Source: a virus. From it: a stretch of DNA of 64,000 nucleotides. A program made the position numbers and the translations under genes. The notes beneath the pieces are model-generated. The model did no database searches. It saw only the letters and a list, made by a program, of their open reading frames with translations, and had not been told where the DNA came from. Below, one piece after another: positions 1 to 64,000 of the stretch; the stretch's first letter is position 1, and each line of letters starts with the position of its first letter. The stretch is taken from IMG/VR virus record IMGVR_UViG_3300032272_000002, positions 105,743 to 169,742 of that record. The stretch is one strand, 5' to 3'.

Positions 1-632
1 TCTGCAATCAAGAACACGTTCGCCTTACGACACTCGCGAATCGCAGTGAATTGCGGTACACCAAAGCCAGTCTTAATACGTGTGGAGCACACGCTACCAG
101 GACCCACGCCAACCTTGATAGCATCAGCTCCCTTATCGGCGAGGTATTCAGCACCAGTAGCATGACACACGTTACCGCCGATGATGAATACCGAGCTGTC
201 AAACTCTTTCATCGCCGTAATCATATGCCCCACCGGCTTACTGTGGCCGTGAGCCACATCCACGCAGAAATACCTGGCACCCACTTCGTAAAGTGCATGA
301 AAACGATCAAGCCCTTCATTGACACCAAGTGATACCACGGCTTCTTGACGCATCGGACGCTCGTTAGGAATAACGCGGTGAGGAGCCACGGCCTCCTCAT
401 ACATAGTTACATTATCTTCAATAGAACAAAAGCGATGCAGAAAGCCCAGGCCACCCCTTGCTCGCATCGTGCGGGACATGATGGAGCCTGTCACCGTGTC
501 CATATTAGCTGAAAAAATTGGAGCAGCCAACGTAAGGTCTCCAAACTGAACACTAGTGTTCACGTCTTTGCGGCTCGCAATATTATTGTATCGCGGGACT
601 AGCTGGATATCGTCGAAGGATAGGGCTTTCAT
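1..632 (-). CDS. IMP dehydrogenase / GMP reductase family protein (CBS-less), 3' end outside window
   Basis: Not in the ORF track because it has no stop in the window. Manual translation from the ATG at 632 (ATGA overlap with the upstream gene) gives [13 protein letters not shown]...[11 protein letters not shown]...VDVAHGHS...GGNV...[26 protein letters not shown], which contains the catalytic Cys loop of the IMPDH/GMPR family. guaB versus guaC cannot be resolved. Confidence 0.9.
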
Positions 633-1327
633 TTGCGTCTCATCAAATACTCAGCCAACGGCTGAATGTGGTCTTGCGGCGTACTGCCGTCTGCTTCGAA
701 TACTTGGCCAACAAAATTGCAGCCATCCCGCTCGGTAGGGAACGGAAGCCTGTGTGATTCAAGTGCAAAAAACTCATCGTGGACCATCGCGTCGTCAACG
801 ACGCGAGGATATACTACTGCTTTGAGAAAATCTTGATCTGTCTGCCAACGATCTTCCTGATTCCAAGCAGACATAAGGTCTCTAAAAATAGGCAGACAAT
901 CTTTCTTCATGCCCCACATACCACCAAGGATCTGAGTCCCGTGATAAGGGTGGTCACGCATAATATGAAAGCCTTTATCGCTATCGAGCCATTCTTGAAC
1001 GGCTAGTGCTTCCCGCTCACTAAGGCGTGAATCGGTATCACGCAGAATCACGGCATCAAACTTGTTCTGACACACTGGCAAGAAACGCCAAAACATTCCA
1101 CGCCAATCTCCGCGAGCTTCCATTGAGATAATACGAGACAACTCATTTACCTCTCGGATCTGTTGCAAGTACGGCTCTAGTACGGGAGTTTCTTCACAGT
1201 GACCAGAGACGTGAAACCAACACTCCCAGTCAGGATAAAACTCTTTAGCAAGACGAGCGTTCTCAACCGCCCCCTGCAAGTATTTGGGATCATCGCCCCA
1301 GAAGCTAAAGCTAATTATCTTCTTCAT
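629..1327 (-). CDS. putative GT-A-like glycosyltransferase
   Basis: ISFSFWG N-terminus, MFWRF, DxD motif (RDTDSR), HIMRDHPYH, GGMWG and DQDFL; lies in the GT cluster. Confidence 0.6.
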   Translation of the reverse strand: MKKIISFSFWGDDPKYLQGAVENARLAKEFYPDWECWFHVSGHCEETPVLEPYLQQIREVNELSRIISMEARGDWRGMFWRFLPVCQNKFDAVILRDTDSRLSEREALAVQEWLDSDKGFHIMRDHPYHGTQILGGMWGMKKDCLPIFRDLMSAWNQEDRWQTDQDFLKAVVYPRVVDDAMVHDEFFALESHRLPFPTERDGCNFVGQVFEADGSTPQDHIQPLAEYLMRRK

Positions 1328-2429
1328 CTAAAATCCACTGATACATACTGCCTAATTTACTAGCAATACAAGAAGCTTCAAAATCACGCATGGCACGGCG
1401 GCGGGCCTCGCGGCCAAAGTGCTCTCGTACATTGGCGTGTTCTACTAACTGACCTAGCACCTTAGCGTAACCATCAGTATCGCCCACGGGGACACAGAAG
1501 CCGCCCGACTCGATGATCTCTGCTTGACCATTGTAGGTGCCAGAGTAATGTGAGACAATAGGAAGGCCGTGCATCATGGCCTCTTGAATATTACAGGGAC
1601 AACACTCGCCATCGCTACGGGCGTGAGCATAGATGTCCAGGCCCATGTAGAATTCGGACAGCTCGTCGTCCTCAATGATGGGGCCCAGGAAGTGGACATT
1701 ATCTAATCTCAAATTCTTGGCCATCTGACGCCAGTTGTCACAAGGGTTAACTACAAGGTAAAATGCCTTGTCCGAATCAACCTTCTTGAGAGCCTGGAGG
1801 GCGATAGGATCAAAGTTGTCAGCTCTACCTACGCGGCCCATAATCACAGCATCATTAGGCATACCGAAACGACGCAATAGCTTCTCTCTACATGCTAAAC
1901 GATTCTCTGGTGTCATATCTAGCACTGGTAATTCAATAGGATTAAAGAGGACGGGGCCTTCTTGGTTGCCAGCCTTGAGTGCTGAGTTCTTGATAAATTC
2001 AGAAATATAGATATTCAAATCAATCTGGCTGGGATTGGTTGCGTCGTTAAAGCCAAAGATGTTGGTCTCTACCCACTTCGCTCGCGGACAGATACTACGT
2101 ACCGCTGGCCATTCCGCAAACCCGCTACGATGAACGTGAATGATGTCTGGATCAATATCTTCTAATACTTGATCTAGGTTGTGGGCTTCAGGCAGATAGG
2201 GTGCGACCTTACCTGAGCGACCTGGCACCCACTTGTAAGGAATAACGTGATCCTCTCCTAGCCAACCCTGGACAATCTCTAGACGCTCGTTCTTGTCGCA
2301 TTCTCTATAAACGATATATACGTCAAACCTATCGTCTTGGGCGAGGTACTTACACATGAGCTGGGCCGTTCTGTCTGTGCCAGCAAAGCCCACGCTTTTA
2401 CTATGATGTACAATTTTGATCTTATCCAC
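1311..2429 (-). CDS. GT-B (GT4-like) glycosyltransferase
   Basis: N-terminal GFAGTDR; C-terminal DIYAHARSDGECCPCNIQEAMMHGLPIVS (E-x7-E motif) and GGFCVP. Confidence 0.88.
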   Translation of the reverse strand: MDKIKIVHHSKSVGFAGTDRTAQLMCKYLAQDDRFDVYIVYRECDKNERLEIVQGWLGEDHVIPYKWVPGRSGKVAPYLPEAHNLDQVLEDIDPDIIHVHRSGFAEWPAVRSICPRAKWVETNIFGFNDATNPSQIDLNIYISEFIKNSALKAGNQEGPVLFNPIELPVLDMTPENRLACREKLLRRFGMPNDAVIMGRVGRADNFDPIALQALKKVDSDKAFYLVVNPCDNWRQMAKNLRLDNVHFLGPIIEDDELSEFYMGLDIYAHARSDGECCPCNIQEAMMHGLPIVSHYSGTYNGQAEIIESGGFCVPVGDTDGYAKVLGQLVEHANVREHFGREARRRAMRDFEASCIASKLGSMYQWILDEEDN

Positions 2430-3504
2430 TTACTACCTCTCGATAAATGCTCTCTAATTTTTTAACGCAAGCAGAGACGTGGTATTGCTCTTTGGCCTTA
2501 CGCACACCCTCTACCCCCATACTGACACGGAGAGCTGGGTCGTCAATGAGTTTCTTGAGTGCTTCTGCGTATTCGCTTACGTCGTTCTCGACAATAAAAC
2601 CTGTCTTGTCATGGTCTACTAATTGAGTCTGTGACTGAAAAACTCCCATGCCGGGAAAGCTCGGCGTAGCCCAATGTGTCACGACTGGTTTAGCATGAAT
2701 CATGGCCTCAGCAATGTTAACCCCAAACGTCTCTCCGTCCGCTCGTGCGTGTGCATAGATATCTACCGTATTGTAGAATTGACTAAGTACTGACGCAGTA
2801 GTGGTCGGGGAAATAGTGTGAAAAGGGATATCATACTTAGCAAGGTCATCGATCATGTTGGACGGCGGGGCCACCACTAAGAAATGAATCGGGTACCCCT
2901 GCATTCTGAGTAGATGAGCAGCACGCACGCTGACCGAATTATAGATACCATTGTCGGGGCGGCCACAACGACCAAGAACAATGGCGTCATCAGGAATGTC
3001 TAGTCCAAGCATCACTTGAGATGCGGGATCCTCCACGGGGTTATTCACAAAGTCAAAGCGTCTGGCGGGCATGTTATGTCCGACACCGTTTAATTGAGAT
3101 AGAGAATAATTCATTAGCCACTCGCTCATATATAGCGTGCGGTCAATCCTGGGGTTAGGGTCGATGTGCCCGAACACATTTGTCTCTACAAAGTGCGGGA
3201 CCTGAACGTGGAGACCGGGCTCGGGAAACTGCTCGAAGCCGCTGCGGTAGACATGCAGAATATCAAATCCATTCTGGTAAATAACGTCCTGTAGATCGGC
3301 ACTGCTCTGTAGGGGGAACAGGCTGCCGCGACACACTTTGGACGCCATAACGAACTCGTCGAGCCGCGTCATGTCTGCGTCGGCCTTATACGCTACGCCA
3401 ACCTCGAACTGGGTAGAGGAAGAGTGCTCAAAGAATAGCTGAGCAGTCTTAGTCGTACCGCCAAGATCTAGGTTGTCTAGGTAGTGTAGTACCTTGATTT
3501 TCAT
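2422..3504 (-). CDS. GT-B (GT4-like) glycosyltransferase, paralogue of 1311..2429
   Basis: LDLGGT, ETFGVNIAEAMIHAKPVV, TGFIV. Start placed at 3504 (ATGA overlap with the upstream stop). Confidence 0.9.
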   Translation of the reverse strand: MKIKVLHYLDNLDLGGTTKTAQLFFEHSSSTQFEVGVAYKADADMTRLDEFVMASKVCRGSLFPLQSSADLQDVIYQNGFDILHVYRSGFEQFPEPGLHVQVPHFVETNVFGHIDPNPRIDRTLYMSEWLMNYSLSQLNGVGHNMPARRFDFVNNPVEDPASQVMLGLDIPDDAIVLGRCGRPDNGIYNSVSVRAAHLLRMQGYPIHFLVVAPPSNMIDDLAKYDIPFHTISPTTTASVLSQFYNTVDIYAHARADGETFGVNIAEAMIHAKPVVTHWATPSFPGMGVFQSQTQLVDHDKTGFIVENDVSEYAEALKKLIDDPALRVSMGVEGVRKAKEQYHVSACVKKLESIYREVVSG

Positions 3505-4334
3505 TTCCATTTCTTTCCTGTGTGCATATGTGCTACCCACTCATCCTTAGATGGCCTCTCATCAAACTCTTTGAACTCTTTAGCATGCTTAAGATGATTC
3601 AGGAAATTGTGAGGATAAAACTCTGAGATGGACGAGTAGGTCTCCCAGTTGTTGGCCCACTTATTGCTGTTCTCGATGGAATCAGGACGCTGCACATAGA
3701 TCGTTAAGATCTCCTGCACTGATAAGCCCTCGTACCCCTGGTTCATAAAGTAAAGCCAGAGCCAGTAGTCAAATGCGGAACGATACTCGGCTGCACGCAC
3801 ATGCATCAGCTCCCAGTTGAGTGAGTCGCGGAACTCTTGGTCGTTACGCCACACCACCTGTGGGCCGCCCCAGCACTCACGAGTCATTACCTCGTAATCC
3901 CAGGCGGGCTTGATGCCACCGGCCACGGTCTTACCGGACTCGTCCACAACGTGGATGCCACCGTAGGCAAAACCCAGCTTACCGAGAAGCTCAACATTCC
4001 GCTGCTCGAACTGTTCGCTCATAACCTCTGTGAAGCGAGGATAGTGTAAGTCGTCTGTATTGCTATTACATACTAAGGGTGCGGACGCCGCCTTCCACGC
4101 ACGCAGCCAAGATTCACCATACCACTCACGTTCGTTGTGATATATGTACTTGACACGCTCGTCGGCTGCTTCCCACTTACGGGCGATCATGTCGTCCGTG
4201 CCTGGTGAGTTAGGGTTAACGATTATGATCTCAAAATTGGGATCAGTCTGACCCTCTAGTAAATTGGTCATATGACGATCAAGGAAATGACCGGAATCAT
4301 ATGTAGAAACTAGGTAAGAAATTTTAGGGTTCAT
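3501..4334 (-). CDS. GT-A (GT2-like) glycosyltransferase
   Basis: KISYLVSTYDS, FEIIIVN.NSPG, NSNTDD (DxD-like) and FDYWLWL. Confidence 0.85.
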   Translation of the reverse strand: MNPKISYLVSTYDSGHFLDRHMTNLLEGQTDPNFEIIIVNPNSPGTDDMIARKWEAADERVKYIYHNEREWYGESWLRAWKAASAPLVCNSNTDDLHYPRFTEVMSEQFEQRNVELLGKLGFAYGGIHVVDESGKTVAGGIKPAWDYEVMTRECWGGPQVVWRNDQEFRDSLNWELMHVRAAEYRSAFDYWLWLYFMNQGYEGLSVQEILTIYVQRPDSIENSNKWANNWETYSSISEFYPHNFLNHLKHAKEFKEFDERPSKDEWVAHMHTGKKWK

Positions 4335-5350
4335 ACTTCTACGCCGTTATGATAAGTATTCATAAACGGCTGTGACTGCTTCGTCATGCAGAGATAGATA
4401 TTGCCATAGTCCTGCTCTGCTAGCACTTGCTTGTAGAACGGATCTTCTGACCATAGCTCCTCATTGGGATAGTGGGTTGACGGCACATTTGCAATCGGGT
4501 GACCACTCATGATTTCAGGATGCTCTCCATCAAAGAATAGCAGCGGCTCAGTCTTGGCGAACCAGTCCTTGATCTTCTGATCGAACTTGGCATTAGCCCC
4601 ACCGTGAGCTGCTAGCTCTTTGGTGTAGTATTCCTGCTTACGCTTCATGACTTCATCCATATTCATACGGGCATAGCCATAGTGGTAGATGAACATGGGG
4701 ACACGCATCATGCCACGACGTGATTGATAGTGTGGCGAGAAGTAAGTACAGTGACCTGTCTCGTCGGTTACGACGGGGTGACTATTATACTTCATATTGC
4801 GACCACGCTTGAAGATGCGTTGATGCTGCGGCTGCCACTCAGGGCCAGGCACGGCAACGTGCTTGAAGTCGCGATAGAAGTGCAGGAACGTCGGCACGAA
4901 CTCGCAGATATGCGGGTGCAACTCAATAGCTTCCCTCAGCCTGCGAATATCAGCAGGCTGATAGAATTCGTCCGCATCATTGATGATTAGCCAGTCACCG
5001 GGGAATGACATATCAATGAACGTTTGCTTGATCTCTTCCAAGTTCTTCCAGGGCTTCTTGATCTGGAGAAAGACAACCTTCTTGTCGGGGTCGTGGTTCT
5101 CTTTGAAGTCCTTGATAATATCCACGGTCTTATCTGTCGAGTGGCCATCCTCTGTCGAGTTCGGTCGGTTCTCCACGGCACCCTCGATTACGATGATACG
5201 ATCTACCTCGTCATAGATGGAGCGTAGCACAAGCGGGGCGAACTCCTCCTCGTTGTGCATCTGAATACACTGGACAAGACGGGCGGGATTATTGACACGC
5301 TCAGCGATGGAGGCCATCTGCGGTACATAGATAGGCTGTTGTTGGTTCAT
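4331..5350 (-). CDS. GT-A (GT2-like) glycosyltransferase
   Basis: HNEEE, STDKT, DWLIINDADEF, RIFK and IYHYGY motifs. Confidence 0.85.
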   Translation of the reverse strand: MNQQQPIYVPQMASIAERVNNPARLVQCIQMHNEEEFAPLVLRSIYDEVDRIIVIEGAVENRPNSTEDGHSTDKTVDIIKDFKENHDPDKKVVFLQIKKPWKNLEEIKQTFIDMSFPGDWLIINDADEFYQPADIRRLREAIELHPHICEFVPTFLHFYRDFKHVAVPGPEWQPQHQRIFKRGRNMKYNSHPVVTDETGHCTYFSPHYQSRRGMMRVPMFIYHYGYARMNMDEVMKRKQEYYTKELAAHGGANAKFDQKIKDWFAKTEPLLFFDGEHPEIMSGHPIANVPSTHYPNEELWSEDPFYKQVLAEQDYGNIYLCMTKQSQPFMNTYHNGVEV

Positions 5351-5757
5351 AGTGCTCCTCCTAAATCGAAGCTATTTGTTACGGGTTCTGGCTCAGGAAT
5401 TTCTGGCTTAATATATGTACTAAGGGTCTTAACATCATCGGGAACGGTGTCGGTATAACACGTAATGTCAAGACTAATATCATGGTCTACCGAAATGAGA
5501 ACAGGTTGCATCTGACCAATAACTTGTTGCGTAACGTGATTCATAGAACAATGAATATCTAGCTTGGTGATCTGCATTCCATTGTTTGATAAGTACTCAA
5601 TGATTCGATCCTTATCTAGCTCGGCGTTATCAAGACCGTGAGCTTGAATGTCTGAAGTCGGACATTGGTCTACTGCCATACTAACGCTCTCGCTAGTTAT
5701 GGCATAACCAAGATTGTTTAGTAACACGTCAACAGTCTCCGGTAAAAGATTACTCAC
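5347..5757 (-). CDS. hypothetical protein ending FDLGGAL
   Basis: GTGA/ATGA coupling at both ends; upstream Shine-Dalgarno GGTGGAG. Confidence 0.75.
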   Translation of the reverse strand: MSNLLPETVDVLLNNLGYAITSESVSMAVDQCPTSDIQAHGLDNAELDKDRIIEYLSNNGMQITKLDIHCSMNHVTQQVIGQMQPVLISVDHDISLDITCYTDTVPDDVKTLSTYIKPEIPEPEPVTNSFDLGGAL

Positions 5758-6140
5758 AGTGCTCCACCGATTTCAAAGTCGTCATCCTCTTCTTCTACTT
5801 CGATAGAAGGCAGATCAATTCCGTGTCCGATTAACTTCCAGACACCGCCCTCAAACCGTTCAATCGTATTGGCTTCTTCATTGAATCGAAGAGCACCCTC
5901 GAATTCAAGACCATCAATCTGAATAATACCAGGAGTATTGATAGTGATACCAGTAGATGCTGGAAAAACAAATGGCGGCTGATTCAAAGGGTCAGGCGGG
6001 GGCCACTGAAAGCTATTAGGATCACCGCCAGTATTGTCTACGTATCTCCACTCAGGATTAACTCCCGTGCCGTCATGAAACGGCACGTCTTGCGGGTCTC
6101 CCGCTGAAAAACTCACGCTATTAGAATAGCTTACACTCAT
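5754..6140 (-). CDS. hypothetical protein with a tail-fibre-like motif, ending FEIGGAL
   Basis: Coupled overlaps at both ends; contains GALRFNEEANTIERFEGGVW. Confidence 0.75.
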   Translation of the reverse strand: MSVSYSNSVSFSAGDPQDVPFHDGTGVNPEWRYVDNTGGDPNSFQWPPPDPLNQPPFVFPASTGITINTPGIIQIDGLEFEGALRFNEEANTIERFEGGVWKLIGHGIDLPSIEVEEEDDDFEIGGAL

Positions 6141-6355
6141 AATGCTCCCCTTAAAGTAAAGACTTCTTCTTCTTCTGGAAGTTCCTCCATCAAGTCTTCA
6201 AAGCAACACTTGTTAAGTAACTTAGAAAACTCTAGCATAGATTCAGACGCCTGCTCCATCGTCAAACCCAGTTTGCGTAGATTCTGGCTCAGCTCCAATA
6301 TGTACTGGTGTGTCTGCTGCTGGCTGTTCTTGGGTGAAGATAATTGGTTCTCCAT
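6137..6355 (-). CDS. small acidic protein ending FTLRGAL (true start probably 6259 or 6238)
   Basis: Fills the gap 6137-6242, its stop overlaps the next ATG, and it has the same C-terminal motif as the two downstream ORFs. Confidence 0.55.
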   Translation of the reverse strand: MENQLSSPKNSQQQTHQYILELSQNLRKLGLTMEQASESMLEFSKLLNKCCFEDLMEELPEEEEVFTLRGAL

Positions 6356-7538
6356 TACTATACTGCTCCAAAATTTTCTCTAACTGAGGGGTAATCTTAT
6401 CATGAGTATCCTCATAATGGAAAGATGCTACCGCCTTGCGGCCATTCTCCTGCCGTTGCAGGACAGCATTCCACTCCTCTTGTTCCTCTGCCGTCAGAGT
6501 ATTCTGCATGGCTTTCCTGCGAAGCGTGTGGTATTTACGCATCAAGAAGGCCATCTGAACGGGGGACGGTTCGAAGCACTGCTCAACGCCAGTGAACAAA
6601 CCGGGGTCAGGATGATGCATGTCGAAGAAGAACGACTCAGAGCCACCATAGACCAAGGCGTGCTCGGGTCTCACAAAACCCTCAAGTCCGCTGCTCATAT
6701 TCGAGATCAAAACGTTGCCGTGACCTAGTGCGTCGAAAGGAGGAATACCCCAGCCCTCAGCACGAGACGAGCAAACGTATGCATGGCCACGATTATGTAG
6801 TCCATGAATCTCATCATCCGTCATGATGTCAACAATCGGCAGAACAGGCGGCAGCTTAGGTGCGGGGATACGACAGCCCTGCTTAATCTGTGCGATATAA
6901 TTCTTGATCGTTGCCATGTCCTGAGAACGATCTTGCATATTGATGTAAGTCTTAAGCACAAGCAAGACATCATCAGGAGCATCAGCAAAGGCAGCAAAGT
7001 AAGCTTTCAATAAAGCGTCTACTCCCTTCTTCGCTGACAATTGACAGATAGAATAGAAAACAGTGCGGTCTCCAGCGTTCTCTAATTTGAAGGGCGGGTA
7101 CTGCTTATCATACACTGCGAAATCGCAGGGCGGTGGAATCACTAGGATCGGCTTGGTGACACCCGAACGCATTAGGGCTTCGGCGTTGTGGCGACAGGGC
7201 ACAAGTAGGAAGTCAAACTCATTGGCCTTCTGTGCCCAGGTCATTTGTAGGCGATCACTCTCAAAGAACGTATAAAGTCCATTACAAATACCCGGAATAG
7301 GTACAGCTTCGACATTACACGTAGTCATCTGGATTGCCATGTCAACATCTTGCAAATCCTTTTTTAGTAAAGTGTCCAGCCACGGTTCGGGTACGAATGC
7401 GGTGTCTGCCCTGTCGTACTTGATGGGGCGAGCAGTCAATTCTATAGACTTTGAGGCGTGGAGGGCTCTTAAAAAGTTGCGTGAAGCGTGTGCAAAGCCG
7501 CTAAAGTCCAATAAAGGACCCGTAAATAGTAATTTCAT
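6243..7538 (-). CDS. GT-B (GT4-like) glycosyltransferase
   Basis: SGFAHASRN, KKGVDALLKAY and SSRAEGWGIPPFDALGHG; TAATG overlap gives the start at 7538. Confidence 0.88.
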   Translation of the reverse strand: MKLLFTGPLLDFSGFAHASRNFLRALHASKSIELTARPIKYDRADTAFVPEPWLDTLLKKDLQDVDMAIQMTTCNVEAVPIPGICNGLYTFFESDRLQMTWAQKANEFDFLLVPCRHNAEALMRSGVTKPILVIPPPCDFAVYDKQYPPFKLENAGDRTVFYSICQLSAKKGVDALLKAYFAAFADAPDDVLLVLKTYINMQDRSQDMATIKNYIAQIKQGCRIPAPKLPPVLPIVDIMTDDEIHGLHNRGHAYVCSSRAEGWGIPPFDALGHGNVLISNMSSGLEGFVRPEHALVYGGSESFFFDMHHPDPGLFTGVEQCFEPSPVQMAFLMRKYHTLRRKAMQNTLTAEEQEEWNAVLQRQENGRKAVASFHYEDTHDKITPQLEKILEQYSNGEPIIFTQEQPAADTPVHIGAEPESTQTGFDDGAGV

Positions 7539-9361
7539 TATACCCACTCCTGATTTGTTGCTGCCTGCGGGGCGGAAGGCTGTTGTCCAGCGATTGCCGC
7601 ACGAACATCTTGGCGGCGACGATCCGAATCGGCTTGCTGATTACCGATAGCAATAAACTGTTGTAATAGATTGTCGCGAGAGGTGCCACCGGCCAAGTGT
7701 TGTAACCACATCTTGGCACCAGCGGGATCAATCGCCGGATACTCTAGAACGTCTGTGTACAACCAGTCAACAAACTGTTCGTCAGTAAGACCATCGGGGA
7801 CGGGCTTAGAGTCAACGGTGGGGGCCGTCACAATGGGGCTATCCCATGTGTTTTCACGATCCAGCGGCTTAATTTGATCTAGGACAAACTCCCACTGTTT
7901 CCATAGCTCGTTCCAGTCGTAATTATCCTCCACACACTTACGGGCTTCGCCACTAAGCTTTTGACGTAGGGCTGTATCGGTCACCCATTCGTGCAGCTTG
8001 TCAGCAAGCTGATCGATGTTGGGCAACGCTCTCTTGCACGAGGTCTCGGGCTCGTAGTAATAACGGTCCACCTCAATCGAGCCGCCGCCCTTGTGGCAGC
8101 CATACTCCTCTGCTGAAATACCGCTCTCCTTTAAGTGAGAGTATTCTGCGGGGAACCTGCCCTTCTCTGCCATGGCCGTGTAATCCACAACAAGCGTGGG
8201 AACACCACAAGCCTTGGCTTCTTGGATGGGCATGCCATCACCTTCGCAGATGGAGCACTGCACGTAGATGTCCATAGCATTATACAGGCTGGCCAGTTCT
8301 TCTCGGGTATATCCCAAAGAGGTGTTCGGAGGCGAGCACTCTTGAGCACCACAATGAGGGCAGGGAAGCTTGATGCGACCGCCCTCTAGGGGACGATTCC
8401 AAAGATGGATAGCAAATGTGATAGACGTTTCGCCACAGGCTCCACACTTCATGGACTGTAAAACATCTCCACGAATACCCTTGCGTGCATTCTCCATCCA
8501 CTCATAAGAATCCAGACGCATGACGTGTCGCGGATAATCAAACGAATGTGCGTTGTCGGGCCACGACGAATGAATCATCAACACAGCCTTGTCCACCGCA
8601 TCATCACCCTTATACTTAATCTTCATGCGAGAGAACGCATCAATTAGATCAGGATAAAGTTTACGACTCTGGTTACGCATAACCGTACCGATCACCACAT
8701 TCTCAGACGTGAGATTGAAGTGTGCCTTGGCGTCTGCCTTGACGATAGGCTTGAACGTCGCAAGGTCTACACCAGGCCGCATCGGCTTGGGTAGAATCTT
8801 CATCTTGGGACGCACGCCTTGCTGGGTAGGGATTTGACTGGTCTGACGACGCAGCGTATGAATGCCATAATCAGAATAACAGAGAACTACGTTCGCGTTT
8901 TCATAGGTTTGAACCCACTCCTCTTGCTGAGGCTCAGCGTCCACAGTGGGCATGACTACCCACTTAAACCAATCGCGGAACACGCTTCTCTCCTGAAACT
9001 CAAGCATCCACCAGTCGCGAATATCTACCACGATATCAGGCTGGAAGTCAGCACAGGCTCCCTCGAATTTCCACTCACCAAACTGGTTGGTGTTCTGACC
9101 CCGCGTACGAGGATGAGGATTGGGCTGAGAAAAAACCTGTTGTTCTTCTGGGGTAGTCGGCATAGTGCCATAGAACTTCCAGCGACCATCAATAAACTCC
9201 GCTACGCGGGGATCATCTTGGCGAGCATATGAACCAAGCTCTGCAATTTCATACTTGCCAGTCTCTACTAGACGTGGTAATAGTTCTCGGTAGTAAGTAG
9301 AAAAACCAGTATGTAAAAAACTGGCTTCTCCTACGAATAGGATTCTCTTTTTTCTTTCCAT
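7538..9361 (-). CDS. GT-B (GT4-like) glycosyltransferase with Zn-ribbon insert and C-terminal DUF4214-like domain
   Basis: TGFSTY, MRNQSRK, LYNAMDIYVQCSICEGDGMPIQEAKACGVP; CxxC...CxxC insert; C-terminal TDEQFVDWLY..VL...DPAG..W...L..G.SR. Confidence 0.88.
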   Translation of the reverse strand: MERKKRILFVGEASFLHTGFSTYYRELLPRLVETGKYEIAELGSYARQDDPRVAEFIDGRWKFYGTMPTTPEEQQVFSQPNPHPRTRGQNTNQFGEWKFEGACADFQPDIVVDIRDWWMLEFQERSVFRDWFKWVVMPTVDAEPQQEEWVQTYENANVVLCYSDYGIHTLRRQTSQIPTQQGVRPKMKILPKPMRPGVDLATFKPIVKADAKAHFNLTSENVVIGTVMRNQSRKLYPDLIDAFSRMKIKYKGDDAVDKAVLMIHSSWPDNAHSFDYPRHVMRLDSYEWMENARKGIRGDVLQSMKCGACGETSITFAIHLWNRPLEGGRIKLPCPHCGAQECSPPNTSLGYTREELASLYNAMDIYVQCSICEGDGMPIQEAKACGVPTLVVDYTAMAEKGRFPAEYSHLKESGISAEEYGCHKGGGSIEVDRYYYEPETSCKRALPNIDQLADKLHEWVTDTALRQKLSGEARKCVEDNYDWNELWKQWEFVLDQIKPLDRENTWDSPIVTAPTVDSKPVPDGLTDEQFVDWLYTDVLEYPAIDPAGAKMWLQHLAGGTSRDNLLQQFIAIGNQQADSDRRRQDVRAAIAGQQPSAPQAATNQEWV

Positions 9362-9363
9362 GG

Positions 9364-10020
9364 TCAGACGATATTCTGGATAGCAATTCTAATACGCGAT
9401 TTCAAACTAGACTCTAAATTATAGAACTTCTTAACCGAAATATCCATTTCGTCAGCCATCTCTTTGGCCGACTTATCGCCCAAAATACGTTCACGTAAAA
9501 TCCGGCTGTCAGTGTCATTTTGCACAACGGATTCTAGGAACTGTTCGATGTATAGCGACTCCGGAATTTCTTCTGGTTCAACTTCCATAGACACAGCATG
9601 ACGGCGAGTGTACGCAAGCCTCAAATCATATACCTTGTTCTCCGTCCAGGCACGCCCAGGGTATCTTTCATTGAGGATGGCAGCAATCTCGACATCCGTC
9701 TTACCAGCCTCTACAAACTTATTAATTTTAGCTCCCATTTCTGTCACACGATGGTCAACCGTGAACACGCCTAGGAAGCGGGCGGCTTCATTATAGATGT
9801 CTTGTCTTACACAACTACAAACATAAGATTTGATATTACGTCCACAGGTGGGGTCATAGGTACGGAGTGCTCGAAGCACTGCGAGTTGCCCGACTTGGAA
9901 TAAATCATCTACACAGATCGATGGCGAAGAGGTTACGGCAGTGTATGCGACCTTGCGAATAAAGCCAGCGTAACCTTCTAGTGCCCGTAATAGTTCCTCG
10001 TCATTCAGTGTCATAGTCAT
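9364..10020 (-). CDS. phage sigma-70-family RNA polymerase sigma factor
   Basis: Region 2 DDLFQVGQLAVLRALRTYDP..G....SY; region 4 HTH SAKEMADEMDISVKK. Start estimated at 10020 or 10014. Confidence 0.85.
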   Translation of the reverse strand: MTMTLNDEELLRALEGYAGFIRKVAYTAVTSSPSICVDDLFQVGQLAVLRALRTYDPTCGRNIKSYVCSCVRQDIYNEAARFLGVFTVDHRVTEMGAKINKFVEAGKTDVEIAAILNERYPGRAWTENKVYDLRLAYTRRHAVSMEVEPEEIPESLYIEQFLESVVQNDTDSRILRERILGDKSAKEMADEMDISVKKFYNLESSLKSRIRIAIQNIV

Positions 10021-10384
10021 GGGGTCGATCCATAATCTTAATGAACCCATCTGCTGATTGGGTCACTAGAATAATCTCACGTTGTTCACTTTCGTCAACC
10101 CCTGCTTCTCTATTTATTTCATTATCTAGAGATCCCAAGACATTAATTAAGCGGCCACGTAGGCCACCCTCATCTTGACAGCGGGCAATGTAGTGAGCAA
10201 AGGAGCCTAGAGCAACTACCTTACGAAAGATGGATCGTACTTCGATGTCTTTCGATTTGCGATAGCCGATGTTGCAGGCGATAGTAAAGATAGCACGAGA
10301 TGTGCGGTCAGCGTCTTCTAGGTTATAAAACTTAGCATCGCCAGTGGCACGGCCCATGAGTTGCACACGGGCGTAATCATACAT
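10001..10384 (-). CDS. ssb: single-stranded DNA-binding protein (OB fold)
   Basis: VQLMGRATGD, FTIACN, VVALG..A and G.LINVLGSL match the SSB OB-fold pattern; next to dnaE. Confidence 0.7.
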   Translation of the reverse strand: MYDYARVQLMGRATGDAKFYNLEDADRTSRAIFTIACNIGYRKSKDIEVRSIFRKVVALGSFAHYIARCQDEGGLRGRLINVLGSLDNEINREAGVDESEQREIILVTQSADGFIKIMDRPHDYDTE

Positions 10385-10574
10385 CGGTCTTTTCTCTCCG
10401 AAACCACATCGAAGGCAATTGAATGGGCATCATGGCTTCCCAGCCATCCTCGCCACGCTTGTTCATTTTCTCTTTGATAACTTCTTCGACCTTAAATTGT
10501 TCGGTCAGCCCCATCTCTAGGGCGGCGACCTGTTCTTCGTTAAAAATTGACTCGTAATCGTATTCGTATTTCAT
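10377..10574 (-). CDS. DUF4177-like small protein
   Basis: KYEY...MNKRGEDGWE...FRR pattern. Confidence 0.6.
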   Translation of the reverse strand: MKYEYDYESIFNEEQVAALEMGLTEQFKVEEVIKEKMNKRGEDGWEAMMPIQLPSMWFRREKTDV

Positions 10575-13500
10575 GATAAACGTTCTACCTTGTCAGCGAT
10601 GTAAGACCCACGATTGTTGATCTTGCCATACACCTTTATCACATTCCCCTCTTCTAACAGAGCTTCACAACGCTTGAAAGTCTGGGGGAATACTACAATA
10701 CCATCTAAGGAATAAGTCTTGTCTCTGCCGGTCACAAAGGCCATTGGTTCGCCCTTAGTCTTGGTGAGGATGACTCGTACGCTGTCTAGACAGACTGCAA
10801 TTTCGAATGCTGTATCGGGCTCGCCACTCTTGATGAGATCCACGCACTTGTCGGGGGCACGGAACACGTCGGCCTCAGAGCCGCTCAGAGAAACTCCCAG
10901 ATAGAACTTCTCCCACACAATGTTCTGCATGGCACTATCGAACAGGTTCACCCCGTCGTGCTCCTGGAGAGCATCACGCAATTTCCTGCGTCGGGCGATA
11001 TCGGGCGGCCTCTTCAGTTCGTAGTGCTCTTTGATGGCCTCGCACTTCTTTTCATCAGAAAGACCACGCACAACCCGAATCCATTCAGAGCTAGTCAGCC
11101 CCTCTTTCTCAGCCAGTTCAAAGACTGTTACTTTTTCTTTTGGAGTGAGGAAGCTGAACAGCCTATAGCGGGCGAGCATTCTCACGCGGTGTTCCCCGAG
11201 ATCGCCAAACGCACCAGACTTAATTAAGGCATCTACTACTGTTGTGCTGACACCAGGCTTCACGTCGATACTGGCAGCCAGGAAGCCGTCAAAGTCAGTC
11301 ACGTTCTTGGCGAGCGAGATAGCTCTACGTGCTGCGGCATCTCCCACACCCTTGAGGGCTGTAAGCCCGAACGCGATATGGGTATCATCAGTAATAGCAA
11401 AGTCAATAATATCTGCTGCGGAATTACCCGGCTGTTGTACTAACGGCGGTGTCACTTCGATACCGAAGAGCTTAGCGTCGTACATCAATGCACTCATACG
11501 CTCGAATTTGTCGGGCGAGTCTTTCGCGTGGCGAAGTTTGGCACAGATGAACTCCAGTGTGTAGTTGGCCTTGAGGTAAGCGGTTTCGTAGGCAAGTAGG
11601 GCGTAGCCCACGCCGTGCGATTTGTTGAAACCGTAGCCCGCGAACTTGTCAACGTAGCCCCAGATCTTGGCCGCTGTCGATGCGGCGATGCCATTCTTGA
11701 CACAGCCATCAGAAAAGACGGCTTTCCACTTAGCCATTTCTTCGGGCTTCTTCTTGCCCATAGCCTTACGAACCTTGTCCGCATCGACGAGCGAAAGACC
11801 GGCGAGCTGCTTACAGATCTCAATAACCTGCTCTTGATACAAGAGGGCCGACTTGGTTTTGCTCATGATAGGCTTAAGAGCAGAGTGAATGTAGACCGGC
11901 TTGTCTTCTCCAAACTTCACACCTTTGTACTTGGTGTGCATATCCGACTCCATGGGGCCAGGACGAATAATGGACACAAGGTCAGATAGCTCCTCGATAC
12001 TTTCGGGTTCGATGTTCTTCGACCAGATTCTACCGAGTTGCTTTTCGATTTGAAATACACCAATAGTAAAACCCTGGCCGAGCATGGCAAATGTCGCACC
12101 GTCAGTCAGTGGCATAGTGTCACGGGAGATATCTAAGCCTCTACGCTTGTTGACCAACTTACGGGTCACGTCGATGTCGTCGAGTGTGCTGAGGCCGAGG
12201 ATGTCAAGCTTTAGTAGGTGAAGAGTGTCAACCGTATCCATATCCCAACCGAAGATTAGGGCACCATCTTTTGAGCGTGCGAGTGGATACGGACTAGATT
12301 CAAACGGAGTATCAGAGATGACAACCGCAGCGGCGTGAATACCCGTGGTCTTGTAGCAGCCCTCAAGGTCGCTAGCAATCTTGAACCATGCGGGGTACTT
12401 CTGCTCATACTTACGCAGCTCTGGCGACAGGGCCAATGCCTCTTCTAGAGTCGGATCTGTGTGATCGTCATTCTTGCCGGGCACACATGCCGTGATCTTG
12501 TTTGCCTCTTCGAAGTCCATATCATATGTACGGAACACTTCCTTGAGGACAGCCTTAGCTTTGAGACTATTGTAGTTGACAATCTGTGCAACATTACTGC
12601 GACCGAAACGATCACGAATATACTCAAGCACTTCCTGGCGACGTGATCGCGGAACGTCAGTATCAATGTCGGGCAGACCGCCACGCCCCTTGTTTAAGAA
12701 TCGTTCCCAAATCAAGCCATACTCTAGCGGATCAATATTAGTAATGCCAAGAACATAACTTACCAGACTGCCGCCAACACTACCTCGGCCATAGCCCATC
12801 AAGATGTCATTCTTATGGCAATAGTTGATAACGTCATGGACGATCAAAAAGTAATCAGCAAACCCCATGTCCTCAATATCAGCCAACTCGCGGTCAAGAC
12901 GGTCTCTGTATTCTTTTGCCACGGAGGCCGCTTCGGCAACATTGAACTTGCTAAAAAGACCACCATATGCAAGCTCACGAAGATGCCCCATAGAAGTCTT
13001 ACCGTCTGGTACAAATGCATACTTAGGAAGCCTATGCTTCTTAAGATCAATATTAACGTTACAGCGGGAAGCTACCTCAAGAGCCGCATCAAGTTCAGTG
13101 GAAAGGAGGTTTTCTGATTCTAGGAGGTCTTCGCGGCTCTTGAGGTAGTACTCTTCTTCGTCAAAGCTGGTCTTCGTTAGTCTGTTATACCTATTATTTT
13201 CCATTGAAAGCAAGGTACGATGAGACTCTGCGTCAGGAGCATTAACGTAGTGAACATTGTTGGTGGCCACAGTAGTTAGGTCATACTTAGTGGCGATAGC
13301 ACGTAGCTTATTGTTTACATCTTCCTGCACAGGATCGTCTGTGTCCTGCACCTCTAGGAAGAAGTGGTCCTTGTCAAAGATTTTAAGGAAGCGACGAATT
13401 AACGCCTCGGCACGGAACGGTGCCGCCTTGCCCATGACTTCCCCATGTTCATCGGTACGGTCAAACAAAAGAGACGGAATAATACCATCGCGAGTATTGC

Positions 13501-13906
13501 CCGTTAGCACAATCACGCCCTCGTTATACTTCTCTAATAGTTCGAAGTCAATACGTGGGTTGTAGAAGAAGTGCTCTGGATCATTCGATAGCGAGATCAG
13601 TCTAGTAATATTCTGCCAGCCAATATCATTCTCAGCCAGTAACACGATATGATTGAACTGACGTGCCTTCTGTACACGCAGCTCAGCAGCATCTTCACAG
13701 AAGAATAAAGTCGCACCAAGAATTGGCTTAACGCCCTCGTCCATCGCTGTACGATAGAAACTAATGGCGTCATAAACGTTGCCATAGTCTGTCAGAGCGA
13801 CTGCGGGTTGTCCTAGTTCTTTGGCACGTTTGACCAAAGCTTTCGTGTCAGCCGAGGCGTATAGCATCGACGCCTTCGAGTGAACGTTAAGATGTGCGAA
13901 TGTCAT
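10571..13906 (-). CDS. dnaE: DNA polymerase III alpha subunit (family C)
   Basis: PHP domain, GRGSVGGSLVSY, PDIDTD, KLDILGL, RPGP, YQEQ, FAGYGFNKSH and a C-terminal OB fold. Confidence 0.97.
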   Translation of the reverse strand: MTFAHLNVHSKASMLYASADTKALVKRAKELGQPAVALTDYGNVYDAISFYRTAMDEGVKPILGATLFFCEDAAELRVQKARQFNHIVLLAENDIGWQNITRLISLSNDPEHFFYNPRIDFELLEKYNEGVIVLTGNTRDGIIPSLLFDRTDEHGEVMGKAAPFRAEALIRRFLKIFDKDHFFLEVQDTDDPVQEDVNNKLRAIATKYDLTTVATNNVHYVNAPDAESHRTLLSMENNRYNRLTKTSFDEEEYYLKSREDLLESENLLSTELDAALEVASRCNVNIDLKKHRLPKYAFVPDGKTSMGHLRELAYGGLFSKFNVAEAASVAKEYRDRLDRELADIEDMGFADYFLIVHDVINYCHKNDILMGYGRGSVGGSLVSYVLGITNIDPLEYGLIWERFLNKGRGGLPDIDTDVPRSRRQEVLEYIRDRFGRSNVAQIVNYNSLKAKAVLKEVFRTYDMDFEEANKITACVPGKNDDHTDPTLEEALALSPELRKYEQKYPAWFKIASDLEGCYKTTGIHAAAVVISDTPFESSPYPLARSKDGALIFGWDMDTVDTLHLLKLDILGLSTLDDIDVTRKLVNKRRGLDISRDTMPLTDGATFAMLGQGFTIGVFQIEKQLGRIWSKNIEPESIEELSDLVSIIRPGPMESDMHTKYKGVKFGEDKPVYIHSALKPIMSKTKSALLYQEQVIEICKQLAGLSLVDADKVRKAMGKKKPEEMAKWKAVFSDGCVKNGIAASTAAKIWGYVDKFAGYGFNKSHGVGYALLAYETAYLKANYTLEFICAKLRHAKDSPDKFERMSALMYDAKLFGIEVTPPLVQQPGNSAADIIDFAITDDTHIAFGLTALKGVGDAAARRAISLAKNVTDFDGFLAASIDVKPGVSTTVVDALIKSGAFGDLGEHRVRMLARYRLFSFLTPKEKVTVFELAEKEGLTSSEWIRVVRGLSDEKKCEAIKEHYELKRPPDIARRRKLRDALQEHDGVNLFDSAMQNIVWEKFYLGVSLSGSEADVFRAPDKCVDLIKSGEPDTAFEIAVCLDSVRVILTKTKGEPMAFVTGRDKTYSLDGIVVFPQTFKRCEALLEEGNVIKVYGKINNRGSYIADKVERLS

Positions 13907-14532
13907 TATTCTTTTGGCTTGCCGGGAAGACGATCTTTGGAGATATTGCGTGTGCGTTGCATTTTCTTGAGACGTGCCTTGTTGCGTTTCTCGAACTCAG
14001 TAGCCTTGTATTCGCCGGGAGCATTGGCATCGCCAGTCACAGGATCGGCCACGCCATACTTACGCCAAACATCCTCTACACGAACCTTCGTTTTAAAGTT
14101 CGAGAACTCTGCATAAGATAGAGAGGCATCATCACAAGCTTTTAGTTTGCAGCCACAACGCTTCCCGTTCTCCTTAGTATGTTGACACGAGATGACCTTC
14201 TGGTCAATCAATTCCGGCAATTCGTCGATGCTGCCCTCAACATTCTCACGATCATCGTAAGAAGGCCCCCATGAAACACCTAGGCGTCGAGCAGATCTAC
14301 CAAACGTACCCACCATAGTTAAATGACCATGGCGACACTGATAAGACTTCTGATCGAAAATTTTATCCGCTTCGTTATAAACTGTCGTGAGCTGCTTATT
14401 CTCTGGACTACAGTCTGGACAAACCTTTTTGAGTTTACTACATTGCTCAATGAACTTACTAACTTTACTGGGAGGGATATTCAGTTCTACCGTATGTCCG
14501 TGATCCCAGCATCTCATAACTAATTTACTCAT
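13906..14532 (-). CDS. Cys/His-rich putative zinc-binding protein
   Basis: CWDHGH, CPDC, CRHGH and CQH...CGC motifs; start estimated at 14532 (overlap with the upstream stop). Confidence 0.7.
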   Translation of the reverse strand: MSKLVMRCWDHGHTVELNIPPSKVSKFIEQCSKLKKVCPDCSPENKQLTTVYNEADKIFDQKSYQCRHGHLTMVGTFGRSARRLGVSWGPSYDDRENVEGSIDELPELIDQKVISCQHTKENGKRCGCKLKACDDASLSYAEFSNFKTKVRVEDVWRKYGVADPVTGDANAPGEYKATEFEKRNKARLKKMQRTRNISKDRLPGKPKE

Positions 14533-15142
14533 CGTCTTCGTATGCTCCTGAGCGTTCAACCCAAAGATAATCTACAACACCGAACTCAATAGCCTGTTCG
14601 GCGGTGTAATAAATGTTACCTTCTTTTTTAGCCTGGCCTCTCCAGAAAGCAACAGTTTTGCTAGAGTGTTTTGCTAGCAGTCTATACCAACGTTCCTCGA
14701 TCTCGCGATGATGAGCGATCTCAGTTTCCAGATGCCCAAGGCGATTCGGCCCCTCGCCCTCTGCGTAGTCACTAGATTGGTGAAACATAAATGCAGTATT
14801 GGGACAAGCATAACGCTTCCCCGCCGTGCCTACTGCCACTAGAAGCGGGGCAGCACTCTGACATTTACCTACAGCTACAGTAACAATAGGACAAGTGACC
14901 GTGTTGATAACGTCATATAGACCAAACATTTCATACATCTCACCGCCATATGAGCTGATGAATAGTTCAATGGGCTTCTTATGATCGTCAGATTGGAAAT
15001 AGTAAATACCCTTAATAACGTTGGCGATATTGATTTCGTTAATTTCATTCAGGAACAGGCGGCGATTCACGCGGTCAATACCATATTCCATCATGACCTC
15101 AAGGTCATCGTGGGTCATCTTTTCTTCTGGTTCATCACTCAT
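14525..15142 (-). CDS. clpP: ClpP-family (peptidase S14) protein
   Basis: RRLFL, PIELFISSYGG, GKCQSAA (Ser), FMFHQ (His), TAEQAIEFGVVD. Confidence 0.88.
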   Translation of the reverse strand: MSDEPEEKMTHDDLEVMMEYGIDRVNRRLFLNEINEINIANVIKGIYYFQSDDHKKPIELFISSYGGEMYEMFGLYDVINTVTCPIVTVAVGKCQSAAPLLVAVGTAGKRYACPNTAFMFHQSSDYAEGEGPNRLGHLETEIAHHREIEERWYRLLAKHSSKTVAFWRGQAKKEGNIYYTAEQAIEFGVVDYLWVERSGAYEDDE

Positions 15143-16107
15143 GGGTTAGGCTTAAAGGCTTTTTGCCACTTAGATGCACAGACTCCGGTGTCACATAGCG
15201 AGCGGCATTTCCATGCCCACCGTTTCTCGAAATCACTATTGTCCTGGACAATTCGAGTGATCCAATCTGTGCTCTCGATCTCATTAATCTTATCACAAAC
15301 GTACGCCTCGGTCTCAGCGTCCTCTTCTGCCGTGAAGGCTAGGGTGATGGGACTCTTGGTAAAGTAGTCGAACGTCAATAGAACGTTCTTGTACTTATAT
15401 CCTTTGTTATTGATATCTTCGATGAATTCCTTACGGGCGGCGAGCGAGTACATCTTAATCTGAATGTCTTCTCGACACTCTTCGTATGTCTGTGTCCACT
15501 TGCCAGTCTTGTAATCATAAATCCTAATGGTGTCCTCATCCTCTTCGATGACGAGATCCATAATGCCAATCATGGGCACGTCCGTACCGACGACAGGTAG
15601 TCGATACGCATACTCAGCTCCAGCGATTCTGCCCTGGTCATCGCGTAAAATCTTATCCCAGGCGTCTGCATAATTGTCAATGACGGTTTCCAACATAGTG
15701 ATAGAACTGTCAAATAACATTCTCGCACAACCAGACAGGTTGTCAAGCGGCTCCTTGGAAATAATACAATCATTTTCACCCTTGTAGCAACACGAGTCGC
15801 ATTGGGGCTTCTGATTGTGGAATTCCTGTGGCTTAGCCCATCTAAGTGGTGACTCCATGATGGTTGGTTTGCCGTAACGATCAAACGTCTCCAGCGTGCC
15901 AGCATAGCCGCGATACAAACGATCCATCCAGTCTGGATCTGCACCGTTAGACTTAAACTCTAAGATGTCATGGAGGAGAGAACCGTGTGCCGCACCCCAG
16001 TTGGACTTAAGCTCTACCTCTGGCGAATGATATGTAAGCCAGTACTTGAACTTACACATGTCAAAGGTCTTAATGCGACTAGGTGAAATTGATTTTAATT
16101 TTAGCAT
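15139..16107 (-). CDS. PD-(D/E)XK nuclease, Cas4/AddB-like
   Basis: ISPSRI...C...Y, GSLLH..LE, GIMDLV, IYDYKTG, QIKMY and C-terminal CxxxCxxxxC. Confidence 0.88.
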   Translation of the reverse strand: MLKLKSISPSRIKTFDMCKFKYWLTYHSPEVELKSNWGAAHGSLLHDILEFKSNGADPDWMDRLYRGYAGTLETFDRYGKPTIMESPLRWAKPQEFHNQKPQCDSCCYKGENDCIISKEPLDNLSGCARMLFDSSITMLETVIDNYADAWDKILRDDQGRIAGAEYAYRLPVVGTDVPMIGIMDLVIEEDEDTIRIYDYKTGKWTQTYEECREDIQIKMYSLAARKEFIEDINNKGYKYKNVLLTFDYFTKSPITLAFTAEEDAETEAYVCDKINEIESTDWITRIVQDNSDFEKRWAWKCRSLCDTGVCASKWQKAFKPNP

Positions 16108-17165
16108 GACTGAGAAAGGGGATGAAAAGTATCCCTGATCTCTTCTCCTTCCATGTCACCTGGGTCAACCCCAAGGGGAAGCTCAACACGATGCAGTCGG
16201 AATAGATCACCAACTACTTTGTGAATTCGCTCCCAGGCGACTTCGCTTGATGTGGGTTTGTTAGGTTGTTTTCTAGGGTCATTGTCGTAAGCAACGTACA
16301 GGTCCGATACACCATGCTGAATCAGCAGGGATCGATGAGCGGGACCAAACGCAGTGCTTAGGGATGCAACCCAATTATAAATGCCATACATATCCAGCTT
16401 GAAGCCGTCAAGCGGACCTTCAACCAGAATCATGCGACCATGAGGACGCAAGAACGTCTTGGCATTATTGAGATTAAATAAGATAGAGCCCGTAAATAAC
16501 GAGTCATCTTCCTTTGGCAGTCTGTCGAAGTAACGACCATGCAGCCATTTGTTATAGTCTAAGTCACGCTCCGCAAACCACTCCGGATCCCTGACAGTTC
16601 TCCCAGTAAAGCCCACGAGAAAGTTGTCTTGGTCTCTTACTGGAATAACTACTCTATCGTGCATATAGCTACCAACGCGGTTCCAAGACCCAACATTGAA
16701 TTTGTCCAATACTTCTGGGCTGTATCCACGGTTCAATAGGTACTGTGGGTGCTTCTTCAAGAAGCGTAAACGGGTTTCATCAAGGGGCTCATGAACATGA
16801 ATGGCACCAGGCTTGCGGCGAACCGGGGACGGAAGATTGTCCACGTCAATATCGTCGCCTAAGACTTTTGCAAGCCAGCGAACAGCACTTGGAAAATCAC
16901 ACTCAAGAACACTGCGAACCAGACCAAAGATGTCGTTACCAAATTGATCTTGACAGTGGTGAGTCCAGCACATCCAATAACCAATGTCCATACGCCAGCT
17001 AAAAGCCGTGGCGTTATCACCGTCGCCACCGTGCTGCTTACACGGACATAGTGCCTGAATAAGATTGCCTCGATCATTATATGTAACGCCCAACTTGTCT
17101 AACACCAGAGTAATCTGGCGATTTGCATTGAGGCGTAACTGATCTTTATTAGTCGTCGTCGTCAT
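16101..17165 (-). CDS. dnaG: DNA primase (zinc finger + TOPRIM)
   Basis: CPCKQH...CWTHHC zinc finger, RVVIPVRD, GFTGR, VEGPLD and YDND; start estimated at 17165. Confidence 0.92.
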   Translation of the reverse strand: MTTTTNKDQLRLNANRQITLVLDKLGVTYNDRGNLIQALCPCKQHGGDGDNATAFSWRMDIGYWMCWTHHCQDQFGNDIFGLVRSVLECDFPSAVRWLAKVLGDDIDVDNLPSPVRRKPGAIHVHEPLDETRLRFLKKHPQYLLNRGYSPEVLDKFNVGSWNRVGSYMHDRVVIPVRDQDNFLVGFTGRTVRDPEWFAERDLDYNKWLHGRYFDRLPKEDDSLFTGSILFNLNNAKTFLRPHGRMILVEGPLDGFKLDMYGIYNWVASLSTAFGPAHRSLLIQHGVSDLYVAYDNDPRKQPNKPTSSEVAWERIHKVVGDLFRLHRVELPLGVDPGDMEGEEIRDTFHPLSQSC

Positions 17166-18630
17166 TCTTTTTATACTTTGCTTTACGCTGTTGTTCTTGG
17201 CGACGATTACGCTCTTCATCAAAGTCTACCGCACCAATACCTAGTTCAGTAAACTTACCGCACGATAGGTCGGCGTTGAAGTTGATGTATCCATTCGTAG
17301 TGCCCTTGCCATATCGAGCAGCAAATACATTCACGAGGTGTGTGCCATTGGCATCCATGGAACGCTCCTCTTCACTCTTGCACTTTAGATATGTGATAGA
17401 GGTAACGTTCTCGCTGATTCTCTTGCCCCCAGCAACACAACCGATGCCGCTATCGATCTGCTGGTTGGTTTGTCCGAATGCGATGATGGGGATGTTATAC
17501 TTGGTAGCAAGGTCGTGCAACGCCGCCACGTTCAGGCCGTGGGCCTGCCATTCAGCCACGCCACCCTTGATCTCATCTCTACTTGCCAGCTTCAGATAAT
17601 CATAAACAACTAAGCACTGAGGCATCTTGCTGTTGCGATCAGGCTTAACTCTCGTAAGAAGCCAGCGACGGACGTGAGGGATAACCTCTTGAACCGACAT
17701 GCCAGAGATAGACACGTACTCGATAGGTAGATTTTCTACTACCTGCCAAAAGTGATCGTCCCTCATGCGATTACTATAAAGAGTAATTCGATCCAGTTCA
17801 TCTTGATCTGTGATCCCCTCTTTGCGTAGCTGGTCATTGGTCATCTTCCAATAGCCAGTTTCAATGATATCATAAGGAACTTCGGCAAGCTGTGCTACGG
17901 CTCGAATCATTTGATCCTGCTTATTCAGCTCGCTATCTAGAATGAGCACGGGTAGGTTGAGCTTATGTGCGGCGATCAAGCCAGCCCTCAGGCCGAACTG
18001 ACTCTTGCCAGACTTGGTAGTACCCACGAAGAAGGAGACAGAGCCATTACGGAATTGACCAATGCGACTCTGTAATACAGGGAAGCCCAGGTCCAATCCA
18101 ACGTGTCCAGGGTCATCAGCAATTGACTCCACCTTAGCACGGGCATCCTCCAGCAAGTACTTGATAGAGTGCTCACCCTTGTCGAGCATACTGACGCGAC
18201 CAACAACAAGGTCTTCTACCTTGCCAATCATCTTCGATAGCGGATCAGATGTGTTTCTAAGATATTGTCTTACATCTTCTGTAGCCTGGATGTAGTCAGA
18301 CATGAGCGACTGGCGTTTGACTTCAATGAAGTGTTCTGCAAGCTCGTGCTCGTTGACTTGTTCCTGGAAAAGCTCATCTAGCCAATCACCGTTACGTACT
18401 TGGGCAAGGTAGTTAGGATAGCCTAGGCTCTTGGCGGAAGACACCAGCTTAGCTTTACTGATATTCTGAGCACCCTGGTTAATCATCAAATGATGAAGTG
18501 CCAACCATGTCATCTGAGCACCGTCAGACGAAAAGTGATCCTCATCTAAATACTGACAGTATTCAAAAAAGGAATCGGGATGTCGCAACATCCCTGCCAG
18601 CAGAAGTTTTTCAGCAGCATTATTCGACAT
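17149..18630 (-). CDS. dnaB: replicative DNA helicase
   Basis: AEKLLLAGML N-terminus, Walker A GTTKSGKS, DSEL, Walker B VVYDYL, PIIAFGQTN and ARYG. Confidence 0.92.
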   Translation of the reverse strand: MSNNAAEKLLLAGMLRHPDSFFEYCQYLDEDHFSSDGAQMTWLALHHLMINQGAQNISKAKLVSSAKSLGYPNYLAQVRNGDWLDELFQEQVNEHELAEHFIEVKRQSLMSDYIQATEDVRQYLRNTSDPLSKMIGKVEDLVVGRVSMLDKGEHSIKYLLEDARAKVESIADDPGHVGLDLGFPVLQSRIGQFRNGSVSFFVGTTKSGKSQFGLRAGLIAAHKLNLPVLILDSELNKQDQMIRAVAQLAEVPYDIIETGYWKMTNDQLRKEGITDQDELDRITLYSNRMRDDHFWQVVENLPIEYVSISGMSVQEVIPHVRRWLLTRVKPDRNSKMPQCLVVYDYLKLASRDEIKGGVAEWQAHGLNVAALHDLATKYNIPIIAFGQTNQQIDSGIGCVAGGKRISENVTSITYLKCKSEEERSMDANGTHLVNVFAARYGKGTTNGYINFNADLSCGKFTELGIGAVDFDEERNRRQEQQRKAKYKKNDDDD

Positions 18631-19039
18631 CGCGAGTCTCCTGAATAAGCTCCATAAGTTCAGTCGATGATAAGTTACTGTCTCGTACTTCGATTAATGT
18701 AATGTCGTTCAATTCGCACCATTCGCGTTTTTTGCTGTCTCGAATAAGTTGACGCTCAAAGCCGTCTTTGTCGCCATGAAAATGTTCAACGTACTTGTCG
18801 TGCTGTATGCCCTGAAACTCAAAAGCTAATCCATGCTGTGGCATATAAAAGTCTAAAGACAACCTGCTATCTGGGATGGGAAATTCTTCCAAGAGGGTTG
18901 CGGGGCCATACAGTTGTTTGATTTGTCTACCAAGATTGAACTGACCAAACGACCTAGACTTGTCTCTAGATCTCACAGGATACCGTGAAGGCACAATATC
19001 CATACGCACCTCGCGGTTACTCAGGGTCAGAAATTTCAT
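18620..19039 (-). CDS. DUF559/Vsr-like endonuclease-fold protein
   Basis: LDFYMP..LAFEFQGIQH...RD..K..WC..N.I.LIEV. Confidence 0.75.
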   Translation of the reverse strand: MKFLTLSNREVRMDIVPSRYPVRSRDKSRSFGQFNLGRQIKQLYGPATLLEEFPIPDSRLSLDFYMPQHGLAFEFQGIQHDKYVEHFHGDKDGFERQLIRDSKKREWCELNDITLIEVRDSNLSSTELMELIQETRDVE

Positions 19040-20195
19040 CTAAGAAGTTGTCCACGGCATGGTGGCCGGGATTTAGTGTTTTTTCGTACATGTCTGCCAG
19101 CTTAAGTAATAGTCGCTGATCTAAGATCAGCCTCCTGGCTGCATCGTACTGCTTCATAGCAATGGTGACAGGTTCGCCTTTCTCGTCAACCGCAAACTCG
19201 CCAGTATCGATATCGACAGTCGGCAGTAAAACTTGCTTACCGCCCCGGCCACCAAATCTTAAGACGCCAAGACCAAGACAGCGAGATACTAGTTCACGCT
19301 CACGGAAAATTCCATTCTTGAGAAGAATATGGAACTCACCTTCGTTACCGTCAGGAGCCAGCTTGTTTTTGACAATCTTATATCTGATAATGACACCAAC
19401 CTTTTCGCCATCAGTGTCTTTGATTACATCATCTTTACGCGGCTTGTTGAGCTGAATACGTTGTGAAGCATAGTACTTCATTGCCAGTCCACCAGGCGTA
19501 TCATTCGGGTCGCCGTACATCGTAATCTTCTGACGAATTTGATTGACAAAAATGAGAGCCACCTTGTTGTCCTCGGCGTCTGCCACGAGCTTACGCATGG
19601 CATCAGACATGAGCTTCGCCAGGTTACCAACCTTTGCCGTGCCAATCTCTCCAGACAATACGGCCTCGGGTTGGGCGGCATCAATCGAGTCAAGAGCTGC
19701 TACACCATTCGGAACCATCTGTGCAAACCGACGCATAGCCTCAAGCCCTTGTTCGCCAGTGCGAGCATTCACAATCCAGAGAGGACATGCGGAATGAGGC
19801 TCAGGCTTACCCGCTGCTTTGGCTTTCATATTCTCAACCGCCTCTTCCAAGAATGGACGAAGAGGGCGGACAGTACGCATCAAAGAAAGGTTAAGGTTCT
19901 TTTCCATATTAACATATAGACAAGTCTTGCCTCTGATTAATGCTTGACCAATAATCTCCAGAATCAAAGTGGTCTTGCAGGTTCCTTCTGCTCCAAATAC
20001 TTCTGTGATACGCCCCTCCGCAAAGGGAGTGACGAGATCATAGTCGAGATTATAGGAACCGCAGTAATTAGGTAGGGGATCTTCGATGTCACCCGCCGAC
20101 ATCACCCGCACTCCATCCTGTTCCATCTCCTGCTTGAAGAACTTAAAATCTGCCACTACCGGCTCATCATCTGTCTTTTTCTTACGCTTGGCCAT
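19017..20195 (-). CDS. recA: RecA/UvsX recombinase
   Basis: GRITEVFGAEGTCKTT, LDSIDA, AKLMSDAMRKL, IFVNQIRQKI, TPGG.AMKYYAS.R and VKNKLAP. Confidence 0.93.
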   Translation of the reverse strand: MAKRKKKTDDEPVVADFKFFKQEMEQDGVRVMSAGDIEDPLPNYCGSYNLDYDLVTPFAEGRITEVFGAEGTCKTTLILEIIGQALIRGKTCLYVNMEKNLNLSLMRTVRPLRPFLEEAVENMKAKAAGKPEPHSACPLWIVNARTGEQGLEAMRRFAQMVPNGVAALDSIDAAQPEAVLSGEIGTAKVGNLAKLMSDAMRKLVADAEDNKVALIFVNQIRQKITMYGDPNDTPGGLAMKYYASQRIQLNKPRKDDVIKDTDGEKVGVIIRYKIVKNKLAPDGNEGEFHILLKNGIFRERELVSRCLGLGVLRFGGRGGKQVLLPTVDIDTGEFAVDEKGEPVTIAMKQYDAARRLILDQRLLLKLADMYEKTLNPGHHAVDNFLDEISDPE

Positions 20196-20622
20196 TTTCT
20201 AACTCCTTCAAAAAATCTACTAGGCTCTTGGGTTTCTGTGTCTTGTACCCAGCTACATCGACACCAGTGGTTTGCAATGATTTACGACGCTCGTCATACA
20301 TCCTGACCAAATCATCAAGGTCGTGGCGACGTAGGAGCTTCTTCGCCACGACCGCCATCTTCCCGAACTCCATCCCTCGGATGGTCACGGGGCGGCATTT
20401 ATAAATATAAAATGCCAATTGGTCGGCATCAATCTCAAAGTCCCGCATCAGCTTCTTGATACACGCCACCATCTGGCCCCACTCTCGCCCCGTAGCTTTT
20501 CCCTTCCAGGGATGATCTCCTAGCTGTAGGTTCTTATTTAGCCAGATGAGTTCAGTGAGCATATTTGCAGCGTCATGCAGAACTCCCGAGGAAGTGATAG
20601 AAGGATATAACATCTCATCCAT
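20182..20622 (-). CDS. hypothetical protein
   Basis: Coupled to both neighbours; start estimated at 20622 behind a GGGAG Shine-Dalgarno. Confidence 0.7.
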   Translation of the reverse strand: MDEMLYPSITSSGVLHDAANMLTELIWLNKNLQLGDHPWKGKATGREWGQMVACIKKLMRDFEIDADQLAFYIYKCRPVTIRGMEFGKMAVVAKKLLRRHDLDDLVRMYDERRKSLQTTGVDVAGYKTQKPKSLVDFLKELENGQA

Positions 20623-21061
20623 TGTGTTCGTCTCCCTTGTTAATGATGGCGGCCTGGTCCTCAGGATCGAACTCGCGGACTTCCTGGTTGATGTTCCCAT
20701 TGTCGTCAACCCAGATGATGGTTACTTCTTCGTCTTTAATAAAACCAATGCCTCGCCAAAAGGTTTCACCTATTGCACCGCCGAACCACGCTCCCATCTT
20801 AGAACTCTGCCAGTAACCATCGATCTGTACTCGGCCATCGTCTGCCTTATAAGCGAGGAGCTTGACGAACTTGCCGTAGGCTTCTAATCGTAGATTGGTG
20901 ATCTGTAAATTATGAATCTCTACATAATCCTGCAATCTTCGCCAGGCTGGCTTGAGCTTGGGGGTCTTGTCTTCGAATACTGTGCTGCCATCGGACAAAG
21001 AGGCGATCCAGCGGTTGCCCTTAAGGACGTGTGGGTGTCTTGAATTAAATGCTAAAGTCAT
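20615..21061 (-). CDS. hypothetical protein (first gene of the replication block)
   Basis: Coherent 148-aa ORF following the intergenic region. Confidence 0.75.
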   Translation of the reverse strand: MTLAFNSRHPHVLKGNRWIASLSDGSTVFEDKTPKLKPAWRRLQDYVEIHNLQITNLRLEAYGKFVKLLAYKADDGRVQIDGYWQSSKMGAWFGGAIGETFWRGIGFIKDEEVTIIWVDDNGNINQEVREFDPEDQAAIINKGDEHNG

Positions 21062-21085
21062 GGCGTTCTACAGTGTGACGGTAGA

Positions 21086-21113
21086 ATGGTGTCATGACAG
21101 GGCCTCGTGTCAA
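21086..21113 (-). promoter_or_regulatory. possible host sigma-70-type promoter for the replication block
   Basis: Perfect TTGACA (21113-21108), 16-nt spacer, TG-n-CACCAT weak extended -10; perfect palindrome TGTCATGACA at 21090-21099. Confidence 0.3.
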
Positions 21114-21115
21114 AC

Positions 21116-21149
21116 AAAAAGGGCGACATTCTTTGACAGAACATCGCCC
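21116..21149 (-). terminator. Rho-independent terminator ending the virion module
   Basis: Minus strand GGGCGATGTTCT-gtcaa-AGAATGTCGCCC (12-bp stem, 2 G:U) followed by TTTTTGTTT. Confidence 0.85.
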
Positions 21150-21170
21150 CTTATTTTCTAATAAATCGGC

Positions 21171-21845
21171 TTACAGGAACTCAAGCTGGAGATAGTAGGC
21201 AAAGTTAATCTTACGCCCCGCCGCACCAGGAGTAGCACTGAGGATTAAGTGATAATCGTGTACGTGTGCTTCGGCAGCTTGGTCATCCAGTGCTAACTCG
21301 GCACCGCCGCTTGAAATTTCTGACCACGCAGTATTGCCAGTAAAGTTTTCAGTGTCCGCAAGCTGAGCGGCCTGTACTGTAATGCCTGTCGCAAGATCCG
21401 ACACATCGAGCACGTTGTTGTTGGCGTCCAGATTAATAGCACGTAATACAGCCTGCTGGGTAATAACCGCAGTGCCATTGGGCTCTGTGAATCGTGCAAG
21501 TAGTGTGCCAGACTCAGAAGGAATGTTTTCTAGACCAGCAGAAAACGCAACGCCAGATACCTCTGCTAGAGCGGCACCCGTGAACTTTACGTTAATAAAC
21601 GTCCCTAGGTCAGTGCCAAGCTCATCGGTACGGTGACTACGGTCTTGATATTGACCAACAATTACTGGACTACTGGGAGCACCATTTGCACCGAAGAACC
21701 CAAGGCGGTTCGGCGTACCAGCGGCGGCGGCACTGTGAAGGTTTACGATCTCAAGAACCGGAGTAGCACGGCCTCGGCCATATAGGGAGGCAATCGTGTC
21801 ACCAACGGCTCCAGAGCCCGAGAAGAATCTAATTCCACTAACCAT
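21171..21845 (-). CDS. putative virion structural protein
   Basis: G/A/S/T-rich beta-type composition, own candidate late promoter, located at the end of the tail module. Confidence 0.65.
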   Translation of the reverse strand: MVSGIRFFSGSGAVGDTIASLYGRGRATPVLEIVNLHSAAAAGTPNRLGFFGANGAPSSPVIVGQYQDRSHRTDELGTDLGTFINVKFTGAALAEVSGVAFSAGLENIPSESGTLLARFTEPNGTAVITQQAVLRAINLDANNNVLDVSDLATGITVQAAQLADTENFTGNTAWSEISSGGAELALDDQAAEAHVHDYHLILSATPGAAGRKINFAYYLQLEFL

Positions 21846-21930
21846 TATATTTTATTCCTTTTGAAGGAGGAGCTATCCGAGGAATACTACTCAATTCTAG
21901 CTATGGCTGAAATACCAACGCTCTAAAAAG

Positions 21931-21938
21931 TACACTAA
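21931..21938 (-). promoter_or_regulatory. TTAGTGTA candidate late promoter (copy 1)
   Basis: TTAGTG-TACTTT; its TAG is also the stop codon of 21935..24175. Confidence 0.7.
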
Positions 21939-24175
21939 TCAATATCGTGGAGGATACCCTCCCATGGGAATTCCTCAGGGACACCACCGAATGGAATAGA
22001 GGGGGCAGAATGATTTCTGAATCTAGTGCCCTCTACAGCCTCCCAGAAGCTACCTCTCTCGATAATGCGGAAGAGCCACATGTCATCATCGGCTTGAAAG
22101 AACATCCATACACCATCTCTAACATGAGTCGAACCAGTCACTTCAAAGATTTGATGAATAATAACCCTGGACGGTGCGATCTGTAGGAACTTTTCTAGAC
22201 GTGTTGGTTTCGCAGAGTCATGGGTGAATTCACCAGCTTCGTCAGCAGGAGCAGATGGTTCAACACTGATGCTCCATACGCCGATACCGCTTGATGATCC
22301 AGCCCCACCAGTCAATGATAGTAACGGATCTCCCGTTTGAATATTTCCACCGATAGTATACAAAAGCTGTGAACCGTCCCAGTGGCGGCGACGAGCAATA
22401 GCCGGGCCGCTTCCTAAGAAGGTGCCCGTATGAGTATAGCTGCTATTGAATCTATCGATAGTACCATTTTCATTCCATACGTAAATACTACTGCCGTCGT
22501 ATACGCACCCATCAATCCGTGAATAGGCGACCAGATCAGCGTCTTCGCCAATCATGACAAAATTAGCTTCCGTCTCGGCGGCATGGTCTAGTGTTGTTTT
22601 ATTATATCTCTGAAAAAAGACAGAACGATCAAATTCGTCTAACGCATCGTCTGCATCAGGCGTCAATACGGCTCGGAAAATTTGACTGACACGCACAAAC
22701 TGTCCACCAATATCCATAAGTCCCAAATGATAACCGAACGCACCTGGCTGTGGCGGAATCGGACGATACCCAGTGGCCGATGGGCCAGTAGAAGCAATAG
22801 TTAATTCAGCAGGACGATACCATACTGGAGTTCCTGTGTATGGAGAGATCGGATATAAGCCACGCGATAAGACTGTGCCTGGCGGGCTAGATTCACCACT
22901 GCCATGAGGGCCCGTAGTCCAAATGGCGTCGTTCATAACATGAATACCCAACGCAGAGTTTTGATCTAACTCGAAAGCATCTCCACCTGAGTTGCCCCTA
23001 TCAACAAGCTGTTGCCCATCAATTAAATTTGAATTAATGGCGGGAGACAAGTCCGGAGTACCAGACAGCTTACGCACCTGTCCTTGTGGGAACAGGCTAA
23101 CGAAACCAGACGGGATCGCAGTAGTCGGCACGTTAGCTTTTGTGTTATGAACTAATAGGCGGTATAGACCACTTGATTGGACGGTCGGAGTACGGTAGCA
23201 TCTGGCTGAACTGTCATTCCTGCCAACACCATCACGAACAGCTCGTAAGCCTTGGACGTGATTTGTATAATCATTAGTAAACGTTACGGTCTGCTCAAAG
23301 TTACTATCATTGCCTTTGACTAGCTCCATAGTAGTTTCGGGAAGTAGGCAATAACCATCAATCTGTACTACGCCAGATTCTAGGGCGGCAAAATTTGTTT
23401 GTAATCTAAACGAACCCGTCACGGTATCTGACTCGTAACGTGAAGCTAATACGCTTGGGATTGCACCGAGAGTAGTTTGTACAACTGGATACACGGGGCC
23501 AAATCTAAACCTAAGGCCATCAGTTGTGCCAGTGAAATTATTTCCAAAGCGAGGGAATGGAAAAGGATTGAACACTACTTCGCCACAGTCGATATCATAA
23601 ATTACGCCAGAGCCACCCAACCAATGGTCATCTGTTGTGGTGATAAAGTCCCCACCAGTCACATCTTCTAGGGGCGGATGTAAAAAATTGGCCGCGATCA
23701 GGCTAAAGATCTGTAGCGGGAAAAAGGGTTGAGCAATAACGTATCCGCCACTAGGGCTTTCGGGGTATGCCGTTTGTAACCAGGCGATCTTAAAGTCAAT
23801 TTCTCCATATTGGGAGTCGTCCGCATAGAGATCAAACAGGAAGGTGTCAAACTGGAAACGTAACTGTTCAATATTATCGATTGACTCTAACGAATGAACA
23901 TTACCAACATGCCCTTCAAGCGTATCTCCATTAGCCTTGGGCTCAAAGCCAGACGATGGAATATCAGGATGAGTATAAAGCTGATACGTAAGAAAATCTA
24001 GTTGTTCAAAATTCCACTTACGTAACTCGGCATTGTAGACGAACATAGCCTGCTCAATAGTGACACCGGACATACCGATGTTAGGCGTATTAACACCAGG
24101 CCATGCACCCTTGGGAGCACGGATGGGTAACGGGGCGTCAAATTCGTAGGGCATTTGCCCCGATGCAACTACCAT
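21935..24175 (-). CDS. putative tail-tip protein
   Basis: 746 aa, beta-rich, downstream of tape measure and hub-like genes. Confidence 0.65.
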   Translation of the reverse strand: MVVASGQMPYEFDAPLPIRAPKGAWPGVNTPNIGMSGVTIEQAMFVYNAELRKWNFEQLDFLTYQLYTHPDIPSSGFEPKANGDTLEGHVGNVHSLESIDNIEQLRFQFDTFLFDLYADDSQYGEIDFKIAWLQTAYPESPSGGYVIAQPFFPLQIFSLIAANFLHPPLEDVTGGDFITTTDDHWLGGSGVIYDIDCGEVVFNPFPFPRFGNNFTGTTDGLRFRFGPVYPVVQTTLGAIPSVLASRYESDTVTGSFRLQTNFAALESGVVQIDGYCLLPETTMELVKGNDSNFEQTVTFTNDYTNHVQGLRAVRDGVGRNDSSARCYRTPTVQSSGLYRLLVHNTKANVPTTAIPSGFVSLFPQGQVRKLSGTPDLSPAINSNLIDGQQLVDRGNSGGDAFELDQNSALGIHVMNDAIWTTGPHGSGESSPPGTVLSRGLYPISPYTGTPVWYRPAELTIASTGPSATGYRPIPPQPGAFGYHLGLMDIGGQFVRVSQIFRAVLTPDADDALDEFDRSVFFQRYNKTTLDHAAETEANFVMIGEDADLVAYSRIDGCVYDGSSIYVWNENGTIDRFNSSYTHTGTFLGSGPAIARRRHWDGSQLLYTIGGNIQTGDPLLSLTGGAGSSSGIGVWSISVEPSAPADEAGEFTHDSAKPTRLEKFLQIAPSRVIIHQIFEVTGSTHVRDGVWMFFQADDDMWLFRIIERGSFWEAVEGTRFRNHSAPSIPFGGVPEEFPWEGILHDID

Positions 24176-27100
24176 TATCCGAATCTCCGCTTAGCAGGTC
24201 TTACGATCTCGACAAAGCTTACAACATTTGTCTTTCCAAAACCACCACTCGGCGTAGTAGTAGACGTTGATAGGTAACCTCGATCACCCGAAGCGGCTAG
24301 TTCTGGGAATGGAATAGGAACAACATTTGAGAACGTCTGGCCTGATGCAATTGAAAACGAGCCATCTGCATTCAGGCCCAATTCTTTGCAAAATGCTCTG
24401 GCGGTGGCTTCACCAACATTGGACGAGATGGAAACAATCTCTACAGCAGTTACGCCAGCGGCATCTTGAATAGTACCATTCATAAAAATAGTACCATTAG
24501 ATGCACCGGGAGACACGGGAGCATCTCCCTGTGACACAATAGTAGTCTTATCGCCAATTTGAACACTGCCATTCAATACTTCAATGCCGAAGATAGCACG
24601 CTCTGTACCGGCGGCGAGAGCAGACGGATCAACAATCGTCACGTCGTACAGGTTGGAGTCAGCCACGTTAGTACGCTGCACTTCGACAATCGTGCCATTG
24701 GCAAACGCTCGTCCTTGTGTGAAGTAACGCTGAATAGAGTTGCCGCCGGGTAGCTCAAAGTCATCGGTATGATATAAGGCTTCATCTGCTAAGTTTAGGA
24801 AGCCATCAATACAGATAGCACCATCTTGGAAGTCTTGCTGTCCACCGCCAAACCCAAATGATTTAGACGGCTTCAGGTATTGGTGTTGATCTCTACCGCG
24901 ATAACGCTCATCTTCTTCTGTGCCAGGAGTACTAGCGAGAGAAAAGACATTGTTTACTTCAACAATCGTAACGCGAACGGCTCGCTCTTCAGAGTCAAAG
25001 AAGGGCGGCGGTACAAACGAATCACCCGGTACGCTTGGGCTCGACGCAGGCGGCGGATTCTGATTCAAGAGCTGAAGATCAGTAAAGTCAATTGGGTTAA
25101 TAATGCCATTCAGAATAGCACGGACACGCTCTCCGAGCGGTGCTTCTTTTCCAAATTGCGGAAAGTAGCTTTGAATCTTGTAACGGGTAGAGAATCCTGT
25201 CTGACCGAAGCTAATGTTAAGCTCACTGACGCCATGGCTAATCTCGCCGTATTCACCTGAAGTGCCAATACCCTGATCGGCAAACGCATCAAACGACAAG
25301 AGTGGCAAGCCTACTTGCTGAAAGTCGCCATAGCGAGAGAAGCTCTTCGGTACAATCTTGCCTTCGATACGACGCACCGCACGATCAGTCATGATTTGAA
25401 GAGACGTTTGGTTACCATCGGGAGAGAACGCCCACGGCACAAATTGGTCATCAAGCTGTACGTCTTCATCTCGCTCGTAATGGAAGTCTCCCAAGACCCA
25501 CTGACTTGGATACGTCTGACCATAACGCGAACGAGCCTGAACAGGAATAGCCACGCCAGAAAGAGAATCGTAAACATTCAGGATCTTGGCCGGGTCTAAA
25601 ATATCAATCAGACCGGAGCTGCTCAGTTTTGAATTCGTCGTAAGCAGAGTGGCCAAGCTAGAAATCGTATTGTCTCGAACCAGCCCACCAGACGGACCAG
25701 CATTAATTGGCAACTGACACCATAGGGTGCCCTCTGGAAATGCCTCAAAACTGTACAGGTCATCACTACGTGGGTTAATGACTCGCTGACCGACAATCGT
25801 CAAACTGATAGGAATGTAATGCTTACCATCACCAGTCGGGTTGAATGCTGGTGCGTCCTCAGTCCAATTGCCAAAGCTGGCTGGAACATCGTCGCCCTGC
25901 GGGCCATAAATAGTATCTGCTGGTAATACGCAGTGTGCTGCCACGCGGAAGTCATCCGTCACAAAGGGGCTGATAGGACCAAGCCCTCTATTGATCTCAT
26001 AATCTTCTACAAATACGCCACTAGACGCCAACGTGCCAGACGCACTGAGCGTGTAACCCTGAACCTGATTCTCAACGTTGCCCCAGGCCCCTCCTACAAG
26101 ACGATAAAAGCCAGACGCCTCGTTGAAGAGAATCCCCTCAGCGACATAAGATCTGCCATAATGACGAGAAGCATGATTTCTAATACGATTGTAGAATGAT
26201 AAGGTCCAGTTGTTATTCTCATCTCTTCGATTGCTAATAACACGAAGACCAGAACCTTCGTTACCTGTCGCCAAACCGGCCAACGGCATGATGGGATCGA
26301 GACGACTCTGGAACGTTGGGTGCTGAGCGGCTGTCGCTCCTGGGTCGCCCGTCAATCCAAATCCGGGAGGATCATCAGTCGTAGCAGTAGTCTGATATCT
26401 TTTAAAGTAACTCCACGTCTCAATGCCAGCAAGAGCAAACTGTAGCTCCTTCTCAGACGGGATGTACGTACGATAGAAACCATCGGCATCATAGAAGCCA
26501 ATTGAAAGCTGATCCCAGATCTTAGTAAAGACTACGTTGTTATCAAGGCTTGAGGTGTCTAGTCCATCGATTGGACTGATAATATCAGAGTTGATAAAAC
26601 CCTCTTGGTGCCCGCCCAGCACTCTAAAGCGAGTGGGGTCCGACACAACGTCCTGGCCAAAGCCAATCTGCTTCGTCTCGTTCAGGCCGCTCGCACTGCC
26701 AAACTGAGAGACCAAATCTAGGATGTCCGATTCCTCTAGCTCGAACGGCACCTTCTTGTTGATGATGTTGACACGCTGGTTGTCCATGCCCCAGTACCAA
26801 TCATAGCCGGTGTCCTGCAATACCCTGGTCAGGGTTTCATCTAGCTGGCTTAGGTTAAACTGGAAGCGAATCGCATCTACTGTACCATTGATATTCTGTT
26901 CGATCTGAGCAACAGAAGGTAGGATAGAAATCGGCACCGCACAACGACCCTCGTTAAAAGCAAGGTCGATGGCCGAGAGAACCTGGGCATACGTGCAGCC
27001 GAACTGCAAGATTCGCTCGTACTCTTTGATGAGTGGATCAGACGGGTCACCATTGATGTCGGTCAATCCATTTACCTTGCGATAGGCTCGGGCTACAGAG

Positions 27101-27522
27101 ATCACGCCGCTTGGCACGTCCTCTCCTAAGTCTTCGGTGTGGACCTTAACACGACGAAGGCTCTTTCTCTCGTCCTCGACGGTGACTTTAACTACTGTGC
27201 CATTAATACTTGACGTATAGTCTGCATGGGTAATGACGCCACGAACTAGGAAGTCGCCAATAAATACCTCTAACGAATGGCCGATACGTGGTAGTTGTCC
27301 AGAGGCACCGTGGAATTCGCACGCCTCTCCGCATGGTACCCATTCTGTGTTGAAGGAGTGGGGAGTTAGATTAAAACCAAATGTAGAGTTGACAGACGAC
27401 AAGAACGCACAGAGTTGCGATGCGGGTTGCCCTGGGGCAAACTGTCCGGAAGGCCACTCGATACCATTCAGCGGGGCTCCAACGCCGCTAACAACAATGC
27501 CGTCGCTTACTACAATATTCAT
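24175..27522 (-). CDS. putative tail hub / baseplate-like protein
   Basis: 1115 aa; position in the tail module; N-terminal VKVTVED.R hub-like strand pattern. Confidence 0.6.
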   Translation of the reverse strand: MNIVVSDGIVVSGVGAPLNGIEWPSGQFAPGQPASQLCAFLSSVNSTFGFNLTPHSFNTEWVPCGEACEFHGASGQLPRIGHSLEVFIGDFLVRGVITHADYTSSINGTVVKVTVEDERKSLRRVKVHTEDLGEDVPSGVISVARAYRKVNGLTDINGDPSDPLIKEYERILQFGCTYAQVLSAIDLAFNEGRCAVPISILPSVAQIEQNINGTVDAIRFQFNLSQLDETLTRVLQDTGYDWYWGMDNQRVNIINKKVPFELEESDILDLVSQFGSASGLNETKQIGFGQDVVSDPTRFRVLGGHQEGFINSDIISPIDGLDTSSLDNNVVFTKIWDQLSIGFYDADGFYRTYIPSEKELQFALAGIETWSYFKRYQTTATTDDPPGFGLTGDPGATAAQHPTFQSRLDPIMPLAGLATGNEGSGLRVISNRRDENNNWTLSFYNRIRNHASRHYGRSYVAEGILFNEASGFYRLVGGAWGNVENQVQGYTLSASGTLASSGVFVEDYEINRGLGPISPFVTDDFRVAAHCVLPADTIYGPQGDDVPASFGNWTEDAPAFNPTGDGKHYIPISLTIVGQRVINPRSDDLYSFEAFPEGTLWCQLPINAGPSGGLVRDNTISSLATLLTTNSKLSSSGLIDILDPAKILNVYDSLSGVAIPVQARSRYGQTYPSQWVLGDFHYERDEDVQLDDQFVPWAFSPDGNQTSLQIMTDRAVRRIEGKIVPKSFSRYGDFQQVGLPLLSFDAFADQGIGTSGEYGEISHGVSELNISFGQTGFSTRYKIQSYFPQFGKEAPLGERVRAILNGIINPIDFTDLQLLNQNPPPASSPSVPGDSFVPPPFFDSEERAVRVTIVEVNNVFSLASTPGTEEDERYRGRDQHQYLKPSKSFGFGGGQQDFQDGAICIDGFLNLADEALYHTDDFELPGGNSIQRYFTQGRAFANGTIVEVQRTNVADSNLYDVTIVDPSALAAGTERAIFGIEVLNGSVQIGDKTTIVSQGDAPVSPGASNGTIFMNGTIQDAAGVTAVEIVSISSNVGEATARAFCKELGLNADGSFSIASGQTFSNVVPIPFPELAASGDRGYLSTSTTTPSGGFGKTNVVSFVEIVRPAKRRFG

Positions 27523-30500
27523 TGGTCGTGCCCCGACTCTAGTGTGTCACACCATAAGAAGCCTCGCGTATCACGCACGCACCAGACTGGCTTGTAAATA
27601 CCTGGCTGAGTATATGCGTGGGTCGGATTGAAGGCTGTGGTTGTCTGCCCGTCATCAAACAGTAGAAGCTGCGTGGAGACGCCGACGCCAGGCGGTAGTG
27701 AATCTACGTTAGTATCAAAGTCAACGATCAGTGAGGCGTTACCGGAACGAGGTACGCCAGAGATTGTCACGATGACCTCGGGGATGCCAGAGGCCACATT
27801 GATAATGCGTGTGGCTGAATTGTGAATACCGTTAGAGTCAATCGCTTCAAACTTAGCGATGAAAATACCACTGCTGGCGTAGCGATGTTGGGTTGCATAA
27901 CAGCCCGCCCCACTTTCAGCCACACTGACTGTTGGCGATAGGTCACCAAACGTCCAGCGTGTCTGCGTGATAGACTTGCCCTGTAGGCCAGACGCCTTAC
28001 CGATGAAGTACTGGTTGAATGGAGGCACAAGTCCGGTAACGGTATCGCCAGGAATAATGATCCCAACCTCAGGCGGCTGTTCCGACTGAAACACAATCAG
28101 CTTCGCATCGAAGTCAGATGTATTTTCCTGTCTTGCTTCTAAGATAGCATCGAAGTCTTGAGCGGCGATGGCCTGCACGGTATACGAGGTGTCAAATTGT
28201 AGGTTACCCTGAAGGCCACCGAGCATCCAACCACCAATCATTCCAGACGCCTGAATACTACCTTGGATATAGCCGCCCAAGATGCCACTTCCGGGGGTAG
28301 AGCCAACAACGTATCCACCGATCATCCCAGAACCAACATCGCCACCACGCATCAGGCCGCCGAAGACGCCAGAGACAATCTCAGAGCCCGTTAGGTAACC
28401 ACCAATATGGCCAGAGCCAAAATCAAGACCTTGAACATAAGCACCGATATGACCAGTACCAAATACAACACCGGAAACAAAGCCGCCAATAATGCCGCTT
28501 ACTTGAATAGATCCATCTACGAATCCACCAACAATACCTGACCCAGTGTCTTGCCCCTGTAAATAACCAGCAACAATACCAGAACCAGTATCTTGACCAT
28601 GAACATAGCCACCAATAATACCGCTTGTCTCAGTGCCTACTGCGTTGTCAATACCGTTCATCGCAATGTATCTTACTTCGGGCTCTGTTAATACACGAGA
28701 GAAGTAACATACGTCTGTAAATACAGATTCCAAATCTGCCATGTTTGTTTGAAAGAACGTCCAGGGCGTCGTTTCCGACTGTTGATGCGTTTTGAATGTA
28801 ATCATCCTATGTGCTGGATTCAGTGGCACCTGAGGACGAATAGGAAGTCCATTAAATGGATTTTGTAATTGTTCTCCATCTGAAGCGTATGCATTAACTT
28901 TTTGTTGGTCAACAAGTACGCCATTTAAATACATGCGTAATCCACTGCCTTGATTTGGCTGAGGATCATAAACCCAACAATAGTGATCCCAAAAAGCTAC
29001 ACTTGGAGAAACTGACTGCCCCTGAGAGTATGTATTAAATGATCTTAGATCACTTGGCGAGTATGTGAATGGTACAACTTGAGCAGTAATCTGACCAGAC
29101 TTAGAAGTATTATTACCAGTATCTAGGTACATATTACCACCAAGTGAAATGGTCATCTTATATGATTCGTTGTCATCGCTATAGATTGCCCATCCACGAT
29201 CAGGTGAGCGGTCAGTAGCAGTAATAGTACCAGCCGTTGTGCTTGTTAGGGCACCATAGCACATAAATACATCAGCACCATTATTCGGCAAAGCAAAATT
29301 TCGTTTCGCCATTAGGAATCCAACAGAGAACCCCTCGTATGGTGTATCAAACGCTGCTCCAGACACGGCAAAAATAGGCAACTGATCCGTGGAATTAGCA
29401 GTTAGAGCAGAATCACTTTGAAAATGAAAGCCACTACACTGTACGCCCAGGTCTGAGTTGAGGTGAGGGCCGGGAATAGCACGAACAAGTTCTGCCGTTT
29501 CTACGCCCGTTTGTTCATTCTCCCAATAACGCTGAGCAATCGCGTCTAAATGATTAGCCTTAAAGCTTAGGTCCGTTGTGCCAGAGCCACCAGGGCTCTG
29601 AGTCATCTGGCCAACGTTTCCATCAAAACCATTAAATCTCCAGTAGCCTTCTAAATTACTATCGGCAATACTAACTTGTGTTGTTGGAAGCTGTGAAACA
29701 AAACCAGGAATAGATGGATTCTGAATACCACTAACAGCTAGTGCTTCTACTTCGCTCTTTTCGAAAATACCACGCATGATAAAAATTTCACGCATGTAAA
29801 TTTCACCTAAGCCAGCATCATCATCAACCGCCTCAATAATACTATCAGTACCCGCGTAGCCACCAAACTGCGGCAGCCAATTTGCCGTAGTGCCTGGTAA
29901 GGTAATATCTGACCAAAGATCTAAATCAGTAGCAGGACCACGACGAGCATTTACCTTTTCTCCATCAATCCAAAGCGTAATGTCAATAGGAGCCGAACCA
30001 ATAGTATACTGATTAAATGCATATGGCTCCGGAAACTTCATGTGGAATAAAACCTTATTAGGAATTCCATATGATAATGTTCCTGAAATCAGAGGTTCGT
30101 GTCCTGCGGCAGAATCTGTATTACGTGACGCAAAAACAATGGTAACGCCAGATGGTCCCGTCAAAGCATCAGCTCCTGCCGGATCTGGGTCAGTCGCATG
30201 AATGGATGTTAACATCGCATACAATTCACCATCCGAAGTGCCATCGCCCATGTCTCCTATATTGAAAATACGAGAATTGAAAAATCTTTGCTGGAGGTTG
30301 TCTGTTTGATCTGACATTTCAAGTGGCTGAATATTACCACTCGGCGTCACTTCGAATGAAACTAACCACTCGTGCATACTCTGTGGTTGCAATACCGGCG
30401 ACTCTGTAGCGGGACGATAACGGGCCGACAAATTAAACGGCGTATTCCGAACCGTGGCATTATTAGTATTATTAAAACTAGCAAATGTCGAAAAACCCTG

Positions 30501-32603
30501 CGTACAGAAAACGCCAGAAGTGATGCCTAAGTTGCCAAACGTCTGTTGAAGCTCGTCTGGTGCTCGTGTTTCACCAGTAAATAAATCAGTATATGCTGTA
30601 CCATCATTACGAAAAATAGTCTGGTCATTATTGTGCGGGAAAACTCTATCCCATTTAGTTTCACTATGACCTCGAACCAAATGTCCAAGCACAGGAGACA
30701 TAGAGCGTGCTCTATCTTCTGATGCAAACACATCGCCTAAATCAAATGTGTCACAAGGCCAATAACCAAGCAGGCGAGGATCGTGCGGGGTTCTCCATAG
30801 CGACGATGTAGTAATACCGCTTTGAGCCATTGCACGCATTTCATCAGCACGTACTGGTCTGGATAAAACTGCGGTAGCACCAATAGTAGAGCCAACACCG
30901 CCATCTCCAAACACGCCCTTGCTAGTTGCACTGTTTTGCAGATCATCTGTGACGCCATTCATGAACATGAGCGGATATCCACTACCGGCCAATTTATATA
31001 GCTGATCCTGTAAATCAAATTCTAATGTGCCACTTGCTGCTTCATACCCATCAACATAAAGAGCAACACCCATACTAGCTCGATCATAAATAAAACCGTA
31101 ATGAACATCCACGCCACGAGTCATGTCCCTGCCCTCAGCACGCATTAGGACACTATCTTCACCAAAGCCCCTAGGCCATACTTCTGCCGTTACATGGTCA
31201 CCACCATTGAAGGGGAAATAAGATAGGGCAAATCCCATTGAGGCCCCGGTAAGGCTCGTTGTCGTTCCAGAGGAATTAATGGAGGTGCCTACAGAACCCC
31301 AGCTAAACATCATGCACTCATCACGACCATTTGTTACGCCGCGAAGCTGAAAACGACCGGCAATCGTAAAGCCACCAGCGGCTTCTGCAATATCATAGCA
31401 AGCACCACTTGGCATTGCTAATTGATCGGAAGCTATAGAAGCATTAAAGTTTCTACTAGTGTTAAACGGTCCAGGGGCATTAGTCCACATGTTCTGATCG
31501 CCCGGATCTAATTGACTAGTTAAGTTGTAATGATTTGCACTAGCATCTACTGTGATATAATTTTTACCTTCATAATAAGCCACAAGATTAGAGTCAGTAA
31601 TCTCAATAGCTGTATTATGATCGTGTAAACCAATATCATATTGCAGGCCACCGCATTGGTGTAAGTCTAGTACTTCAGAGTCGCTTAAGACACGACGGAA
31701 ATGATAGACACCAGATACTAAATGACCCCAGCCGCTAGCAAACTCATAAGAATCGGTACTAGAAGCTCCATCGGTACCGGCCCCAAGGACAAGAGGATAA
31801 TTACCAACAATAGAACCTAGTACTAAGTCTTGAGTAGTTGTAGCCTGTGTTACTAGATTCCCATCTTTATAGAATTTAATAACATTGAAGTCACTATCAA
31901 CATATTCAAACGAAAATGTTAAGTGAGTATATCGTCCAGCCTCAATGGGCGAACTCATTCTAGCAACTTCGCCAAAAGCAACATCTACGTGTGCGTAACC
32001 CGCCAAAGTATGAGGGCCACCAAATTCAGAATTGTTAAATTGAGCAGCACCAGCAAGCTCACCTGATACGCCAATCCACCAACCGATATCAGCCCCAAAT
32101 TGTCCCATAACAGGATGAACACGAGCATTAAGTTTCTCCCACGGGTCTGTGGCACTGGGGAGCCATCCAGCAGACCCAACAACGTCAGTCCAACCGTCGC
32201 TCTGTGGGTATACCCAAACACCAGCAGTAAAGCCACTACCAGCAATAGTTTTACTTAGCGTATCATTTCTGTGGTGTCGAGAGCCATTACCTAAGACTAA
32301 AACATTAGAAAACGGATCACTCGCACCGGAAACAATTCTATCGTTTTCACCTCGTAACTTTAAACCACGATAAGTAACGCCTGATTCTAGATTGAAAACA
32401 ATCTCTTGACCAGGCCATGGGCTACTCATGGTATCAGTGGCGGGAGTGCCTTGTGAGTCGGCAACATGAACGTGCATATCAAATGATAGTCCACTGGGAT
32501 GACCGGCCCGAGCGGGAGAATAGTTCTTCCACGACGGAGCACCACTAGGCTCATGCAGAGGCCAGAAACCAACCAGGCTACCATCGTCGATTAAGTTAGA
32601 CAT
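27519..32603 (-). CDS. large tail adhesin/fibre: four LamG (ConA-like) domains, 14-aa Gly repeats, two PKD domains
   Basis: Four D..L.G[FY]W-like domain starts, each with LYVDG/MYLNG-type and R.L...EV-type motifs; C-terminal WTFGD...HRYASSG and FDDG...NPTHAYTQPG PKD signatures. Confidence 0.8.
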   Translation of the reverse strand: MSNLIDDGSLVGFWPLHEPSGAPSWKNYSPARAGHPSGLSFDMHVHVADSQGTPATDTMSSPWPGQEIVFNLESGVTYRGLKLRGENDRIVSGASDPFSNVLVLGNGSRHHRNDTLSKTIAGSGFTAGVWVYPQSDGWTDVVGSAGWLPSATDPWEKLNARVHPVMGQFGADIGWWIGVSGELAGAAQFNNSEFGGPHTLAGYAHVDVAFGEVARMSSPIEAGRYTHLTFSFEYVDSDFNVIKFYKDGNLVTQATTTQDLVLGSIVGNYPLVLGAGTDGASSTDSYEFASGWGHLVSGVYHFRRVLSDSEVLDLHQCGGLQYDIGLHDHNTAIEITDSNLVAYYEGKNYITVDASANHYNLTSQLDPGDQNMWTNAPGPFNTSRNFNASIASDQLAMPSGACYDIAEAAGGFTIAGRFQLRGVTNGRDECMMFSWGSVGTSINSSGTTTSLTGASMGFALSYFPFNGGDHVTAEVWPRGFGEDSVLMRAEGRDMTRGVDVHYGFIYDRASMGVALYVDGYEAASGTLEFDLQDQLYKLAGSGYPLMFMNGVTDDLQNSATSKGVFGDGGVGSTIGATAVLSRPVRADEMRAMAQSGITTSSLWRTPHDPRLLGYWPCDTFDLGDVFASEDRARSMSPVLGHLVRGHSETKWDRVFPHNNDQTIFRNDGTAYTDLFTGETRAPDELQQTFGNLGITSGVFCTQGFSTFASFNNTNNATVRNTPFNLSARYRPATESPVLQPQSMHEWLVSFEVTPSGNIQPLEMSDQTDNLQQRFFNSRIFNIGDMGDGTSDGELYAMLTSIHATDPDPAGADALTGPSGVTIVFASRNTDSAAGHEPLISGTLSYGIPNKVLFHMKFPEPYAFNQYTIGSAPIDITLWIDGEKVNARRGPATDLDLWSDITLPGTTANWLPQFGGYAGTDSIIEAVDDDAGLGEIYMREIFIMRGIFEKSEVEALAVSGIQNPSIPGFVSQLPTTQVSIADSNLEGYWRFNGFDGNVGQMTQSPGGSGTTDLSFKANHLDAIAQRYWENEQTGVETAELVRAIPGPHLNSDLGVQCSGFHFQSDSALTANSTDQLPIFAVSGAAFDTPYEGFSVGFLMAKRNFALPNNGADVFMCYGALTSTTAGTITATDRSPDRGWAIYSDDNESYKMTISLGGNMYLDTGNNTSKSGQITAQVVPFTYSPSDLRSFNTYSQGQSVSPSVAFWDHYCWVYDPQPNQGSGLRMYLNGVLVDQQKVNAYASDGEQLQNPFNGLPIRPQVPLNPAHRMITFKTHQQSETTPWTFFQTNMADLESVFTDVCYFSRVLTEPEVRYIAMNGIDNAVGTETSGIIGGYVHGQDTGSGIVAGYLQGQDTGSGIVGGFVDGSIQVSGIIGGFVSGVVFGTGHIGAYVQGLDFGSGHIGGYLTGSEIVSGVFGGLMRGGDVGSGMIGGYVVGSTPGSGILGGYIQGSIQASGMIGGWMLGGLQGNLQFDTSYTVQAIAAQDFDAILEARQENTSDFDAKLIVFQSEQPPEVGIIIPGDTVTGLVPPFNQYFIGKASGLQGKSITQTRWTFGDLSPTVSVAESGAGCYATQHRYASSGIFIAKFEAIDSNGIHNSATRIINVASGIPEVIVTISGVPRSGNASLIVDFDTNVDSLPPGVGVSTQLLLFDDGQTTTAFNPTHAYTQPGIYKPVWCVRDTRGFLWCDTLESGHDQ
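28206..28625 (-). repeat. ten tandem 14-aa (42-nt) degenerate repeats, SG(I/M/H/V)xGG(Y/F)xxGxxxx
   Basis: SGIIGGYVHGQDTG / SGIVAGYLQGQDTG / SGIVGGFVDGSIQV / ... / SGMIGGWMLGGLQG read directly from the translation. Confidence 0.92.
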
Positions 32604-33081
32604 TCACTTGCTCCATGACCTTGTGTTCTCCTGTAAACGGAGAAATACGATAACGCTTGACGACGTTGCCGCCACCATCAATCACGTCGAGGTTAACAAA
32701 TAGATAGCGAGCATCTTCGATAGGATTCTTGCTCACCAACCATCCGTGACTCTTCCCTTCCATGTCTAGAGGATAGTACTCTGTAATCCAGCAATGCAAA
32801 TCTGCTGGTGTCCAGTCCTCTGGCGACAATAGGGCGTCACCCTCAAAAGTGTCTTCTAGTGTACGGAACGCTTTGAAGCTACAGCGGTCGGGGTCCTCGT
32901 GAGGGCCTGGTAAATGAGTGATAAAACCCTCGTACACTACGACATCATTAGAGCCCGTGCCACCTAGGCGGAATGTCTCATCATCAGATTTTTCACATCT
33001 GATACGACGCTCCTGCCCAAAGTGGGTCTTAATATATAACGTGCCGACGTTACCGTCGTGCTCAAATTTCGCAGTTACCAT
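32596..33081 (-). CDS. hypothetical protein (possible tail fibre-associated factor)
   Basis: 161-aa ORF behind a TTAGTGTA motif, overlapping the start of the adhesin gene. Confidence 0.75.
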   Translation of the reverse strand: MVTAKFEHDGNVGTLYIKTHFGQERRIRCEKSDDETFRLGGTGSNDVVVYEGFITHLPGPHEDPDRCSFKAFRTLEDTFEGDALLSPEDWTPADLHCWITEYYPLDMEGKSHGWLVSKNPIEDARYLFVNLDVIDGGGNVVKRYRISPFTGEHKVMEQVNV

Positions 33082-33129
33082 TTTTACCTTACTCCCGAGA
33101 CTAAACCGAAGCTATGCCTCGTAAGAGAT

Positions 33130-33137
33130 TACACTAA
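33130..33137 (-). promoter_or_regulatory. TTAGTGTA candidate late promoter (copy 2)
   Basis: TTAGTG-TAATCT, fused to the U-tract of the upstream terminator. Confidence 0.7.
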
Positions 33138-33168
33138 AAAAGCCGCCTGGTCGCAAGACCAGACGGCT
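33136..33168 (-). terminator. Rho-independent terminator
   Basis: AGCCGTCTGGTC-ttgc-GACCAGGCGGCT then TTTTT; a second hairpin, TGAGCC-tttt-GGCTCA, lies at 33176-33191. Confidence 0.88.
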
Positions 33169-33196
33169 TAGATTATGAGCCAAAAGGCTCAGTCAC

Positions 33197-33382
33197 TTAG
33201 GTAAGCAGAGTGAACGGCTCGCCAGCAGTGACGGTCACACCAAGATTCTGAACTGACTGAACTAAGCCGTGAAGGGCAGTGCCCGTAACCGCACGGTCAG
33301 TGCGATATTCCAGCGTAGTACTCCAGCCCCAAAGAACTTGGTTGACGTTGTTAGTACTAGATGTAGCGTTAAAAGTTGCCAT
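33197..33382 (-). CDS. 61-aa protein in its own transcription unit
   Basis: Perfect AAGGAGGT Shine-Dalgarno; flanked by a promoter motif and a terminator. Confidence 0.8.
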   Translation of the reverse strand: MATFNATSSTNNVNQVLWGWSTTLEYRTDRAVTGTALHGLVQSVQNLGVTVTAGEPFTLLT

Positions 33383-33453
33383 TTTGTCAACCTCCTTAAA
33401 ATTATCTACGAACGTTCGGATATATGTGGTCGCAAAACGACCCTGAAAGAGAA

Positions 33454-33461
33454 TACACTAA
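33454..33461 (-). promoter_or_regulatory. TTAGTGTA candidate late promoter (copy 3)
   Basis: TTAGTG-TATTCT followed by a 5' hairpin GGTCG-ttttg-CGACC. Confidence 0.7.
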
Positions 33462-33462
33462 C

Positions 33463-34107
33463 TTAAGGTGCTCCGAACTGTAAAAGGTAGTCGTTGTTAT
33501 AAAAATTAAACAACAGACCTAGACGCACGATACCTGAGCCACAGATGCCATACTCGCCCAGCGGGAATCCCCACGGAACAACTAAATTTAAATACACAAA
33601 CTGAGAGGCATTCTGGTCGTCATTACTGATGAGAACCTGGGCCCCATCCTGCCTGATGACATTCGGATTAGCTGGAATACTCGTCGTGAGACGTTCACCC
33701 TCTCCCGAGCCCCACACTGGGTTGGGCTGCCAGGTGCCACTCGCACGAAACTGAAGAAAGGCGGGATCTTGACCAACGCTATTGGCTGGGATAGTAAGTC
33801 CTGTATCGTCTGCGAGATATAGCTTTAAATCAGAAATACCAGAACCAGTGCCCCCGACACCAATCGTAAGGGCAGTAATCTTAGATCCCTTATTATCGGG
33901 TGGTACGCCATTAACGATCTCAAATTTTAACCCTTCGAATACGATGGTTCCTGATGTGCCACCTGGGTTTGCCGACGACGCAGTAGAGCAGCCTAGGGCC
34001 ACCCTCTGTTTGAACGCAAATGAGCCACCCGGAATATGCCGCGTCCCAACAGGACTGGCAACCTCCGCTGTGTCATACTCAAAGATACGTACGTCAGGCT
34101 GTGTCAT
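33463..34107 (-). CDS. putative virion protein, paralogue of 34288..34848
   Basis: Shares PDV...P.G.R.I.GG and D...SQ[FY]V.L...V...P.G.YG..G.G motifs with 34288..34848. Confidence 0.75.
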   Translation of the reverse strand: MTQPDVRIFEYDTAEVASPVGTRHIPGGSFAFKQRVALGCSTASSANPGGTSGTIVFEGLKFEIVNGVPPDNKGSKITALTIGVGGTGSGISDLKLYLADDTGLTIPANSVGQDPAFLQFRASGTWQPNPVWGSGEGERLTTSIPANPNVIRQDGAQVLISNDDQNASQFVYLNLVVPWGFPLGEYGICGSGIVRLGLLFNFYNNDYLLQFGAP

Positions 34108-34301
34108 TCTTTAATTACGTGCTTTTTCTCTAGGTCTAGCTGTAGTGCTTGAGGAACAGGCATCCAACGCCCGGCGAGACGCCGCACGAAAACAACTCGA
34201 TCTCCTACGACCATTGCTCGTACCCCCTTAGGAAGACAGTCTTTGGCCTTCTCTTCACGGGTCTCTTCCACAGACTTTAAATTGATTTTATGAGAAGTCA
34301 T
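34104..34301 (-). CDS. small hypothetical protein
   Basis: Fills the gap between the paralogues; ATGA overlap with the next gene; start estimated at 34301. Confidence 0.55.
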   Translation of the reverse strand: MTSHKINLKSVEETREEKAKDCLPKGVRAMVVGDRVVFVRRLAGRWMPVPQALQLDLEKKHVIKE

Positions 34302-34848
34302 AGAATAACCTATATCTGAAGCTACCGGCTCCAGCTCCACCATATGTACCGACCGGAACATTATTACTTACTTCAACTGCAAGGTGTACATACTGGCTCA
34401 CATCATTGTCGAGCACACCACTCAGCCACGGCTGACCTAACGGGAACTGTGGCTCCTGAATAGTACCAGAAAGATTAGTCGTGTTGGGAACAACGGTCGG
34501 AGTATTGTCCGCAGATGGGGTAAGGGTTAAGCCTGGCTGGAAATGAATGTGCTTTTCTTCTAGGAATCGATATGTGCCAGCACCCCAGGCGGATGTACTA
34601 ATAAGGAAGAACCTCATATTGAAGACGCCGCTGGCGTCACCAAAACTATTCACTCTGGCATACGTCAGCTTAGTATCTGTAATCGCACCAGATCCAGTAG
34701 TGTTGATACTGCCAAAATCTAGCTCTTCGGTTGCGGCAGTACCCAACAGCTTCAAGAAGCCAGCACCGCCACTCAGAATGTCGCGACTTCCCGAAGGGTC
34801 TGTGCTAGGGTCCTGCTGAATCCATTGTACGTCGGGAACGTTAACCAT
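34288..34848 (-). CDS. putative virion protein, paralogue of 33463..34107
   Basis: Shared motifs as above; TAATG coupling with the upstream gene. Confidence 0.75.
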   Translation of the reverse strand: MVNVPDVQWIQQDPSTDPSGSRDILSGGAGFLKLLGTAATEELDFGSINTTGSGAITDTKLTYARVNSFGDASGVFNMRFFLISTSAWGAGTYRFLEEKHIHFQPGLTLTPSADNTPTVVPNTTNLSGTIQEPQFPLGQPWLSGVLDNDVSQYVHLAVEVSNNVPVGTYGGAGAGSFRYRLFYDFS

Positions 34849-36362
34849 TATAGAGACCTCAGACTGATATCAGAGTTGACATCCGGCACGTTCGCCAATT
34901 CAACTGTGAAGGTAAATGATACTGTAGCATCACATGTTAGATCAGTGTCACTAAATGTCTGCTGTAATCCTCCGGGCGGAATTCGAATAGTGATGAAGTT
35001 GGCAGGGTTCGCATGAGCCGTCTTCAATCTGTTTAATTCATCTTGAACGAAGCTGATAGCACGGTTTGTATCCACGGTAGTATTGCCAGTATTTTTAGCC
35101 TGGACAGTACACTGAATAGCAATCGTGCCTTCAGATGTTGTTTTAATATCTTGAATAATAGGGCCGAGCGAACGGAACGGAATAGCTTGGCTCGCCTGCA
35201 CTCGTCCCGCCTCTGTGATCGCTACGCTACACGTTCTATTGGAAATGCCACTCGGTAGGTTAGCTGATGGGTCATCTGTATACGTTACAGAGAAACTGAT
35301 TGTACCACGACACTTGTTCTGTGAAATGGAGAAAGCAGTAGGATTAACTACGTTCAGCCCGCTACCGCTTGGGTTATCCTTGTACTTAAGATATACGCCT
35401 GAAGCGTCAGATGGAAGGAGCGGCTTGATTTGATTGGTAAAGCCCGAGCAGGCTCGATCAAATCCGAAACCACCCTCAAGACCAAAGCCTGGAGTAATCG
35501 TTCTACCAAGTCCTTGAACTGTTCCCTGCACTGTTACTGTGGCTACACCATCCTGGTCTTCATCGAATGACTCCGTACGAGCTGTGAAGTAAAATGGAAC
35601 ACCACTGACAATAGTAAATACCTCAGTGACAGAGTACGTGCCGTTGGCGATATCCGCCACTTCTTCTCTCTGGACAGATACCTCAAAGACTGGGCCGCCT
35701 GCCGGATTAGATGGGTGGACGAGGCCGAAGAGTCCAGACGCATTAGGCTGCACAAAGCATGGAAGCTGAATGGGCAGATTCTCGATGCCCAGCAGAGGCT
35801 TGACCGCAGCAAGGGCCTGCTCAAATTTGTCAGGCTCACCATCCGGCCCCTCGGCAGATACTTGATGACTAACCTCTACAGTGCAGCTTTCACCGTCTTC
35901 TCTGAATGACCACTGATTGCTGAGGCTAGACGTAATTCCGCTGACACCGGACGCGGCAGTCAAATCCTCTAGTTCCACACTATAGTCAATACGGTTGACC
36001 TGGATGTCAGGGGCGATATTGAGTGAGCGAACCTTGGGCGTCAGGCCAGAGCAGATAATCGTATCCTCTGCCAGAGTCTTGTTGCCAGGACCAGCAAGGA
36101 TCAGGAAGTCTTGATCGTCAACTGAGAAAGCCGTGCGAAGCTGTTCTTGCTTCACGTACATCTGCTCATAACTACCGGACGGTACAACTAGAATGCTACC
36201 AGTTAATGAAATAGATGTAACTACGCTAGTTCTAGTGCCAGCATCATTGAACTGAGGCTCCTCGGTAAAATCGACCAGCGGTGCAGGCGTAAGCTGACAT
36301 CCGTTATAGATAACCTTAACGGCAGCTAGATTCGGAGTGTTAGCTTCTGAGAATACGTTCAT
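34848..36362 (-). CDS. putative distal tail protein
   Basis: Immediately downstream of the tape measure gene; beta-rich with internal pseudo-repeats (ISLTG, VSAEG, VTVQGTVQG). Confidence 0.65.
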   Translation of the reverse strand: MNVFSEANTPNLAAVKVIYNGCQLTPAPLVDFTEEPQFNDAGTRTSVVTSISLTGSILVVPSGSYEQMYVKQEQLRTAFSVDDQDFLILAGPGNKTLAEDTIICSGLTPKVRSLNIAPDIQVNRIDYSVELEDLTAASGVSGITSSLSNQWSFREDGESCTVEVSHQVSAEGPDGEPDKFEQALAAVKPLLGIENLPIQLPCFVQPNASGLFGLVHPSNPAGGPVFEVSVQREEVADIANGTYSVTEVFTIVSGVPFYFTARTESFDEDQDGVATVTVQGTVQGLGRTITPGFGLEGGFGFDRACSGFTNQIKPLLPSDASGVYLKYKDNPSGSGLNVVNPTAFSISQNKCRGTISFSVTYTDDPSANLPSGISNRTCSVAITEAGRVQASQAIPFRSLGPIIQDIKTTSEGTIAIQCTVQAKNTGNTTVDTNRAISFVQDELNRLKTAHANPANFITIRIPPGGLQQTFSDTDLTCDATVSFTFTVELANVPDVNSDISLRSL

Positions 36363-36365
36363 TTG

Positions 36366-39300
36366 TTATCCCGCCTGTCCTAGTGATGATAGTAGACCAC
36401 GCTCCTGCAATACCTGCAAGATAGAGTCAAGTTGTTCAAGCAATACATCAAGCTGTTCGTCCACCTGTTCGGCAGCCGCCTCTTGAACAGCCGCACGGAT
36501 CTCGGTAGTAAGATTCTCCAGTCCAGTAACCGATAGAGAGGTCTGGCCGTTAGTTTGCAGAGTAATATTAACGTCCTGGGCAGCACCAGCGGTCGCTGTC
36601 GTCCCAGTGTCCGTATCGCCACCAGTCGTGTTAGATTGAATAGCCGCGTTGCTATCGTTGATGTCGTCCAATCGTGACGAGATGTCTTGCAGCGTACTGA
36701 CCGTTGCCTCTAGTAGATCCTCATTGTTGCCGCCGCCAGAACCAATGTCTGTCAGTGCTTGAGTTACAGAGCGTGCAATAGCAGCCACAACGGTCTCGTT
36801 GATAGCCTTGATAGCTTCAATGCCAGCGGAGATAGGGCTTACATTGCCGTCCTGGAAGTTCGGAATGAAGCCACGGTTCCGCATCGGAATGATAGCTTCA
36901 CTTGTGTTAGCAACCGCAAGACCAGCACCACCCGGCATAGCACGCTTTTCACGACTAGCCGCACGGAGCAGTCCAGCAGCTTCCCCCGGAGTCAAATTGC
37001 CTCCAGCGAAATTCGGGATGTGTCCTGTCACAGCACTAACGGCGTTAGCTGCACCAATAACGGCAAGCTTGGCCGCAATGATATTGCCTACGCCCGCTAC
37101 GATTGTATCGCCCACTTCGCGGAACGTATTGTTCTGCTCGGCAAACAACTGAGCTTCCTTCTCAATCTGCTTCAGGGTATTGCGATCATTAGCAGCAATC
37201 ACGGCGGCAGTCAATTCCTGACGCTCTGCGTTAGCCGCGTTCAATACTGCTACCTCTTCCTGAATACCCTCACGGATCAGACCAAGCTCTTCACGAGCAC
37301 GCTCTTCGGCAATCTTGGCGACCTCAAGCTGTTCTTCGGCTGCCTCCACTGCACGCTGAGCCTCAGCGACCTGAGCGAACTGAAGTTGAGCATCCTTGAG
37401 TGCAAGATCCTGCAACATCTGAAGCTGTTCTACCTGCTGGTTCGTCAACTCTTCAAGAGATGGCAAGCCAACTTCAGGATCAATACCCGCACCAACTTGC
37501 CCAAGGGCTTCACGCAACTGCTCTACGCTGAAGCCACCAATGCTGGCAGTGTCAGGTAGTGCAGACAGGGCGTCTAGAATACTCTGACGAAGTGATAGCG
37601 GCAGGTTCAGAAGTGTGTCGGAGATCGCGGCGAAGTCACCTGAGCCCATGTTCAGGAAATTCTCAAACGATCCACCAAGCTGCTCAGCGACAAAGTTCAG
37701 TGCCTGAATGCCCTGAGCTAAGTCAGCATTTTCAGCACCGCTTTGGCCGAAGATGTTTAGACCAGCATTGACAATCTCATCTCTCGCCTGCTGCAAGAAC
37801 GATAGCGTTTCTTCTGAAAGTTGACGCTCAAGTTGAATACGTTGTTCAAGCGTAATGTTAGCCTCGTCCAGTACGTTACGGAACGATGAGTCTAAGCTAT
37901 TTAGACGCTCTTCAAATGTAGAGATACCACCAGTTAAGATGTCGATCTCACGTTGTAAGCTGTTAGATCTAATTTGTGCTTCTGCTACTGCACCATTAGC
38001 CGCAAGAATAGCACCGACTAAATCCTTATACGCAGAGTCTAGATCAGCCGTAGCACTTAGAACATCCTGCTGTGCAGACTTCAAGTTACCTAGGGCGTCA
38101 GCTTCTTGGTTTGCAAGATCTGCCAAACGATCTAATTCAAATTCCTCGAAGCTACGGCCCGCATCACGCAAAGCATTTTCAAATTCTTCTGTAGATTCGG
38201 CAAATTTCTCAAGTGCTTTAATACGCTCTTCTTCAGCCTTAGCTGCTTCGGTAGCGGCCTTGCTTTCCGCTTTAGCTAACGCAACTCGCGACTTAATTGT
38301 TTCAATAACTTCTTTACGACCAAGATCTTCTTTGTTAAGAAGTAGGACGTTACGTTCTTGTGCAAGCTCAGCACGCTTCAGGGCACCTTCGCTGTTTTCA
38401 GTAGAACCAGCAAGACTATCAATCTCAGCATCGAGACTACTAATCTGTGCATTCAAAGACTCAACTCGAATCGCTGCGGCTGCCGACACATTGTCTAGTG
38501 CAAGCTGAGCCTTCTCAACGTCTGAGATGTTTGCAATACCGCCAATATTGTTCATGGCCGCCTGTGCATCACCACCAAACTCCAACATTGAAATGCGGAA
38601 ATCATCCATTGATCGCTGTGCAGATTCGGCGGCTTGCTTCTGAGCTTCTGTCAACGCCTGATTTCGATTGAAGATCTCAACCTGAACAGCTTGCCCAGCT
38701 TCAGCAGCCTCAATCTGAGCCTGCATTCTGGTACGCTCAGCGGAAATGAACTTCTTAACAAAAGCAGCCTCTTCGTCGGGTAACTTCTTCAGGAACTTAA
38801 CGATAGCATCTGTAGACTCAGCACCAGCGGGCAATTGAGCCAGCTTAATAGCGGCATCAAACGTCTCCTTGGCCTTGCCTAAATCACCAAAGGCTGCACC
38901 ACCCTCTAGTGTACGCAAGCCCTCTCTGAATTGCTCAAAGTTCTTTTGTGCAATAGCGAACGCAGTAGCAGAACGATCAGCTTCAATACGCAACTTGTCT
39001 ACCCCCTTAGCAACATCTTGCGGTGCCTTGCTGGCGTCCTCAAGTGCAATGGATAGAGTTTGTAATTCTTGGAAGATCTTTTGAGTCGCAAAACGACGTT
39101 GGAATTCTTCAAACGTAAAGATTAAGCTTTCGAGCTTGCCGGTCACGGGATCTACGGCACGCTCTACCTTACCCATAGCTTTGAATAAGAGTTCAAGCTG
39201 TTCGTCAAATCGTAAGGAACTTTCGCCAGTCTCGCCATACGAATCACGAAGCATGGCAAGAGCCTCTGCATTTACAAAGTACTCACTCTCTAGAGAGGTC

Positions 39301-41480
39301 AGGTTTTTGATAGTCTCTCTGCCCAGGCTCGGATCAAACAAAACACCCTTCAAAGATTCAATATCTTTAATGAATGCTTTTGACGTACTGTCTAGTCCTT
39401 TGAATGCTTGCTGGAATACTTTGTCAAAACTAATTTGATCTGATGTGCGACCACGAATACTCTTAGCAATATCTTCAATTAAAGTCTTGCCAACTAATTC
39501 AGCATCAGTAATCTCTACGAACGCTTCCTGACCAAGACGGGTCTGCTTTCTCTCAGCCGCACCTTCGAATGCTACCCTGTTCTTTTCAGCCTCTTCAGCA
39601 AAGCGGCTGATTGAGCTAGAAGCAACACTAAGTAATGCGGCAAACCCACCAAGTAGAGGATTGATGAGAGCAAACTGCAAGCCCATCTGCGTGGCACTAC
39701 CACCAATGTCTAGTAGGTTATTAACGGCACTACGACTACCTTCTTCGGCAGTTCCTAGGGCACCCTTTAGTTTCTCAGCAGCACCAGCCGCAGCAATAGA
39801 GGCGGCGGTGAAGAATGCAATACGACCAACAGCATTATTAAGTACAGGGTTCAGGCCACGCGATACGGTAGCTTGTCCTCTACTGAGTGCTCCAGTAAAC
39901 CGCTGCAACATAGTGGTAGACTGTACAGTCGCTCCAAGATTACGACTCTTAGCATCAACTAGCTGTCGAACCTTGCCGATCTCAACGTTAACCACACGCT
40001 GATTACGAATAGCCTGCAAGCGTAGATTAGCCAGCTCATTGGCTGCGGACTTAGCCTCAAGCTCCAACGGGCCTAGTCCAGCACCGCCGCCAGGCCGAGC
40101 ACCGCCACCGCCAGCAGCACCGCCGCCGAGAACGTTACGGAGACCACCACCAATACCCAATACAGACGCAGTAGCCGTTCCTGCAAACAATGCAAGGATA
40201 GGAGCAAATGACGCACCCATCTCATCAATAAGGCTAACGCCCTTACCAAAGATTTCAATTAGCTTTGTTGCACCGACAACAGCTTGATTAAGAGCATCGC
40301 CAACGCCTGCTTCACTAATTGTACGGGCCAGTTCCTGACCACTAACCTTTAGCTGCTCCAGCTTCTCACTCAACGATGTAGCAATAACTTCGTTCTTACC
40401 TTGAGCCGTACCAAGAGCGTCAGACGCCTGAGCCGACAATTCGAGACCACGGTCCAAGGACTTAACAACAGCCAAGAAGGATTCAAACTGACGAACGCCA
40501 GCAATAGACTTGGCAATATTAGCCTGTTGCGATTCAGTCAGTCCATTGAACTTACCCTGAATATCAACAAGCACTTCCGCCAGTGGTCGAAGAGTACCAT
40601 CAAGGTTAACTACTTCAACTCCAAGTCCACGCACGGCATTCTGGGCTTCGCCAGCAGCCGTAATACGTGTCGATAGGGTCTTGAAGAAGGTACCAACCTC
40701 ACGGCCTGACTTTCGAGTCTGTTCCCTCAGACCGGCGATCAAACCAATTGTATCTTCGAAGCTCTTAGTAGCGAAGGCAAGAGCGTTACCACCTGTACGG
40801 AAGGCTTGAGCAATATCTTGAGCACCAACGGCAGCAAGGTCTTCAACTCGAATAACCTTATCAAAGGCTTCGCTCAGATCACCTAGCTCATCACCGAAAA
40901 TCTTGGTTGCGGCAATAGCAAATTCCTGAGCTTCCGCAACCTCTAGCGTACTAACCTTAGCGGCGAGAGCAGCGGTAGCCGCCAGCTCTTCAGCCTGCTG
41001 AAGACTGAAACCAGCCTGTACGAACAATCGAATACCCTTGGCTGCTTCCAGAGCACTAACTCGGAATTCTGTACCAATACGGAATGCGGCATCAGCGATG
41101 TCATTAAAGCGATTCCCTAGACCATCAATATCAAGAGAGATAATACGCTTGATCTCAGCTTCCAAATCAACCAAAAAGCTCACACTGCCCTGAAGGGCCT
41201 TGTTCATCGTGGCGAAGGCGGGCAGAAGAATAGCGAACTGAGTCATTCTCTGCAAGAAGAGGCGAGCCGCACGAGCATTGCCCTCAAGAGCTGGACGCAC
41301 AGACTGAGTGCTTGAGGCTAATTGACGCATGCCGCGATCAGCCTGCTTCAATCTCGTGTTGGTCTGACCCAACGAAACAGGAACACCCGCAATGGCACGA
41401 CTGATCTTCTGAAAGATACGCGGATCAATATCCACGTCTGTCAGCTTCAGAATGCTTTCAATTTGAATTCTCTTAGCCAT
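36366..41480 (-). CDS. tail tape measure protein
   Basis: 1704 aa, Ala/Glu/Leu/Gln-rich helical; TP901-type core (DIAQAFRTGG...IGLIAGL.EQTRKSGREVGTFFKTLSTRI); hydrophobic segments. Confidence 0.92.
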   Translation of the reverse strand: MAKRIQIESILKLTDVDIDPRIFQKISRAIAGVPVSLGQTNTRLKQADRGMRQLASSTQSVRPALEGNARAARLFLQRMTQFAILLPAFATMNKALQGSVSFLVDLEAEIKRIISLDIDGLGNRFNDIADAAFRIGTEFRVSALEAAKGIRLFVQAGFSLQQAEELAATAALAAKVSTLEVAEAQEFAIAATKIFGDELGDLSEAFDKVIRVEDLAAVGAQDIAQAFRTGGNALAFATKSFEDTIGLIAGLREQTRKSGREVGTFFKTLSTRITAAGEAQNAVRGLGVEVVNLDGTLRPLAEVLVDIQGKFNGLTESQQANIAKSIAGVRQFESFLAVVKSLDRGLELSAQASDALGTAQGKNEVIATSLSEKLEQLKVSGQELARTISEAGVGDALNQAVVGATKLIEIFGKGVSLIDEMGASFAPILALFAGTATASVLGIGGGLRNVLGGGAAGGGGARPGGGAGLGPLELEAKSAANELANLRLQAIRNQRVVNVEIGKVRQLVDAKSRNLGATVQSTTMLQRFTGALSRGQATVSRGLNPVLNNAVGRIAFFTAASIAAAGAAEKLKGALGTAEEGSRSAVNNLLDIGGSATQMGLQFALINPLLGGFAALLSVASSSISRFAEEAEKNRVAFEGAAERKQTRLGQEAFVEITDAELVGKTLIEDIAKSIRGRTSDQISFDKVFQQAFKGLDSTSKAFIKDIESLKGVLFDPSLGRETIKNLTSLESEYFVNAEALAMLRDSYGETGESSLRFDEQLELLFKAMGKVERAVDPVTGKLESLIFTFEEFQRRFATQKIFQELQTLSIALEDASKAPQDVAKGVDKLRIEADRSATAFAIAQKNFEQFREGLRTLEGGAAFGDLGKAKETFDAAIKLAQLPAGAESTDAIVKFLKKLPDEEAAFVKKFISAERTRMQAQIEAAEAGQAVQVEIFNRNQALTEAQKQAAESAQRSMDDFRISMLEFGGDAQAAMNNIGGIANISDVEKAQLALDNVSAAAAIRVESLNAQISSLDAEIDSLAGSTENSEGALKRAELAQERNVLLLNKEDLGRKEVIETIKSRVALAKAESKAATEAAKAEEERIKALEKFAESTEEFENALRDAGRSFEEFELDRLADLANQEADALGNLKSAQQDVLSATADLDSAYKDLVGAILAANGAVAEAQIRSNSLQREIDILTGGISTFEERLNSLDSSFRNVLDEANITLEQRIQLERQLSEETLSFLQQARDEIVNAGLNIFGQSGAENADLAQGIQALNFVAEQLGGSFENFLNMGSGDFAAISDTLLNLPLSLRQSILDALSALPDTASIGGFSVEQLREALGQVGAGIDPEVGLPSLEELTNQQVEQLQMLQDLALKDAQLQFAQVAEAQRAVEAAEEQLEVAKIAEERAREELGLIREGIQEEVAVLNAANAERQELTAAVIAANDRNTLKQIEKEAQLFAEQNNTFREVGDTIVAGVGNIIAAKLAVIGAANAVSAVTGHIPNFAGGNLTPGEAAGLLRAASREKRAMPGGAGLAVANTSEAIIPMRNRGFIPNFQDGNVSPISAGIEAIKAINETVVAAIARSVTQALTDIGSGGGNNEDLLEATVSTLQDISSRLDDINDSNAAIQSNTTGGDTDTGTTATAGAAQDVNITLQTNGQTSLSVTGLENLTTEIRAAVQEAAAEQVDEQLDVLLEQLDSILQVLQERGLLSSLGQAG

Positions 41481-42123
41481 TGATATTCTTATTCATTAAT
41501 TCGACAACTTTCTTGTCGATTGCTTCTTGAATCTTGCTAGTGTTCTCACTCACCCATTTGTCTTCATAGTTAAGTAATGCCTCAGGAAAACGCCAGAGAC
41601 CCGAGCTACCCAGGGCACCTCGCGGCAACATCAAACCGCCGAGCGGCGAACCAAGACGAATAGACCTTTGTCCGCCCAAGACCTTCCGACGAGGAACGAA
41701 CCCACTATTAACCTGCTTCTTATCAAAAACCCACTCCATCCAAGATGAAATGGTCAAATGACCAGTGCCAGCGGCGGGATGTTTGGTGGCCGCCTTTAGG
41801 GCAGCTACGTTTCCAAATTCTAACTTAAGAGTATCTCCTTTTCTTTTTACTCTAAATGCAGAAGACTCATAAGCCTTTAGTAGTTTGGGTGGCTCAGTTG
41901 ATGGGATACCAAGCTGGCTCAGCCCATCAGGGCTGCTGATAAACCTGAAGAACTCAGTGTCCTTGATGCCCTGGATGCCCATGCCACCACGAACCATAGC
42001 TCTTACTAGGTCCTTAGACATCCAACGTTCCAGATCGTCCAGCGTCTTCTTCCACGCTTGCTTCAGGTTCAGCTTGATCTGTTTCGTCGGATTGCCCAGT
42101 ATCTTGGCGTGCCACCGTGCCAT
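41473..42123 (-). CDS. putative tail completion / neck protein
   Basis: Basic 216-aa protein just upstream of the tape measure gene. Confidence 0.55.
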   Translation of the reverse strand: MARWHAKILGNPTKQIKLNLKQAWKKTLDDLERWMSKDLVRAMVRGGMGIQGIKDTEFFRFISSPDGLSQLGIPSTEPPKLLKAYESSAFRVKRKGDTLKLEFGNVAALKAATKHPAAGTGHLTISSWMEWVFDKKQVNSGFVPRRKVLGGQRSIRLGSPLGGLMLPRGALGSSGLWRFPEALLNYEDKWVSENTSKIQEAIDKKVVELMNKNING

Positions 42124-42835
42124 CCTCTTCTTCTCCTAAGTTTTCTAATGCGTCTTCTCTGCGTCGGGCGATCTCTTTTTCTACATCTTCTTCAATCGCA
42201 CGATCCATAATGCTCTCACGAACATCCTTTAAATACTTGGACTCTGGATACTTGCCTTCGATATCGTCGCGGACTGCTTTTAGAATCTCGCTCTGTACCT
42301 CAACGACTTCGAGATATACCGTGGATTTCATATTCTCTTCTTTCTCACGGACAAAATCTTCGTACGTCTTCCAGTATCGCTGGTCAGTAGCCGCCAGCCG
42401 CGTGCAGGCAGCCATCATGGCCTCTGTCTTAATCAGTTCAGCCAGTGCCTCGGCTGAATGCATGAAGACCGTTTGCTGAATAAGGAACAGCTCCCACATC
42501 TTGTCTCGCTGCTCATTCATATCCTGAGCAAGCTTTTCACACTCGTCATCATCACCAGACTGCTCTGCTTTCAAGAGTCGAGCATGTAGTAGTGCGATAG
42601 TGGCGACAATCTTCTTATATTTTACTTCGTCTTCCTCAGTCCACATGCCATGATCTCTCATCACGGAACGTAGCTTTTCTCTGGGGAAAATGCCTTGTGA
42701 TAGTGCCTTGGAATATGCTACCTTATAATAGCGTTCACCCTCGGTCTCAATCGGTAGAGTTGGTGCCGCAAGCTTAAATTGCATGTCAGCCCCGAACTTG
42801 TCCTTCGCGTTGAATTCTCTTTTAATTTCTTCCAT
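42014..42835 (-). CDS. putative tail assembly chaperone
   Basis: Acidic helical protein between tail tube and tape measure genes. Confidence 0.55.
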   Translation of the reverse strand: MEEIKREFNAKDKFGADMQFKLAAPTLPIETEGERYYKVAYSKALSQGIFPREKLRSVMRDHGMWTEEDEVKYKKIVATIALLHARLLKAEQSGDDDECEKLAQDMNEQRDKMWELFLIQQTVFMHSAEALAELIKTEAMMAACTRLAATDQRYWKTYEDFVREKEENMKSTVYLEVVEVQSEILKAVRDDIEGKYPESKYLKDVRESIMDRAIEEDVEKEIARRREDALENLGEEEDGTVARQDTGQSDETDQAEPEASVEEDAGRSGTLDV

Positions 42836-42837
42836 AC

Positions 42838-43383
42838 CTAGCTCCTGTATAATTTAATCAGTTCCTCCCGCCACTGATGATATTCTTCCCTAACCCCCGC
42901 GTGTAAACGGTACCTATCCATAATAGGTAATACACAATTTACGCACGAATCGATACCAACAATTTCGAGAACAAGACTTCCGTCCTGCTCGTACACTACG
43001 CCACTACCGAATTCTGCCCTAATGGCCTGCAAAACCTTACTGCGGTCTTTAGCACCATAGATCTTGAAAAAAGGAGATACGACTACTCCAAACTCCATTC
43101 GCTGAACGGTCTCAAGGAAGGTCTTGGTCACAGCTAATGGCCGATCATCGTCCGCTCGCATGGGGCGAAACTCTACATCATAATCGTATAGCTCGTCGCG
43201 TTGGGCTCGCATAACATCATTAAATGCCGTGCGTAATCCTGCCTTAAATTTCTGACCATCCGTAGTGTCTTCCAGCTCAGAGAAACGACCCTCGAAGCCT
43301 TCTAGGGTCTGAATCATTAAGTGCCTTGTTCGCCTTTCTGTACTGCGAATGAGCTGGTCGCGGGAGTAATTTTGCTTTCTCAT
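42838..43383 (-). CDS. hypothetical protein
   Basis: Coupled 181-aa ORF in the tail module. Confidence 0.7.
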   Translation of the reverse strand: MRKQNYSRDQLIRSTERRTRHLMIQTLEGFEGRFSELEDTTDGQKFKAGLRTAFNDVMRAQRDELYDYDVEFRPMRADDDRPLAVTKTFLETVQRMEFGVVVSPFFKIYGAKDRSKVLQAIRAEFGSGVVYEQDGSLVLEIVGIDSCVNCVLPIMDRYRLHAGVREEYHQWREELIKLYRS

Positions 43384-44567
43384 TTTTTAAATACTTTGCT
43401 GTCTGAGCCAAGCAGAATGCGTGACCTCTTCTTGCGTAAATCCTGTTCTTCGATAGTGCCGTGCTTTCCTACTGCATCGTGCTCTTGATTGATATGTGAC
43501 CTTACCTGTGCTGAATTACGGTTATAAACCTCTTTACTAATCCTTGACTTCTCTTCCGCAGTATAGTAGCGGAAGGTACCAAACGGACAGTCGGCGGCGT
43601 GAGGCTTCTTAAGGCCCAAACCAACCGTCTTTTGCGGACCTATTCCACAGACACAAGCTTCACTGAATTCACCATCCAGGATAGCTCCTTGTTCGTGGTG
43701 ATGACCACCCGCCTTAGTACCCTCCATCTTGCCCTCTTTTCTTTCAAGGTCTCGATTTGCTAGCCACTCATCATATTTGTCGTCATCTTGAAAGGTGTCC
43801 TCGCTGGGGCGATCCGGATCCTCATAACCGATATCGTAGACCCTGCTCCAATAAACCAGCATCTTCTGGTTCATGTTCAGATCACCAATAGGACGATCAA
43901 ACAGTCCACTGAGATTCTCTTTATTTAACGTCCAAACCAATCGCCATTCAGCGTTACGAGCAATCTCACGTAGTTCCGGTTCATCCCACAAACTCTCTGT
44001 TAACAGATGGTGGGATAGATATGCGATAAGGTCGGGGTGCTTTCTTGTGGCTTGCAAGAATGCCTCATCGTCTGGCCAGAACAGCGTGCCGTCCACATTG
44101 AGTGCGACACGCATTAAAAGATGAAAGACCGCAACCTCATGAGCTTGATACTCAGAAGTTTGGGTCTTCAAATAATTAGACTTGGCTAAAACTCGGCTGC
44201 GTAATTTTTCAGTTTCTTTTAGCTGTCTTTCTAATAGCTTCTTGCGAGAAGCAAATTTCTGACCAGAGATTTCAGACTCCAAGAACTTAATGTGGTCGTC
44301 TGCTTCCTTTTGAACGCGATCATCTTCTTCGGTCCAATAGTCAGATTCACGGGCAGTTTTAAACACTTCCCGCTCGGTAGGTACTTTAACTTCAATACTC
44401 TTCTGCTCTTCCAGGCGACGGATATATAAGAAGTAATTCCAGTCTTCTACAACTGGATCACGCATAATGACCGTACGCACACCTTCTGGTGCTGGAATCT
44501 CTGCGGGAATCGTGACGTATCTACGATCCCACATTAATAGTCGAAGTTTATCCTGAACCGTTAACAT
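43380..44567 (-). CDS. putative tail assembly chaperone-like protein
   Basis: Follows the tail tube gene; YE.PDRP.E....DD..YDEWL motif. Confidence 0.55.
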   Translation of the reverse strand: MLTVQDKLRLLMWDRRYVTIPAEIPAPEGVRTVIMRDPVVEDWNYFLYIRRLEEQKSIEVKVPTEREVFKTARESDYWTEEDDRVQKEADDHIKFLESEISGQKFASRKKLLERQLKETEKLRSRVLAKSNYLKTQTSEYQAHEVAVFHLLMRVALNVDGTLFWPDDEAFLQATRKHPDLIAYLSHHLLTESLWDEPELREIARNAEWRLVWTLNKENLSGLFDRPIGDLNMNQKMLVYWSRVYDIGYEDPDRPSEDTFQDDDKYDEWLANRDLERKEGKMEGTKAGGHHHEQGAILDGEFSEACVCGIGPQKTVGLGLKKPHAADCPFGTFRYYTAEEKSRISKEVYNRNSAQVRSHINQEHDAVGKHGTIEEQDLRKKRSRILLGSDSKVFKK

Positions 44568-44590
44568 ACCTATACCTAGGGGGAAGAGTG

Positions 44591-44626
44591 ACCCGGCAGA
44601 GGCTTACCCCCTGTCCCCTGCCGGGT
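44591..44626 (-). terminator. GC-rich hairpin after the tail tube gene (no U-tract; stabiliser or attenuator)
   Basis: ACCCGGCAGGGG...CCTCTGCCGGGT 12-bp stem on the minus strand. Confidence 0.55.
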
Positions 44627-44644
44627 TCAGCTCACCAAGGTATT

Positions 44645-46057
44645 TTAGAAGATACCTAGGTCACTCCGTCTGAAGGACGGAGCACCGACGTTGAATCGAC
44701 TGTTACCAGTTTCGAACACCAAAACTCGGTGGTTCGGCTGGAACAAGTCGTGCGAAACGTTGAAGACGTTGAAGGAACTGTAGTTATACGTGATGGTCAT
44801 GTTATCACCACCAGCGTCACCACCGCCCATTTCAACACTCGTCAGACGGTTCGCGTCCCCAAGGTCAACTTGGAGACCGTCACAAGTACGGAGAATGATT
44901 GTGTTAGATTCGGACGTGTTGTCCGGACCACAGTCAATATCCGATGTAGCGTCGATCAGGTCACCTTGAGAGGTGATAACTTCAACCGAGGCAGTAGCTT
45001 CCAGCGGGAAGGCAGGAACCTTCACGAATGGACGCTTGGAGCCAAGCTCGAAGATGTCGTCACGGGCCACAGAGAACGAAACCGTAATCGTCTGAATGTG
45101 CTCTAGGATGTTGTCCGTGTTGGCATCGCCAATTAGCTGGCTAGTGCCAGCAAGCGTACCAGGACCCTGAGCACCGAAGCCGCCATTTACAAAGGCGGAA
45201 TCAATACCAGACGCGGCGAATTCAATCATACCGGGAATGTCTGCCGGTAGAACCGAACGTCGAATGTCGATTTCTTCACGACGCTGGATACCAGAGCCAA
45301 CGATGATAACACCGAAGCGGTCAGTACCACCAGCAAGCTCAGCAGCACCACCTTCGACAAGAGCCGAAGTCAGTCCGTCGTGACCGAAGACACCAGAAGG
45401 CGTACCTTCAGGGGCGTTCGGGTTGTTACCGAGTGCGTCATCAGGCCAGATAACCAGCGGCTCGCCACCGTTACCAGCATTATGACCAGCAGTAACACCA
45501 GATACCGCCTCAATAGCACCCCAAATCTTGTCGTTACCAACCAGGGTGATGTCTTCACTTACGAAGCCATCAATAGGGAAGGTATACGAAATATTCGAGA
45601 CGTACATGCCAGACGCCGTTACAATAGATAACGGTCGGCCAGTAGCACGGAATTGAGTATCCGGATAAATTTGCATAGTGACATCGACCCGATAATTCGC
45701 AGTACGAGCAACGATATCATTCGCCGCAGTCGGATCAGTCACCATAAAGAATAGGGCTTTCGTACCATCGATAGCCTTAGAGAGAGTCATCTCAATATCG
45801 GGCTGACGCTCAGAGTACTCATAGATTTCTACCTGACCAAGCTGGAACGTTTGCTCCAGATTGAAAGTAGTGCTCATACCAGCACTTTGAAGGCCGCGAG
45901 GTACCTCCCACAGTCCACCCACTTGGTCCACACCGGACGCCAGAGTGCCTGTTGAATATTCGAGGGCTCCGAGCGAGGCAACCGTACTCGTTGCCGCAGC
46001 AGCATTATCTTTAATCGCTACCTGCTCAATCGCCCAAAATACACGATTGTTAACCAT
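44645..46057 (-). CDS. major tail tube protein
   Basis: NNRVFWAIEQV, GLQSAGMSTTFNLEQTFQLGQVEIYE, IQTITVS....RDDIFELGSKRPF; strong Shine-Dalgarno and own promoter motif. Confidence 0.75.
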   Translation of the reverse strand: MVNNRVFWAIEQVAIKDNAAAATSTVASLGALEYSTGTLASGVDQVGGLWEVPRGLQSAGMSTTFNLEQTFQLGQVEIYEYSERQPDIEMTLSKAIDGTKALFFMVTDPTAANDIVARTANYRVDVTMQIYPDTQFRATGRPLSIVTASGMYVSNISYTFPIDGFVSEDITLVGNDKIWGAIEAVSGVTAGHNAGNGGEPLVIWPDDALGNNPNAPEGTPSGVFGHDGLTSALVEGGAAELAGGTDRFGVIIVGSGIQRREEIDIRRSVLPADIPGMIEFAASGIDSAFVNGGFGAQGPGTLAGTSQLIGDANTDNILEHIQTITVSFSVARDDIFELGSKRPFVKVPAFPLEATASVEVITSQGDLIDATSDIDCGPDNTSESNTIILRTCDGLQVDLGDANRLTSVEMGGGDAGGDNMTITYNYSSFNVFNVSHDLFQPNHRVLVFETGNSRFNVGAPSFRRSDLGIF

Positions 46058-46137
46058 TTTTTTCCTCCTTGAAAGAAGCTAGCTTAATGAGGATTAAACT
46101 TTGCAAAGAAGAGCCACACTTATAGCTCATGAAATAT

Positions 46138-46145
46138 TACACTAA
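46138..46145 (-). promoter_or_regulatory. TTAGTGTA candidate late promoter (copy 4)
   Basis: TTAGTG-TAATAT upstream of the tail tube gene. Confidence 0.7.
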
Positions 46146-46147
46146 AC

Positions 46148-47173
46148 TTAGAACCCCGTATCACCAATGGTTGGGATAGTAGAAATAGGTCCAAAAACAT
46201 GCCCAAGCGGTGTCGTCGGGGCGTTAAGATAAACAGAAATATTAAAATCTACTACAGCACGTTCGTATTCCTCATCGGGTGGAACATTTTCCGCCGTAAC
46301 TTCATCAATATAAGCTGTATATCGAACTGGAGCACCAGATCCCACGGTCGTAACCAGGACATTATTTCTAAGCATGTCTTGGTACGGCACGTACTCAGGA
46401 GATAAGGTGTTGAAGATCCCAGATAACGGCAGTGGTGCTCGATTAAAATCAAGCATAGGCACAGCCTTTCGCATTTGGGATGTAAGGATATCTACAATAT
46501 TATCTCGCTCCATGTCATCTACTGCCCAGACATGCAAGCGAAGAGTATCCTTAATGATAAGACTTCGGTTACCCAGTTCGAATGCATCAAACGATCTGTC
46601 AGTAACCTCTAGGAATACCGCTGGGAATGGATACAATAATCCAGACGGGTAGACCAAGTTATTTGAAGTAAGCGGGTTGCTCTTGTATTTGTTCTCGATG
46701 ACACTGGTTTGATACTGCTGATTAAACTGGTGTTCGAAAGTAGTTCTTACTTCTCGTGCTCCGAAGTCCGCATTGACCTGGAGAGTGAGCGGTTGTGGAG
46801 AGTTGAAGATGATTCTACCGTTAGTAAAATCGCGAGTGTGCCCAAACTCAGCATCATCAGGAGTGCGAAAAGCACCCTCAATATATAGGCCAGAGGCAAC
46901 AATAGGAGGGTCAATAACCCGCGTACCATCGATTGGTACATCCGCTTCATAAATCCATTCTCTAAATGGTGACTGCCACACTTGGCCATTGCTAATTCCC
47001 CCGAGGATATCATCAGCGTCAGTGTCTGGTAATAGAACACTCATATCGCTGCCGTCGTAAAACTGAGTGCCACTAGTAATGTTTATAAAGGCACCCTCTC
47101 GGAGCATATGCATGTCCAAGAAGAACTTAAAATTCAGCTTCAGTAGTGCTTTGAGCTTGAAGTCTAGTGCCAT
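46148..47173 (-). CDS. putative tail terminator / neck protein
   Basis: PAVFLE...FELGN...LHVWA.DD.ERDNIVDIL pattern; directly upstream of the tail tube gene. Confidence 0.6.
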   Translation of the reverse strand: MALDFKLKALLKLNFKFFLDMHMLREGAFINITSGTQFYDGSDMSVLLPDTDADDILGGISNGQVWQSPFREWIYEADVPIDGTRVIDPPIVASGLYIEGAFRTPDDAEFGHTRDFTNGRIIFNSPQPLTLQVNADFGAREVRTTFEHQFNQQYQTSVIENKYKSNPLTSNNLVYPSGLLYPFPAVFLEVTDRSFDAFELGNRSLIIKDTLRLHVWAVDDMERDNIVDILTSQMRKAVPMLDFNRAPLPLSGIFNTLSPEYVPYQDMLRNNVLVTTVGSGAPVRYTAYIDEVTAENVPPDEEYERAVVDFNISVYLNAPTTPLGHVFGPISTIPTIGDTGF

Positions 47174-47177
47174 GGTA

Positions 47178-47717
47178 TTATCCTATCGTTCTATCTGTAG
47201 TAGGCTGTCCGGTAGACTTATTGATTTCTGTACCAAATACCATAAGATAACGACGAGTACTAAAGCCAATTGGTCGTGTTTCATCAACACTATATCGTCT
47301 ACCCTCAACTGAAAAGTTTAAGCAAGACTGCACATCGGGGAGTGCTTCAATAACTACAGTGAGTTGAATCTCATTGTCTTTCAGGTCACCAATGCCCTGA
47401 TCGTCGTCAGCACCCTTTGGGCCAACACGAACATGTGCATCATAGTTCACGTCGCGAGGCACGTTACGAGTACCTTTATTCCGTGTATTAGTATTGGGTG
47501 CGGCTACGCCGCCAAAGAATGGATTGTATTGACTAGCCTGAGGCTGACCCTGGGTTGGGGTGTCCTGGACAACCTCAGGCTGTAAGTGAAATGTGACACT
47601 ACGCCCTAGGTCAAGCTGAGCCTCATCCATAAATGAATGATAGATTCCTTCTAGAAAGCCGACATTAATAATGCCGCTCGCTGCACTTAGATCTTGACTG
47701 TTGGGCAGTTGTACCAT
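47178..47717 (-). CDS. putative head closure (stopper) protein
   Basis: Position in the neck cluster; FSVEGRRY...PIGF..RRY C-terminal pattern. Confidence 0.55.
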   Translation of the reverse strand: MVQLPNSQDLSAASGIINVGFLEGIYHSFMDEAQLDLGRSVTFHLQPEVVQDTPTQGQPQASQYNPFFGGVAAPNTNTRNKGTRNVPRDVNYDAHVRVGPKGADDDQGIGDLKDNEIQLTVVIEALPDVQSCLNFSVEGRRYSVDETRPIGFSTRRYLMVFGTEINKSTGQPTTDRTIG

Positions 47718-47718
47718 A

Positions 47719-50055
47719 TTATCCTCCTAGCTCTTGTAGAACAGCCAACAGGTGTGCCCTGCTAGTAAGTCTATCCAAGCCATCGCTTTCTAATTCATTC
47801 AGTAAGTTAGGAGTACCAAGATGTGTTTCCACAACTTTACGCATTGTAGGCTCTATAGGCGTGCCTGCGTATTGCTCCATGCCATACCCTAGTACATTGG
47901 CAACGTGATACGAGTCTTCCGGCACAACGTATTGCTCCGGAGGATGCTGGAAGTGACGATTCCACATTGGCGTTGCAGGAGCAAGCGACCCAAGGGCCAC
48001 GGTGTCCCACCAACCACCACCAGCAGGACCGCTGCCGTCTGGCTGCCATTTCCACAAGAAGATCCAAACACCGATCAAGCCAGTAATGCCCGCTACGCGG
48101 ACGGCACTAGCCCTAACGATATCACGATTTTTAAACACCGAGCCATGCAGGCCACGAATAGCATGCAGCATGAGTTGATGCTCATTAGGACGCTGAGTAG
48201 AATACATACCATTGAACTGGAAAGCTGTAATAGCCTTGCCAGAGAAATGACGGTCCCATACTCCATTATCACCCTGGAGCGTCACAACAAGGTCCGCTAC
48301 CGTATTGAACCAGTCTGTCCAGCGAGAACGCCAGTCGTCATCGGCAATGGCGAATCCGGCACAACATGCATCCACAACGTGTGCTTCTGCACGACCCCAG
48401 CCACCACCAGTATGTGGTCTGCTCAATGCCGTACCCAGCTTAGAATGAAAACGACCACCAGGATTCTCGCCATAAGTCATACGCAACGTTTCACAGTGCA
48501 TAAGAAGGTGACGCTTTGAGGCGTAGTCATTATCGAGCCAGATCATAGTACGCAAATCTTTTGCACGACGAACAAAGTGCTGGTCGTCAATAGGATCATG
48601 AGCACGGGTTCTATTCTCATACGATGGAGTCAAGCTATTACTTTGAACATAATTAACCTGAGTCTGGTCAGACATATCGAAGTCAAATGGCTCATCGTCA
48701 TCTAGATGTTGATTGGGCCAGTTTTGGGCCTGGAACGTAGAATTAAACATACGCCACGGAGGAGTACCGTCTGGATTCAGATAGTCGTCCAACTCAATTG
48801 GCTTGCCACTCAATTCATAGATGTAGCCGCCGCGTTGACGATCACCATAGCGACGAGACAAGGCTCTGTGGAAAAGCAGACCTTCCGGAATACCTGCCGA
48901 GAGAGCCTTGACACCTTCGAACTCATTAATCTCGACGCCGCCTGTCATGCCACCATATGGGACACCAGCAGGGTTACGATAACCAAGTTGACCTTCGCCG
49001 CCACCACCAGATGAATAAGCCTGGCCATTGGCCAGCTCGCTATAGATGGTATTCTTATCACCACGCACTTTCGATTCTAGATTGCTGACATGAGCTAGGC
49101 TGGGCATAACTGCCCGCTGAGCTTGATAGTTAGCTGTGGCTGGATTCTGCCAAGTCCAATATCGCTCACCATTCTCTTCGCCATCACGAGTCACGCCCCA
49201 GCTCTTGTGCTCAGCCAGCTCTTGTGCCTCTTGACTTTTTCCGTCCTTATGAATGTAAAGACGCCAATCACGATTGTCCTTTTGAATCATAAGATGCATA
49301 GTGCCATCGGCATTGGGCTTTACTAGCGGAATGACTTTTTCGCTACCCTCTTCATAAGCAGATCCCATGAGTGGCTCTGGCCATTCGCTGATAGCATTCC
49401 AATTAGCTGGAACTACCAACTCTAATTCCTGAAAATAAATATCAGAAACAGGGCTGGGGACAAGGCCGTTGTGATAACTTAAAGTCAGCTCAAGAACATC
49501 TGTCTCGTCATCACGACCAATAATCACACATTGGAAAGCACCCAAATGCACCATGGCGTTTGTGGGACTACCTTTAGGGATCAGTGGGCGACAAACCTCA
49601 ACAACGTTGCGAACACTTCCAATTCCAAGAATACGAACATCGCCAACCCCAGGGCCGATATGAATACTTTCCTCGTACACGTTTCCGAAAACATCACGGG
49701 CACGCAGTCTCATTTTGTTCTCTGTAAAGATGAGATCCTTTACATCTTGAGAAGGAGATTTCCAAGAACTTACTTGAGACTTTTCAATTACCTTAAACTG
49801 TTGGCGGGAGCCTACGGGCAGTCCATTACGGTCACAGCGGGCCATTAGCTGTGCTACTGCTACAAAACCATCGGGTGTGCGGGTTACAAGATTCCATTGA
49901 GTCGAAAGCTCTGTACCATCTGGGGCTACCAGAGTAAAGGGACATTCGCGACTCTTAGAATCAAACGTATAACCATCAGGCAGGGGAACATTTCCCCTGA
50001 CTTCAAAGACATTAAGGTTAGGAACCTCGCATTCTATAATTGCCTTAGTATTCAT
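47719..50055 (-). CDS. 778-aa putative carbohydrate-active protein (PcRGLX/YetA-like architecture)
   Basis: N-terminal VRGNVPLPDG...L..PDG.EL.TQW.LVTR.PDG; helical aromatic-rich C-terminal half (GWGRAEAH). Confidence 0.5.
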   Translation of the reverse strand: MNTKAIIECEVPNLNVFEVRGNVPLPDGYTFDSKSRECPFTLVAPDGTELSTQWNLVTRTPDGFVAVAQLMARCDRNGLPVGSRQQFKVIEKSQVSSWKSPSQDVKDLIFTENKMRLRARDVFGNVYEESIHIGPGVGDVRILGIGSVRNVVEVCRPLIPKGSPTNAMVHLGAFQCVIIGRDDETDVLELTLSYHNGLVPSPVSDIYFQELELVVPANWNAISEWPEPLMGSAYEEGSEKVIPLVKPNADGTMHLMIQKDNRDWRLYIHKDGKSQEAQELAEHKSWGVTRDGEENGERYWTWQNPATANYQAQRAVMPSLAHVSNLESKVRGDKNTIYSELANGQAYSSGGGGEGQLGYRNPAGVPYGGMTGGVEINEFEGVKALSAGIPEGLLFHRALSRRYGDRQRGGYIYELSGKPIELDDYLNPDGTPPWRMFNSTFQAQNWPNQHLDDDEPFDFDMSDQTQVNYVQSNSLTPSYENRTRAHDPIDDQHFVRRAKDLRTMIWLDNDYASKRHLLMHCETLRMTYGENPGGRFHSKLGTALSRPHTGGGWGRAEAHVVDACCAGFAIADDDWRSRWTDWFNTVADLVVTLQGDNGVWDRHFSGKAITAFQFNGMYSTQRPNEHQLMLHAIRGLHGSVFKNRDIVRASAVRVAGITGLIGVWIFLWKWQPDGSGPAGGGWWDTVALGSLAPATPMWNRHFQHPPEQYVVPEDSYHVANVLGYGMEQYAGTPIEPTMRKVVETHLGTPNLLNELESDGLDRLTSRAHLLAVLQELGG

Positions 50056-50636
50056 TAGTTACTACTCTGAGATTGCATGATGCTCCGCTGATTGATATGC
50101 ACCCTAATAAAACCTGGGGTAGCGATAAGAACTCGATCAGCGGGATTATTCTCCCAAACAATTAGTTTGGAGACCGGATGTACAAACTGACGTGAAAAAC
50201 CTAGCCCGCGATACGTCACCGTATGTGGATCGTTTTTTAATGAGCTAGTAAAATGTCCCACACGGACACCTCCGAATGACGCACTATTTGTAAAGGTGCC
50301 ACTCGGTCCTGCGTATGCAGCATCTCCTGGAGAAGCCGAACCAATCAGATGTACCCAGTCGGTCTCGAAGTCGCCCTCAGTGGCGGCTCCAGCAGTACCA
50401 AATGGAATGTCAGTATTACGAATGCGTTGAGGATGATATTCCCTAGAGAAATTAACATGCTCAATGTCATTCATCTGAACACCTAGGGGTCTACGCCCAC
50501 TAGGGTTTGCTGCATATTCTACAATGGTAATGCCTGAAGCCGAACCAAAAGACAAAATACCGCCTCGCTCCTGAGTCCAGGGGCAGACGTTATCAATATT
50601 CATCTCAAGTTGTTCTCTAATTGGCCGGAGAGACAT
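50055..50636 (-). CDS. capsid cement/decoration protein paralogue
   Basis: Collinear motifs with 52965..53432 (ERGGILS, D.E..NF.R, ATEG.F.TD.V, PGD..Y.G..G); start estimated at 50636. Confidence 0.7.
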   Translation of the reverse strand: MSLRPIREQLEMNIDNVCPWTQERGGILSFGSASGITIVEYAANPSGRRPLGVQMNDIEHVNFSREYHPQRIRNTDIPFGTAGAATEGDFETDWVHLIGSASPGDAAYAGPSGTFTNSASFGGVRVGHFTSSLKNDPHTVTYRGLGFSRQFVHPVSKLIVWENNPADRVLIATPGFIRVHINQRSIMQSQSSN

Positions 50637-50961
50637 TTCGCAATACCATTTTAATGTTTTCAACCTTCCGTTTAGATGGCCACTTACTCTCATAAGTAAT
50701 ATCTAGTGCGGACAGGATCTTATCTAATTTTTCACTTGGAAGATAACGAAGCTCACTGTATCGAAATGCCAACTCGGGGAACGGTCTATTAAACAGCTTA
50801 GTTAAATAACCTTCTCTATAAGTGGCATCTACCAAGACATCTTTATGTGCCTCATATACTTCATACGGTAGATCGATTGGAGCACGATTCCAGTACATGC
50901 CAGGGATACGATATCTGCCTGCATGAATGATGCCGTTGGGGTTTTTGGCGTAGACTAGCAT
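50617..50961 (-). CDS. hypothetical protein with a possible HeH/SAP-like C-terminal helix pair
   Basis: ELRYLPSEKLDKILSALDI......K...VENI. Confidence 0.6.
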   Translation of the reverse strand: MLVYAKNPNGIIHAGRYRIPGMYWNRAPIDLPYEVYEAHKDVLVDATYREGYLTKLFNRPFPELAFRYSELRYLPSEKLDKILSALDITYESKWPSKRKVENIKMVLRNVSPAN

Positions 50962-50962
50962 T

Positions 50963-51826
50963 TTACCAGATAAATTTTCCGTAATTGCCAGTCTGACGAT
51001 TGAGGAACGCCTTGATGGCCGCTTCCAGTTCTTTCTCGCGAGTCTGTACGTCCAGGCGATGCAGCGTGGTACGACTCTGTAGACGGCCAGCCGAGATGTC
51101 GATGGTCACACCATCAGCATTCTTAACCATAATACCGTCGTTCGCCAAAGATGAAGCACCAGCAGCGAATGGACCAGATGCAGCAAAGCGTTTCCACGCT
51201 GAAGTCTCTGACGTGATAATGACATATTCCATCATGAGAATAATCAGATCACAAAGCTCGTCGTTGTTGGGAGTAATAGTACCCGCTTCTACATCTAGGG
51301 TCAGCTCTCCAACTTGAATACGAGGTCCACCGAAGTTACCCGGAATGCCCAGTGGGCGAGAGGTACGAGACAGTCCTAATCTCTGGTTCAGTCTACGAAC
51401 AGATTTAATAAGTACCCTCTTCAGGAAGTCGTCGTCGAATGTGTTGCCATCGGGGTCTCCGATGTCGATTCGCACGGCTTCATAGATTGTACCCGTTTTG
51501 TCAGCGGCAGGAACGAAGCCAATAGAGATGGTGGCATCGTTGACGCAGAATGGCTCTGACGCATTAACTAGGCTGCCACCAGCAGTGATAACGTCCCAGT
51601 CTACCCGCCACGTACCAAGCTGGAAACCAGCCGGGATCACGCCACTCGCTGTGTACGTACCAAGAGCAGGATTAATAGCAATCCCACTAACGGCAGAGGC
51701 TCCAGCGGCGTCGAATAACTCAAACCCCACATACTGTCCACTGACGGCTACACCACCAGCCGATAGAAAAATATCAAGGCTAGTAGCGTCTGCACCTACA
51801 GTTAAAATTTTTGTCTCACCGGCCAT
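50963..51826 (-). CDS. putative head-tail adaptor with N-terminal Ig-like domain
   Basis: First gene after the capsid gene; N-terminal beta domain (GTYTA...GTWRVDW); VRIDIGD...FDDD.L helical adaptor pattern. Confidence 0.65.
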   Translation of the reverse strand: MAGETKILTVGADATSLDIFLSAGGVAVSGQYVGFELFDAAGASAVSGIAINPALGTYTASGVIPAGFQLGTWRVDWDVITAGGSLVNASEPFCVNDATISIGFVPAADKTGTIYEAVRIDIGDPDGNTFDDDFLKRVLIKSVRRLNQRLGLSRTSRPLGIPGNFGGPRIQVGELTLDVEAGTITPNNDELCDLIILMMEYVIITSETSAWKRFAASGPFAAGASSLANDGIMVKNADGVTIDISAGRLQSRTTLHRLDVQTREKELEAAIKAFLNRQTGNYGKFIW

Positions 51827-51850
51827 AGCGGAACCTCCTGTCCTAAAGAG

Positions 51851-51858
51851 TACACTAA
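51851..51858 (-). promoter_or_regulatory. TTAGTGTA candidate late promoter (copy 5)
   Basis: TTAGTG-TACTCT just after the capsid terminator; CAGGAGG Shine-Dalgarno follows. Confidence 0.7.
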
Positions 51859-51859
51859 T

Positions 51860-51896
51860 AAAAAAGGCGGCAGGCCACCAAAGGTGACCTACCGCC
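51860..51896 (-). terminator. Rho-independent terminator after the major capsid gene
   Basis: GGCGGTAGGTCACC-ttt-GGTGGCCTGCCGCC then TTTTTT. Confidence 0.92.
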
Positions 51897-51918
51897 AGTA
51901 CTAGGTTACTGACAAATT

Positions 51919-52950
51919 TTAGAATTCGCCAATAAGGACGCGACGAGGATCAAGGACGGCAAAGCCGTGCTCCATCCAGCCGTAGATACCAGCACGTTGC
52001 TGGCGGTACAGAGCCGGGTCTTCGTAAGTCTCAAGTTCCTTACGGATCGGCATCACGAAGCTGTCCATTGTGGACAGGTCGAGACCGATGCAGAACTCTT
52101 TGAGAGCCACAGACGAAACCGTCTGGTGACTACGACCAAGAGTAGTTTCGAGGAATTCCTCGTACTCTTGACCCTCACCGAACTCAGTCATTTCGTGGAG
52201 AACCACGCCATAGATCTGAGCCAGACCATACTCACGCGACACGAAGATTTCACGACGAGTGAACTCGTCAATTTCGTCTACGTCCCACGCACGGATGTCT
52301 TCCATCGCCTCAAGCGATAGATAAACGTCCGTCAATTTACCAGCGTTGCCGTTACCACCCGCACCACGAGTCATGGCCGTCTTCATGCGAGAGATCAGTT
52401 CTTTGGTGAACTGTCCGCCCGCAGGAGTCGGAGCCAACGAAGACCCGGTGAAGGGAGCACCGCCAAGTGCAGTCACGACAAGACCACGACCGTCAGCGGC
52501 ACCGATGAGGGTACGCCAGCCGTCGCTGTTGATCTTGCGGACAAAGCCAGCTTCATAGACTCGGATCGCACGCATAATAACGTCGAAACGAGCTTCTTCA
52601 GCGTACTTGATCGACCAGTCGATGGAGTTGGCGATGTTGAAGGTCGGAACCCACAACTCGTCACCTTCGACATGACGCTCAGGAACTCTACCCTGCTTGG
52701 GCATTGTGAAAGCGATGAAGTTATCTTCTTCGCCTGGCTTCACAAAGTCTAGCGGGTAGTTGGCTTGGGCTCCAGGTGCAAGCACCTGACGCTCATAAAT
52801 ACCACCAAGGTTATCACGATCAAAAACACCCTCACGCAGTGGCGACTGTAGCTCAGCGGCAAATGCACGCTGGGCGGCCAAACGAGTTCCCTCGTGCGGA
52901 GATGCCGTAGCACGGAGGGCTTCTCTTGCAGCTTCATTATAATGCTTCAT
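51919..52950 (-). CDS. major capsid protein (HK97-fold expected)
   Basis: 343 aa after scaffold and cement genes; G.VPE...EGD...VPTF.IA, YEDP.L.RQ...G.YGW.E.GFAVLD.R; strong Shine-Dalgarno and terminator. Confidence 0.88.
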   Translation of the reverse strand: MKHYNEAAREALRATASPHEGTRLAAQRAFAAELQSPLREGVFDRDNLGGIYERQVLAPGAQANYPLDFVKPGEEDNFIAFTMPKQGRVPERHVEGDELWVPTFNIANSIDWSIKYAEEARFDVIMRAIRVYEAGFVRKINSDGWRTLIGAADGRGLVVTALGGAPFTGSSLAPTPAGGQFTKELISRMKTAMTRGAGGNGNAGKLTDVYLSLEAMEDIRAWDVDEIDEFTRREIFVSREYGLAQIYGVVLHEMTEFGEGQEYEEFLETTLGRSHQTVSSVALKEFCIGLDLSTMDSFVMPIRKELETYEDPALYRQQRAGIYGWMEHGFAVLDPRRVLIGEF

Positions 52951-52964
52951 TAGAATACCTCCTT

Positions 52965-53432
52965 TTAAACGTCTACGCGGATTTTCAAGAATCCGTCGCT
53001 AGACACCGAACTTAAAACACGACCAATAAGTGGGCGGATGCCGAGAATATTGAGGCGACTAACTTGACCGAGGTCGCCCAGATATAGAAGGTCACCGGGA
53101 GCATAAGTACCAACAGAAACGCCGTCTGCCGAAGCAGTTTCAACGAAGTCCGTCCAGAACTCACCTTCCGTAGCAATGCCTACAACGCTGCCCTGAGGAC
53201 TAACGTTACGCTGACGATACTCAGGGTGACGCATGAAGTTTAACGCTTCAACGTCGTCCAAAAGTAGACCAGCGGGCAACGCGATTTGACCAGAGGTCGC
53301 AGTCGCGTCAGCATATGCACATTCACCTTCTACGCCGGGGACGTAGGACAAGATACCGCCACGCTCAGCAACACCCGAAACAGTGCAATCGACGATTGTG
53401 TCGAATACCTGACGTTGTTGTAGTAGACCCAT
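52965..53432 (-). CDS. capsid cement/decoration protein
   Basis: 155 aa between scaffold and capsid genes; PGDLLYLG..G.V...IGRVLS....GFLKI.V pattern. Confidence 0.7.
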   Translation of the reverse strand: MGLLQQRQVFDTIVDCTVSGVAERGGILSYVPGVEGECAYADATATSGQIALPAGLLLDDVEALNFMRHPEYRQRNVSPQGSVVGIATEGEFWTDFVETASADGVSVGTYAPGDLLYLGDLGQVSRLNILGIRPLIGRVLSSVSSDGFLKIRVDV

Positions 53433-53446
53433 ATTAGATCCTCCTT

Positions 53447-55264
53447 TTACTGAACTTCAGAGCCTTCGCTCTGGGTTTCATCTTTTTCCGTATCCGTAAC
53501 AATCGATGCAAGAGATGCAAAGGCTGCACGAACGTCATCAACTTCTTCATCACCAACCTGAGAAGCACCGGCAAGATTAACGTCATTACCTTCAGGCTGT
53601 GCATTATTCAGCTCATCGGTAAGGTCGTCCCCGGCAGCACTTCCGGCCACTTTGTGGCGAAGCAGTACACTTTTTAGACTCGTTGAGCTAAGACCGCTCG
53701 AAACGTCTGCACCACCTGGATGGTTCATCAACATTTCTTCGCCTTCTGCACCCATGCGGGCCTCTAGAAGATTACGGAAGCCTTCACCGGCCTCTGCGTC
53801 CTTCTTATCTTCTTTCTTATCCTTGTCTTTACCTTTCTTCAGGAAGTCAGGCTTCCCAGCGGCTTGGACAAGATCAATTGCTAGAAGTTCTTTCTCTGCC
53901 ATCCAATCTGCAAAGGTTTCGTCGTCATACGACTTGGCCTTCGAGACCAGAGCATCAACGTGATCTTCCGGCAGCACACCGTCAAACAGGGCACGGACCT
54001 GAGCTTCGCGAGCAGCTTCCGCTGCCACGGCCAGTTCGGCTTCCAGTTCATCGGCACGAGATGCCTTGATACGTAGTTCAGCAACGCTAGTACCAATCCA
54101 AGCCAGCTTTGCAGCGAACTTGTCTTCAGCACCATCGATAGCAGAAATTTCAGACGGGGTACTCGAAGTAGCACCGGCTTCAACATTCTCTGCAACGAGT
54201 TCAGTAAGAGCCACATCAAGTGCCTCGAACGACTCATTAAGAGAAGTCAATTCCGCGTCCTTCGTTTCAATCGTCTGCGAAAGCGTAGACACTTCCTGCT
54301 CAAGCTCGGCTGCTTTTTCTTCGGCAGCTCCAGCACGGGCCACAAGGGCCTCTTGCTCGGCTGCTTGAGCCTGGAGTCTCTCACGCTCGTCTAGCAGGTC
54401 AGCGACTTCGGCCTTCGTTAGACCGGAATCACCTTGGTTTGCTTGAGCATTCATTAGGATTTCCTCCTTAGTTTCTAGTTTACTAGCTAATAGTTCAATC
54501 AACTTATTGAGTTGTTCCTCATTATCCTCTGCAATAGTGACAGGACTAAAATCCTGTTCAGTTTTCACATCAGTAATAAAAGAACGCTTATTCGCGGGAC
54601 GATCAACAAGGCCGCAGCCCCCAAACGTAATACTACGTAGAACTCGACCAATCCGCTTTCCCTCATACGAACCACTTCCCCGGTTCACCCGAAGGTGATC
54701 CTCAAGAAAAGCAGTACTCTTATCTCGGCTGACAACCTCGTCGAGGCCGCCGCCAGCGTCACACATGCCGTAGCCGTAGTCGTCAAACCAGGCTTCCATT
54801 GACACAAAAAGGTCGCGGGACTTGGCTCGCGACTCGATTTCTTTAGAACGCTCGGCGTGGATTAAACGCCATACTACAGACTCCGTATATAGATCAAAAT
54901 CGCAATCCGGAGGTGTATCAGAATCAAAGTCTAATACGTTACCTTCCAAATCACGAGCTTGGATGCTATACATTACCCCGACAATATCCTTATCTGTATG
55001 TTGCCAATTGAGTGGCTTCATGACAGGCGTGTGTCGGGCTGCCCAGGCTTCTTCGCGGGTAAAGATATCATCGTTATCATTGATACCCGCCATATTGCCA
55101 GCAGACACGAGACATGATTCCAGATACAATACATCCATCTGCGGCTTGAGCTGGAGTCCGTACCGCTCAGCAGCCGCTGCAACAACCTTAAATTTATCAC
55201 TTCCAGATTCTACCTGGACAGCTTCGGCTGTAATTATTGTCTTAAATTTTTTGTTGGTAGCCAT
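53447..55264 (-). CDS. prohead protease-scaffold fusion
   Basis: N-terminal NDNDDIF...KPLNWQH...VSME...F.G.GLV.RPAN protease domain, then a long acidic coiled coil; start estimated at 55264. Confidence 0.8.
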   Translation of the reverse strand: MATNKKFKTIITAEAVQVESGSDKFKVVAAAAERYGLQLKPQMDVLYLESCLVSAGNMAGINDNDDIFTREEAWAARHTPVMKPLNWQHTDKDIVGVMYSIQARDLEGNVLDFDSDTPPDCDFDLYTESVVWRLIHAERSKEIESRAKSRDLFVSMEAWFDDYGYGMCDAGGGLDEVVSRDKSTAFLEDHLRVNRGSGSYEGKRIGRVLRSITFGGCGLVDRPANKRSFITDVKTEQDFSPVTIAEDNEEQLNKLIELLASKLETKEEILMNAQANQGDSGLTKAEVADLLDERERLQAQAAEQEALVARAGAAEEKAAELEQEVSTLSQTIETKDAELTSLNESFEALDVALTELVAENVEAGATSSTPSEISAIDGAEDKFAAKLAWIGTSVAELRIKASRADELEAELAVAAEAAREAQVRALFDGVLPEDHVDALVSKAKSYDDETFADWMAEKELLAIDLVQAAGKPDFLKKGKDKDKKEDKKDAEAGEGFRNLLEARMGAEGEEMLMNHPGGADVSSGLSSTSLKSVLLRHKVAGSAAGDDLTDELNNAQPEGNDVNLAGASQVGDEEVDDVRAAFASLASIVTDTEKDETQSEGSEVQ

Positions 55265-55299
55265 GTCCGCACCCACTAATAAACTAAAAGCTTCGGTAA

Positions 55300-55785
55300 T
55301 TATCCAAAATTCTCAGGATGATGGTCATGTTTGCCATCGGGATAATTTACTCCACCGTGCTCATGATCTCCGTCAATACTGGTACCTTGCCCAATATCTG
55401 ACTTATGATGATGAGAACCATAACGGTTCTGGGGACCGTGTGTGTGAGCACCTCCAGCGGAACCGCCGGGGATATGTGTGTGCAGTCCAAGCGGATTCGA
55501 CTCGCTGTGGATATGGACACCATAATATAAAGCCTCTTCATCGGGAGTGGCAGGCGGTCGGCTCCAAACGGGGACTCCCTTAGGCTTTAGATGATGACTG
55601 TAAGGATCGTCGGCGGGCGTACCATTCTTATGATAACCCTCCTTATCATAGAGATCGCCCATATTTACAGGATCATCGCTCCCAGCGGCTCGCTGGAGTG
55701 CGTCACCAAAAGCATCTGCGTTAAGGCCGCGATTCTTGTCCCAATGAGGCGGATTAAGAATATCGTCTACTTTACGCTTTCCCAT
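55300..55785 (-). CDS. His-rich protein with repeated GxHxH motifs
   Basis: GVHIH, GLHTH, GAHTH, GSHHH, GDHEH and GKHDH. Confidence 0.75.
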   Translation of the reverse strand: MGKRKVDDILNPPHWDKNRGLNADAFGDALQRAAGSDDPVNMGDLYDKEGYHKNGTPADDPYSHHLKPKGVPVWSRPPATPDEEALYYGVHIHSESNPLGLHTHIPGGSAGGAHTHGPQNRYGSHHHKSDIGQGTSIDGDHEHGGVNYPDGKHDHHPENFG

Positions 55786-56105
55786 TATGCTACTCCTTCG
55801 GTGAACTCGCTACCGCTCGTGTCAATACCACGATCAGTTTCCTGTGTACGGCTCAGAACAGAACGAGCTACGCCCGTGTTCGTACCGTCCAAAAGACTGT
55901 CCGTCTCACGACTGACTGTTGCAGGAGCATTATATTTATTCGAGGTACCGATTCGCGTGCCGCCAGAAACAGTCACCTTCTCGTCACTACCATCACTATC
56001 CACATCAACCGCACGATCCGTCACACGTTGTGAGGAAGAACCAGAGGTTCTAATCTGCATAATGTTAATGTTGTTTTCAAAACCAGAATTAAGGTCTGTT
56101 GCCAT
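55785..56105 (-). CDS. Ser/Thr/Asp-rich small protein
   Basis: AGGGGAG Shine-Dalgarno before the ATG at 56105; TAATG coupling downstream. Confidence 0.7.
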   Translation of the reverse strand: MATDLNSGFENNINIMQIRTSGSSSQRVTDRAVDVDSDGSDEKVTVSGGTRIGTSNKYNAPATVSRETDSLLDGTNTGVARSVLSRTQETDRGIDTSGSEFTEGVA

Positions 56106-56118
56106 TATATTTTCTCCC

Positions 56119-56916
56119 CTAGTAAGGTTTCTTGTCCTTCTTGACCCGTGCCAGCAGCTCTGCACGGCGATCCTTTTCAGTACCAGCAGTTGCACCGCTC
56201 ATCATCATATGGCGTAGTACATCTTCTTGTAGGAAGCTAATAAGACCAGTAAATTCTTCACCGCTCATACCCTTCTTCAGAAGGCGACCGGCGAGGGCCA
56301 TGGCGATATCGATCTGCTCTTTTTGCTGACCAAGCATTTCAACAAGATTACTGGCGAAAGCGTGACGCTCTTCTTCGCTGGCTGCTGCCAATGAAGCTAG
56401 GCCAGCCTCGGTCAACATTGCAATGCTTGGACGCTTCTCTTGCGGAACGAACGTCTTGACTCTATCGTTAGGATTCTTAAGGTCAGAACGCTTAGTCTCA
56501 GGCCCGTCCTCTCCGTCAGAGAGAGCAACCACTTGCTCCACAGGTACCGGCACCTTTAGTTCAAGTTCCGGATGAGCGGCTGCAATTCCTTGATAGACCT
56601 CATAACGTAATTCATCAAGTGTGCCACGATACCAAGTAGGAGTGTCGCTAAGTTGCATAGCCCTGCTCATAGAAGCACGGGCCTGTGTTTCTGTAATGAC
56701 CGGAAAGTGATCCTTCTGGTCAAGTAGACGGCTTGATTGGTGTCCCGCGATAGTACCCTCGCGAGGAATGAATGTTTTCGCTTTAGGTTGAGCCGTAATG
56801 TCAACCGGGCGATGAGCGTCCGCACTAGGAGTATTGCTCGGTACGTCTACCGATTGCGGCTTCATGTCAGCTAGCGACATGTTCTCAAATACTTCGTCAT
56901 AATTTGCCATGGCCAT
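56119..56916 (-). CDS. hypothetical head-module protein
   Basis: 265 aa with an AAGGA Shine-Dalgarno, between portal and protease genes. Confidence 0.75.
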   Translation of the reverse strand: MAMANYDEVFENMSLADMKPQSVDVPSNTPSADAHRPVDITAQPKAKTFIPREGTIAGHQSSRLLDQKDHFPVITETQARASMSRAMQLSDTPTWYRGTLDELRYEVYQGIAAAHPELELKVPVPVEQVVALSDGEDGPETKRSDLKNPNDRVKTFVPQEKRPSIAMLTEAGLASLAAASEEERHAFASNLVEMLGQQKEQIDIAMALAGRLLKKGMSGEEFTGLISFLQEDVLRHMMMSGATAGTEKDRRAELLARVKKDKKPY

Positions 56917-56939
56917 GGTTCCTTTATTTTTAACTCTTC

Positions 56940-57002
56940 CTAGGTGTCCTTACTCGCGAGATGTTGAACACCTAAGGTTCTTACCGTCTTGGGAGAAGAC
57001 AT
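56940..57002 (-). CDS. possible 20-aa small ORF MSSPKTVRTLGVQHLASKDT
   Basis: GGAGA Shine-Dalgarno 8 nt upstream; directly behind promoter copy 6. Confidence 0.4.
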   Translation of the reverse strand: MSSPKTVRTLGVQHLASKDT

Positions 57003-57026
57003 AGTGATTTTCTCCACATGGAGGAT

Positions 57027-57034
57027 TACACTAA
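57027..57034 (-). promoter_or_regulatory. TTAGTGTA candidate late promoter (copy 6)
   Basis: TTAGTG-TAATCC at the end of the portal gene. Confidence 0.65.
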
Positions 57035-57041
57035 ATAATGT

Positions 57042-59396
57042 TCATGATTGCCTGTTGAGTCCAAGCTGATACCATAAATTGACGACGAAGCTCTCTCGAT
57101 GGAGACTTCCCGTAAGTTTTACTGTACTCGGCAATCTTGTCAGTATAAATAGTAAGCACATAGCCTTCACTCCATGTGCCGCATCCGACTGCAACATGGT
57201 TACAATAAAGTCATCCTTAAGAATGTCAGAGTCATGCTCAAGAGGCATATGACTAAAGACGTTATAGATTAAGTTCTCCAGTCTTTCTCTGTCATCCTTG
57301 CGAAGCTGCTTCACATGTTGAATGCGAGCATAGTCTGGATTAGCCTTAGCAATATTCTGTACAATTTTTTCATTACAGAAACCTTCAATCTGGTCAAGCC
57401 ACGTACGGGCACGAGAACCTAGCTGTTCACTCAGCTCCAAGATCTCTGCCACGTTCTGACCCTTCGGCCCACGCGGGGCAGACTGCTTGCCGGTCGGGCC
57501 AGTAGAAGTATTGCCAGGACGGCCATTCGGCTTGGCTGGCTTCTTAGCTCCAGGAGGACCACCAGGCTTAGCAACAGGATCCGGCTTTTCGAACGGACCC
57601 TTCCGCTCCATGATGCCGCCCTTCTTGACGAGATCTTTCTCTTCCTTCTTCTTGGCCTCTTGCATCTCTGTGCTGGTGCCGATTTCATCAAGCACATCAT
57701 CAGCAGAAAGAATGTTGCGGTCATATAGTGCAAGCAAGAACGTCTGGCGAGCTTTCTCATCCTTAAGTGTAGTGTGATCGAACTTGACATCAGGCAGCTT
57801 GCGGAAGCCCATCGCATCAGAGATGATCTTCAATTCTCCCATCAGCCAGTTCAACACTTCTTCCCTATACGATTCGAGCTTTTCAAGAACGCCCGCTACA
57901 GCAATGTAGGAGTTAGAGAAGTTACCGCCCTTACCACCCAAAAGTACATCGGGAACACCGAGAGCTTGAAGAATATCACGATCAGCCGACTCGTGCTTCT
58001 TGGGGTCAAAGATCCCGGCCACATCAGGTTGTAGTACTTCGCCGTCGATAAGGTCGTTCCAAATTACATAACCAACGTTCGCGGGCATTTGCAGCATATC
58101 AGCGAAACGTTCAAAGTGTTCGTCTTCTGCCGGGAAGCCTTCCTTCAGGTTACCAAGCTTGAAAAGATAAAGAGCATTCATAACGGACTGGCAAGCCTTA
58201 GCTTCCATGTTACGAAGACAGTCCTTAAAGGATAGTGCTCTCAAAGACGGGAATACAAAGGGTACGCCCCAAGCGAACCAATCGAACTTTCCGGGACGTT
58301 GTACGACAGATAGCTCTTCTTTACTGAGCTTGACTTCGGCGGCATATGCACCACCAGGGCCTTGATACTTACCTACGCGGCGGACAAACTCTTTCGGAAG
58401 GTTGACCTCAGTCTTGCCGATATCGACAAAGCTCTTCAGGCCCATACCGCGAGCTAGCTCTAGCGTATCTCTCTTGTCGAGAGCCATGGCCCAATAATTA
58501 TTACCCTGAACACGACTACCACGCACTTCCATCTGAAGCGGGTTCAAGAATGTGTAGCCCCACGGGATACGCTTCTTTTTGTTCTCAGGCTCATGCTCTT
58601 CTTTTGGAGAAAGAGGTGCGGCGTTCGCCGTCTTATTTTTAGACACTAACGATTCTTGTCTTGAGAGGAACCAGTCTACAAATCCATCATCGTTCTTGCC
58701 GACAGCCTTGTCGGTAGTCTTCAACTTCATAAACAGTTCATCGTTAATAACAATCGAGGCATCTGAACGCTTCATATTTCTCTTGTCTGCGTCGGACAGC
58801 TTGGCCCAACGACGATGGACAAAAGAGTTACCTGATACAAATAGGTTAATGAACATACTGTGAATACGTTCTTTTAAACATACTTTCTCAGCCCACGCCT
58901 TGTAGAAGTTACGCACACTCTTGTCGGTGTGGTAAATATCAATACCCTCTGTGGCGAAGTCGGCGTATAGATCAATGATGTTTTGGACTACTCCGTAGCC
59001 CAGATATGCCATCGTACACATCGCGATGACCTGATGGTTCCAGGCGTCATTGCTAGAGAATCTTTTAACATACTGGAATCCGCCAGCCCCGCCTTGTGAC
59101 TGGACGCTGGAGAACATGCGATCTACGCCATTCAGTAGGCCCGTTCCATAGTAGTTACCTGGCCCAGAAGAGGAGTAGGAGCTACCAGCACCAAAGGATC
59201 CCTGGAGACCATCGTAGCCGCCGCCGAGCATTCCGCCACCACCCTCGGGCAGACGACGCTCGACGCTATCGCCAAGATTTCCATAAAAATAACCCTGGGC
59301 TTTATCCTGAGAGTTCGCACGGGCATTGGCTCTCATCATAGTAGACGGATCAGCCGCTTTCGGTGACGAACCTTGAGTTTTGTTCTTGTGAGGCAT
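57042..59396 (-). CDS. portal protein (C-terminus possibly frameshifted)
   Basis: Follows terL; VQNIIDLYADF..EG, IPWGYTFLNP, PF....L..L..K, I..ALGVP..L.GG...NFSN, LYDRNILS. Confidence 0.85.
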   Translation of the reverse strand: MPHKNKTQGSSPKAADPSTMMRANARANSQDKAQGYFYGNLGDSVERRLPEGGGGMLGGGYDGLQGSFGAGSSYSSSGPGNYYGTGLLNGVDRMFSSVQSQGGAGGFQYVKRFSSNDAWNHQVIAMCTMAYLGYGVVQNIIDLYADFATEGIDIYHTDKSVRNFYKAWAEKVCLKERIHSMFINLFVSGNSFVHRRWAKLSDADKRNMKRSDASIVINDELFMKLKTTDKAVGKNDDGFVDWFLSRQESLVSKNKTANAAPLSPKEEHEPENKKKRIPWGYTFLNPLQMEVRGSRVQGNNYWAMALDKRDTLELARGMGLKSFVDIGKTEVNLPKEFVRRVGKYQGPGGAYAAEVKLSKEELSVVQRPGKFDWFAWGVPFVFPSLRALSFKDCLRNMEAKACQSVMNALYLFKLGNLKEGFPAEDEHFERFADMLQMPANVGYVIWNDLIDGEVLQPDVAGIFDPKKHESADRDILQALGVPDVLLGGKGGNFSNSYIAVAGVLEKLESYREEVLNWLMGELKIISDAMGFRKLPDVKFDHTTLKDEKARQTFLLALYDRNILSADDVLDEIGTSTEMQEAKKKEEKDLVKKGGIMERKGPFEKPDPVAKPGGPPGAKKPAKPNGRPGNTSTGPTGKQSAPRGPKGQNVAEILELSEQLGSRARTWLDQIEGFCNEKIVQNIAKANPDYARIQHVKQLRKDDRERLENLIYNVFSHMPLEHDSDILKDDFIVTMLQSDAAHGVKAMCLLFILTRLPSTVKLTGSLHRESFVVNLWYQLGLNRQS

Positions 59397-59453
59397 ATTT
59401 TGACCTTATATTTTACTTAGAGGACAGCGACCAGATTGCAATCCAGTTACCAA

Positions 59454-59461
59454 TACACTAA
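59454..59461 (-). promoter_or_regulatory. TTAGTGTA candidate late promoter (copy 7)
   Basis: TTAGTG-TATTGG upstream of the portal gene; its TAG is the terL stop codon. Confidence 0.65.
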
Positions 59462-61494
59462 GCATTGGGGTTGTACCATGCAGCACCACCCCTTTTCTGA
59501 ATTCCTTTAGCATTACGTCTAATGCCTGGACCTTCCCCGCCTGGGATACCTGCCTGCGGGCGATGACCGTGGCCAAGATAAACCTTAGCGGCATAATTGG
59601 CCAGCATCAATGCAGACCAACGGTCACGACGACGCATGTCAAGTCCTTCGGGCTGTTCGGACAGCTTGGGTAATTCAAATCGCTCATTACCTGTTGGCGT
59701 GACATCACGCACGATAGCACAGGTCTCATTGATACATTCGTCAATATGTTGCATTACGCCAAGCTTGGGCTTACCGTTGACTAGATCAGCTTCCCAATCA
59801 TCAACACCCCACAGGTCTTCCTGTAGTTTAATCTTGGCGGAATCTGCCAACTTGTCAATGACAAAGTGACGCATATATTGGTGATACCCCTCTTCTGCAA
59901 CTGCTTTATACGGAAACATCAAATTACACTGCTCAATCGACGAGGCCAGGGCGTGGGCGGCGTTGGTTGACCAGGCAGTAAAGTTAACCATCTCAAGAAT
60001 CTTGCGACCCGGAGCACCGAGGTCACTCTTCTCTCCGTACTTGGGGATCTGGTCTGGGATAACCCAGATAAGATCTTTCTCTGCTACGTCTTCCTGTTTT
60101 TTACAGAGCCACTCATATACAGCATCACCACCACCGCCTTGGTCCATCGCGATGTACTGGATATTAAATCGTGTACACACTTCTCTCAGCTTCTTGGCGG
60201 TAACATTATACTGTGTCTTCTCCCAAGCATCACAGTAGACTAACTCCTTACCACGATCTGTTAATTTTAGAACAACAACAGCAATATTGTCATTGTGGCG
60301 AGCAGGGTCAACGCCCATAACATATGAGGCTCGCGGATCACCATACAGTTCTACGTGAACGGGGGCACTACCCCATTTGTCACGAGGAGTAGCACGCTCA
60401 ATCCATGAGCGACGAATGAAACCATTGGAATCATCCGGAAACTTAGCCTCATACTCCATCTCGAAGCGATACTTCGGAAATGATGCACGGTCAGAACGAA
60501 TCTGGTCTTCATCAAGGAAGCCTTCGGGGATACCTTGATATGGTAATTGATAGATAGAGTACTGTCCCCAGATACGAGACATAGACTCCACGTCTCGCTT
60601 GTCAATTGTATCTACACGACCAGTGGTCTGGAGAGCACGCTCTTCTAGTGCTCTCTTGATCTTGATAGGGTCTCCACCAGACTCAATGAACATCTTGTAA
60701 ACGCAATAACGTTTGTAGAAGTGATTCTGTTTGTGAGACGGCGTACCAGATAGGATAATCTGGTTACCAAAGCCCTGAGAGTGTCGGATCAAATCCGTCA
60801 GCTTCTTACCAGCACCAAGATCTTGAAGACGCTTGGCGAACTTCATAATCTCAGCACGTTCAGCAGGGTTAGCGTGTACAGCCGTGAAAGGAGCGATAAC
60901 GATATCGAAGATCTCTTCGGGGATAGACGCAAACTCGTCAGCGATCAGTACGGTAGCACGAAGACCACGAATCTTCTCACCATCACCAATGGGGATGGCC
61001 GTGATAGTTGACAGACCCATCTGAAGGGTCGCCGCATCAGAGCCATACTTGGGTCGTTCGGCACTGCCAACAGCTTCCTGGATAAGTGGAGAAGCATTGT
61101 ACAGTTCTTCAATGTATTTGAAGACAAGCTTCGCCTGACGGAAACCAGCACCTACAATAACGATCTTTGAGCCGGGTACTAGAATAGCTTTCAATACGCA
61201 GTATAGTCCCAGCATGAAAGTCTTGCCAGCACCACGAGATGCCAAAATCATCGGGAACTTCTTAGTCCACAAGCTATCAAGCATAACCATTTGGAACGGC
61301 TGTAGCTTAAGCGGCTTACCTTGCTTATTTCTAAAACACTTCTCTACAAACCAAGCAAGCGAAAACTGTGCTCCGTGATATACACTTTCTAGAGGGCCAG
61401 TATCGTCAAAGACATTATATACATCTTCACTATTAAAGTCCGTATGCCAGTATGTTCCACGAATCCTGCGAATTGTTTGGGCATTAAGCACCAT
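59458..61494 (-). CDS. terL: terminase large subunit
   Basis: LQPFQ, Walker A SRGAGKT, Walker B LIADEF, ILSGT, FEMEY.A.F, nuclease MGVDPA and DRWSAL. Confidence 0.93.
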   Translation of the reverse strand: MVLNAQTIRRIRGTYWHTDFNSEDVYNVFDDTGPLESVYHGAQFSLAWFVEKCFRNKQGKPLKLQPFQMVMLDSLWTKKFPMILASRGAGKTFMLGLYCVLKAILVPGSKIVIVGAGFRQAKLVFKYIEELYNASPLIQEAVGSAERPKYGSDAATLQMGLSTITAIPIGDGEKIRGLRATVLIADEFASIPEEIFDIVIAPFTAVHANPAERAEIMKFAKRLQDLGAGKKLTDLIRHSQGFGNQIILSGTPSHKQNHFYKRYCVYKMFIESGGDPIKIKRALEERALQTTGRVDTIDKRDVESMSRIWGQYSIYQLPYQGIPEGFLDEDQIRSDRASFPKYRFEMEYEAKFPDDSNGFIRRSWIERATPRDKWGSAPVHVELYGDPRASYVMGVDPARHNDNIAVVVLKLTDRGKELVYCDAWEKTQYNVTAKKLREVCTRFNIQYIAMDQGGGGDAVYEWLCKKQEDVAEKDLIWVIPDQIPKYGEKSDLGAPGRKILEMVNFTAWSTNAAHALASSIEQCNLMFPYKAVAEEGYHQYMRHFVIDKLADSAKIKLQEDLWGVDDWEADLVNGKPKLGVMQHIDECINETCAIVRDVTPTGNERFELPKLSEQPEGLDMRRRDRWSALMLANYAAKVYLGHGHRPQAGIPGGEGPGIRRNAKGIQKRGGAAWYNPNA

Positions 61495-61996
61495 CGATTA
61501 GACCCTTCCTGTGTAGTTCGTATACAGCAAGCAGAATACCTTTTGCCAGGTTCTGTGCTCTTGATCCAGCGAAAATGACATGAATACCATGCTCAAGCAT
61601 CAGCGTCGTGAGATTTGAGATTACGATAGCAATAGGCATACGCGGGCTAGGCGGTCTCTTCCGTCTGTTCTTTAACTTGTTAATGTAATATGATTTTGGA
61701 TCCATTAACGTTTCAAGATCTTGTTCAATGATAATGAACTTGAACGGATAGTCCTTCATGCGATCCATCTCGGCATAGATACGATTCTTGCCGGTCTTGG
61801 TCATGAAGTTATTTAATAACTCATCAGCAGATGCCTTCCGCTCAATAGTTACGATCTCCTCAAGCCCCTCAAGGGAGTAATCCCCCGCATCCAATTTGCG
61901 GGAGATCACTTCCTCAAAAGCTTCATCACCGTCGAAGTCCCAAGGAGTTTTCTCCCTGGTATCAACAATGATCTTAGGCTTAGTCTTCTTGGGCAT
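61484..61996 (-). CDS. ERCC4/XPF-family nuclease
   Basis: IIVDTREK.P, LDAGDYS and IERK motifs. Confidence 0.85.
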   Translation of the reverse strand: MPKKTKPKIIVDTREKTPWDFDGDEAFEEVISRKLDAGDYSLEGLEEIVTIERKASADELLNNFMTKTGKNRIYAEMDRMKDYPFKFIIIEQDLETLMDPKSYYINKLKNRRKRPPSPRMPIAIVISNLTTLMLEHGIHVIFAGSRAQNLAKGILLAVYELHRKGLIDGA

Positions 61997-62258
61997 CTAG
62001 GATATCCTCTAAGGTATCCTCGTCATCCTCATCTACCGCAACATCTGCAAGCATGTCGCGTAGAACGGGATCAATATCTTCAACCACCTCTTTTACTTCA
62101 GCAGTAAGTTTGGCATCACCTTCTTCTAGCAGAAGATGCAAGTCAAAAACAGTACGCCCGTCATCTAGTTGGAACACGCGGGTTTTACCTTGTCCCCACC
62201 ATCCCTGAACTTTGGCCGTCTTGCCATCAATTGTTACTCTGTCACCTTTTTTAACCAT
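61980..62258 (-). CDS. small hypothetical protein (beta-barrel-like N-terminus, acidic tail)
   Basis: AGGAGG Shine-Dalgarno; KKGDRVTIDG. Confidence 0.7.
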   Translation of the reverse strand: MVKKGDRVTIDGKTAKVQGWWGQGKTRVFQLDDGRTVFDLHLLLEEGDAKLTAEVKEVVEDIDPVLRDMLADVAVDEDDEDTLEDILDAQED

Positions 62259-62260
62259 GG

Positions 62261-63070
62261 TTAACCTCCTTTGGTTGGGCTTTGCCCAATGTGATAATAA
62301 AGCTCTTCTCCGATATGAGCGGTCGCTGCATCAGTAGCAGCAATACGCTGTTGCATCACGGTCTCTCCGTGACGTGGGTCATATCCAACGGGGGCTTCCG
62401 GTAGAGGACCGACTGTTCTCCAAAGCTGCTTCCTAGTCAGATTTGGATTGTGATTATAACCGTTGGGAAACTCAGAGATCCAATAGCGATGTCCGCTCTT
62501 GGTGTGCTCTTCCCACTTACCAATTCCAGCTTTGGCTAGAGCGTCGTCGCTACAAGACCATGGGCTGTATTCTGCTTTACCTAGACCCCAATTTTCTTTA
62601 GGATCATAGATTGCTCTCATTTGAATGATACCAACGTCATCACGCTCTTCAAAGATCTCTTTAGCCGTACCAAAGAAATTGAAATGAGGAATGACGTTTA
62701 GCCAATCGTTTTCGTGAACCATGCAATATTCACCACGCGATAAAGACCATAGCTGATTTAGGCCGTTATTAATACCATAGTTTGTTTGACGTACAACTAC
62801 TTTTCGCTCCAGCTCTAAATCCATGAAATACTGATATGTCCTGTCGCATTTGCCCTGCTCCAGAAACACCCACTCAATTTCGCCAGCGTACCGCTCTGCG
62901 GCCTGCAAAGTAGAATCAAGCGAACGGATAGTGTTCTCGGGACGCCCGCAGGAGAGAACAAGGACCGATATTAGCCCAGGCTCGCAATGCGTGTCGTATT
63001 CCTTGTAAGCCTGCTTGGTATAATCCCAGCGAGACTGTCCGTTTTTAAGATGGCGAGACGATGAAGTCAT
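62261..63070 (-). CDS. GT-A (GT2-like) glycosyltransferase
   Basis: ISVLVLSCGRP, NYGINNGLN, RGEYCMVHENDW and YHIG. Confidence 0.8.
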   Translation of the reverse strand: MTSSSRHLKNGQSRWDYTKQAYKEYDTHCEPGLISVLVLSCGRPENTIRSLDSTLQAAERYAGEIEWVFLEQGKCDRTYQYFMDLELERKVVVRQTNYGINNGLNQLWSLSRGEYCMVHENDWLNVIPHFNFFGTAKEIFEERDDVGIIQMRAIYDPKENWGLGKAEYSPWSCSDDALAKAGIGKWEEHTKSGHRYWISEFPNGYNHNPNLTRKQLWRTVGPLPEAPVGYDPRHGETVMQQRIAATDAATAHIGEELYYHIGQSPTKGG

Positions 63071-63989
63071 TTTTTAATTTGTTAATAAGGTCCATAAGAT
63101 TATCAACGCGGTTAGCCACAGTATGATAGTTATGTACCTTAGCGTGACCGTTAGCAGCAATTCTTTCACGTTCTTCCACATGTTCAGTATAATATTTAAT
63201 CTTATTGATGGCGTCTTGTGCATTATCGTAGTACACTATATCTTCTCCATCAATAAACAGTTCTTCAATGCGGGTCTCCTCAGGTAGCCTGTCAGTGATG
63301 ACCATTCGCCCCACTGCCATCCCTTCAAATACCCGTCTCGTAGTCTCACCAAATTGGGAGCACTGGAAAACCATCTTGCCCATCAGTAGACGCTTGGCGT
63401 GGTCTTCACCGAAGAAGTATCGTTCGTTATTGAATCGCTCACCAAGAGCAGCGGCGATCTGAGCCGTGACCTTTCGTCCACCACAGGTAGACACACAGTC
63501 GTATACAGCTTCCACATCATAGTCTGGATGGAAGATGCGATGATCGGCCCAGTGATTCATCCATTCAGCCCTGTGGCCTAAGTGATTGAACATGTCAACC
63601 GAAGGCGAATCGGGCGTTACAATAGCATCAAACTTAGGTGCCTTAGCCGCGTGCATACGGAAACTCTGAGGCGTATCGCCAGCCTCCAAGATAAAGGGCA
63701 CATCGGGAAAGTACTTGGTATCCATTCCGCCATAATCAAATGGGCCATAGTCCATAACCACTACAGCATCAGGACGATATCCTGTCTGGTAGTCTTGATT
63801 GAACTTATTGAAACAGTCCCCCGAATATGTACGTACATTGCGTCCAGGCAAAATTTGCCCATCGTCATGATACAGGTTATAATGATTTACGGAGATACCT
63901 CGTGACTCTAGTTCCCACTTGACACCAAGAGGTGTGCTCCACGGCTCACCATAGTTTTCCCAGCTAGCATAAAATAGTGCGATCTTCAT
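63045..63989 (-). CDS. GT-B glycosyltransferase (Glyco_trans_1_2/CgeB-like)
   Basis: RVFEGMAVGRMVITD, LFIDGEDIVYY, ERERIAANG...V..YHT..NR. Confidence 0.85.
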   Translation of the reverse strand: MKIALFYASWENYGEPWSTPLGVKWELESRGISVNHYNLYHDDGQILPGRNVRTYSGDCFNKFNQDYQTGYRPDAVVVMDYGPFDYGGMDTKYFPDVPFILEAGDTPQSFRMHAAKAPKFDAIVTPDSPSVDMFNHLGHRAEWMNHWADHRIFHPDYDVEAVYDCVSTCGGRKVTAQIAAALGERFNNERYFFGEDHAKRLLMGKMVFQCSQFGETTRRVFEGMAVGRMVITDRLPEETRIEELFIDGEDIVYYDNAQDAINKIKYYTEHVEERERIAANGHAKVHNYHTVANRVDNLMDLINKLKNDFIVSPS

Positions 63990-64000
63990 TTGTTCACCTC

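Follow-up and report, generated by a model that had tools for sequence, protein, structure and literature searches.

Why does a phage carry about 13 glycosyltransferase (GT) genes, and could their products act on its own virion? The question is raised by an uncultured phage genome of 170 kb (contig 83% complete), of which we analyzed a stretch of 64,000 nucleotides, hereafter the window. The original prediction held that nine GTs encoded there glycosylate outward-facing virion proteins at Ser-Gly (SG) dipeptides. From gene content and conservation, we infer that the data are best read as O-glycosylation of the virion at an SG sequon, and we give this reading an even chance of being right. The nine proteins counted as GTs are as follows.

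629–1327, minus strand: 232-aa ORF, function unassigned
1311–2429, minus strand: GT-B (GT4-like), 372 aa; PF13692 1.3e-12 and PF00534 4.8e-12, above cut-off
2422–3540, minus strand: GT-B (GT4-like), 372 aa; PF13692 3.4e-9 and PF00534 1.4e-8, above cut-off
3501–4334, minus strand: GT-A (GT2), 277 aa; PF00535 1.8e-13, 51.2 bits
4331–5350, minus strand: GmaR-like GT2, 339 aa; PF00535 8.7e-7, 29.5 bits
6243–7547, minus strand: GT-B, 434 aa; PF00534 1.5e-5, 25.0 bits, borderline
7538–9361, minus strand: GT-B, 607 aa, with Cys4 insert and DUF4214; PF00534 2.5e-10, above cut-off, and DUF4214 1e-7
62261–63070, minus strand: probable GT2, 269 aa; PF00535 2.4e-4, 21.5 bits
63045–63989, minus strand: GT-B-like Glyco_trans_1_2, 314 aa; PF13524 1.3e-23, above cut-off

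Eight of the nine are backed by Pfam and both folds, GT-A and GT-B, are represented, as predicted; the 232-aa ORF is unsupported as a GT because it has no match in Pfam, PHROGs, NCBIfam or PDB. Its orthologues adjoin GTs in two relatives (G006 and G013). GT2 membership was defined by a whole-protein PF00535 score above the gathering cut-off of 23.3 bits, which 3501–4334 and 4331–5350 pass and 62261–63070 narrowly misses. The latter lies upstream of the terminase, and a conserved partner pair adjoins the terminase in G001–G005. The 434-aa protein scores slightly below the PF00534 cut-off of 26.4 bits (28.3 when summed in frame), and its orthologues in G006 to G015 are consistent with the GT call. 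In the 607-aa protein, the only GT-B protein examined for the E-x7-E signature, E373-x7-E381 and four Cys are invariant among 10 orthologues. It is near-universal across the superclade, and its PDB matches, PBCV-1 B736L and GtfA among them, are GT4 enzymes of a generic kind. The sole PDB match of 3501–4334 is GalT1 (5hea, E = 0.005), and the protein is likely an elongating enzyme.

Outside the window lie four further GTs together with sugar-nucleotide and modification genes. To the left, the operon runs on through three more GTs, a GDP-mannose dehydratase, an epimerase, a nucleotidyltransferase, two methyltransferases and a sulfotransferase, and the island includes a chondroitin-synthase-like GT2. 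The GTs of the whole genome are soluble.

Which of these enzymes might act on protein directly? The strongest candidate for a priming protein O-glycosyltransferase is the 339-aa GT2 at 4331–5350. Its DxD motif (D125/D127) and E128 are invariant among 11 orthologues down to 39% identity. When these orthologues were combined into a profile, GmaR was the only significant PDB match (E = 5.5e-6), and the other island GT2s have first PDB matches to different structures. The similarity is limited to a catalytic core of ~115 residues and a short second segment. Pfam shows GT2 alone, with no TPR, anti-repressor or other substrate-binding domain; lacking the TPR and anti-repressor domains, the protein is called only GmaR-like and is not filed as a GmaR family member. 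At least 397 homologues were found in public data (E ≤ 1e-5), the top-scoring ones on phage-sized contigs.

The acceptor side of the prediction rests on the SG dipeptide. Nine tail proteins contain 108 SG against 49.2 expected (2.2x), and the other 49 ORFs contain 68 against 69.4 (0.98x), so that the predicted enrichment in outward-facing virion proteins was borne out. The reversed dipeptide GS stays at 1.0x in both sets (50 and 73 occurrences). SG z-scores from per-protein shuffling reach 5.6, and SG tops all dipeptides for enrichment in tail proteins (z = 6.8). As a baseline, SG stands at 1.23x in tail and fibre proteins of T4, T5 and lambda. TG is depleted in the tail proteins (0.62x) and only 38% conserved. 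The context of the dipeptide fits [A/G/P/V]-S-G-[I/V/L]. Its distribution over the structural region is as follows.

21171–27522, minus strand: three distal tail/fibre proteins, 1115, 746 and 224 aa; SG 1.6–3.3x
27519–32603, minus strand: 1694-aa fibre/adhesin with ConA-like lectin domain, 14-aa repeat and two PKD domains
33463–34107, minus strand: 214-aa tail-tip protein; 5 SG, 3 invariant
34288–34848, minus strand: 186-aa tail-tip beta-sandwich protein; 6 SG, 4 invariant
34848–36362, minus strand: 504-aa Dit-like tail hub protein, directly after the tape measure protein (TMP); 11 SG
36366–41480, minus strand: TMP, tail-internal; SG depleted (5 against 9.6 expected), a contrast case
41473–42835, minus strand: overlapping ORF pair, likely tail assembly chaperones by position and overlap alone; 0 of 4 SG conserved, a contrast case
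44645–46057, minus strand: 470-aa likely major tail (tube) protein, called by position
46148–47717, minus strand: 341-aa and 179-aa neck/tail proteins; SG 5/5 and 1/1 invariant
50055–53432, minus strand: head-proximal block with 212-, 287- and 155-aa proteins; SG mostly conserved
51919–52950, minus strand: 343-aa MCP-like protein; no SG

Individual sites are strongly retained. In the 504-aa protein, 9 of 11 SG are invariant across 8 of 8 close relatives and one more is kept in 7 of 8. The 1694-aa protein retains 31 of its 40 SG at ~43% identity, and the tube-like protein all six in 11 relatives, with sites 149 and 283 kept over most of the superclade. Compared with G006 and G007, the distal tail/fibre proteins jointly keep 33–56% of SG against 20–25% of other Ser. 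Conversely, TMP, the chaperone-like pair (outside the virion if the chaperone call is right) and a scaffold-like protein show no SG constraint. These data support a confinement of SG to outward-facing tail, neck and fibre proteins. The absence of SG from the MCP-like protein points to a coat on tail and neck, not on the whole virion.

Is SG retained as a recognized site or because the folds require it? Across tail orthologue alignments (~53% identity), SG is 84% conserved and ranks first among 157 dipeptides. The Ser of SG is likewise 84% conserved against 41% for other Ser, and the flanks are conserved at background level. At equal divergence, SG conservation is 26% in those proteins of these phages that are not part of the virion, and 29% (rank 126 of 206) in T5-family tail proteins. 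Serine codons switch between TCN and AGY at 9 of 48 invariant sites, and 21 hexamers occur. The constraint acts on the protein level and is Ser-specific.

One alternative separates the motif from the GTs: SG would serve structure or assembly in this lineage, for example as a tight loop-to-strand turn or a tail oligomerization contact, and the GT island would instead alter glycans of the host envelope (LPS, capsule, EPS) or make, in the course of infection, a glycan that is free or lipid-linked. We consider this rather unlikely, although the predicted placement of the serines fits its structural half. SG serines had been expected in exposed turns: in AlphaFold models of moderate quality (pLDDT 70.5 for the 504-aa protein, with weak fold matches to Dit and tube-fold proteins), 14 of 17 are predicted in coil, typically 1–2 residues ahead of a strand and followed by an aliphatic residue, including all sites of the 186-aa protein, but S306 and S321 of the 504-aa protein are predicted in helix. 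In addition, ten of the 40 SG of the 1694-aa protein belong to a structural 14-residue tandem repeat, although the excess persists without them, and the clade without the GmaR-like GT2 still keeps two SG sites of the tube protein. However, homologous proteins in a distant sister clade show neither enrichment nor constraint, indicating that the folds do not need SG. The classical turn dipeptides NG, DG and PG are far less conserved (53–59%), Ser is hardly ever swapped for Thr, Asn or Asp, unlike a residue in a turn or cap role, and at least 12 unrelated proteins of differing folds share the motif. Because sister-clade folds, non-virion proteins and T5-family tails are all unconstrained, the data support SG behaving as a recognized site and not as a folding requirement.

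The envelope-glycan half of this alternative gains from the GT blocks lacking the TTAGTGTA late-gene motif, and from the nearest NCBIfam families being EPS, teichuronic-acid and LPS GTs, all far under cut-off. Soluble GTs are, moreover, equally typical of enzymes building lipid-linked host glycans. Against it, no ORF of the genome has more than three hydrophobic 19-residue segments, the sole ORF with three being TMP, so that no priming phosphoglycosyltransferase, flippase, polymerase (Wzy) or oligosaccharyltransferase (O-OTase) is encoded, although host enzymes could substitute.

If the GTs recognize SG, enzyme and motif should be found together in relatives, and this expectation was confirmed in part. 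All five intermediate-clade genomes, in which SG is enriched, have the GmaR-like GT2, and all five distant-clade genomes, in which it is not, lack the gene, the SG signal fading in the same distant sister clade. The association is a single phylogenetic split, confounded with divergence. Every relative, including those of the SG-poor clade, has at least three GTs, so that there is no truly GT-free relative for comparison.

Conservation reveals that Ser-Gly is recognized but not by what. The serine might be targeted by another enzyme or factor, through a non-glycan modification (phosphorylation, acylation, sulfation) or assembly or quality-control recognition, with the GTs serving elsewhere. The island does contain a sulfotransferase, methyltransferases and two proteins without assigned function. 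We nevertheless give this option little credence: the annotated regions yielded no kinase and no other enzyme that modifies proteins, and GTs are the sole enzyme class that is in excess and co-varies with the motif. Sulfotransferases of family PF00685 usually act on sugars or small molecules, which also weighs against this option.

Another possibility is that the substrate of the GTs is phage DNA, which they would hypermodify with glycans in the manner of T-even and other phages, and that SG is unrelated. DNA glycosylation by phage GTs is known (Pyle et al. 2024, as cited in PMC12619734), and the GT island points in the same direction as genes for replication and nucleotide metabolism. This reading is highly improbable, however. 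No thymidylate-synthase-like (ThyA-like) hydroxymethylase (PF00303) was matched in the genome (contig 83% complete), which encodes ThyX and dUTPase instead; 13 GTs with GDP-6-deoxyhexose, methyl and sulfo enzymes go far beyond known DNA-glycosylation modules; and the SG signal would be left unexplained.

Returning to virion O-glycosylation, the SG constraint would most likely reflect enzyme recognition and the modification would most likely be a glycan. The predicted system is supported by the tail, neck and fibre location, the recognized-site behavior, the soluble GTs and the likeness of one motif-tracking GT to a protein O-GlcNAc transferase. The lineage would encode its own cytoplasmic machinery, comprising ~13 soluble GTs, a GDP-6-deoxyhexose pathway, an NDP-sugar transferase, methyltransferases and a sulfotransferase. 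The GmaR-like GT2 would put the first sugar directly on the folded protein, at the serine of [A/G/P/V]-S-G-[I/V/L] loops on tail tube, neck, tail-tip and fibre proteins, and further sugars and modifications would come from the remaining GTs and modifying enzymes. The resulting O-glycan might contain deoxyhexose and carry methyl and sulfate, at more than 100 sites per tail-protein set. Tentatively, and with somewhat less than even confidence, we propose that large siphoviruses of a widespread aquatic lineage have their tail tube, neck, tip and fibres covered by a complex phage-made O-glycan, attached at a small-Ser-Gly-aliphatic sequon by the GmaR-like GT2.

To our knowledge, phage-encoded virion glycosylation has been shown for only a few mycobacteriophages, with C-terminal acceptor tails and about two GTs. 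If the proposal is true, the sequon would be the first for O-glycosylation to be defined in a bacterial virus, and the machinery would be the bacterial-virus equivalent of those that giant viruses use for glycosylation. Glycosylated phage proteins would become predictable from sequence, and a short tag with its matching enzyme would be available for cytoplasmic protein glycoengineering. Given the number of priming-GT homologues, tail glycan coats serving in shielding, adhesion or stability could be common among environmental phages.

No comparable system emerged from the literature available to us, and several known ones share parts of it. Virion glycosylation is described for the mycobacteriophages Che8, Corndog and Myrna (Freeman et al. 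2023, as cited in PMC12363180 and PMC12619734). As far as these citing sources describe them, these phages are likewise proposed to modify structural proteins of their own, the tail tube among them, with phage-encoded GTs, some of whose genes adjoin the structural module; they differ in having few GTs and in attaching glycans to the C-terminal ends of capsid and tube subunits. The present phage has ~13 GTs plus sugar-nucleotide synthesis, and its candidate sites are internal S-G loops, with none in the MCP-like protein. A mycobacteriophage-type Ser/Thr-rich C-terminal tail is absent from both its capsid-like protein (0 Ser/Thr among the last 30 residues) and its tube-like protein.

Chloroviruses (PBCV-1) and mimiviruses glycosylate virion proteins autonomously with virus-encoded enzymes, independently of host pathways. 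Their sets, too, combine numerous soluble GTs with methyltransferases and with GDP-mannose dehydratase and related enzymes for sugar nucleotides. They differ in being giant viruses of eukaryotes, whose glycans are N-linked (chlorovirus) or fibril glycans, and the PBCV-1 link through B736L is a generic GT4-level sequence relationship alone.

In animals, XylT (GT14) starts proteoglycan O-xylosylation at Ser-Gly with acidic flanks. The Ser-specific Ser-Gly acceptor and the island's sulfotransferase and chondroitin-synthase-like GT2 recall that system, which the prediction had invoked. The likeness fails on its defining features: the GT14/Branch family PF02485 has no match in the 170-kb genome (contig 83% complete), and the phage flanks are small or aliphatic (G/A/P/V at −1, I/V/L at +1) and not acidic, with 8.5% D/E within ±4 residues against a background of 11.1%. 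The resemblance is an analogy only.

The TibC/Aah enzymes, which are heptosyltransferases of bacterial autotransporters, and the Maf-type flagellin GTs are cytoplasmic and modify many serines in short loops of folded, beta-rich surface proteins. The proposed phage enzyme would resemble them as a cytoplasmic, multi-serine enzyme acting on loops of folded proteins; neither family is encoded (no match to BAHT TIGR04414 or Maf PF01973).

GmaR, the 637-aa flagellin O-GlcNAc transferase of Listeria monocytogenes, acts on flagellin directly (PMC9638930). It has TPR and anti-repressor domains that the 339-aa phage protein lacks, and the portion of that report available to us describes no SG preference. 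The phage substrates would be tail proteins in place of flagellin. According to the same source, GmaR (PDB 22ao) is, like the phage GT2, a soluble GT-A enzyme, and its sugar goes straight onto Ser/Thr of a surface filament protein.

The source contig is linear, 169.7 kb long and 83% complete by CheckV, and the window forms its last 64 kb. All long open reading frames (ORFs) of the window lie on the minus strand, including those of the terminase, portal and tape measure protein (TMP).

Landmark genes of the window
36366-41480, minus strand, tape measure protein, 1704 aa
57042-59396, minus strand, portal, recognisable gene
59458-61494, minus strand, large terminase, recognisable gene

A PolIII alpha subunit, a sigma-70-like protein and a GMP reductase were also recognisable, and the phage is large and siphovirus-like. 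It has no close GenBank relative, as megablast of 20 kb against GenBank phages returned no match; its terminase is ~25% identical to those of Bacillus siphoviruses. A related-locus search with the portal as query returned zero relatives, and many are present in IMG/VR. A PHROGs search of 30 structural-region proteins identified just two, the TMP and the portal; most virion roles are therefore assigned from gene order and weak fold similarity.

Immediately upstream of the TMP, two ORFs (42014-42835 and 41473-42123) share a 110-nt overlap; together (41473-42835) they have the layout expected of a putative tail-assembly-chaperone pair with programmed frameshifting. A 181-aa ORF within the tail module (42838-43383) weakly matches LAGLIDADG homing endonucleases (E 9e-4, under the cut-off). 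A 157,945-bp contig binned in a Hydrogenophaga sp. MAG (NZ_JAILWB010000012.1) encodes a tube protein 82% identical to that of the window and a GmaR-like GT2 glycosyltransferase (P0035). This contig probably represents an entire phage genome that was binned with the Hydrogenophaga sp. or infects it, a weak hint at the host. One intermediate relative (G008) is a provirus by IMG/VR classification. The Dishui Lake and 'moraphage' papers concern lineages other than the window's.

The noted enrichment of Ser-Gly (SG), set here against Gly-Ser (GS), in predicted outward-facing proteins was borne out and strengthened. In nine tail proteins, SG occurs 108 times, against 49.2 predicted by their own composition, and GS 50 times, whereas the other 49 ORFs are at expectation (SG 68 against 69.4; GS 73). 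SG tops all dipeptides in enrichment in the tail proteins (z 6.8), and the highest per-protein shuffle z for SG (5.6) belongs to the 1694-aa fibre protein (27519-32603). Between its lectin-like and PKD parts, this fibre carries ten tandem copies of a 14-residue repeat, Y-h-x-G-x4-S-G-h-h-G-G (h, hydrophobic; 28206-28649, aa 1319-1466), and 7/10 SG sites of the repeat region keep SG in all six orthologues. The repeat supplies ten SGs of this protein; the excess persists without it, which rules it out as the only source. SG as a general tail-fibre property was also ruled out, both by pooled T4, T5 and lambda tail/fibre proteins (SG 1.23x, GS 1.03x only) and by a T5-family alignment.

Site-level conservation was examined in the 186-, 504-, 214-, 1694- and 470-aa proteins aligned with 5-8 close relatives (53% overall identity). 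Ser is 84% conserved within SG against 41% for the remaining Ser, and Gly 91% against 65%. SG ranks first of 157 dipeptides (84% observed, 36% expected), joint conservation of GS is just 38%, and SG flanks are at background conservation (0.42-0.59). Replacement of SG Ser by Thr is rare, while the remaining Ser change mainly to Thr or Ala. In the 1694-aa protein, 31/40 SG sites are invariant across all six orthologues at ~43% identity. Across the sites, 21 different hexamers and each of the six Ser codons are used, and 9/48 invariant sites mix the TCN class with the AGY class; the hexamer diversity and codon-class switching rule out a DNA-motif origin. The SG signal acts at the protein level.

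In non-virion proteins of the same phages (replication proteins and glycosyltransferases (GTs); 54.6% identity; 22 SG sites), SG Ser is 35.5% and the dipeptide 26% conserved. In tail proteins of T5 and five relatives (53.7% identity; 22 sites), SG Ser and other Ser are equally conserved at 44.5% and the dipeptide at 29%, with one invariant SG site and SG ranking 126 of 206; Aeromonas phage AhSzw-1 was excluded for an annotation that appears riddled with frameshifts. Thr-Gly is under-represented (0.62x) with 38% conservation, and conservation of the classical turn dipeptides NG, DG and PG is 53-59%. Collectively, these controls indicate a constraint on Ser-Gly in particular, confined to virion proteins and to this lineage.

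Conserved sites match [A/G/P/V]-S-G-[I/V/L]. G, A or P fills position -1 at 58% of sites (background 24%, p about 1e-9), and an aliphatic or aromatic residue fills position +1 at 68% (background 28%, p about 3e-12). AF2 models of the 504-aa Dit-like (pLDDT 70.5) and 186-aa (pLDDT 62.7) proteins place 14/17 SG Ser in coil, usually one or two residues ahead of a strand, one at a strand end and two in predicted helix. Foldseek returned nothing at E <= 1e-3 for either model, and the Dit/tube-fold matches at about 3e-3 are consistent with gene position only.

Constraint was unevenly distributed over the structural region.

SG conservation by protein, counted against 11 close relatives
470-aa tube-like protein (44645-46057): SG invariant 6/6
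341-aa protein: SG invariant 5/5
179-aa protein: SG invariant 1/1
155-aa protein adjoining the capsid-like gene: SG invariant 2/2
212- and 287-aa proteins: majority of SG sites conserved
609-aa scaffold-like protein: SG kept 1/4
overlapping chaperone-like pair: SG conserved 0/4
136- and 265-aa proteins close to the portal: SG conserved 0/6
181-aa weakly LAGLIDADG-like protein: no conserved SG
395-aa protein: no conserved SG

The 343-aa MCP-like protein (51919-52950) has zero SG and the TMP is SG-depleted. A ConA-like lectin domain and a pair of PKD domains are present in the 1694-aa protein, in keeping with an exposed fibre. Because most role assignments derive from gene order and weak fold matches, we infer the outward-facing position of the SG-constrained proteins, with which these patterns are consistent.

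Nine GTs of both folds had been predicted in the window, and eight have Pfam support as GT-B or GT2 proteins; the ninth (629-1327) found support in no library and no match in a PDB search.

Pfam-supported glycosyltransferases of the window
1311-2429, minus strand, GT-B type
2422-3540, minus strand, GT-B type
3501-4334, minus strand, GT2 type
4331-5350, minus strand, GT2 type, 339 aa, GmaR-like
6243-7547, minus strand, GT-B type, borderline
7538-9361, minus strand, GT-B type with DUF4214, 607 aa
62261-63070, minus strand, GT2 type, just below cut-off
63045-63989, minus strand, GT-B type

The minus-strand array extends leftward beyond the window (G000:C1:94480-105326). There it encodes one GT2 and two Glyco_trans_1_2 proteins, a GDP-mannose 4,6-dehydratase (E 9e-107), an NAD-dependent epimerase/reductase, a sugar nucleotidyltransferase (NTP_transferase), two methyltransferases, a HAD phosphatase, a PF00685 sulfotransferase, and a 499-aa protein with neither an assigned function nor a match in a PDB search. 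With an additional GT2 at C1:67802-68380, the whole contig holds ~13 GTs and a GDP-6-deoxyhexose pathway, of which the originally predicted set is only part. A sulfotransferase inside a phage glycan island is unusual. Every ORF of the genome has three hydrophobic segments at most, and the phage thus lacks a flippase, polymerase, oligosaccharyltransferase and polyprenyl-phosphate priming enzyme. No ThyA-like hydroxymethylase was found in the genome, the contig being 83% complete. The 607-aa GT-B has four invariant cysteines (C306, C309, C334 and C337) resembling a zinc-ribbon-type insert, with DUF4214 C-terminal, and its homologues reach about 955-963 aa in some relatives. At 5347-6355 the GT cluster is interrupted by three small tandem ORFs (136, 128 and 72 aa), for which no orthologue was detectable in the compared regions of five close relatives.

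The motif TTAGTGTA occurs in 7 copies against 1.7 expected, and 0/100 shuffles reach 7. All lie on the gene strand, 25-111 nt upstream of structural genes (21931, 33130, 33454, 46138, 51851, 57027 and 59454; span 21931-59461). TTAGTGTA is likely a late-promoter element, which the phage sigma-like protein (9364-10050) may recognise. No copy falls within the replication block or either GT block, so the GTs are probably expressed alongside the replication genes. Such timing would be compatible with enzymes made before assembly and lends this no positive support.

Relatives were tiered by tube-protein identity as close (72-84%), intermediate (43-59%) or distant (30-34%). Every one carries GTs (3 to 12 matches by two Pfam families); no GT-free relative was found among those examined.

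SG observed/expected in the post-TMP block of the window and related IMG/VR genomes
window: 2.15
G006: 2.6
G007: 2.4
G009, G010, G011: about 1.8
G012, G013, G015, G016: 0.9-1.6

Homologues of the 504-aa protein have 2-4 SG in G015/G016 against 11-13 in the close clade, and at tube-protein site 255 the distant clade keeps Gly and varies Ser. Each clade was also compared with its own members only.

Within-clade ratio of observed joint SG conservation to that expected from independent conservation of S and G
window-clade tail proteins: 3.1
intermediate-clade virion proteins: 2.7
distant-clade virion proteins: 1.75 (0/15 sites invariant)
window-clade non-virion proteins: 0.93
T5-family tail proteins: 0.91

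In some distant relatives, head-proximal proteins (L062/L063, 648-3212; L067, 3478-6588) show extreme counts of SG as well as GS, e.g. 42 SG and 45 GS in 854 aa. They are low-complexity proteins rich in Gly and Ser, whereas the window's SG excess is one-directional.

Almost all relatives carry the island's 607-aa GT-B; the 339-aa GT2 occurs in each tested genome with SG enrichment and is missing from 5/5 distant-clade genomes, four of them complete. The association of this gene with SG enrichment is suggestive and comes from one phylogenetic contrast. In a profile of 339-aa GT2 orthologues, GmaR was the single significant solved relative (E 5.5e-6), and the DxD motif is invariant. The N-terminal domain of GmaR puts GlcNAc directly on flagellin (PMC9638930). 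The remaining island GT2s first match chondroitin synthase, GalT1, PglI or SpsA, with GmaR 18th or missing; protein-search homologues of the 339-aa GT2 bear generic names only.

In the main rival, SG would be a lineage-specific structural motif and the GTs would act elsewhere; we consider this rival rather unlikely. The glycosylation interpretation is partly supported: for the tail, O-glycosylation of virion proteins at an SG sequon accounts for the data better than any other single reading, and we hold it with moderate confidence; the proposal does not carry over to the SG-free MCP-like protein.

The suggested analogy to proteoglycan O-xylosylation breaks down on the two defining features that were tested: the genome encodes no GT14 enzyme, and the flanks are non-acidic. 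BAHT and Maf enzymes were not found in the genome, and literature searches turned up nothing relevant on a bacterial or phage Ser-Gly sequon or on glycosylated tail fibres. In its scale and the genes it encodes, the island is similar to the autonomous glycosylation machineries found in chloroviruses and mimiviruses. Among established biology, the virion glycosylation of mycobacteriophages comes closest. In that system, acceptor tails are reported at the C-termini of capsid and tube proteins (PMC12363180, PMC12619734), whereas the capsid-like and tube-like proteins of the window phage lack tails of this type. By analogy, the nearest mechanistic counterpart would be direct cytoplasmic O-glycosylation of surface filament proteins of the GmaR type.

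Follow-up and report, generated by a model that had tools for sequence, protein, structure and literature searches.

A serine-glycine motif in the tail proteins of an aquatic siphophage family, a candidate sequon for cytoplasmic O-glycosylation

Virion glycosylation by phage enzymes has been described for mycobacteriophages of the Che8 type (Freeman 2023, as summarised in PMC12619734 and PMC12691614), where the glycans are reported by the same summaries at the C-termini of the capsid and tail tube. In the accessible papers, phage virion glycosylation is documented only for these mycobacteriophage C-terminal sites. The phage considered here, with a 170-kb genome and belonging to an uncultured, aquatic siphophage family, resembles the Che8 type in being a tailed phage with its own glycosyltransferases, the Che8-type glycans being carried by proteins of the virion, the tail tube among them. 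It differs in that its candidate sites are internal and numerous, with the capsid lacking them; the last residues of its capsid and tube are GEF and GIF, with no terminal serine or threonine, whereas the Che8 proteins end in TGS and DGS.

Many serines of beta-rich surface proteins are O-glycosylated in the cytoplasm by the heptosyltransferases Aah and TibC, which recognise a strand-loop-strand motif (PMC3835316). That motif resembles the hydrophobic-x-small-S-G-hydrophobic pattern of this phage, although no sequence consensus has been reported for Aah and the candidate enzymes here are of the GT4 and GT2 families. The GT-B neighbours GtfA/GtfB and SdgA/SdgB glycosylate serines of Gram-positive surface adhesins in the cytoplasm, but their acceptors are Ser-X repeat tracts, whereas the phage motifs are dispersed (median gap 34 residues). 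The animal proteoglycan xylosyltransferase (GT14) uses a Ser-Gly core with acidic flanks. The flanks of the phage SG sites are, in contrast, hydrophobic, with Val, Ile or Leu at +2, Asp depleted at -2 (4 vs 8.0) and +2 (1 vs 8.0), and SG-[DEN] found 7 times against 9.0 expected.

Jumbo phages and cyanophages such as P-SSM2 also combine nucleotide-sugar enzymes with several glycosyltransferases, two of the genes being similar in sequence to ones of this phage (a 372-aa GT4 and the dehydratase), but their clusters are seen as host-surface modifiers (PMC7824862), and SG in the P-SSM2 virion proteins gp25, gp6 and gp7 reaches only 1.29x the expected level. The usual assignment of sugar clusters in large aquatic phages, to modification of DNA or of the host surface, has been made without a test. 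A search of the literature outside subscription papers found no description of a phage Ser-Gly sequon.

A Ser-Gly motif in outward-facing virion proteins

A preliminary description of the window, that is the whole 64,000-nucleotide stretch analysed, had reported from hand counts that SG dipeptides abound in tail, neck and tip proteins and are rare in luminal and enzymatic ones. Recounting reproduced every number (Table 1), including three early SGs in an adaptor (residues 4, 53 and 65 of the 212-aa ORF at 50055-50693) and the low contrast values for DnaE (3) and TerL (2). Together the 14 outward-facing virion proteins contain 121 SG against 57 expected (2.11x), with GS at or below 1.0x and TG, NG and DG at 0.83, 0.96 and 1.02. 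Permutation within each protein placed SG above the shuffled expectation in those with p-values in Table 1; the tail tube taken by itself was not significant (6 vs 4.1, p = 0.22). When all ORFs of positions 21171-57000 except the tape measure were pooled, with no hand-picking, SG ranked first among the 400 dipeptides (140 vs 73.7, z = 7.7), and the remaining ORFs of the window yielded 36 against 43.5 expected. Shuffling in blocks of 10-40 residues produced 60-64 SG, with a maximum of 85, compared with the 121 observed. The same pattern recurs in another block of genes at a distance of 40 kb (2.84x, with the Thr version at 0.22x).

The motif is not SG alone, as first described, but longer, with a small residue before the serine and a hydrophobic one after the glycine. 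In the outward proteins S-G-hydrophobic occurs 70 times against 17.3 expected (4.0x) and T-G-hydrophobic 8 times against 15.3. The four-residue form, [PAVG]-S-G-hydrophobic, was defined after viewing these proteins, so its roughly ninefold excess (49 vs 5.4, 9.1x; 20 vs 13 in control phages) is post hoc; the tests on tape measures, the second block and orthologues used sequences other than those that defined it. Two known serine motifs fit poorly: the Ala-Ser-Gly of the MIO cofactor, as Ala occupies -1 in only 25/121 sites, and the flavinylation motif, S/T-G-A-S/T, given the residues at +2.

The excess of SG over GS had been taken as evidence against composition; the asymmetry is real but weak by itself, as lambda gives SG 1.51 and GS 0.95. 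Generic beta-turns, the alternative then considered, explain part of the excess only: SG stands at 1.1-1.5x in the tails of unrelated phages, the controls T5, lambda, T4 and Che8 give 1.27x for SG, 1.22x for S-G-hydrophobic and 1.5x for the four-residue form, and internal S-G-hydrophobic shows no excess in Che8 (1.01x). The adhesin-like protein combines a LamG domain, PKD domains and a 14-residue SG repeat at residues 1327-1453 that supplies ten of its SGs; residues 1-1310 still carry 23 against 12.4.

Table 1. Features of the window that bear on the motif; p-values are from within-protein shuffles
Feature	Positions	Strand	SG (GS)	p	Basis or remark
Five glycosyltransferases: GT2 339 aa, GT2 277 aa, two GT4 372 aa, GT-A-like 232 aa	629..5350	-			
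434-aa GT4-type glycosyltransferase, adjoins core gene	6243..7547	-			PF00534; 45/55 records
607-aa GT4-type glycosyltransferase	7538..9361	-			PF00534; E-x7-E at residues 373-381
224-aa putative virion protein	21171..21845	-	6	0.003	
746-aa tail-tip region protein	21935..24175	-	13 (9)	0.003	putative role, from gene position
1115-aa tail-tip region protein	24175..27522	-	16 (4)	0.028	putative role, from position
1694-aa adhesin-like protein	27519..32603	-	40	0.0005	PF13385, PF18911, PF00801
214-aa putative tail protein	33463..34107	-	5	0.05	
186-aa putative tail protein	34288..34848	-	6	0.006	
504-aa distal-tail-like protein, repeated tube-fold domains	34848..36362	-	11 (3)	0.002	weak Dit/tube matches, E>=2.6e-3
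Tape measure protein (negative contrast)	36366..41480	-	5		PHROG tape measure matches
Tail tube protein, two tube domains	44645..46057	-	6 (2)		fold match
341-aa protein upstream of tube, tail-completion position	46148..47173	-	5	0.0015	
212-aa and 287-aa neck or head-associated ORFs	50055..51826	-	4 each		putative roles, from position
Major capsid protein	51919..52950	-	0		PHROG major head E=0.0034; phage G gp27 match
155-aa ORF before capsid gene, possible decoration protein	52965..53432	-	2		putative role
Two glycosyltransferase-like genes, just upstream of packaging genes	62261..63989	-			PF00535, PF13524

Conservation of the serine and depletion in the tape measure

A tail tube query matched 510 IMG/VR contigs, and a search for cultured relatives found none. 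A lone match in Hydrogenophaga, a 158-kb contig in a MAG, is probably a whole phage binned there and was rejected as evidence of the host. Conservation of the SG positions, which the preliminary description had proposed to examine, proved strong: across orthologues, retention is 0.82 for the serine of SG, 0.40 for serines elsewhere and 0.46 for non-serine residues that precede glycine, although p-values are overstated because the related genomes are not independent. Thr accounts for 10% of the substitutions at SG serines vs 23% elsewhere. The loss ratio of the SG serine is 0.30 in this SG-rich clade (clade A), compared with 0.81 in T5, 1.05 in lambda and 0.84-0.91 in clade B, so that relatives of T5 and lambda show no special conservation. 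Clade B has homologous tails with SG near the control level (1.39x) and likewise lacks special serine conservation. The trait follows the tree and may represent one event.

Individual families agree with the overall values. In the 504-aa protein, 10/11 SG serines are each shared by 94% or more of 120 homologues, and in the 341-aa protein, encoded in 40/40 family genomes, 5/5 are invariant in 7 orthologues. The 214-aa protein has 4/5 invariant in 7 orthologues, with GS equally frequent; the 186-aa protein is its paralogue, with one shared cluster. All 6 tube SGs precede a hydrophobic residue and their serines are kept at 0.86-1.0. SG numbers are also stable in orthologues of the 746-aa protein (10-12 at 24-53% identity), the 1115-aa protein (14-21 in 7 orthologues) and the adhesin (36-44 at 30-45% identity). 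The family of the 224-aa protein (24 homologues), for which no PHROG or Pfam match was found, carries 58 full motifs against 6.1, and the cluster of the 155-aa ORF, whose two SGs are invariant, 28 against 3.0.

The tape measure of the window has 5 SG against 9.8 expected and no full motif. Across 22 clade-A tape measures the full motif is depleted (6 vs 22.4 expected), whereas it is not in 15 from clade B (31 vs 22.8). The Thr and Ala versions are not depleted in clade A; the Asn version is also low there (2 vs 12.6), which counts against a glycan. The proposed division into exposed and luminal proteins is incomplete, since the major capsid is not luminal and has no SG while adjoining genes carry the motif; 18 capsids contain S-G-hydrophobic twice against 8.1 expected, and its lack in this exposed protein again speaks against a glycan. 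The two neck or head-associated ORFs lie outside the range of the preliminary description.

Among 17 modelled SG sites, 12 serines lie in loops, several with low pLDDT, 3 in strands and 2 in helices. The predicted helix sites are residues 306 and 321 of the 504-aa protein (model pLDDT 82; weak matches only in a fold search) and the strand sites are its residue 105 and tube residues 149 and 283, residue 149 being a core position across the family. That some invariant sites fall in predicted helix or strand speaks against glycosylation. The tube model matches the P74-26 tube (Z 19.6, rmsd 3.4, 291 aligned) and T5 pb6 (Z 14.9).

Serine-specific enrichment, serine conservation absent from controls and tape-measure depletion support the earlier suggestion that selection acts on a motif for modification or recognition; modification itself remains a candidate.

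Glycosyltransferase genes and a candidate glycan coat

About a dozen glycosyltransferase genes are present in the genome, nine within the window and more upstream of it, where the cluster at 629..5350 continues, together with GDP-mannose dehydratase-like and GDP-fucose synthase-like genes for GDP-fucose synthesis. The 607-aa GT4 is a core gene of the family (50/55 records, 16/16 complete relatives). Profiles for dCMP hydroxymethylase (PF00303) and C5-methylase (PF00145) found nothing in 5 genomes, with working controls (a search for TET had no positive control); with no gene of these two kinds, the sugars do not appear to be pointed at DNA.

Judged from sequence, the motif is probably an internal serine O-glycosylation sequon serving a phage-made glycan coat. 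A soluble phage glycosyltransferase would attach an initial sugar to the hydroxyl group of the serine in [Pro/Ala/Val/Gly]-Ser-Gly-hydrophobic acceptors of tail, neck, fibre and decoration proteins while these are in the cytoplasm. We infer that the likeliest initiating enzyme is the core 607-aa GT4, working either by itself or together with its 434-aa GT4 neighbour, and that lineage-specific GT2/GT4, methyl- and sulfotransferases may extend and decorate the product using GDP-fucose or sugars derived from mannose. The resulting coat would have roughly two sites in every 100 residues. The tape measure would have been purged of the motif, since a chain that lies extended in the tail channel, and has to pass out of it, could not bear sugars. 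The fuller picture, of a phage family with its own cytoplasmic system in which a GT4 reads more than 100 sites and the tape measure is purged, we hold to be evenly balanced.

No single transferase tracks the motif among those compared across clades. The 607-aa GT4 is present in both clades, with clade B SG just 1.39x; the score of the 434-aa GT4 correlates with SG excess (rho 0.65) no more than relatedness predicts; the two clades are not told apart by the presence of GT2; and the 277-aa GT2 (only in the 7 closest relatives) and the 314-aa gene near the packaging genes (orthologues only in 6 close relatives) mark the closest clade only. Sequence searches for a solved structure matching the 607-aa and 434-aa enzymes returned none. 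Aah/TibC (TIGR04414; weak E. coli control, genome estimated 83% complete), GT14 (PF02485; control detected in 2) and Maf (PF01973, whose profile may miss remote Maf-like genes) were found in 0/5 genomes, and GtfA (TIGR02918) gave no match in the phage's own genome and one sub-threshold match across the five.

With positive selection on outer proteins and negative selection on the tape measure, the internal motif narrows the problem to one defined substrate and a few candidate enzymes, and the question is therefore testable. Glycoengineering would gain from a soluble enzyme that reads a serine sequon of four residues and, if the proposal is true, the motif could identify virion surface proteins from sequence.

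Other readings of the serine motif

It is possible, though considerably less likely, that the motif is a tag with another reader, either a host glycosyltransferase or other serine-modifying enzyme, or a small phage protein that docks without covalent change, and that the phage transferases remodel host surface polysaccharide, the usual view of such clusters. Any reader of serine fits the enrichment, conservation and depletion, and the strength of the motif follows clade, which may follow host; a host enzyme could thus be the modifier. The surface-polysaccharide assignment of jumbo-phage clusters (PMC7824862) gains from the resemblance to P-SSM2 genes but is based there on the genes being present only sporadically, unlike the 607-aa GT4, which occurs in all complete relatives. 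A docking partner, moreover, would need neither the motif in tube, PKD and LamG folds nor its removal from the tape measure.

A structural origin, with serine capping a turn or helix and glycine at positive phi in beta-rich proteins, and the excess being a habit that the lineage took over from a few ancestral proteins and repeats, seems unlikely. The SG levels of control phages, the family-wide core position of tube residue 149, the repeat copies in the adhesin and the sites in regular secondary structure are in its favour. However, the classic turn pairs Asn-Gly and Asp-Gly are enriched in lambda and not in this phage, clade B builds homologous tails near control SG without special serine conservation, the serine position of a PKD-domain site is occupied by Val, Lys or Ala in aligned solved structures that share the following glycine, and depletion in clade-A tape measures alone is left unaccounted for.

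A cause at the DNA level (favoured hexamer, codon-pair bias or restriction-site effect) is highly improbable: other reading frames do reach 1.2-1.4x, but twenty-one hexamers encode SG, both TCN and AGY serine boxes are used, and the excess is specific to the coding frame (121/57) and limited to virion genes.

Ser-Gly excess in the outward-facing proteins

The Ser-Gly (SG) counts of the preliminary description were all correct on recount and the feature is real. Among all open reading frames (ORFs) between 21171 and 57000, leaving out the tape measure, SG occurs 140 times against 73.7 expected, ranking highest of the 400 dipeptides, and the other ORFs of the window carry 36 against 43.5 expected. 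For 14 outward-facing proteins (6,543 aa) the values are 121 and 57, and in the same set GS, TG, NG and DG lie at 0.98, 0.83, 0.96 and 1.02 times expectation, respectively. Neither local composition, as judged by local shuffles, nor codon use nor other reading frames account for the excess, and it remains once a repeat in the adhesin is removed. This repeat, with a unit of 14 residues, spans adhesin residues 1327–1453, and in every unit hydrophobic residues and glycines come after an S-G.

The position preceding SG is preferentially Pro, Ala, Val or Gly, the residue following it preferentially Val, Ile or Leu, and acidic residues are depleted in the flanks. S-G-hydrophobic is found 70 times (17.3 expected) and T-G-hydrophobic 8 times (15.3 expected), while the four-residue motif, [Pro/Ala/Val/Gly]-Ser-Gly-hydrophobic, occurs 49 times against 5.4 expected, compared with 20 against 13 for the pooled control phages. 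A second block of 11 SG-rich ORFs, rich in Gly and Ser and located 40 kb from the tail genes, shows S-G-hydrophobic at 2.84 times and the Thr version at 0.22 times expectation. A Pfam search of seven of these ORFs gave no match above threshold, and the block probably encodes accessory fibre or decoration proteins. For the remaining 102 ORFs of at least 150 aa the S-G-hydrophobic value is 1.12.

Part of the excess is generic, since control phages also show it, with SG at 1.30 (T5), 1.51 (lambda), 1.25 (Che8) and 1.11 (T4) times expectation in virion proteins and 1.29 in P-SSM2 baseplate proteins. In lambda it is accompanied by NG (1.53) and DG (1.74), a turn pattern that is missing from the window, and the window exceeds the control baseline (121 SG against 73 at 1.27-fold, Poisson p about 1e-7). 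The earlier proposal of selection for a motif must thus cede a share to a generic tendency of tail proteins and is supported beyond it.

Features discussed, in window coordinates unless stated otherwise
Feature	Position	Strand	Remark
ORF with shared C-terminal tag	5347–5757	-	21 more across genome
ORF with shared C-terminal tag	5754–6140	-
434-aa GT4	6243–7547	-	neighbour of core GT4
607-aa GT4	7538–9361	-	core GT4
1694-aa adhesin	27519–32603	-
504-aa protein	34848–36362	-	distal-tail-like
470-aa protein	44645–46057	-	tail tube
778-aa ORF	47719–50055	-	inserted among neck genes
155-aa ORF	52965–53432	-	adjoins capsid gene
Second SG-rich block	genome 76,332–86,229 (locus L020:832–10729)	-	11 ORFs

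Conservation and avoidance among relatives

Of the 11 SG serines in the 504-aa protein, 10 are retained in 94% or more of 120 homologues (59–74% identity), against a mean conservation of 0.52 for the protein's non-SG serines. When 13 outward proteins are compared with as many as seven relatives, conservation of the SG serine is 0.82, rising to 0.88 if a hydrophobic residue comes next, against 0.40 for other serines and 0.46 for other polar residues or Ala preceding glycine. Thr makes up 10% of the substitutions at SG serines and 23% of those at other serines. For the tape measure, capsid, chaperone and 609-aa head protein, conservation of the SG serine is 0.27 versus 0.30. The loss ratio is 0.30 here, compared with little or no effect in relatives of T5 (0.81) and lambda (1.05), and SG number per protein is near constant, with 36–44 in adhesins at 30–45% identity.

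The excess spans 1.16- to 2.66-fold in 40 relatives and follows a quick, midpoint-rooted tree whose clades A and B serve as labels, being mostly 1.7–2.7 in clade A, which includes the window, and mostly 1.2–1.6 in clade B. Across 77 loci SG correlates negatively with TG (rho -0.58). Special serine conservation was not seen in clade B (loss ratio 0.84–0.91), and the motif is therefore dispensable for building homologous tails. Large fibre-like ORFs of four distant relatives (L043, L047, L084, L102) carry 64–87 SG in one protein against 23–28 expected, and in another family member, L095, SG is followed by Ser/Thr (40 versus 4.8 expected) in place of the hydrophobic residue, either as a repeat or a different motif.

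Tape measures of clade A contain the four-residue motif 6 times against 22.4 expected (n=22) and those of clade B 31 times against 22.8 (n=15). The Thr and Ala versions show no depletion in either clade, and the Asn version is likewise low in clade A (2 versus 12.6). A small residue precedes 6 of 65 tape-measure S-G-hydrophobic sites in clade A and 31 of 83 in clade B (Fisher p about 1e-4, overstated because the proteins are related). Loss from the channel-filling chain only where the outer proteins are motif-rich is predicted by a diffusible enzyme reading the sequon; a folding preference does not predict it.

Candidate readers of the motif

We consider it very probable that another molecule reads the SG motif as a tag, and favour, with moderate confidence, a phage glycosyltransferase as the reader. 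Nine glycosyltransferase-like genes lie within the window and three more upstream, together with methyl-, sulfo- and nucleotidyltransferases and GDP-mannose dehydratase-like and GDP-fucose synthase-like genes; genes that would send sugars to DNA were looked for and not found. The core GT4 retains the E-x7-E motif and is present in 50 of 55 records, including all 16 complete ones, and its neighbour in 45 of 55. None of the genes tested distinguishes clade A from clade B, and any connection of the motif to an enzyme is therefore inferred from their co-occurrence; altered specificity inside the core GT4 would fit as the source of the clade difference. Core GT4 orthologues in ten genomes (G007, G015, G020, G021, G024, G029, G035, G044, G050, G052) have frames of 900–1014 aa that match in pieces, which suggests putative inteins at more than one site.

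The proposed system would act in the manner of mycobacteriophage virion glycosylation (PMC12619734, citing Freeman 2023), but lacks the C-terminal acceptor seen there. It may resemble the loop recognition of Aah/TibC (PMC3835316), and there is a resemblance to GtfA/B and to the proteoglycan Ser-Gly sequon, but profile searches of five genomes gave no match above threshold to the enzyme families of any of the three. The literature searched yielded no account of an internal sequon in a phage.

Some observations do not fit this reading. The major capsid protein is exposed, yet has no SG, and 18 capsids hold S-G-hydrophobic 2 times against 8.1 expected. The 155-aa protein has two invariant SG sites and, we infer, may coat the head. 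Five of 17 modelled SG sites fall in predicted helix or strand.

The phage and its genome

The window forms the final 64 kb of a virus record of 169,742 bp, with packaging, head, neck, tail, replication (DnaE) and sugar-cluster genes in that order on the minus strand. Profile searches identified TerL, portal, capsid and tape measure. In fold comparisons the two-domain tail tube matches that of P74-26 with a Z of 19.6 (rmsd 3.4 over 291 aligned residues) and that of T5 with a Z of 14.9, and the phage is therefore long-tailed and non-contractile. A related tail tube occurs in 510 IMG/VR contigs; a search for a cultured relative found none. One 158-kb contig, L146, with a capsid gene 86% identical, was binned in a Hydrogenophaga MAG; it is likely a mis-binned phage and as a host lead weak at best.

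The 778-aa ORF is not at that position in close relatives, shows no SG excess (4 versus 4.5 expected) and no match in a Pfam search, and is possibly a recent arrival or else a non-surface protein. Genome-wide, at least 23 small unrelated ORFs share the C-terminal tag F-x-L/I-x-G-A-L-stop.
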